A stretch of DNA of 28,888 bases from Chthoniobacteraceae bacterium (lineage in GTDB: Bacteria; Verrucomicrobiota; Verrucomicrobiia; Chthoniobacterales; Chthoniobacteraceae), in NCBI GenBank assembly GCA_031409335.1, contig JANNWY010000164.1, positions 1-28,888 of the forward strand, in the 5' to 3' direction. The position numbers were made by a program, and so were the translations under genes. This document shows, piece by piece, positions 1-28,888 of the stretch; positions within the stretch are counted from its first letter, which is position 1, and each line of letters begins with the position of its first letter. The notes beneath the pieces are model-generated. The model was not told where the DNA came from. It did no database searches and saw nothing but the letters and a program-made list of their open reading frames with translations.

Positions 1-131
1 ACTATGACAACTTTGAGAAGTTCCGCGCTGCCATCGATGATGGCCTGCGCGATGTCAACGGCGTCGCCAAGGCTGAACTCGACTCCCTTCTCACCCTTAG
101 ATTCCAGTTCTTCGGAAACTTAAAATCCTAA
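1..131 (+). CDS. IS630-family transposase, C-terminal end (partial, runs off the window)
   Basis: Manual translation from base 3: YDNFEKFRAAIDDGLRDVNGVAKAELDSLLTLRFQFFGNLKS*. This resembles the 'YYxxFxxFxxAI...ELxSLLTLxFQ' tail of IS630 transposases. Not in the ORF track. Confidence 0.75.
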   Translation, partial: YDNFEKFRAAIDDGLRDVNGVAKAELDSLLTLRFQFFGNLKS

Positions 132-145
132 TGCGCGCGAGTATA
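1..145 (+). mobile_element. Right end of an IS630-family element, ending ...GCGCGAGTATA with TA at 144-145
   Basis: The transposase stop at 129-131 is followed by a short tail ending in TA, the IS630 target dinucleotide. Beyond it lies an interrupted minus-strand gene. Confidence 0.65.
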
Positions 146-1656
146 AATGGTTTTCCGCGGATCACGAATCCCTCGTTGGAGAGTTCTGTGTAGCTGGGCT
201 GCGGTGGTTGGTCCGGATAGTAGCGAAAACCCTCCTTTTTGAAATCCAGCGGCGCGTCGTCCCCCGATGGAAACCCGGGATTCGTCGGAATGAATGAGGG
301 GCTTTGGTCATCGAAGGTTCTAGCCACCGTCTTCAACCAGTCACCACTTCCCACCACGGTCCCGGGAGGATTTAATGTCTCCGGCAGGCTACCCGAGCGG
401 AATGCCTAAATCCCATACTTTGCTGGCCCATAGTCGAGTTCACTCGGCGGCGCGGCGTCCGAGCCGGCATTGAGCTTTCCGCTCTCGTCGGAGGCGTTGC
501 TGTATTCCGTGATCGCGGAATACCGCCAGATCGTCGTAATCCCCGCTTCGGATTCATACTCTCCGGTTGCGGCCCAAGTTGTCGTTCCACAGTCCCGATA
601 CCATTCGCCATCGAATGCCTGCTTCAGAATCACCACCCGGACATGCGGCAGTTTCCCTGGCGGAAGATTCGGCACTACACACTTCCATTTCACTTTTACC
701 CGATTCAAATCCAACCGCCGCAGTTCCGTGATTTCGGGTTTGGTAAGGAATTTTTTGACCGCGTGACCATTCACGACCATGCCGTTTGCCTGGCCCGGAT
801 CGGCGGCGGCGGTGGCCTCGGACATCCCGGTTTCATTGCCGGAGCGCACCGACACCGGCGTGGCGGTCCCGAGCGGACCGAAGCGTGCGTGGTTCGACGC
901 CACCCGGCCAATCTCGGTTTCCCCGCCGTTCGCGTCGGTGGTGAAAATGGCAAAGAACTGCTCGTTATTGGACACGTCCTCCCAAACGACTTCCCGCGTG
1001 TCATCGGGGTTGTTGATCACCGAGGCATTGCGCGGTGCGCGCGGCGTGTCGTCGCGCCGCAGGTTATCCAAAGCGTCCAGCGGGTTTGTCCAGTGCAGAA
1101 ACTCGTTCAGATTGCTGTCGCCGTCGCCGTCCGCGTCCCACATCGAATCGTAGGGATCGGCCGGGCTGAGTCCGATGGAAGTTTCCCAATCGTCCGGCAT
1201 TCCATCGGCATCGGCGTCCGCGGCGATCATCAGGCGGATGAAGCGGTGTTCCGGGAGATTGGCGGGCACGAGGTCCCACGCAGTCAGTTGGAATCGCCCG
1301 TCGGGAAGCACTTCGGCGATTTGCAACGCGGCCTGGTCCGCCCGCCAGCGCGCGTCCAGATTTTCAGTCGCCTGCGGCAAGAGCAACGCACCCTGACTTT
1401 CCATGGAGGAAACGATCAGCGTCGCATTGAGATGCAGGAGGCCGTCGGTCGGGTCGAGGGAAACCGCGGGCGTCACGATGGGCTCGGCGGGAAGCAGCCA
1501 GGGATTGGTGCCGAGGACGTATTCCGCGAAGTTGCGGAGTTGATCGCCGTCCGGATTCGCATCCGGGCCGCTGATGAGCGGATCGGCGAGCTGCGCCGGG
1601 CTGAAGTGTAACGCGCGCCATTCTTCAAAATTACCCGCGCGCGCCGGGAGGAGTAA
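146..1656 (-). pseudogene. Large secreted/surface protein with DxDxDG (thrombospondin type-3-like) motifs and a fibronectin-III-like region; disrupted
   Basis: ORFs 406..1476 and 97..357 are in the same frame, separated by one TAG (406-408). The frame also stays open upstream of 1476 (LLLPARAGNFEEWRALHFSPAQLADPLISGPDANPDGDQLRNFAEYVLGTNP) up to a TGA at 1657-1659, with no ATG/GTG/TTG start. Motifs: DADADGMPDDWE, DADGDGDSNLNEF. The 3' part is cut by IS630. Confidence 0.7.
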
Positions 1657-1694
1657 TCAGGAAGGCTCCGCGCCGCCGCCGCCAGCGGAAGTTA

Positions 1695-1722
1695 GAGGTT
1701 CCTCGACTTCGCTCGGAATGAC
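1695..1722. repeat. Single arm of a small palindromic intergenic repeat (GAGGTTCCTCGACTTCGCTCGGAATGAC)
   Basis: Resembles a repeat I recall occurring as inverted pairs (GTCATTCCGAGCGAAGTCGAGGAA...TTCCTCGACTTCGCTCGGAATGAC). No partner arm is visible here. Confidence 0.45.
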
Positions 1723-1768
1723 GTGTTTTTGCGCGACTCATTCACATCCATTGCGACATCACCGCCAC

Positions 1769-1963
1769 ATGAAAATCGACGTTGCCCTGAATCTCGCCGA
1801 AATCGCGCGCCTGCATTCGCGCGAACTTTCGCGGACGACTTCCGCAGTTTTCGATGTGTTGCGCGCCACGTCTTCGATGATCACCGCGCTGGCGCATGGG
1901 GCGCTGGCGCTGTGGGCTTGCGAAAATGCGGGTGCAACGCCGGACGCACCGCTTTGCTCCTAA
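1769..1963 (+). pseudogene. comB: 2-phosphosulfolactate phosphatase (ComB-like) remnant, only 64 aa
   Basis: MKIDVAL...AVFDVLRATSSMITALAHGA matches the ComB N-terminal DVLRA(T/S)S motif. The frame stops about 19 codons later. Confidence 0.75.
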
Positions 1964-2070
1964 GAGCCCAAGGGCGTCCGGGTGACTCACGGTGATTCGT
2001 ACGCAGACGTATCATTGCGCGTCCGACTCACAGCGCCTAACTTTCACCAGTTCAGTTTTAGCTCCGACCC

Positions 2071-3159
2071 ATGAAGAAGACCCTGCTTTGCCTTTTCGCT
2101 GCCATCCTCGGCGGCGGTTGGTACGCGTATGATCATCGTGGCGCGTTTGCAACGAAGGGAAAGGCGGAGATTTCTGAAAAATTCATCACCCGCGCGGAAA
2201 AGCGCGACATCAGTTCCACTGTGGAAGTGAGCGGCGATGTGGCTCCCGAATTTCAGCTCGATGTGAAATCCGAAGTCGGCGGGCGGGTGAAAGCGCTCCA
2301 TGTCGAACCGGGCAACATCGTCAAGGAAGGGGACGTGCTCGTCGAGATCGACGACCGCGATTTGCTCTCCGAGAAAGAAAGCGCGCTGACCGAGATCGAA
2401 GGCGCGAAACTGACGGTGGAGCGGGCGAAAAACAATTTCGACCGGGGCAAGGAACTCTCCCAATCGAAGCTCGTGAGCGAGGAGGTTTTCGACAACCTCA
2501 GTTCCGAATATGCGATCTCGCAAAACGGGCTGACCAAGGCGCAGCGGAAATTGCAACTCGTGGAGGATCGCCTGCGGAAAACCAAAGTGCTCGCGCCGAT
2601 GGATGGCACGGTGCTGACCGCGCCGGTGATCGAAGGGCAGGTCGTCATCGCTGCCGCGAGCGTGAACAATGGCACGACGCTCATGACCATCGCCAATCTG
2701 AGCAAGCTGCTCGTGGACATGCAGATCAACCAAGTCGATTACCGCGCGATCACGGCGAACCAAATCGTGAAGCTCCGCGCGGAATCGCTGAAGGACATCG
2801 AGATGGAGGCGAAAATCTGGCGCATCTCGCCAGTCGCTGCTCCGAAAAATAACGTGAAGGGATTTCAGGTCCAGGCGCGCATCGAAAGGCCGAACGAACG
2901 GCTCCGCCCCGGCATGACGGTGAGTGTTGTCATCCCGATCGGCAGCGCGGACGACGCAGTCAGCGTGCCGATCTCGGCAGTGTTCAGGGGAGAAGGCCGG
3001 AACAAAGTCGTGTACGTGCGCCACGGCGAGAGCACTGAAAAGCGCGAAGTGAAGATCGGCGTCACCAACACCGACTTTGCGCAAGTCCTCAGCGGCGTCA
3101 CCGAGGGTGAGGAAATCCTGCTCGTCGAGCCGGATCGCGCCGCCCGCAAGAAATCCTGA
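2071..3159 (+). CDS. MacA-like periplasmic adaptor (membrane fusion protein)
   Basis: N-terminal anchor, lipoyl motifs (VKSEVGGRVKALHVEPGNIVKEGDVL; APMDGTV), coiled-coil hairpin, LRPGMT motif. Confidence 0.9.
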   Translation: MKKTLLCLFAAILGGGWYAYDHRGAFATKGKAEISEKFITRAEKRDISSTVEVSGDVAPEFQLDVKSEVGGRVKALHVEPGNIVKEGDVLVEIDDRDLLSEKESALTEIEGAKLTVERAKNNFDRGKELSQSKLVSEEVFDNLSSEYAISQNGLTKAQRKLQLVEDRLRKTKVLAPMDGTVLTAPVIEGQVVIAAASVNNGTTLMTIANLSKLLVDMQINQVDYRAITANQIVKLRAESLKDIEMEAKIWRISPVAAPKNNVKGFQVQARIERPNERLRPGMTVSVVIPIGSADDAVSVPISAVFRGEGRNKVVYVRHGESTEKREVKIGVTNTDFAQVLSGVTEGEEILLVEPDRAARKKS

Positions 3160-3173
3160 CCGCGCCAGCCTGA

Positions 3174-3884
3174 ATGGCCCTGATCGAACTCCGCAGCGTC
3201 ACCAAACGATACCTCGTCGGCGAACAGGAAATCCTCGCGCTCGACGGGATCACACTCGACATCGCGCAGGGCGAATTCGCCTCGATCATCGGCCCAAGCG
3301 GCAGCGGCAAAAGCACGCTCATGCACCTGCTCGGCTGCCTCGACACACCGACCAGCGGCACGATGCACATCGACGGCATCGACGTGAGCAAGGCGGGCGC
3401 GAATCGGCTGGCGGAATTGCGGAATCAAAAAATTGGTTTCGTGTTTCAAAGCTTCAACCTGCTGCCGAAATTCAACGTCCTGCAAAACGTCGAACTGCCG
3501 TTGATCTACTCCGGCGTCTCCGCGCGTGAGCGCCGCGAGCGCGCGCTCACCGCCATCGCCCGCGTCGAACTTTCCAACCGCATCAAAAACACGCCGCTCC
3601 AGCTCAGCGGCGGCCAGATGCAGCGCGTCGCCATCGCCCGCGCGCTCGTCAATCAGCCGAAGATCATTTTTGCCGACGAACCCACGGGCAACCTCGACTC
3701 CAAAACCGGCGCCACCATCCTCGGCTTGTTCCGGGAATTGAGCGAATCCGGCAGTACGATCGTGCTCGTCACCCACGATCAAAAGATCGCCGCGCAAACC
3801 CCGCGCCGCATCGAAATCGAAGACGGAAAGATCGTGGAAAGCGCCGCTCTCAACGCTCAACTCTCAACCCTCAACACCGCTTGA
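3174..3884 (+). CDS. ABC transporter ATP-binding protein (LolD/MacB type)
   Basis: Walker A GPSGSGKST, signature LSGGQMQRVAIARAL, Walker B FADEPTGNLD, VTHD. Confidence 0.95.
   Translation: MALIELRSVTKRYLVGEQEILALDGITLDIAQGEFASIIGPSGSGKSTLMHLLGCLDTPTSGTMHIDGIDVSKAGANRLAELRNQKIGFVFQSFNLLPKFNVLQNVELPLIYSGVSARERRERALTAIARVELSNRIKNTPLQLSGGQMQRVAIARALVNQPKIIFADEPTGNLDSKTGATILGLFRELSESGSTIVLVTHDQKIAAQTPRRIEIEDGKIVESAALNAQLSTLNTA
3847..3875 (+). repeat. Heptamer micro-array C(T/G/C)CTCAA x4 in the 3' end of the ABC ATPase gene
   Basis: CTCTCAA CGCTCAA CTCTCAA CCCTCAA C; encodes LNAQLSTLN. Confidence 0.85.
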
Positions 3885-5230
3885 ACCTCTGGCTCGGATT
3901 GCTCATCGGCCTGAAGGAAATCTGGGCCCACAAATTCCGCAGCTTCCTGACGATGCTCGGCGTCATCCTCGGCGTGGCATCGCTCCTCTCCATGTTTGCG
4001 CTCACCGCGGGCATGGCGAAAGGGATGCGCGAATACATGCAGCAAGTCGGCGGGATCGAGCGCGTCAGCCTCATCACGCAGGATGTCCCGCCGCATCAGG
4101 AAGGCATCGGGGAAATCTCGCCGGGGCGCACCGTGGCCGATGCCGAAGCCATCGCGAGATCGTCGCCGCTCGTCGCTTACGTCACTCCCGTCGCGCAACT
4201 ACCCGCCGCGGTTCAGCGCGCGGGCAATACCTTTCGCAGCGAGATCAACGGCTGCTGGCCGGACTTCGTGCCGATCAACAAACACGTCATTGCGACGGGG
4301 CGAAACCTCTGCGCGCTCGATCTCGAAATGGGCCTGCGCGTGTGCGTCGTCGGACGGCTCGTCGTCGAAAAGCTCTGGCCCGAACGACCCAAGTATGACC
4401 CGCTCGGTGAGACCATCAAAGTCAACGACCGTCCGTTCAAAATCGTCGGCGTGTTTGAGTATTACGAACGGGACGAGGACAAGCGCAAACGCGAACTCGG
4501 CGTGGCGAAGGCGAAGGAACCATCGCGCGAATCACGGCCGCCGAGATCGAGCGGCGGAATGCGCGGCTGGAATCCTTACGACCGCAAGAATCAGACGATC
4601 ATCATGCCGATCACCACGATGTTTTGGGAGTTCAAGTCCGCGAACCTCGTCGGCACCGTCGATACCGGCCCGCAGTACAAACTCGACTCGCTCAATTTTC
4701 AGATTGCCGACATCGCGCGGTTTGACGAGGCGCTCGATCAAGTCCGCAACATCGTGCTGACCACCCATCGCGGCATCGAAGACTTCGGCTTTGACACCAG
4801 GCAGGACTGGTTTGACACGATCGAAAAAAGCATCAGCAACACGCGCGTGAGCTTCGGTTTCATCGCCGGCATCTCCCTGCTCGTCGGCGGGATCGGCATC
4901 ACGAACATCATGCTCGCCAGCATCACCGAGCGCATCCGCGAGATCGGCGTGCGGCGCGCGATCGGCGCGAAAGGACGCGACATTTTTATTCAGATCGTCG
5001 TCGAAAGCACCGTGATCGGCTTGATCGGCGGTCTCTTCGGCCTCGTGGCAAGCAATGGCTTTTTGCGAATCATCACCTTCTTCTCACCTGCAGAAAACGC
5101 GCCGGTCGTTGATCTCAATTCCGTCCTGATCAGCTTCTGCTTCGCGGTCGCGATCGGCCTCGTCAGCGGCCTTTACCCGGCATGGAAAGCCAGCCGCCTC
5201 GATCCCATCGAGGCGCTGCGTTACGGCTGA
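3881..5230 (+). CDS. MacB/FtsX-family ABC permease
   Basis: RSFLTMLGVILGV, GGIGITNIMLASITERIREIGVRRAIGA, PAWKASRLDPIEALRY. TTG start overlaps the ATPase stop. Confidence 0.93.
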   Translation: MNLWLGLLIGLKEIWAHKFRSFLTMLGVILGVASLLSMFALTAGMAKGMREYMQQVGGIERVSLITQDVPPHQEGIGEISPGRTVADAEAIARSSPLVAYVTPVAQLPAAVQRAGNTFRSEINGCWPDFVPINKHVIATGRNLCALDLEMGLRVCVVGRLVVEKLWPERPKYDPLGETIKVNDRPFKIVGVFEYYERDEDKRKRELGVAKAKEPSRESRPPRSSGGMRGWNPYDRKNQTIIMPITTMFWEFKSANLVGTVDTGPQYKLDSLNFQIADIARFDEALDQVRNIVLTTHRGIEDFGFDTRQDWFDTIEKSISNTRVSFGFIAGISLLVGGIGITNIMLASITERIREIGVRRAIGAKGRDIFIQIVVESTVIGLIGGLFGLVASNGFLRIITFFSPAENAPVVDLNSVLISFCFAVAIGLVSGLYPAWKASRLDPIEALRYG

Positions 5231-5249
5231 ATCTCCATCGCACCGCGAA

Positions 5250-5939
5250 CTAACGCCGCGCCTTTTCCGCCACCGGAAATTCCGCCAGCAACTGCCGCGA
5301 CACGACGCTCGCGAGGGCGTCGAAATCTGCGCGAACCAGACGCGGCTTTTCGACGCAATCCCGCCAGAGCCGGGCACCCGCGGAAGTCGCCGCGGCGTCC
5401 TTGCGCCAAAGCGTGCCGCCGGAACGATCGCGCAGCCGCGCGGTGACCGCGATCGAGGCGCGGCAGAGGAGATCGCGATTGTCGGCGGACTTGAGCCCGA
5501 TCTCGCGCAGTTCGAGTTCGAGCACCGCGTCCGGATTGGAATTGGTCAACGCGAACAGCCGGCGGCGCGAGATTTCCTGCTCCGTGCGATTCGCGACGAG
5601 CGCGAGCGGATCCGCGCCCGCATCACTCAAGAGCCGGAGCGCCGTGGGCGAAAGCTTTGCCTCCCTCGCAGGCCGCGAGATATCGACGACATCCACCGCA
5701 AGCCCCACGAGTCCGCCCACGACCCCGAGATACCCGAGCGCGTAGCCCGCACCGTGTCTCGCGACGCGTCCGGCCACACGACCGCCGGTGGAAGTCGGCG
5801 GCGCGCTCGGAGCGTATGTCACCGCGACGCTCTGGACCCCTGCGAGCTTGCTGCGATTCGCCGGGGTTTGCGTGGCACAGCCGCCCATCGCGATTGCGAG
5901 CGCGAGCGGAATGAGGATTGAGAGGTGATGGAAGCGCAT
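5250..5939 (-). CDS. Hypothetical lipoprotein
   Basis: Signal peptide with lipobox-like MGGC, Gly-rich hydrophobic segment, alpha/beta C-terminal domain. Confidence 0.7.
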   Translation of the reverse strand: MRFHHLSILIPLALAIAMGGCATQTPANRSKLAGVQSVAVTYAPSAPPTSTGGRVAGRVARHGAGYALGYLGVVGGLVGLAVDVVDISRPAREAKLSPTALRLLSDAGADPLALVANRTEQEISRRRLFALTNSNPDAVLELELREIGLKSADNRDLLCRASIAVTARLRDRSGGTLWRKDAAATSAGARLWRDCVEKPRLVRADFDALASVVSRQLLAEFPVAEKARR

Positions 5940-6026
5940 GGTAATATTCGCGGGCGAACGACAAATGTAGGCCGAGGAAACCCCGTGCGCCGGGCTGCGG
6001 CAAGCGTTTCCTCACCGCCCGCTGAT

Positions 6027-7355
6027 CTACGACACACCCGTCGCGACGAGCGCGGGCAGCGCGATGACTTCGCCCTCGCGCGCTGCCTCCACCCGCATCG
6101 AGCTTCCCGCCGCCTTTGCCAGCGCGCGCGCATGCACCACCATGCTGGAAATCACGCGGTCGTCGTGCGCCGGATCGTGGTGGAAAAGGTAGAGCCGCCG
6201 CACCTTCGCACTCGCCGCGAGCGCGACCACATCATCGACGCAGCCATGCCCCCAGCCAATATGCGCGGCGTATTCCCTGGCGTCATATTGGGCATCGAGG
6301 ATGAGCACGTCCGCCTCGCGAATGAATTCCGCGATGTCGCCTTCCATCGTGGACGGCACATGGTTGGCGGAATCGCCCGCCTTTTTTGAGACCGTCTCAT
6401 TGTCTGGCATATATACGATCACCCCGCCACTCGTGTGAAAACGGTAGCCGACGCAGACCCCGGGATGATTCGTAAAACACGCCTCGATCGGGATGGAGCC
6501 GATTCGAAACTGCATTTCCTTCAGTTCTTCGATCTCGATGTTTCCCGGCATCTGATCGAGCGCGAGCGGGAAATACGGACTCTCCATCTGCCCCGCGAGC
6601 GTCGTGCGCAGGCCCTCGCTCGCGCCTTCGTATCCGAGAATGCGCAGGCGGCTGCTCGGGTCGTACGCAGGCAAGAAAAACGGGAATCCCTGGATGTGAT
6701 CCCAATGCGCGTGAGTGATGAGCAGCGTGAGATTGAGCGGTGCCCCATCCGCCTCCGCGGCGAGCGCCAGCCCGAGCGGGCGGATGCCGGAACCCGCATC
6801 GCAAATGATGTGCTCGCCATCCGCGCGCAGTTCGACGCAGGAAGTATTGCCTCCGAAAAAACTCGTCCCTTCACCCGGCGCCGGAATCGATCCGCGCACG
6901 CCCCAAAATTTTAACATCGCCCCCGTATTCCACGCTGGCGTGCTGCGCAGCGTGCCGTCGCCGCGTTCTTGGTGGTTGTTCGCCTCGGGGAGCACCCGCG
7001 CGATGGCGTCCTTCAGGGCGGAAAACTCGATCGGCTTTACCAGATAGTCGTCCGCGCCTGCCTCCTCGGCGCTTTTCCGATCCGCCGCATAGTCGCGCCC
7101 GGTGACGACGATGATTTTCGTATGCCGCAGCTCGAGATGTTCGCGCACCGCACGGCACACCTGGTAGCCATTCACGCGCGGCATCAGAAGGTCGCACAGG
7201 ATGACATCCGGGCGATGCTGCACGGCGAGTTGCAGGCCGCATTCGCCATCCTCCGCCTCGAGTACGCGCCAGTCGTTCCGCCGGAGCAGTTCGGCAGCCG
7301 GCGCGCGGCAGATTTCGTCGTCGTCGATCAGGAGGATGGTCTTCATCCAGTGCAT
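6027..7355 (-). CDS. Response-regulator receiver fused to an MBL-fold metallo-hydrolase (RNase Z / phosphodiesterase-like)
   Basis: REC domain: ILLIDDD, CDLLMP, YLVKP. MBL domain: WGVRGSIP, GGNTSC, DAGSG, THAHWDHIQG, FHHDP. Confidence 0.9.
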   Translation of the reverse strand: MHWMKTILLIDDDEICRAPAAELLRRNDWRVLEAEDGECGLQLAVQHRPDVILCDLLMPRVNGYQVCRAVREHLELRHTKIIVVTGRDYAADRKSAEEAGADDYLVKPIEFSALKDAIARVLPEANNHQERGDGTLRSTPAWNTGAMLKFWGVRGSIPAPGEGTSFFGGNTSCVELRADGEHIICDAGSGIRPLGLALAAEADGAPLNLTLLITHAHWDHIQGFPFFLPAYDPSSRLRILGYEGASEGLRTTLAGQMESPYFPLALDQMPGNIEIEELKEMQFRIGSIPIEACFTNHPGVCVGYRFHTSGGVIVYMPDNETVSKKAGDSANHVPSTMEGDIAEFIREADVLILDAQYDAREYAAHIGWGHGCVDDVVALAASAKVRRLYLFHHDPAHDDRVISSMVVHARALAKAAGSSMRVEAAREGEVIALPALVATGVS

Positions 7356-7428
7356 GTGAGTCTTTCAGACATCATTTGAAATACAAGCGCGCCCCGTGCC
7401 GCACACGAGGAGACGTGTCGCGAGGGAC

Positions 7429-7458
7429 TTGCGAGTGGTCTTCCATCTCGATTATCCT
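7429..7458 (+). promoter_or_regulatory. Candidate sigma70 promoter (TTGCGA-18-TATCCT), 6 nt before the ATG at 7465
   Basis: Visual match to the -35/-10 consensus. Confidence 0.4.
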
Positions 7459-7464
7459 GCGCGA

Positions 7465-7902
7465 ATGCACGTAAAAAACTTATGCAGTCCCTATGCCCAG
7501 TGCGGCGGCATCTTTTATTTCGCTCGAATGATCGACAAAATCCGGCTGCACGCCGCCGGGCAACTCCCGATCGAGTATCAGTCGAATCTCGGCGGCGGGT
7601 TCGATGAACGCTGCCTCCACTTTCTGTGGATCGAATACGCCCCGCTCGTCGAGCGCGTGAAGGCGGGCGGCACCGACGAGGAAATTCTGGACTGGACGTT
7701 TAATCAGGGCCGCAAACCCTCCGCTGAAGAGATCGAGATTTGGAATGATTTCATGCGCAAACGCGGCTGGAACGACGAGTCATCAGACCGCGTCGCCCAG
7801 CGGAAACGCGAAAGCAACTTTTCCGATCGCGACGACATCCAGACCTTCTTCGACTACATCGACGCCGACGAGGGCCGCGATCCACGCGAGCGCGCAAAGT
7901 AG
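7465..7902 (+). CDS. DUF5069-like protein
   Basis: LCSPY..GGIFYFARMIDKIRLHAAGQLP..Y; FD.IDADEGR tail. ATG 7465 preferred over GTG 7396. Confidence 0.75.
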   Translation: MHVKNLCSPYAQCGGIFYFARMIDKIRLHAAGQLPIEYQSNLGGGFDERCLHFLWIEYAPLVERVKAGGTDEEILDWTFNQGRKPSAEEIEIWNDFMRKRGWNDESSDRVAQRKRESNFSDRDDIQTFFDYIDADEGRDPRERAK

Positions 7903-7924
7903 GGAAAAAAGATGGATGGCGCGC

Positions 7925-8293
7925 TCAGTCCGCGCAGCCGCAATCCGGCCCGCAGCCCGCACCCATCACCACGCCCTCGACTGCGATGCCCTGAAACTCG
8001 AGTTGCTCGTGGATCACATTCAGGAAATCGCGCACGGCTTCGGTCGGCGGAGCGGCGCATTCCAGCCGCAGCCGCGCGCGCTTTCCCGCGAATCCGGGAT
8101 AAGCCTCCACCATCTCGCCATCGAGCACGAACGACACATAGGCATTGAACTTCTCCTGAAGTTGAAAGAGCTGCCGCTCCGAGCCATCCCACTGCCGCCG
8201 CTCGACCATCGTCAGGATCACTTCATCCTTCACCGTGTCGTGGACGATTGCGTCGATGACGTGCGCTTGCTCGACGCCACCCGGCTGCTTCAT
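7925..8293 (-). CDS. Small conserved hypothetical protein (DUF6572-like) with a Cys-rich tail CGPDCGC
   Basis: GVEQAHVID...W....QLQEKFNAYVSFVLDGEM. The ATG at 8293 overlaps the galM stop (ATGA). Confidence 0.65.
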   Translation of the reverse strand: MKQPGGVEQAHVIDAIVHDTVKDEVILTMVERRQWDGSERQLFQLQEKFNAYVSFVLDGEMVEAYPGFAGKRARLRLECAAPPTEAVRDFLNVIHEQLEFQGIAVEGVVMGAGCGPDCGCAD

Positions 8294-9411
8294 TTCGCGG
8301 AGAACTCGTAAACCGTCGTGCTGCGAAAAGTCTCGCCGGGACGCAGCGTGGTCGTCGGAAATTCCGGGCGATTTGGCGAGTCCGGGTAGTGCTGCGTTTC
8401 GAGGCACAAGCCATAGTGCTTCTGATAAGCCTTCCCGCCTTTGCCGATCACCGAGCTATTGAGGTAGTTGCCGGTGTAAAACTGGACGCCCGGTTCCGTC
8501 GTCGAGACTTTCATCACGCGCCCGCTCTTTGGCTCGCGCACTTCCGCGGCGGGAGTCAGCGCACCGGCTTTCGCTCCCTCGATCACATAGTTGTGATCAT
8601 ACCCACCCGCGACCTTCGCAAAGTCTTTCCCGACCGCTTTCGCCGTTGTGAAATCCATCGCGCCACCCGCGACCGCTTCGATTTTCCCAGTCGGAATACT
8701 CGTGTCATCGACCGCCGTGAATTTCGCCGCATGTAGCGTCAGCTCATGTTCCAAAATGTCGCCCGCACCCGCACCCGCGAGATTCCAATACGCATGGTTC
8801 GTGAGATTCACGACCGTCGGTTTGTCCGTCGTCGCTTCATAGTCGAGCCTTAGTTCATTCTTATCCGTGAGCGTATAAGTGATCGCGACCTTTAACGTGC
8901 CGGGGTAGCCTTCCTCACCGTCCGCGCTCGTGTAGGAAAAGCGCACGCCACTTGCCACCGCCTCACCCTTCCAATTCCGCATATCAAAGCCCTTCAAGCC
9001 ACCGTGCAAATGATTCGGCCCATTGTTCGTCGCGAGCTTGTAAGTCTTCCCATCTAGCGTGAACGCCCCTTTCGCGATGCGGTTCGCATACCGCCCCGTC
9101 GTCGTGCCGAAATACGGGTGGCGCGTCAGGTAGCCATCCAGCTTGTCAAAGCCGAGCGTCACATCCGCCAGCGTCCCCTCGCGATCCGGCGCGAGCATAT
9201 CGACGAGCCCTGCTCCCCACGTCATCACCCGCGCACGCAGGCCATTGGAATTTGAAATGGTGTAGATTTCGACAGCCTCGCCGTCGCTCGTTTTGCCGAA
9301 GTTTTCTTTTTGCACAGTGGGTTTTCCCGCGACCGCTTTGTCCGCGTAGGCGTTCTCCGCAAAAACCGCGGCGGACAACGCGATGGCAAAGGTCTTAAGT
9401 TGGAGGTTCAT
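8290..9411 (-). CDS. galM: Aldose 1-epimerase (galactose mutarotase) with signal peptide
   Basis: GRYANRI, NHLHGG, NLTNHAYWNL, GGYDHN, GVQFYTGN, CLETQHYPD. Start chosen at MNLQLK. Confidence 0.93.
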   Translation of the reverse strand: MNLQLKTFAIALSAAVFAENAYADKAVAGKPTVQKENFGKTSDGEAVEIYTISNSNGLRARVMTWGAGLVDMLAPDREGTLADVTLGFDKLDGYLTRHPYFGTTTGRYANRIAKGAFTLDGKTYKLATNNGPNHLHGGLKGFDMRNWKGEAVASGVRFSYTSADGEEGYPGTLKVAITYTLTDKNELRLDYEATTDKPTVVNLTNHAYWNLAGAGAGDILEHELTLHAAKFTAVDDTSIPTGKIEAVAGGAMDFTTAKAVGKDFAKVAGGYDHNYVIEGAKAGALTPAAEVREPKSGRVMKVSTTEPGVQFYTGNYLNSSVIGKGGKAYQKHYGLCLETQHYPDSPNRPEFPTTTLRPGETFRSTTVYEFSAK

Positions 9412-9550
9412 TGGGCGCGGTGTTGTGATTGGAAAAAATCGGGCGCGCCGCATTCCGTCAACTGCAAACGGCTGCGCGCGATCAACCCGTCGATCCCATC
9501 TTGCCCGTGCCACGAATCACCCGTTGCGATGAGCGGATGCGGGGCCGTGT

Positions 9551-10450
9551 TCATACTTGCGCGGGCGGCGATTGCGCCAGCTTCAGCGCGATGGCTCCTG
9601 CGACTGCGAGCAGACCGCCGGCCACAGCGCGGCGCGTGGGGCGCGTGCCTTCGATGAGCCATGCGAGGATGATCGTGACGACGGGCGAAGTCGCCACGAT
9701 CGGCAGCACCACTCCGCTCGGCGTCGTGGCGAGCGCCCATTGGAAACAGCCGACGCCGATGGCTGGGCCAGCGAGCGCGTTCACCAATGTCCACGGTGCG
9801 GCTGCGCGCCACTGCGGAGCGGCATCCGTCTTTTGGCGGCGTAAAAAAGCAAACGCAATCAGCGTGATGAGCAGACCGCCGAGGATGCGCTGATACGCGG
9901 CGGTGCCGCCGTCGATGGGGAAATGCGCATGCATCGCGACCTCGTTCGCCTTGCGACTGATGACGGCGCCCATCCCCTGCCCCATCGCGGAACCGACACC
10001 CGCGAGGACGCCGATCCAGAAAACGCGCCGCGCGATTTTCACCCCGCGATCCGGCGCGAGCGCGACCGCGACTCCCGCTAGAATAACCACCGCACACCAA
10101 AGCTCCGCCGCCTTCAGCGTCGTGCCAAGCCATGCCCACTCGACGATGGCCGCGAGCGGGGCCGCGAGGCATTGCGTGATGAGGATCGCCAGCCGCGGAC
10201 CGAGCCGCGGCAGCGCGGCAAAGAGCGCCATGTCGCCGAGTCCGAATCCGACGCAGCCGCCGAAGAAAAACCACCACCGCGCCGGTCCATCAAATCCACT
10301 GCCAAAGCCGTGCGCCCAGACCGAAAGGAAAACCGTCGCCAGCACGATGCGCGAAAGATTCGCCCGTGTCCCGCCAAGCAGCTTCGCCGACCGCGCCGCG
10401 AAAATCACGGAAAGCGAAAACAGAATCGTCGTGAGAAACGAGGCGAACAT
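9551..10450 (-). CDS. DMT/EamA-family transporter
   Basis: About 10 hydrophobic segments in two repeats; GFGLGD, GPAIGV. Confidence 0.88.
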   Translation of the reverse strand: MFASFLTTILFSLSVIFAARSAKLLGGTRANLSRIVLATVFLSVWAHGFGSGFDGPARWWFFFGGCVGFGLGDMALFAALPRLGPRLAILITQCLAAPLAAIVEWAWLGTTLKAAELWCAVVILAGVAVALAPDRGVKIARRVFWIGVLAGVGSAMGQGMGAVISRKANEVAMHAHFPIDGGTAAYQRILGGLLITLIAFAFLRRQKTDAAPQWRAAAPWTLVNALAGPAIGVGCFQWALATTPSGVVLPIVATSPVVTIILAWLIEGTRPTRRAVAGGLLAVAGAIALKLAQSPPAQV

Positions 10451-10552
10451 GCGGCGGGCGCGCAGTAAGGCGCAGGCCCGCCGGGCTGTCGAGCGCCCTG
10501 GCTTAGTGGAGCAGCGTCATCAGCGAGCGGCGCGCTGGCTGCCGATCCTGCG

Positions 10553-12433
10553 CTACTTGCTGCCGTCGCGGATGAGTTCCGCCAAATTATATTTCGTGTA
10601 GCGCGTGTGGCTCGCGACGTTCTTTGCGTCAGCGTTGGCGACCCAGAAGTCGAGGGACTTTGGGGCAAAGAGGACGCTCTGAATGTTTGAACTCATGCAG
10701 ACCGGGCTGGACATGAGTTCGCGCGCGGAATCGGCGGTGAGCTTGCCGTGCTGCGATTGCACGCGGCGGGCGAGTTCCTCGTAGCGGTCGCCCGCCGACA
10801 TCAGCACCGCGTCCTTGACCGCGTGCGGGAGTTGCGGGTGCGATTCGCCATTCCAGATGACTTCGATTTTCTCCGGCGTGCAGGCGAGGCCGCAGGCTTT
10901 CATGCTCTTGGCGTCGGAGATGACGTAGTAGTATTCGCAGGTGCGCGGGCCTTTTTTGAAGACCTCGATCGCTTGCTCGATCGTGTCGCAATTCTCCATC
11001 ACCTCGCGCAGCAGTTGCGCCATCGGTTTGCCATCCCAGTTCCCTTCGCCGCGCCCGCCCATTTCGCCGATCGCGAGATGCTTTTCATTCATCGCGGTGA
11101 CGCTGCCGACGAAGCCCGCGTAGCCGCAATTCACCCACGCGTTGCCTTTCTCCGGCTGCGTGACGATGACCGCGGCGTTTTGTTCGAGCCCCATGCCTTT
11201 GAGGTAATCGAGGATGCGGCCGTGATACATCTGACCGTCAGCGGTGGCGCTGCCGTGGATGGCGAATCCGGAGCAGTGGAAAAGTTCGGGGAAAACATTG
11301 GCGAGGCGGATTTCCTGCGGGTGCAATCCGGCGGCTTCCGCCATCGCATCCATTTCGCGGGTGAACCGTTCGCTGATGAATGGCGAGAGCCGTTTCTGCG
11401 CGCTTTCGATTTCCCCGAAGAACCAGCGCCCCTTTTCAAACGAACTCCCAACGCCGACGCCGTAGAGCACGCGATCCACGAGGTGCTGCACTTCCTTTTT
11501 CATCAGCGTGCCGTGCTGTTTGCCCATCTCCTCCGGCGTGCCTTTCAGAAAAAGCACGCGCGTGCCGTCGCGTTGTTCGAGTCTGCCTGCGCCTTCGGTG
11601 GCGAGGATTTTCGTGACGCCATCCGCATCGCCGAGCGTGGGGATTTTTTCGGTGAGCGTGGCGACGAAGCTGGACGCGAAATTCGCGAGATGCGCGAGCG
11701 CGACTTTCTGGATCGTGTCGCCGGGCTTCGATGGGATTTCCCAGTCGGATTCTTCCGCCTCCGTGGTGTCGGCGTGCTCCACATCGAAGACGATTTTCAT
11801 CCCCGCGCCGTCATCGAAGCTGAGTCGGCGCGGCTTCAGATCGTCGGCGGCAGTGGTGATGCCGAGGCGCAGGCCAGGGAGCTTAAATGCTTGCCGCGCT
11901 TCTGGCGTCGCTTGCGCGGTGAGGATGCGGACGGATTCGCCGTTGAGCGTACCGTCCTTTACGTCGGCCTTCACGAGCATGGGCAGGAGCGCGATTTGGT
12001 TTTGCTCCACGGGCAGGCCGATCTTGTCGAGCTTCGGATGCGTGGCGCTCGTCGGGTCGGCGGTAAAGCGCGGAATCTCGGGCGAACCGAGCAGGCCGAA
12101 CTTTTTCGACGCCACGTAAAACCAAATCTCGTCCGGTCCCCGACGACCAATGACTAGGTCGGTATCCATGACGTGTGCCGTGATTTTCAAATGATCCGGC
12201 GCGCGGAAAAGGATCGAGATTTTCTCTCCAATAAGTTCCTTCGGAACGCCGGTGGCTTCGACGATCGCGAGGTCGAGTTCGATGGTCTTCGCTTCGTCGG
12301 CGGACGGCGGGTTCAGATACTTCAGCGCCTCCGGCAGGAGTCGCGCGAGGAAGTTTGCGGGAACCAGATCATCGGCGCGGATTGGGGCCGCAAGAAGGGC
12401 GAGACTCGTGAAGAGGAGGATGAGTTTTTTCAT
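10553..12433 (-). CDS. Secreted C45-family (Ntn) autoproteolytic hydrolase/acyltransferase with an extra N-terminal domain
   Basis: Signal peptide MKKLILL, LKGTPEEMGKQHG, H|CSGFA nucleophile, HGRILDY, GSVTAMNE. Confidence 0.82.
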   Translation of the reverse strand: MKKLILLFTSLALLAAPIRADDLVPANFLARLLPEALKYLNPPSADEAKTIELDLAIVEATGVPKELIGEKISILFRAPDHLKITAHVMDTDLVIGRRGPDEIWFYVASKKFGLLGSPEIPRFTADPTSATHPKLDKIGLPVEQNQIALLPMLVKADVKDGTLNGESVRILTAQATPEARQAFKLPGLRLGITTAADDLKPRRLSFDDGAGMKIVFDVEHADTTEAEESDWEIPSKPGDTIQKVALAHLANFASSFVATLTEKIPTLGDADGVTKILATEGAGRLEQRDGTRVLFLKGTPEEMGKQHGTLMKKEVQHLVDRVLYGVGVGSSFEKGRWFFGEIESAQKRLSPFISERFTREMDAMAEAAGLHPQEIRLANVFPELFHCSGFAIHGSATADGQMYHGRILDYLKGMGLEQNAAVIVTQPEKGNAWVNCGYAGFVGSVTAMNEKHLAIGEMGGRGEGNWDGKPMAQLLREVMENCDTIEQAIEVFKKGPRTCEYYYVISDAKSMKACGLACTPEKIEVIWNGESHPQLPHAVKDAVLMSAGDRYEELARRVQSQHGKLTADSARELMSSPVCMSSNIQSVLFAPKSLDFWVANADAKNVASHTRYTKYNLAELIRDGSK

Positions 12434-12567
12434 GGGAATCGAGGAACTCGGGGGCTTTGTCTGGAGACGCACAAATGTCCGTCCGCGCAGGGTCGGAGTC
12501 GATAAATATCGCGCGGTCGAAAAGCCAAACGCTGGCAAATCGGCGGAGAGGTCACTATGTTCCGCGC

Positions 12568-13233
12568 ATGTCGATGCTTGTTGAGAACCCGACCCCGCCT
12601 GCGCGTCGCGTGCGGAAACCGCTGCCGCTTGAAAACGGCGACAGGCTCACGTCCGCCGAGTTTCTCCGGCGATACGAGGCGATGCCGGAAATCAACAAAG
12701 CCGAGCTCATCGAAGGTCACGTTCATATGGCTCCACCACTCCGCGCCGACGCGCACTCCGAACCCGACATGTTCATTCATCTTTGGCTGGGTTATTACGC
12801 CTCCTGTCAACGGAATGTAAAAGCCTACGCGAATCCCACATTGGTTCTCGATGCCGACAATACGCCGCAGCCCGACAGCGTCCTCTGCACCGCGCCGCGG
12901 CGCGGCAGCCATGTTTGGCTGAATGAAAAAGGCTACCTTTGCGGGCGGCCTGAACTCGTCTGCGAAGTCGCCGCGAGCAGCGCTTCCATCGACTTGCACG
13001 ACAAGCTGAATGCCTACCGTCGCAACGGGATCGCGGAGTATCTCGTGTGGGTGGTCGCCGAGCGGCGCATCCGGTGGTTTGCGCTCGTCGAGCAGGAATA
13101 CGTCGAGATGAAGGAACGCGCCGGAGTCGTCGTGAGCCGCGTTTTTCCAAAGCTCGCGCTGGACGTGAAAGCCGCGCTCAAACTCGACGGCGCGAAAGTC
13201 CTCGCGACTCTGCGCCGCCATCTCGGCAAGTAA
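12568..13233 (+). CDS. Uma2-family (PDDEXK) endonuclease
   Basis: PLENGDRL...KAELIEGHV, QPD, PELVCEVAASS, DLHDK...Y.RNGIAEYLVW. Confidence 0.92.
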   Translation: MSMLVENPTPPARRVRKPLPLENGDRLTSAEFLRRYEAMPEINKAELIEGHVHMAPPLRADAHSEPDMFIHLWLGYYASCQRNVKAYANPTLVLDADNTPQPDSVLCTAPRRGSHVWLNEKGYLCGRPELVCEVAASSASIDLHDKLNAYRRNGIAEYLVWVVAERRIRWFALVEQEYVEMKERAGVVVSRVFPKLALDVKAALKLDGAKVLATLRRHLGK

Positions 13234-13235
13234 CG

Positions 13236-14069
13236 TCAGCCGCCGAAGGCCTGGTAACGCCGAATCCCGCGCGTCCACATGACGTGCGCGATGAGCCACA
13301 CGACCGCCAGCCATCCGGCTTGGATCGCGAGACCTTCCCACATCGCCGCGCCGCGGATGCGTTCCATCGCGATCTGCGCGGGGAAGTAGAGTTCGTAGGT
13401 AAAGGGCGACCATTTGACGAAGCCCTGCATCCAGGCCGGTAGAATATCGAGCGGGAAGACGTGGCCGCTCAGGAAATACTCGAAGGAGTAGAGGATGAAA
13501 ACAATCGTGGAGATTTCCAGAATCCAGAACGCGAGCATCGCCGTGGCGTAGGCGATGAAGAACTGGATGCCCGCAGCCATGAGCGTGGAAAGCGCGAGCA
13601 CGGGCCACGTGACCGCGTGCTCGGGCAGCGCGATGTGTTCCCGAAAAACGACCGCGAGAATGACGATGGGGATGAAAACGACGGCGATGTAGAGCAGCCG
13701 GTAGCTGAGGTAGGCGGTGATGCGGTAGAGCAGGTAGTTCATCGGTTTGATGAGATACGCGCTGATTTTTCCATCGCGGATTTCCCCCGCGATCTGCCAT
13801 TCGTCCTCGGTGGGGGTGATGAGGTTGTCGATGAAGACCGTGACCATGAAGTAGTAGACCATGGACGAGTAATCGTAGCCCGAGATGGGCTTGCCGCTCG
13901 CGTCGAAGACGGCTCGCCAGATGAAGATCATGCCGACGAGCGGGACGATGCCGAAGATGGTGCGGAGGAGAAAATTCCAGCGATAGACGAAGGTGTTTTG
14001 GAGGCCGATGTCGAAGAGCTTCCAGTATTTGGGGAAGCGGCGAGTTGAGAGCTGGGAGTTGGGAGCCAC
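13236..14069 (-). CDS. ABC-2 family (DUF990-like) transporter permease
   Basis: YRWNF, EIRDGKISAYLIKP, LSGHVFPLDILP, GIRRYQAFGG. Confidence 0.88.
   Translation of the reverse strand: MAPNSQLSTRRFPKYWKLFDIGLQNTFVYRWNFLLRTIFGIVPLVGMIFIWRAVFDASGKPISGYDYSSMVYYFMVTVFIDNLITPTEDEWQIAGEIRDGKISAYLIKPMNYLLYRITAYLSYRLLYIAVVFIPIVILAVVFREHIALPEHAVTWPVLALSTLMAAGIQFFIAYATAMLAFWILEISTIVFILYSFEYFLSGHVFPLDILPAWMQGFVKWSPFTYELYFPAQIAMERIRGAAMWEGLAIQAGWLAVVWLIAHVMWTRGIRRYQAFGG
14042..14065 (-). repeat. Heptamer micro-array CTC(C/T)CA(A/G) x3 at the 5' end of the ABC-2 permease
   Basis: Sense strand CTCCCAA CTCCCAG CTCTCAA CTC; encodes PNSQLST. Confidence 0.7.
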
Positions 14070-14105
14070 GGGTTCTTTGTGGTGCGATTAGACTAGATGG
14101 GGAAG

Positions 14106-14363
14106 TCAACCGACTACGTGCCGGATGTCGAAGATGTGAATGAGTTTTCTGGAATGGTCGGTCAGATAGCCAATGGCGAAGGTGCCGACTTTCATCCAAA
14201 ACAGTGAACGACCACTCACATCACTCCCGTAAAAATCGGCGCTGCGCCGAGGATCTTCGGCGAGGGATTCGATCGCGTGGAGAAGGCGGGTCGTCTGCGC
14301 ATCCTCGCAAGCCAGCGCGCCCAGCACGGCGGCCCGGTGGAGCACGTAATCGTAGCGGGGCAT
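14106..14363 (-). CDS. Putative RelE/ParE-fold toxin
   Basis: 85 aa; 'IESLAEDP' helix followed by beta strands 'KVGTFAIGY..D...KLIHIFDIRH'. Abuts the upstream small acidic ORF (TAG-ATG). Confidence 0.6.
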   Translation of the reverse strand: MPRYDYVLHRAAVLGALACEDAQTTRLLHAIESLAEDPRRSADFYGSDVSGRSLFWMKVGTFAIGYLTDHSRKLIHIFDIRHVVG

Positions 14364-14576
14364 CTAAGGCTGGCTGATCCCGCGCTGGCGGAGGGTCGCG
14401 GCAAACTCTTCGCGGCTGACGTGGTTTCCCTGTTCCATTTCGGCGATGCGCTCCGTCATCTCGCTGCGGAAAGCGGGATCGTTGTTCAATTCGATCATCT
14501 TCAACCGCCACGCGAGGGCCTGGCGTTCTTCGGGGGTCCAGCGGGCAACTTCGTCGAAAACTTCGGCTACGCTCAT
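14364..14576 (-). CDS. Putative antitoxin (addiction-module component type)
   Basis: 70 aa acidic helical protein: MSVAEV..EV....PEERQAL...RIAEMEQG..VSREE. Confidence 0.65.
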   Translation of the reverse strand: MSVAEVFDEVARWTPEERQALAWRLKMIELNNDPAFRSEMTERIAEMEQGNHVSREEFAATLRQRGISQP

Positions 14577-14582
14577 GGCGCT

Positions 14583-14610
14583 AGAATGCCGGTGGTGGCA
14601 CCGGGGGCAA
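14583..14610 (-). promoter_or_regulatory. Candidate TA promoter (TTGCCC-16-CATTCT) whose spacer is the palindrome CCGGTG-N4-CACCGG
   Basis: Inverted repeat at 14589-14604. The -10-like hexamer ends 6 nt before the ATG. Confidence 0.5.
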
Positions 14611-14617
14611 CTCGTAT

Positions 14618-15565
14618 TTAGTCCAATTCCGCAGCCAGACGGATGGCGGCGATCATCGAATCGGGACGGGCGAGTTTATGACCGGCGATCTCGAAGGCGG
14701 TACCGTGGTCGGGCGAGGTCCGGGGGAAGGGGAGGCCGAGGGTGACGTTCACGCCTTCGTCGAAGGCGTGCAGTTTTAGCGGGATGAGGCCCTGGTCGTG
14801 ATACATGCAGAGCACGCCGTCGAATTCGCCCGCGACGGCGCGATTGAAGACGGTGTCGGGGGAGATGGGGCCGAGGAATTGCGGATTGCGGATTGCGGAT
14901 TGCGGATTGTTCAGTGCGTGGATCGCAGGTGAAATGATTTCGATTTCTTCGCGGCCCAGCGTGCCGCTTTCGCCGGCGTGCGGATTGAGCCCGGCGATGG
15001 CGATGCGCGGCTCGCGACGGAGCCGTGTGGTGAGAAAGGTGTGGAGCAGTTTTCCCACGCGTACGACCTCGTCCGCGGAAAGCAGCGCGGCGACATCCTT
15101 CAGCGGCACGTGCGCGGTGACGAGCGCCACGGTAAGCGCGCCGCCGGTGAGGCACATTGCGAAATTTTCCACGCCCGCACGCTTCGCATAAAACTCCGTC
15201 TGCCCCGGAAACTCGAAGCCGACGGCCTGCATCCGCGCTTTGTGAATCGGCCCCGTCACCACCGCCGCGATCTCGCCGCGCCGGAGCAATTCCACCGATT
15301 CCTCCAGCGCCGCGCGCGCGGCCCGCGCGGTGTCCGGCGTGGGCTCGCCTGCGACCGCATTCCCCCGCTCGCCAATGACGCGATAAGAAAATGCCGGGTC
15401 CAGTTTTCCCGAAGCCAGCGCGGCATCCACGATCTCCGGCCCGATGCCAGCAGGATCGCCAAGCGTGATGCCGATCGTACGGAGTCGAAGGTCGAGGGTC
15501 GAAGGTCGAAGGGGCTCGGATGCCGCGGCCTTCGATCTTCGGCCTTCGGCTTTCGATTTCATCAA
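14618..15565 (-). CDS. pdxA: 4-hydroxythreonine-4-phosphate dehydrogenase
   Basis: ITLGDPAGIGPEI, TGPIHK, GLNPHAGE, MYHDQGLIP, RTSPDHGTAF; downstream of surA. Confidence 0.96.
   Translation of the reverse strand: MMKSKAEGRRSKAAASEPLRPSTLDLRLRTIGITLGDPAGIGPEIVDAALASGKLDPAFSYRVIGERGNAVAGEPTPDTARAARAALEESVELLRRGEIAAVVTGPIHKARMQAVGFEFPGQTEFYAKRAGVENFAMCLTGGALTVALVTAHVPLKDVAALLSADEVVRVGKLLHTFLTTRLRREPRIAIAGLNPHAGESGTLGREEIEIISPAIHALNNPQSAIRNPQFLGPISPDTVFNRAVAGEFDGVLCMYHDQGLIPLKLHAFDEGVNVTLGLPFPRTSPDHGTAFEIAGHKLARPDSMIAAIRLAAELD
14878..14909. repeat. Perfect heptamer array (ATTGCGG)4.5 inside pdxA
   Basis: Direct reading; encodes NPQSAIRNPQF on the minus strand. Confidence 0.95.
15484..15560. repeat. 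Inverted pair of heptamer arrays (GTCGAAG)4 / (CTTCGRY)4 in the 5' end of pdxA
   Basis: Arms at 15484-15511 and 15530-15560; encode KSKAEGRRSK and LRPSTLDLR. Confidence 0.9.
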
Positions 15566-16524
15566 AACATCTTAATGAAAGCCTTCTTCCGCAGCTTCGC
15601 AGCCCACTCCGTCATCGCCGCCTGCCGCTGTTGCTGGAGTAGTTCCCGCTCGATATCATCCCGCATCGCGCTCAACGGCTTGGTCTCGGCGTTTTTCTTT
15701 TCCTCAACGAGGAGCAGAAAGTAGCTGTTGCCGAGTTCGATGATCTGGCTCACCTGGCCGGGCTTGAGCGAAAACGCGATCTTCGAAAGACCGTCGCTGA
15801 GCGTGCGTCGGTTCACCCAGCCCCAGTCGCCGCCGTTGTCCTGATTCGAATCCTCCGAATACATTTTCGCGAGATCCTGAAATTCCGCGCCCGCGACGAT
15901 CTTCTCGCGGATTTCCTCGGTCATCTTCCTGCGACCGACATTGGCGGTGTCACCCTTGCGGATCGCGATCATGCGCAACTTGATCTGCTCTTCGCTGGTG
16001 TACTTGGCTTTGTTCGCCTGGTAGAAGTTTTGAATCTTGTCCGCGGACACCGAGTTGTCGCCCTTCACCATCTGCCCGCGCATCGCCGAAACGATCATTT
16101 TTTCGGTCTCCGCCTGCTTGAATTTCTCCATCGTAAAACCCTGCGCCGCGAGCGTGCGCGTGAACGCCCCGCGATCGCCGCCAAATTCCTCGCGCACGAT
16201 CGTCGCGATGCGGTCGTCCACGTAGTGCTGCGGGATGTTAAATTTCTGCTTCTTGAATTCCTGCAACGTCAACTGCCGGTCGATGAGGTCGTTGATCGCC
16301 CTCAGCCGGATCTCTTTGATTTTCTCGACGAGTTCGTTGCCCTTGAATTGATCGCGCGCCGCCTTCTCGATCGGCCCCACGAGATCGCGCACTTGGGAGA
16401 AAGTGATCACGTCGTCGTTCACAACGGCGGCGATGCCATCGAGCACCTCCTGCGCGTTATTTTTCTGTGGAAAAACACAGGCTGCAAAAGCGAGGGCGGC
16501 GGTGAAGGCAAGGCGTCTGGACAT
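15562..16524 (-). CDS. surA: SurA-like parvulin peptidyl-prolyl isomerase/chaperone
   Basis: Signal peptide, DGIAAVVNDDVIT, FQDLAKMYSED..GGDWGW, LKPGQVS; coupled to pdxA. Confidence 0.85.
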   Translation of the reverse strand: MSRRLAFTAALAFAACVFPQKNNAQEVLDGIAAVVNDDVITFSQVRDLVGPIEKAARDQFKGNELVEKIKEIRLRAINDLIDRQLTLQEFKKQKFNIPQHYVDDRIATIVREEFGGDRGAFTRTLAAQGFTMEKFKQAETEKMIVSAMRGQMVKGDNSVSADKIQNFYQANKAKYTSEEQIKLRMIAIRKGDTANVGRRKMTEEIREKIVAGAEFQDLAKMYSEDSNQDNGGDWGWVNRRTLSDGLSKIAFSLKPGQVSQIIELGNSYFLLLVEEKKNAETKPLSAMRDDIERELLQQQRQAAMTEWAAKLRKKAFIKMF

Positions 16525-16611
16525 GGTGCGAATGGAGTGCGGCGGCGGTTTTCGGCGGGCCGAAAATGAGAGCATCGCGCGCGGATAGTCAAGGGCGCGA
16601 TCCCCGGCGGA

Positions 16612-17550
16612 TCAACGCCGCGAGCCGATGAAAAGGACTGGACGTTTTTTACCCAGCGAGGGATCGAGATCGGTGCTCAGCTTGATGCCCGCGGAGACGA
16701 GCGCGGAGAAGATCGTGGTGACTTCCGCCGGCGGCGGGAAGGTGCCGGACGAAAGCGTCAGGCCGGTCTGATCCGGCCCCACTTTCACCTCGGTGAGCCC
16801 CGTGATTTCCCATCCCGCGGAGACAAAGGCTTCCTTTAGCGCGGTGGCGAAATTCATCGCGTCCGCGTTTCCCACGGGCACCTGGATTGCGAGCGCGCCG
16901 TTTTGAAATGAGCGCAACCGCTGGAGCAGCTTGTCCTTTTGCCAGGGCTCGACGCCGAGGCTCGAGCTCGCGGCGATGGTGGAAGCCGGTTCCGGGCTGG
17001 CGGATTTGGGCATCACCGGCACGGGGGTGGACGGTGCGCGCGAGGGAAGTTTTTCGGCGACCGGCGCTGGCGGTGGCATTTTTTCCAGGATTTCGATTGC
17101 CGCGGTCTGTGGTGCGGATTCCGTCTTCAGTGGTGCTGATCTTTCCACCGGCGCTGCCGCCGCAGCGATTGGGGGAAGCTTTTCCGCGACCGGCGGCGGG
17201 AGCGGCGCAGCGTCCCGGATTTCCATCGTGGCGACGACCGGGGCGGGCGTGGGCTCCGGGGCGGGCGGCTTTTCGGGGATCGGCGGGAGCGCCGGATCGG
17301 GATTCAGTGAAAGCTGCCGGGCAGTGACTTCATCGAGCGGCTCGGTGAGCGCCGTGATCCTCGAATCCTCGCCAGCATCGCGCACGGGCAGGTCGGGTTC
17401 GCTCGCTTCGATCCGCGCCGAGCTTTGCATGCGTCCGGATCGCTCGCTGCCGCCGCTGAAAAAATACGCACCGAAGCCGCCGAGCGCGGACAGCAGGAAT
17501 CCGACGACCATCACCCCCACGCTGAGGGACTGCAAAGCTTCGAGTTTCAT
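16612..17550 (-). CDS. Hypothetical membrane-anchored protein with Pro/Ala-rich linker and globular C-terminal domain
   Basis: N-terminal TM segment, repeated PPP(AP)VAEKLP, about 110-aa alpha/beta tail. Confidence 0.7.
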   Translation of the reverse strand: MKLEALQSLSVGVMVVGFLLSALGGFGAYFFSGGSERSGRMQSSARIEASEPDLPVRDAGEDSRITALTEPLDEVTARQLSLNPDPALPPIPEKPPAPEPTPAPVVATMEIRDAAPLPPPVAEKLPPIAAAAAPVERSAPLKTESAPQTAAIEILEKMPPPAPVAEKLPSRAPSTPVPVMPKSASPEPASTIAASSSLGVEPWQKDKLLQRLRSFQNGALAIQVPVGNADAMNFATALKEAFVSAGWEITGLTEVKVGPDQTGLTLSSGTFPPPAEVTTIFSALVSAGIKLSTDLDPSLGKKRPVLFIGSRR

Positions 17551-17608
17551 CTGCCTCGCATATAGGAACGCGCGCGCGGCGTGGCGAGCGGAAATATTGC
17601 CGCGCCAC

Positions 17609-18190
17609 TCATCGCGCGATCCCGGTGGATTTGTTTTTCAATCCCGCGACCTGCGATTGCGCGCGCGCGACCAGGGTTTTGCTGCCGATGCCTGCGGCGA
17701 GGAGCTGGCGCTGGCGCTTGAGATTGAGTTCTGCGGCGGCGAGTTCGGCGCGCTGCCATGCGGCGGCGGCGAGTTCGGCGGCCGTTGCGGCGGCATGGGT
17801 GATTGCCTCGGCGGCGGCGAGTTGTTCCTGGGAAAGTTTGCCCGTTTCAAAGTCCACGCGCTTTGCGGCGGACTCGAGTTTTGCCGATTCCAGTCGCGCC
17901 CTGGCGAGATCGGATTCGAGGCGGATCACTTTCAGCGCGCGCTTTTCCGCCTCCACTTTCGCGATGATCCCCGCGCGGAACATCCGCTCGCCGGACGCGG
18001 CGCTCTTTTTCGCGCGAGCCAGCGCGGATTCGATTTTTGCGGTGCTATCCGCAGGATCGAGCGCCGCGGACAGATCGGGCAGCAGGCCAGGCTCGAAGTC
18101 CATTGCCTCGCCCGTTTGCTTGTGCGGGAGTTCGTCCGCAGCGTTGCCGGAGGCGATTGCGAAAGCGGCTAGTAGCGTGGCGAGGCGCAT
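17609..18190 (-). CDS. Hypothetical secreted coiled-coil protein
   Basis: Signal peptide MRLATLLAAFAIA; repeated helix-G-x-x-(A/S)-helix hairpins. The ORF-track extension to 18262 is repeat-derived. Confidence 0.7.
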   Translation of the reverse strand: MRLATLLAAFAIASGNAADELPHKQTGEAMDFEPGLLPDLSAALDPADSTAKIESALARAKKSAASGERMFRAGIIAKVEAEKRALKVIRLESDLARARLESAKLESAAKRVDFETGKLSQEQLAAAEAITHAAATAAELAAAAWQRAELAAAELNLKRQRQLLAAGIGSKTLVARAQSQVAGLKNKSTGIAR

Positions 18191-18196
18191 CGGTGG

Positions 18197-18367
18197 GAAA
18201 TTCCAAGTTCCAAATTCCAAGCTCCAAATAAATTTCAGTGAAGGAAAGGCTGCAAATTTCAATCGCTCGGAGCCCGCGATGGGCGCGGCACTTCGTTTTG
18301 AAATTTTCCCCGGCTTTCCGCCCTTTGAAATTTATTTGGAGCTTGGATTTTGGCTCTTGGAATTTTC
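18197..18367. repeat. About 170-bp hairpin element with (T/C)TCCAA(A/G) heptamer arms
   Basis: Perfect 22-bp inverted core TCCAAGCTCCAAATAAATTTCA (18216-18237) / TGAAATTTATTTGGAGCTTGGA (18326-18347), plus an inner AAATTTCAA/TTGAAATTT pair. Confidence 0.92.
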
Positions 18368-18368
18368 T

Positions 18369-19217
18369 TCAGAGCATCTTCTCGACAAACTCGCGGCTCT
18401 CGAAAAACGCGAGGTCTTCCAGCTTTTCCCCGGTGCCGATGAAGCGCGTCGGAATGCCGATCTCGTGCTGGATCGCGATGACGCAACCGCCTTTTCCCGA
18501 GCCGTCGAGCTTCGTGACGATGATGCCGGTGAGCGGCGTCGCGGCGTGAAATTCGCGCGCTTGATTCAGCGCGTTTCCGCCCGTGGTGGCATCGACCACG
18601 AGATACGTCTCGTGCGGCGCGGCGGGGTCCGTGCGCTGGAGGATGCGCTTCACCTTCGCGAGTTCGCCCATCAGGTTCGTCTTCGTGTGCAGCCGTCCGG
18701 CGGTGTCGCAGATCAGGAATTCGATGTTGTTCTTCTCCGCCTTTTGCATCGCCTCAAAACACACTGCCGCCGGGTCGCTGTTGTATTCGCCTTTCACGAT
18801 GTCCACGCCGATGCGCTCCGCCCAGACGCCGAGTTGCTCGATCGCCGCAGCGCGGAAAGTGTCCGCCGCGGCGAGCAGGACTGTGTGGCCTTTGCGTTTT
18901 AGAAAATGCGCGAGCTTGGCCGTGCTCGTCGTTTTTCCCGTGCCGTTCACGCCGACGACGAGGATGACTTTGGTCTTCGTCGCGAGCGGGCGCAGGATCG
19001 GGTTGTCGCGCGGCAGCACTTTCAGGATTTCATCGTGCGCCACTTTCACGACGCTCTCCGCGGTGAGCTTTTCCTCGCGCGCCTGGCACGCCTTGAGGAT
19101 GCGCGTCATCATCGGCACGCCGAGATCGGCGCGGATCAGCAGTTCCTCCAGCTCCTCCCAATCCACCGGACGCCCGGTGAATTTCTGCATGAGTGATTTG
19201 AAAAAACCAAAAGCCAT
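18369..19217 (-). CDS. ftsY: Signal recognition particle receptor FtsY (short NG-only form)
   Basis: GVNGTGKTTS, DTFRAAA, DTAGR, TKLDGSGKGG, GTGE. Confidence 0.97.
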   Translation of the reverse strand: MAFGFFKSLMQKFTGRPVDWEELEELLIRADLGVPMMTRILKACQAREEKLTAESVVKVAHDEILKVLPRDNPILRPLATKTKVILVVGVNGTGKTTSTAKLAHFLKRKGHTVLLAAADTFRAAAIEQLGVWAERIGVDIVKGEYNSDPAAVCFEAMQKAEKNNIEFLICDTAGRLHTKTNLMGELAKVKRILQRTDPAAPHETYLVVDATTGGNALNQAREFHAATPLTGIIVTKLDGSGKGGCVIAIQHEIGIPTRFIGTGEKLEDLAFFESREFVEKML

Positions 19218-19226
19218 CGCGGGCGG

Positions 19227-19670
19227 TTACGATGCGGTGCGCGCGGGCCGCGGCAGATCGGCGCGCACGCGATCCAGAATGCCATTCACAAAACGCCCGC
19301 TTTCCTCGCTGCCAAACTTTTTCGCGACCTCGATCGCCTCATTGATGCACACAACCGGCGGCACGTCCGTGCAGTGCTGCATTTCGTAAATGCCGACGCG
19401 CAAAATATTCCGGTCCACGACGGCGATGCGGTGCAGATCGTAGTTCGCGGTGAACTTGGAAATCGTCGCGTCGATATCCGCGAGATGCGCGGTCACACCT
19501 TTCACCAGTTCTTCGGTGAACGTGCGCGTCTTCGCCGAAGCCTCGGCTTTTCCCGGACCGCTGCGCAGCTTCCAAAAAGCGATGAGCGACTCGTCCACCG
19601 GCTGGCAGTTCACGTCGAACTGATACAGGAATTGCACCGCGGCCTCGCGGCCTTCGCGTCGTTTGCCCAT
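19227..19670 (-). CDS. nusB: Transcription antitermination factor NusB
   Basis: RREGREAAVQFLY, VDRNILR, INEAIEVAKKFG, FVNGILD. Confidence 0.97.
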   Translation of the reverse strand: MGKRREGREAAVQFLYQFDVNCQPVDESLIAFWKLRSGPGKAEASAKTRTFTEELVKGVTAHLADIDATISKFTANYDLHRIAVVDRNILRVGIYEMQHCTDVPPVVCINEAIEVAKKFGSEESGRFVNGILDRVRADLPRPARTAS

Positions 19671-19676
19671 CGCCGG

Positions 19677-20153
19677 TCAGCGTCGCGCGAAGTCGCCCAT
19701 GACCTGCGCCATCCGCATCGCCACACGCGCGGCTTCGGTGCCACGATTGATCTCACTTTCCAGACAGCGCGCACGCGCCTGATCCTCATTTTGCAGCAGC
19801 AAAACCTCGTGAATGATCGGCAGCCGGTTGTTCAGCGCGATCCGCTGCAGCGATTCCGTGACCGCCCGCGCCACCATTTCCGCGTGCGCCGTTTCGCCCT
19901 GAATGATCACCCCAAGCGCAATGACACCGTCGATGCCGCCCTTTGCCGCGACCTCCTGGACGACGAGCGGAATCTCGAATGCGCCCGGCACTTCATAGAC
20001 ATGCACATTCGTGTTCGGCGCGATCACTTCGAGTTCGCGTTTCGTGTGATCCACGAGCCCCTGCACATAGCCGTGATGATACTGGCTCGCGACGATGGCG
20101 AAGGATTTGCGCGGGCCAAAGCCACGAGGGCGTGAAGGAAGAATGGATGCCAT
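19677..20153 (-). CDS. ribH: 6,7-dimethyl-8-ribityllumazine synthase
   Basis: VPGAFEIP, IALGVIIQGETAH, NRGTEAA; ribH-nusB synteny. Confidence 0.95.
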   Translation of the reverse strand: MASILPSRPRGFGPRKSFAIVASQYHHGYVQGLVDHTKRELEVIAPNTNVHVYEVPGAFEIPLVVQEVAAKGGIDGVIALGVIIQGETAHAEMVARAVTESLQRIALNNRLPIIHEVLLLQNEDQARARCLESEINRGTEAARVAMRMAQVMGDFARR

Positions 20154-20203
20154 GATGCGGGAGCGCGGATGTTAATGGCACCCCCCGACCGCGCAACAAG
20201 TAA

Positions 20204-20310
20204 TCCTGCTCTTGATCCTGCTCCTGCTCTTGATCTTGATCTTGATCCCCTCCCCCAAAGCGCACCTCAACGCTGAGGATCAAGATCAAGATCAGGGATC
20301 AGGAGCAGGA
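20204..20310. repeat. Inverted pair of hexamer arrays (TCYTGM)7 / (KCARGA)5 upstream of ribH
   Basis: Arms at 20204-20245 and about 20277-20310, with an inner CCTCA-ACGC-TGAGG hairpin. Confidence 0.9.
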
Positions 20311-20394
20311 GGGGGAATGAATCGGCGGCGCGCTTTACAAACGCGCAACCGCGGCGACGGCTTGGCGGGAGCCTCGCTCCCATCGCGCGGTGGA

Positions 20395-22818
20395 CTACTC
20401 GCGCGGCTCGCGGAGGTAGGCGATGAGGTCGGCGAATTCCTGCGGCGTGAGCCGGTCGGTGAGCAAGGGCGGCATTAGCGAAATCGGGAGTGGCTCGCGC
20501 GTCAGCACGTCGTCGAAGCGGTATTTCGCGCGTGTGCCGGTGGCGTCGAGCAGGGTGAAATCGGACTTGCTATCGACGAATTGATCGATGCCCGCGGCCT
20601 CGCGGCCGTCGCGCATTTTCACATGCCACTGGGCAAATGCTGGCGCGATTTCCTTGCTCGGTTCGCGGATGGATTCGGTGAGTTTTTCGATGCTCATGCG
20701 CCACGAGCCGGTGAGATCGGGACCGATCGCGCGTCCACGGCCTTCGATCTGATGGCAGTTCGCGCAGAGCGGTCCGTTCGGGTGGGAAAAGAGGCGGCGT
20801 CCGGCGGCGGGATCGAGCTTGGCAGCGGCGGGAGATTGGACCGCGGGCAGAGGTTCGCCGAGCGAGCGCGCGGCCTCGTGGCTTAAAGTTTGATCGCCAG
20901 ATGCGGCGATGGTTTTCAAAAGCTCACGCGTCTCCGGCGAGGATGCGGAATGCACAAGGCCGGCAATGGCTTCGGCGCGGAGGGCAGGGGAGATGTTTTT
21001 GTTGCTGGCGATGCGGCGCAGTTCGGACTGCGCGGGCTCGTCAGCGCGCGCGGCGAGCGAGCGCGCGGCTTCGATTTGCAGTGGGATGATGTCCGCGGCG
21101 AGCAATCCGCGCAGGACATCCATCGTGAGCGCGGCGTGCGACACCGGCAGGAGGCGGAGCGCGAGCGCGCGGAGGGCGGGATCGCGTTTGGCGTCGAGCG
21201 CGACGGTGGCGGTGCGCTGATGGCGCGCGGCGGTGCTCACTTTGCCGTCGGTGTCGATTTTTTCCGTCGCGAGCATTTCCGCTGCGGCGAGGTAGGCGTC
21301 GAAGACCTGTCGCGTCGGGTTTCCCGCGATGGCGGTGTCGAGTTGCGGGGTGAAATCGGTGAGGCGCTCCTCGCCGATCCATTGCAATGCAGCGCGGCGG
21401 ATCGCGGGGTCGGTATCTTTGAGTGCGTCGCCGAGCGGTCCGGTTTCCTTTCGCTGCCGCGAGGCGAGGAGGAGCCCGAGGCGGACTTTCGGCTCTGGGT
21501 TTCGCAGGTCGAGCGTGACGCTTTTGTCGTTTGCGAGCGCGAGCAGCGCGGCGCGAAAGTAAAACGGATCATCGCTTCGCAACATCGCGAGTGCAGTGGC
21601 GGAGGGCAGTTTTCCCGCGAGCAATTGAGTGAGCTGCGCCTCGGGTCCGGTGAGAGGCAGCGCATCGGCAGCGCCCTTGGCAAGCGCCCGGCGCCTTAAG
21701 CGAACCGGCTCGTCCGATATCTCTTTCACCCCGCGCACGCGCCAGACGCGGCCTTTCCCATGCACCTCGTAAGCGCCATCGACCCAATCGCTGATCAACA
21801 GCGAACCATCCGGCGCGGCGGCGATGCCGCTTGGGCGGAAGTCGTTTCCGCCGCGCACGAGCCATTCGGGTTTTGTGGTGAACGAGGAGTCGCGTCTTTC
21901 GAGCGGGAAGCGCTGGATGCCGTGATCCGTCCAGGTGCAACCGAGCAGCGCGCCGCCGCGCCAGAGCAGGCCGGTGGGCGCTTCGCCGGTGAGGCACACC
22001 GGCGGCAGCGTGCCCGGCCAGCGGCCTTCCCACGAGATGAACGGGTGATCCGTCGTGCGACCGTAGCGATAGCGATAGCCGTAGTCGCCGCTGCGGACGA
22101 TGTGCAGCAGTCGGCAGAGCGAGCCGCCGCCGGGATCGTTATCCAGCGCGAAGAGTCGGCCCGCGGGATCGAACGCGAGGCCGAACGGATTCCACAAGCC
22201 AAGCGCCCAATGCACGAGCCCGCGCCCTTCTTCGTCGAAGCGGAAAATCGCGCCTTCATCGGTGCCGCGCAGCACCACGCCGTCGGTGCCAGTGAGCGTC
22301 CACGGGACACCATGATTTTCACCGAAGCCGAGGAAGATCGCGCCGTCGGGACTGCGCGCGAGACTGGAGAGGCCGTTGTGCGGATATCTGTCATCGGTCA
22401 CGAGCGTGAGCAGCGTGCGGCGTTCGTCGGCGCGCCCGTCGCCATCTTTGTCGCCGAGCCGCAAAGTCGCGGCGCGCGTGGAGACCAGCACATCCCCGCC
22501 GGGGAGCAGCAGCAGACCCATGCCGTCGCTGAAACCATCGGCATAAGTCGTGATCTTCCGCGCGCGCCCGTCGGGCGCGAAATCGTCGAGGATCAACACG
22601 CGATCCGTCGGCGGCGCATCGTATTTTTTCGGGCGAAAGTGCGTGTTGTTTTCCAGCACCCACACGCGCCCTTTCGGATCCACGGCGATCGCGGTCGGCG
22701 TGCGCAGATCGGGATCGCTGGCGACGAGTTCGATGGTGCCACCGGGCGTTACCAGCTTCGGAAGCTCGGCGAGAAGGCCCGGTGCGAACATGATGGCGAC
22801 GAGGAACAGGAAACGCAT
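20395..22818 (-). CDS. PVC-type heme-binding CxxCH protein (dehydrogenase-like beta-propeller, HEAT repeats, cytochrome c)
   Basis: Signal peptide, DKDGDGRAD, GLWNPFGLAFD, FRPSGIAAAPDGSLLISDW, CANCH..G.G..IGPDL, SLMP. Confidence 0.9.
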   Translation of the reverse strand: MRFLFLVAIMFAPGLLAELPKLVTPGGTIELVASDPDLRTPTAIAVDPKGRVWVLENNTHFRPKKYDAPPTDRVLILDDFAPDGRARKITTYADGFSDGMGLLLLPGGDVLVSTRAATLRLGDKDGDGRADERRTLLTLVTDDRYPHNGLSSLARSPDGAIFLGFGENHGVPWTLTGTDGVVLRGTDEGAIFRFDEEGRGLVHWALGLWNPFGLAFDPAGRLFALDNDPGGGSLCRLLHIVRSGDYGYRYRYGRTTDHPFISWEGRWPGTLPPVCLTGEAPTGLLWRGGALLGCTWTDHGIQRFPLERRDSSFTTKPEWLVRGGNDFRPSGIAAAPDGSLLISDWVDGAYEVHGKGRVWRVRGVKEISDEPVRLRRRALAKGAADALPLTGPEAQLTQLLAGKLPSATALAMLRSDDPFYFRAALLALANDKSVTLDLRNPEPKVRLGLLLASRQRKETGPLGDALKDTDPAIRRAALQWIGEERLTDFTPQLDTAIAGNPTRQVFDAYLAAAEMLATEKIDTDGKVSTAARHQRTATVALDAKRDPALRALALRLLPVSHAALTMDVLRGLLAADIIPLQIEAARSLAARADEPAQSELRRIASNKNISPALRAEAIAGLVHSASSPETRELLKTIAASGDQTLSHEAARSLGEPLPAVQSPAAAKLDPAAGRRLFSHPNGPLCANCHQIEGRGRAIGPDLTGSWRMSIEKLTESIREPSKEIAPAFAQWHVKMRDGREAAGIDQFVDSKSDFTLLDATGTRAKYRFDDVLTREPLPISLMPPLLTDRLTPQEFADLIAYLREPRE

Positions 22819-22994
22819 CGCAACTGTGTAGCGATGAAGTTTTAGCCGCGCAATATCGCAACACCGCACGAGGGACGATCCCGCCGCCGGCATCGTCCGT
22901 CAAAAGCCTTGTCACAAATACACCGCTTCACAGAGCCCGGTGCTCAAGCCCGGATTGCCTTCGGCGTTGAACAGGTTGGCGAGATGTCTTCCGC

Positions 22995-23224
22995 TTACCA
23001 GCCTGTTGAAACACTCATTCCAGCGCCGTAGGCGCGCCATGTTTATAGAATATGTCCGAACAAAAGTGGATAGCTCCGTAGAAGCGGCACAACCCCCGAA
23101 TCAAGCGTACATGCCGCTCCTACGGAGCTTTGCCGGTTCCCTTTCCGGATTCTTACAGACATGGCGTGTCTACGGCGCTGGAGAGCCACCAATGCCGCGC
23201 CCAAGTTTTTCAACAGGCCGTTAA
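22995..23224. mobile_element. About 230-bp nested palindromic MITE/REP-like element
   Basis: Outer IR GCCTGTTGAAA (23001-23011) / TTTCAACAGGC (23208-23218). Middle IR 23019-23042 / 23159-23182 (22/24). Inner IR 23072-23089 / 23112-23129 (17/18). Confidence 0.8.
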
Positions 23225-24612
23225 GGGCACGGGCGCGCGGCAAGATACTGCGCGGCAAGCTCGCGGCGGCTGATTTTGCCGCGCTCGTTCGCCGCGATTT
23301 CCGGCACGATCCAGACATCGCGCGGCACCTGCCACGCGCTGAGGCGTCCATGGCAAAAACGCAGCACGCCCGCCGCGTCGATCCCCTCACCCGCCACACA
23401 CGCGATCGCCTCCTCGCCGCGCAGCGCGCACGGCACGCCGAAAACCACTGCCTGCCGAACGCCGGGAAATTCCAGCAAGCGCTGCTCGACCGAGGCCGGA
23501 CTGAGTTTGCGTCCCGCAACGTTAATGACATCCGACGCGCGCCCGACGATCTTCAGCCCGCGCTTTGACCACTCGACCAAATCCGCCGGGACGAAACATC
23601 CACCGTTCAGCGCCTCATCTTCCTCCGGGAAATAACCATCGCCAGCAGCCGCGCTGCGCACCGCGATGCGCCCATCGTGCAGCGGCGAAAGATTCACGCC
23701 TACCATCGCAGTTCCCACGAACCCCTCTTCGTAGCGCGCCTCCGCAGTCGCATCATACGCGATCCCACCGCACTCCGAGGCTCCGTAAAAAGTGTAAATC
23801 TTCGCGCCAAATCGCGCCGTGAATTTTTCACCCACCGCCGGTGGCAGCGGCGCACCCGCCGACACGCACAGTCGCAGCCGCGGCAGCGCGGGTGCGTTTT
23901 CCAGTTCGGCGAGTTTTTGGAAAAAGACCGGGATGCCGGGAAACACCGTCGCGCCACTCGCCGCGAGGCCATCGAGAATCGCGCGCGGCAGGCGGTCATC
24001 CGTCGCGACGAGGGGAACGCCGCGGCAAATCAGCGGCGTGAGCAAATTGCTAAAGCCGTAACTGTGCGAAAACGGGATCGCGCCGAAATTCAGATCGTCG
24101 GGGCCGAAACCCATCGTCGCGCAAATCTGATCGCAATCCGCGAGCAACTGAGTCGCCCGAAAACGAATCGCCCGCGGCGTGGAAGTCGTGCCGCTCGTCA
24201 GCTTCAACAACTCCGCGTCAGGAGATTTCTGGTTTCCGATTTCCGATTTCCGATTTACCGCCATCTCACTGCCGTCCATTTCGACGATCGCGCTGACCCT
24301 GCACGTCTCCACTGCCGCGGCGAGTTCGCTGCCTTCCATGTGCCGACCCAGCGGAAGCGGGATCAATTCACGCCGAAACAAAGCCAGCAGAAGCGCCGGC
24401 CAGGACGGCAGATTTCCGATCCGAATCGCCACGACGGCGCGGGATCTGAATGGGTGGAAAAGCGGTTCGACCGCGCGCGATTCTGCTTCGATGTCGGCAA
24501 AAGTCCGCAGTGTTCCGCCAGCGGCATCGAGCAGGGCGGGCCGGTTTCCGAACTTCGCCAGCGTCCCCGCCCACGCCGCGAGCAGCACATTTTCAGCGAT
24601 TCCGGAAGGCAC
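23221..24612 (-). CDS. Class I adenylate-forming (AMP-binding) enzyme, acyl-CoA-synthetase-like
   Basis: [10 protein letters not shown]-loop, [37 protein letters not shown]. Confidence 0.9.
24224..24256. repeat. Heptamer array (GATTTCC)~4.7 inside the AMP-binding gene
   Basis: GATTTCT GGTTTCC GATTTCC GATTTCC GATTT; encodes [11 protein letters not shown] on the minus strand. Confidence 0.88.
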
Positions 24613-24704
24613 GGTGCGGAGGGAAAATGGTCACGGGAAATAGTCGGACTTTTTGGTTGCGGCTCGGGATATGCCCGTTACCCTCCTACCCCTTTTCCAA
24701 AGCC

Positions 24705-24932
24705 ATGAAAGCAGATATTCATCCCGACTACACCGAGACCACCATCAGTTGCGCCTGCGGCACCGTTTACCACACCCGCTCCACCCGCCGCGAAATCAAG
24801 GTCGGCATTTGCGCGGCCTGCCATCCGTTCTTCACGGGCGAACAAAAGTTCGTCGATACCGCAGGCCGCATCGAGAAATTCTCGCGCCGTTACGCAGGCG
24901 TCAAAGTGCGCGCGGACAAAAAAGGCGCTTAG
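24705..24932 (+). CDS. rpmE: 50S ribosomal protein L31 (Zn-binding type)
   Basis: [36 protein letters not shown]. Confidence 0.97.
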
Positions 24933-24951
24933 TTACTTCCGGCAGTTTTCG

Positions 24952-24991
24952 AAACGGTGAAGCCCGCTTGCGGCTTCACCGTTTTGTTTTT
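24952..24991 (+). terminator. Intrinsic terminator after rpmE
   Basis: 13-bp stem AAACGGTGAAGCC / GGCTTCACCGTTT followed by TGTTTTT. Confidence 0.8.
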
Positions 24992-25049
24992 GCCGAAGGC
25001 CGAAAGTCGAAGGTCGCAGGACCGTTACTTTCGACCCTCGACCTTCGAC
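24992..25049. repeat. Inverted pair of heptamer arrays (GYCGAAG)4 / (YYTCGAC)3 just upstream of prfA
   Basis: Arms at 24992-25019 and 25029-25049; ends 9 nt before the ATG at 25059. Confidence 0.88.
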
Positions 25050-25058
25050 ACACATCCC

Positions 25059-26138
25059 ATGGACTTTGCCCCACTCCTCAGCCGCAACGCCGACCGCTTC
25101 CGCGAACTCGAGGCCGAGATCGGGTCGGGAAATCTCTACGCCGATCCGCGCCGCGCCCGCGATCTCCTGCGCGAACACACGCGCCTGAAAGCGTTGCTCG
25201 CCGATTGGGACAATCTCCAAAAATCCCGCGCCGACCTCGCGAGCAATCAGCAACTCGCCAACGGTGCCGACGCGGAAATGGCCGAGCTGGCCTCGATGGA
25301 AATCCCTGATCTCGAAAAGAACATCGCTGCGCTGGAGGAGAAAGTGCAGTTCGCCCTGCTCCCGCCCGATCCGAATGAAGAGCGCGACGCGATCGTGGAA
25401 ATCCGCGCCGGCACCGGTGGCGATGAAGCCGGACTTTTCGCCGCCGATCTTTACCGGATGTACACCCGCTTCGCCGACACCCACGGTTTTAAGATCGAAA
25501 ACCTCGAATCCAGCGCGGGCGAACTAGGCGGGTTTAAGGAAGTCATCTTCAAAGTCACCGGCGGCCAGGTTTTCCGCACGCTGAAATACGAAAGCGGCGT
25601 GCATCGCGTGCAGCGCGTCCCCGCCACGGAAACGCAGGGCCGCATCCACACCAGCGCCGCCACCGTCGCGGTGCTGCCAGAAGCCGAGGAAGTCGATCTC
25701 GAACTCAAGCCCGACGAAATCCGCGTGGAAGTCTGCCGTGCCGGCGGACCCGGCGGACAGGGCGTGAACACCACCGATTCCGCCGTGCAAGTGATGCACA
25801 TCCCGACCGGCATGATCGTGCGCTGCCAGGACGGACGTTCGCAGCAGAAGAACAAGGAAAAGGCGCTCAACATCCTGCGCTCTCGCCTGCTCGAAAAAAT
25901 GCAGCGCGAGGAAGCCGAAAAATACGCCGCGCATCGCAAAAGCCAGATCGGCAGCGGCGACCGCAGCGAAAAGATCCGCACTTACAACTACCCGCAAAAC
26001 CGCGTCACCGACCACCGCATCAACCTGACGCTCTACAGCCTCGACCGCTTCGTGGAAGGCAGCATCGGCGAAATGATCCACGCGCTGCAAGCCGCGGACA
26101 TGCAGGAGCGGCTGGCGGAGGCCAGCGTCACAACGTAA
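25059..26138 (+). CDS. prfA: Peptide chain release factor 1
   Basis: EIRAGTGGDEA, VQRVPATE (PxT motif), GPGGQGVN, RSEKIRTYNYPQ. Start at MDFAPL. Confidence 0.97.
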   Translation: MDFAPLLSRNADRFRELEAEIGSGNLYADPRRARDLLREHTRLKALLADWDNLQKSRADLASNQQLANGADAEMAELASMEIPDLEKNIAALEEKVQFALLPPDPNEERDAIVEIRAGTGGDEAGLFAADLYRMYTRFADTHGFKIENLESSAGELGGFKEVIFKVTGGQVFRTLKYESGVHRVQRVPATETQGRIHTSAATVAVLPEAEEVDLELKPDEIRVEVCRAGGPGGQGVNTTDSAVQVMHIPTGMIVRCQDGRSQQKNKEKALNILRSRLLEKMQREEAEKYAAHRKSQIGSGDRSEKIRTYNYPQNRVTDHRINLTLYSLDRFVEGSIGEMIHALQAADMQERLAEASVTT

Positions 26139-27474
26139 CTGGATTCCCGATTGCTTCGTCTGCGCGCGCCAAAAGGAAACATTTTGGATCGTATTTGCGT
26201 GCAAGCCGCAGGTAGTCGGACGCCTTTTCGCGATCACCCAAACGCGCGTTAGCAACCGCCAGGAAACAGGCGTTTTGCGCCTTGCCGTTGAGAGCCGTTG
26301 TCTCTTCAAACGACTTCGAGAGCAATGGAATCGCATCTTCAATCCGACCCATCGACAGGAGCACAGTCCCCCGTGTGCCTTGAACGGAAGACATCCAAGG
26401 CAGCAGGGCAAGCGCTTCTGTCGAGTATCGATCCGCCTCTTCGAGCAGTTCCTGGCCACCCAAAAGCGCATCCGCGTAGGCAATGTTGTTCAGCACCAAT
26501 GCGCGCATTACCGGAGCGACGCCTTCTTTCGCAAGACCCGGAAGCATCCGATTGCGCGCCATCACCAGATCTCCGACGTCGAGCATGTTGCACGTGTGAA
26601 GCGAATCGAGCGTTTCGTTGTCCGGGTATGTTGCAAGACCTTCACCAAGCCAGCGCCGGGCACCCTGAAAGTCGTTGCGTTCGCGACATTCCATTCCTTC
26701 CATCGCAAAGAGCATCGCATGGCTTTTCGCAGCATCACCGGATCCCACAAAGACTGCCCGAAAAAGAAGTTTTCCGTCGGATGCCAGATTCCCAAGGTCG
26801 GTTTGAATCATGCGCGGCCATAAATTAACCAGCAGCACCACTACGTTTGCGTAAAAGAAAATCTGCAGGGGAACGAACCCCTCGCCCAGCGCAGTAAGAT
26901 CCCAAACGATTCCGGCAGGCTTCGCAAGGAGAGCACCGCTGGCCAGCGCCAAATTGACCGCCGGGCCTCCTGCCACGAAAAGAAATTGTCGCCAGCGATA
27001 CCCAGCCACACCGCGATGCGCGGCGATGGCAACGCCCCCGAAAAGGAGCATCTTGAATTCCGCATCGATCCCGAACAGCCGCGTCCGAAACCAGGGTCGC
27101 CCCGTGCCAACGATGATTTTGAAAACACGGAGTCCCTGAATTCGCGCGACAAACGCATGTCCGAGTTCGTGCGGGACAATCGTGAGCACGTTGAAGAGGT
27201 CGAAGCAGGCTGCGTTAACAAGCAGCCAGCCGATCCGAGTCTGCGGCGCGAACCAAGCGATAGCAATGCCGCCAAATAGAGTGGCGAGCCAGTTCGCAAT
27301 TCGCCAGCCAAAGCTGGAATGCTGCCTTTTCGTCCAGCACACGGGACAAAATTTGCGTGTCGCCGTGCGAAACGAGCGTCGCTGCCGGATAAAAACTCCG
27401 GGCAGGGCTGATTCGATCCCGCAAACGGAACACCGCGACGGAACAGTATCCGAGGATTGGGACGGTGATGGCAC
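26128..27474 (-). CDS. Site-2 (M50) membrane metalloprotease with N-terminal Zn-ribbon and C-terminal TPR-like repeats
   Basis: CSVC...CPVC, HELGH, AGGPAVN, NLWP...SDG, NNIAYAD...TRG.VL..MGR..DAI. Confidence 0.85.
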   Translation of the reverse strand: MPSPSQSSDTVPSRCSVCGIESALPGVFIRQRRSFRTATRKFCPVCWTKRQHSSFGWRIANWLATLFGGIAIAWFAPQTRIGWLLVNAACFDLFNVLTIVPHELGHAFVARIQGLRVFKIIVGTGRPWFRTRLFGIDAEFKMLLFGGVAIAAHRGVAGYRWRQFLFVAGGPAVNLALASGALLAKPAGIVWDLTALGEGFVPLQIFFYANVVVLLVNLWPRMIQTDLGNLASDGKLLFRAVFVGSGDAAKSHAMLFAMEGMECRERNDFQGARRWLGEGLATYPDNETLDSLHTCNMLDVGDLVMARNRMLPGLAKEGVAPVMRALVLNNIAYADALLGGQELLEEADRYSTEALALLPWMSSVQGTRGTVLLSMGRIEDAIPLLSKSFEETTALNGKAQNACFLAVANARLGDREKASDYLRLARKYDPKCFLLARADEAIGNPVTL

Positions 27475-27564
27475 AACGGCAAGGAGGACTTATTGCCTGC
27501 CGAACAATCAAGCTCCGAGTACCAATTGCGCTCAGAGACTGCGAACGTTAAAAGCAATGCCTCA

Positions 27565-28404
27565 ATGAAAACCGTGCTCGAAGTCATCCAGGCGACGACA
27601 CCTTATCTGCAGAAGAACGGGGTCGAGAGTCCGCGGCTGAATATCGAACATCTGCTCGCGCATGTGCTCGGGAAGAAGCGGATGGATTTGTACATGGAAT
27701 TCGACCGACCGCTCGAAGATCAAGAACTGGAGCCGCTTCGCGCGCTGGTGAAGCGGCGGGCGGCGGGGGAGCCGTTGCAGCATTTGCTCGGAACGGTGGA
27801 GTTTTTGGGGAAGACGTTTCTTTGCGACAAGCGGGCGCTGGTGCCGCGTCCGGAGACGGAGCAGCTTTGTGAATTGACGATTGCGGATTGCGGATTGCGG
27901 ATTGGCGGAGGGCGCGTGCTCGATGTGGGGACGGGGAGTGGCGTGATCGCGCTTTCGCTCGCGGCGGTGTGGCCGGAGGCGCGCGTGGAAGGCGTCGATA
28001 TTTCCGAAGAGGCGCTGGCGCTGGCGCGCGAAAACGCGGCCCGGCTCGGGCTTGCGGAACGCGTCACTTTTTCCAAAAGCGATCTGCTCGAAAACGTCGC
28101 GGGCGAGTTCCAGCTCATCGTCGCAAATCTTCCGTACATCGCCGCCGCTGAGATTCCCGCGCTCGCGCGCGAAGTGCGGCAAGATCCGATGATCGCGCTG
28201 ACGGATGGCGCGGATGGATTTTCGCTGATCAAGAGATTGATCGCCACCGCGCCGAAACGTTTGCGTGGACTGCTCGCGCTGGAGATCGGCCATGAGCAAT
28301 CCGCGCGCGTTTGCGAGATGCTGGCCGGGCACAATTTCCAAGACATTCGCCCGCTCGCCGACTACCAAGGTCGCCAACGTTTCGTCTTCGCAAAATATAG
28401 ATAA
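27565..28404 (+). CDS. prmC: Release factor glutamine methyltransferase
   Basis: RRAAGEPLQH, LVPRPETE, LDVGTGSG, ANLPYI, LEIG. Confidence 0.96.
   Translation: MKTVLEVIQATTPYLQKNGVESPRLNIEHLLAHVLGKKRMDLYMEFDRPLEDQELEPLRALVKRRAAGEPLQHLLGTVEFLGKTFLCDKRALVPRPETEQLCELTIADCGLRIGGGRVLDVGTGSGVIALSLAAVWPEARVEGVDISEEALALARENAARLGLAERVTFSKSDLLENVAGEFQLIVANLPYIAAAEIPALAREVRQDPMIALTDGADGFSLIKRLIATAPKRLRGLLALEIGHEQSARVCEMLAGHNFQDIRPLADYQGRQRFVFAKYR
27880..27904. repeat. Perfect heptamer array (ATTGCGG)3.5 inside prmC
   Basis: Direct reading; encodes IADCGLRI in the linker between the PRPETE helix and the SAM motif. Confidence 0.93.
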
Positions 28405-28407
28405 GCA

Positions 28408-28571
28408 TAAATCCGGGAATGAAGATGACCGCGGATTTGCGCGGATTCAGAGATTTGCAACGCGAAGACCGCGAGCAAGACGTTCACCCAAGGGGTGAGA
28501 GTCGCATTTGTCGGAAGGGCCTCTGAATCCGCGTCAATCCGCGCAATCAGCGGCTTCCAATCCCGGATTTA
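28408..28571. repeat. Nested palindromic element downstream of prmC
   Basis: Outer IR TAAATCCGGGA (28408-28418) / TCCCGGATTTA (28561-28571). Inner IR CGCGGATTCAGAG (28440-28452) / CTCTGAATCCGCG (28521-28533), flanked by about 10-nt GCGGATT/AATCCGC units. Confidence 0.82.
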
Positions 28572-28749
28572 GGATAAGGTGCTCTTTCGTAGCGGCCTTA
28601 TTTCAGCGGGTGCGCTGGAGACTCCGTGAAATCAGATCGTCCGTCACCACGCCATGCCAGATGCGCCGGTCGTTTTCGCCGAAGAAGGTGCGCCAGCCAT
28701 CGTTGTAACTCAGCAACCGCCCACTTTCTTAACTTTCAGCCGGGAAACC

Positions 28750-28888
28750 TAGTGTAGTCCGTCAAGCAGATTGCACTTTATCGAGTTTGCGGCGACCCCG
28801 CTTAACCTTTTCGAGTATGTCTGCGGCAGCGGCCGTCCAAAGGATGGGTTTGGGATCGGCATTGTGAACCTGCAGATGCTCCTCGATT
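28750..28888 (-). mobile_element. Right end of a second IS630-family element
   Basis: The transposase stop is followed by CGGACTACACTA(G); TA at 28750-28751 within CTAG. Confidence 0.7.
28762..28888 (-). CDS. IS630-family transposase, C-terminal end (partial)
   Basis: Manual translation IEEHLQVHNADPKPILWTAAAADILEKVKRGRRKLDKVQSA* matches the 'HNxxPKPFxWTxxAxDILxKV' tail of IS630 transposases. Not in the ORF track. Confidence 0.85.
   Translation of the reverse strand, partial: IEEHLQVHNADPKPILWTAAAADILEKVKRGRRKLDKVQSA

Follow-up and report, generated by a model that had tools for sequence, protein, structure and literature searches.

Introduction

Heptamer repeats are over-represented in bacteria, an excess for which Rehm et al. 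(2015; PMC4692102) give no explanation. The GGGAATC arrays of Xanthomonas described there resemble the arrays analyzed here in being dispersed, mostly intergenic heptamers with a modal number of four units, in forming many inverted pairs, and in having different host genes among related species. However, the Xanthomonas arrays have one G-rich word, read as a quadruplex motif, and 16% of them lie between convergent genes (PMC4692102), whereas our arrays comprise 38 word classes, are almost never found between convergent genes, include numerous solo arms within coding loops, and are linked to genes of the TIGR02436 family. The TAACTGA repeats of Beggiatoaceae (MacGregor, 2015; PMC4679880) are also comparable, with two to six heptamers near start codons and ORF copies in the stop-free orientation that encode one heptapeptide. 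These are direct repeats of a single word at protein peripheries, and the terms “four helix,” “S23,” and “intervening” do not appear in the text of that paper.

A four-helix-bundle gene between complementary heptamer-bearing ends is known from the intervening sequence (IVS) of 23S rRNA that contains the S23p ORF; this IVS is located within rRNA and excised by RNase III, and the TIGR02436/S23p family is given no known function in the same paper (PMC4990558). In contrast, the elements described here are cassettes and gene-less hairpins among protein genes, together with lone arms; all of the loci are at protein genes rather than in 23S or 16S rRNA, and they showed no signature at the RNA level. 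Rickettsia palindromic elements (RPEs) occur in coding genes. Like bacterial MITEs, they are gene-less hairpins of ∼100–200 bp with empty and filled sites (PMC2229807). The hairpins in this study are similarly non-coding, with terminal inverted repeats and a length of 100–115 nt (< 200 bp), but they have neither TA ends nor target-site duplications and show no full-length copy likeness; their spacers are not conserved, their arms consist of tandem micro-arrays of many words, and related arms replace loop codons.

Heptamer hairpins, in-ORF repeats, and one heptamer-flanked rRNA-IVS gene are known, whereas neither a link between repeat word and protein clade, nor the switching of words at one slot, nor a formal description of a heptamer-armed TIGR02436 cassette family was found in the main texts of the open-licence literature. 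Here we describe such arrays in a 28,888-nucleotide stretch of DNA (the window) from a Chthoniobacteraceae bacterium (GCA_031409335.1, contig JANNWY010000164.1). The elements of the window are ordinary in kind and unusual in detail, and sequence comparison argues well for the replacement of words in place.

Arrays in the Window

A preliminary description of the window listed nine arrays, four as inverted pairs and five as solo arms, and all nine are present at those positions. Every locus lies in or between protein genes, and the host genes are those for an ABC ATPase, a membrane-protein ORF, pdxA, surA, ftsY, ribH, an acyl-CoA ligase, rpmE, prfA, and prmC. The list was not complete, as it had missed a tenth hairpin (the last entry below).

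3847–3875, + strand: solo degenerate CTCTCAA-type arm, translated as the tail (ALNAQLSTLNTA) at the C-terminus of a MacB-type ABC ATPase (3174–3884)
14042–14065, − strand: solo degenerate arm, likely the N-terminus (APNSQLSTRR) of a membrane-protein ORF (13236–14069)
14878–14909, − strand: solo AATCCGC arm, in-frame NNPQSAIRNPQ, variable PdxA segment
15484–15555, − strand: GTCGAAG inverted pair at the surA–pdxA junction, within the PdxA N-terminal reading frame (z = −3.9)
18197–18367, − strand: TTCCAAR inverted pair, beginning at the ftsY stop and ending ahead of the next start codon (z = −7.4)
20204–20309, − strand: hexamer TCYTGM inverted pair upstream of ribH, adjoining a leader conserved in congeners (z = −6.4)
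24224–24256, − strand: solo AAATCGG arm, in-frame 11-residue stretch of the acyl-CoA ligase
24992–25049, + strand: GTCGAAG inverted pair between a terminator-like hairpin 3′ of rpmE and the prfA start (z = −4.1)
27873–27904, + strand: solo ATTGCGG arm, in-frame TIADCGLRIG in the linker ahead of the PrmC SAM motif
28428–28552, + strand: tenth hairpin, 9–10-nt units, directly 3′ of prmC (z = −6.0)

The z scores refer to folding in comparison with dinucleotide shuffles and range from −3.9 to −7.4 for the four pairs initially listed. When partners were sought within 1.5 kb on each side, the five solo arms scored ≤ 10 and have no partner at that distance; three of the pairs scored 15.5–32.5, and the fourth, at prfA, reached no more than 11. 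The unit CTCTCAA did not hold: the TRF consensus of the two arms so named was CTCAACC and GAGTTGG, and both arms are degenerate. The pair at 15484 is placed within the pdxA reading frame because there is no in-frame ATG, GTG, or TTG 3′ of it. The membrane-protein ORF (13236–14069) had no NCBIfam match and is presumably similar to an ABC-2 permease. Rfam gave no matches within the window, and no candidate for a catalytic enzyme was found there, in agreement with the preliminary description. No RNA data set was listed as containing the searched stretch, a result without bearing on expression.

Contigs from public sequencing runs cross the arrays at 14042, 15484, 18197, 24224, and 24992 with 0–1 differences, which rules out an assembly artefact for these five loci; the contigs are from four runs of a single study, one of which may be the source of the assembly. 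Among the run-contig pieces listed, none crosses 14878, 20204, or 27880.

Abundance, Words, and Length of the Arrays in the Genome

In the genome from which the window is derived (G000; 7.94 Mb, 326 contigs, 98% complete), 302 period-7 arrays were detected, compared with 5.3 expected under a fifth-order Markov null; the corresponding numbers were 174 and 0 for period 6 and 15 and 5.3 for period 8. Predicted coding sequences (CDSs) contained 75 period-7 arrays, and three protein-preserving synonymous shuffles contained 2, 1, and 2, so the non-random frequency anticipated earlier was confirmed. For period 6 the excess in CDSs was weaker (41 vs. 13, 20, and 11). A protein-level origin of the periodicity is ruled out for period 7 by the synonymous shuffles.

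Among the 238 stronger arrays, 38 word classes were distinguished, and two of these, AACATCG (96) and AATCCGC (43), contain 139 arrays. AA or TT is present in 37 of the 38 words, compared with a background of 43%. Within word families the arm length is nearly fixed at 4.5–5.5 units, and so is the phase: 73 of 120 GAACATC arms are 38–40 nt long and 102 start at GAAC, and 39 of 45 GATTGCG arms are 31–34 nt long. Arrays with at least six units are rare (12/238). The arbitrary words, broad lengths, and free phase of slippage-type simple sequence repeats were not observed.

Genes were called with a home-made hexamer model (5522 genes, 86% coding), and the following class counts are approximate. Paired arms number 124 of the 238, of which 96 are intergenic; the remaining 114 are solo, and 52 of these lie within CDSs. 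Tandem genes flank 73 of the 124 paired arms. Convergent gene gaps account for 13% of the intergenic bases but contain just 2 of the 133 classed intergenic arms. When one orientation of a coding arm bears a stop, the stop-free orientation is used in eight of nine cases, a preference already suggested for the window.

Empty and Filled Alleles

Empty alleles, expected from the preliminary description, were found in relatives of the same genus at three junctions (rpmE–prfA, surA–pdxA, and ftsY) and within two loops, those of PrmC and PdxA. The rpmE–prfA junction is 162 nt long in the window and 102–103 nt in all four congeners, and no target duplication was seen there. Several other genera have unrelated inserts at this spot (29 of 30 loci displayed), and community contigs contain empty joints across it. 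The surA–pdxA hairpin is absent from G001 and G004, which belong to the same genus. At the ftsY junction, the next gene is shared with just one congener, G003, where the spacer is short and lacks a hairpin. Relatives have other genes upstream of ribH, leaving no clean empty allele for the TCYTGM pair. The ABC ATPase arm is absent at five related loci; the gene that follows starts with ATG at four of these and GTG at one, and with TTG in the window. The arm of the membrane-protein ORF is absent at the three related loci that cover that end. Target duplication was not found in the set of 34 hairpins, 31 of which share ≤ 2 nt (maximum, 4).

Coding arms replace about as many loop codons as they add. 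The PrmC loop has 25 codons in the window and 21 in four of four congeners, and arms occur at 2 of 30 PrmC loci, the other being in G037, a genome of another family, where the word is ATTTCAG. In PdxA, the AATCCGC arm is present at 3 of 29 loci in differing phases, one further locus looks decayed, and the same-genus genomes G001 and G004 have none. With weak tree support (AU p = 0.0507), three changes are required for the three arm-bearing loci; independent gain of the PdxA arms is likely, but not certain. Both loops are gapped segments relative to solved structures, with the PdxA arm falling in an alignment gap against PDB 6xmy, and the flanking motifs are intact.

Word switching was observed at the acyl-CoA ligase slot, which is 33 nt long in all five same-genus genomes and contains AAATCGG in the window, AAATCTG in G003, CAATTGC in G002, a decayed arm in G001, and plain sequence in G004. 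The words of G002 and G003 are found at further loci of the same genomes, and the G003 slot has one altered unit, the sole unit whose unaltered form would place a TGA in frame. Outside the window, a loop of a presumed Hsp70-like protein in five genomes has ATTGCGG in two of them and ATTTCAG, ATTGCAG, or a decayed arm in the others. Two loops of presumed IspG-like proteins are empty in some cases and in others bear solo arms or complete hairpins, read in frame, with several words; we assume both names from protein motifs. Because G008 and G004 show decayed arms, some slots are old. Co-transfer of donor flanks, suggested by a WEKR-coding flank common to unrelated genes, was ruled out, as orthologues conserve the flank.

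Since coding arms mostly replace loop codons and switch words in place, copying or conversion is favoured over the earlier suggestion that empty hairpins are leftover cassette ends. These loci also show that housekeeping enzymes have repeatedly gained loop peptides from repeat DNA.

TIGR02436 Cassettes and Their Arm Words

The G000 genome has eight TIGR02436 and four GxxExxY matches, and inspection revealed periodic arms, some degenerate, at all eight TIGR02436 genes and at least one GxxExxY gene. TIGR02436 was detected in 30 of 41 genomes. From the matches listed, 98 loci were taken, and the removal of five without a profile match and four duplicate or partial ones left 89. A scored arm was present in 78 of these 89 genes (period 7, 62; period 6, 8; period 8, 7; period 9, 1). 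Of 63 genes with two same-period arms, 56 had inverted and six direct arms. The recurrent cargo between arms that had been postulated is accordingly the TIGR02436 gene, in this genome and in its relatives.

Arm words were compared with protein relationships among these genomes, which are related and not independent. The unit distance between nearest-neighbor proteins was 1.92, compared with 3.67 ± 0.14 after shuffling, and all eight hexamer-labelled genes fell in one nine-member clade with a support of 100 in a quick tree. These comparisons indicate that the arm word tracks the TIGR02436 protein clade. Such covariation is also expected from plain co-inheritance and is no proof of binding. GTCGAAG, ATTGCGG, TCYTGM, and GTTGAG of the window are the cassette arm words of such clades, and GATTTCC and TTCCAAR match cassette arm words only loosely. 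Dispersed GTCGAAG arrays are present in all three genomes with a GTCGA-armed gene and in 3 of the 38 others; AATCCGC arrays were seen in 9 of the 29 relatives that have a TIGR02436 gene and in 1 of the 11 that lack it, and this contrast is not decisive. AATCCGC is the commonest coding word, with 45 arms in G000, but this 98%-complete assembly contains no cognate TIGR02436 gene for it or for GTCGAAG, and the window words with a cognate gene in G000 are only the hexamer and, loosely, GATTTCC. In G007, the AATCCGC-armed gene is the sole locus with such an array, and G003 (80% complete) has arms with no TIGR02436 gene found. The word–clade link, the fixed arm length, and word switching make the heptamer excess and the function of this family jointly testable.

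Dispersed loci of one genome tend to have the same word: GAACGTC in pure form accounts for 24 of the 25 matches in G007, and GAACATC for most of those in G000. In 16 complete hairpins, the arms were 95% alike and the spacer cores scored 0.17, compared with 0.11 after shuffling. Unit variants were mirrored between the two arms of a hairpin in 2 cases and not mirrored in 22. From the high likeness of the arms, the unrelated spacers, the unmirrored variants, and the lack of target duplication, we infer that the arms are homogenised apart from the sequence they enclose. By this evidence, the hairpins without a gene did not arise as simple copies of a single master element.

Origin of the Arms

We lean, though not firmly, toward the reading that the arms of about five units are of the kind that brackets TIGR02436 genes and have spread from the cassettes into junctions and loops by DNA-level copying. 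Donor arms elsewhere in the genome would serve as the source, and the copying would be of a recombination or gene-conversion type that involves neither a transposase nor target duplication. The copied arms would end as gene-less hairpins at junctions and as single arms overwriting tolerant protein loops, where selection would retain only the in-frame, stop-free versions. Fixed length and phase, empty and filled alleles, codon replacement, the variety of words at one slot, the genome-specific word, and word–clade covariation are the observed parts of this explanation. Against it, the commonest coding word lacks a cognate gene in G000, the TIGR02436 protein has no known catalytic activity, and no enzyme was identified. 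The dedicated mechanism proposed earlier is supported in part: array numbers far above the null, empty alleles, and recurrent cargo agree with it, but no depositing enzyme was identified.

It is possible, but doubtful, that four-helix-bundle pentamers are word-specific readers that drive this transposase-free writing and rewriting of arms at junctions and loops. Speculatively, each subunit of a pentameric protein might recognise one unit, about five in all, and thereby fix the arm length and word. The pentamer reading is based on the five chains of the homologue structure 2RLD and on papers, including PMC4990558, in which a homopentamer is described. The fit is loose: families differ (4.5 vs. 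5.5 units), and hexamer arms are longer. If this is correct, the bacterial heptamer excess would have a protein cause, and essential enzymes a recurrent supply of new loop peptides.

Local replication slippage with fold-back template switching, a polymerase-intrinsic 7-nt process in which the four-helix-bundle genes are mere carriers, would account for the lack of target duplication, the replaced target bases, the unrelated spacers, and a period of 7 across many words, and unit-number variation in one IVS arm is reported in PMC4990558. Nevertheless, we regard it as unlikely, given how few word classes contain most of the arrays, the fixed length and phase, and the genome-wide switch from one word to another between G007 and G000. 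In prmC or pdxA, the gain or loss of one unit shifts the frame, and a whole-word swap would be hard to achieve by slippage. The unmirrored variants are also unlike fresh fold-back copies.

The paired arms might instead be kept as RNA stems for RNase III or translational control, as an mRNA analogue of the rRNA IVS, with the solo arms as by-products. The stable folds, the location of pairs mainly between tandem genes, and the near absence of intergenic arms between convergent genes fit this idea, as does the excision by RNase III of an IVS with a heptamer-containing arm (PMC4990558). However, sense-strand G-U and A-C mismatches numbered 43 and 63 in genomic hairpins (p = 0.06, in the wrong direction) and 58 and 74 in 76 cassettes, and the 52 solo arms within CDSs are left unexplained, making this quite improbable as the origin. 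Selection for RNA wobble pairs is not supported by these counts. An RNA-stem role of the pairs is compatible with copying from cassettes.

It is also quite improbable that cassette RNA is copied into arms at new sites by a reverse transcriptase (RT) assisted by an Avd-like pentamer; the templated addition suggested earlier found no support. The genome has two RT genes, the class of which we assume from resemblance, and one has as neighbors an Avd-like ORF and an ORF resembling a template repeat, but no arm was reported near either gene and the window has no RT. The analogy is with Avd, a pentamer whose fold is related to this one and whose five protomers all bind an RNA stem-loop (bioRxiv 10.1101/2023.10.23.563531). 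Adenine mutagenesis of the type known from diversity-generating retroelements is ruled out, as the substitutions are not adenine-wide: the pooled other families have no adenine bias (A, 0.035; G, 0.053), and a single position accounts for the A-to-G excess (67 of 110 changes), yielding the word that is fixed in another genome.

Hairpins and cargo-like loci associated with arms

Throughout the source genome (G000), a very small hairpin whose loop is TGC lay immediately outside 42 of the 117 arms (short tandem-unit runs) composed of GAACATC, against a background of 0.7%, and the C205 cassette, a four-helix-bundle gene with GAACATC arms, was likewise flanked by such a hairpin. On contigs C143 and C289, long direct arrays of the AAAGCGG type separated the small ORFs 3′ of four-helix-bundle genes, and the layout of both loci resembles a multi-gene cargo.

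Features in G000 and the window
C205:36662-36715, example of a TGC-loop hairpin beside a GAACATC arm
C143:1395-2700, four-helix-bundle gene, then several small ORFs
C289:35070-37119, four-helix-bundle gene, then several small ORFs
C149:34216-36050, RT gene with Avd-like and template-repeat-like ORFs
C32:15862-17013, second RT gene
Window 14106-14576, − strand, small ORFs of 70 aa and 85 aa, flanked by pdxA and the permease-like gene
Window 12610-13233, + strand, Uma2-family putative endonuclease gene (PF05685 match)

The GAACATC hairpin at C310:30028-30189 held a nested, different palindromic repeat in its spacer. Elsewhere, a single predicted protein of 1920 aa (C52:14620-18790) had four arms read in frame, each built from a different word.

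Reverse transcriptases and other window genes

We take the C149 locus to be a likely diversity-generating retroelement, and the C32 RT resembles that of a group II intron. The 70- and 85-aa ORFs, absent from the same-genus relatives G001 and G004, had no match in a Pfam search; they resemble an antitoxin-toxin pair. No arms adjoined the Uma2-family gene. The permease downstream of the arm-bearing ATPase starts with TTG at 3881, overlapping the stop codon, and ATG occupies this position in four of five related loci.
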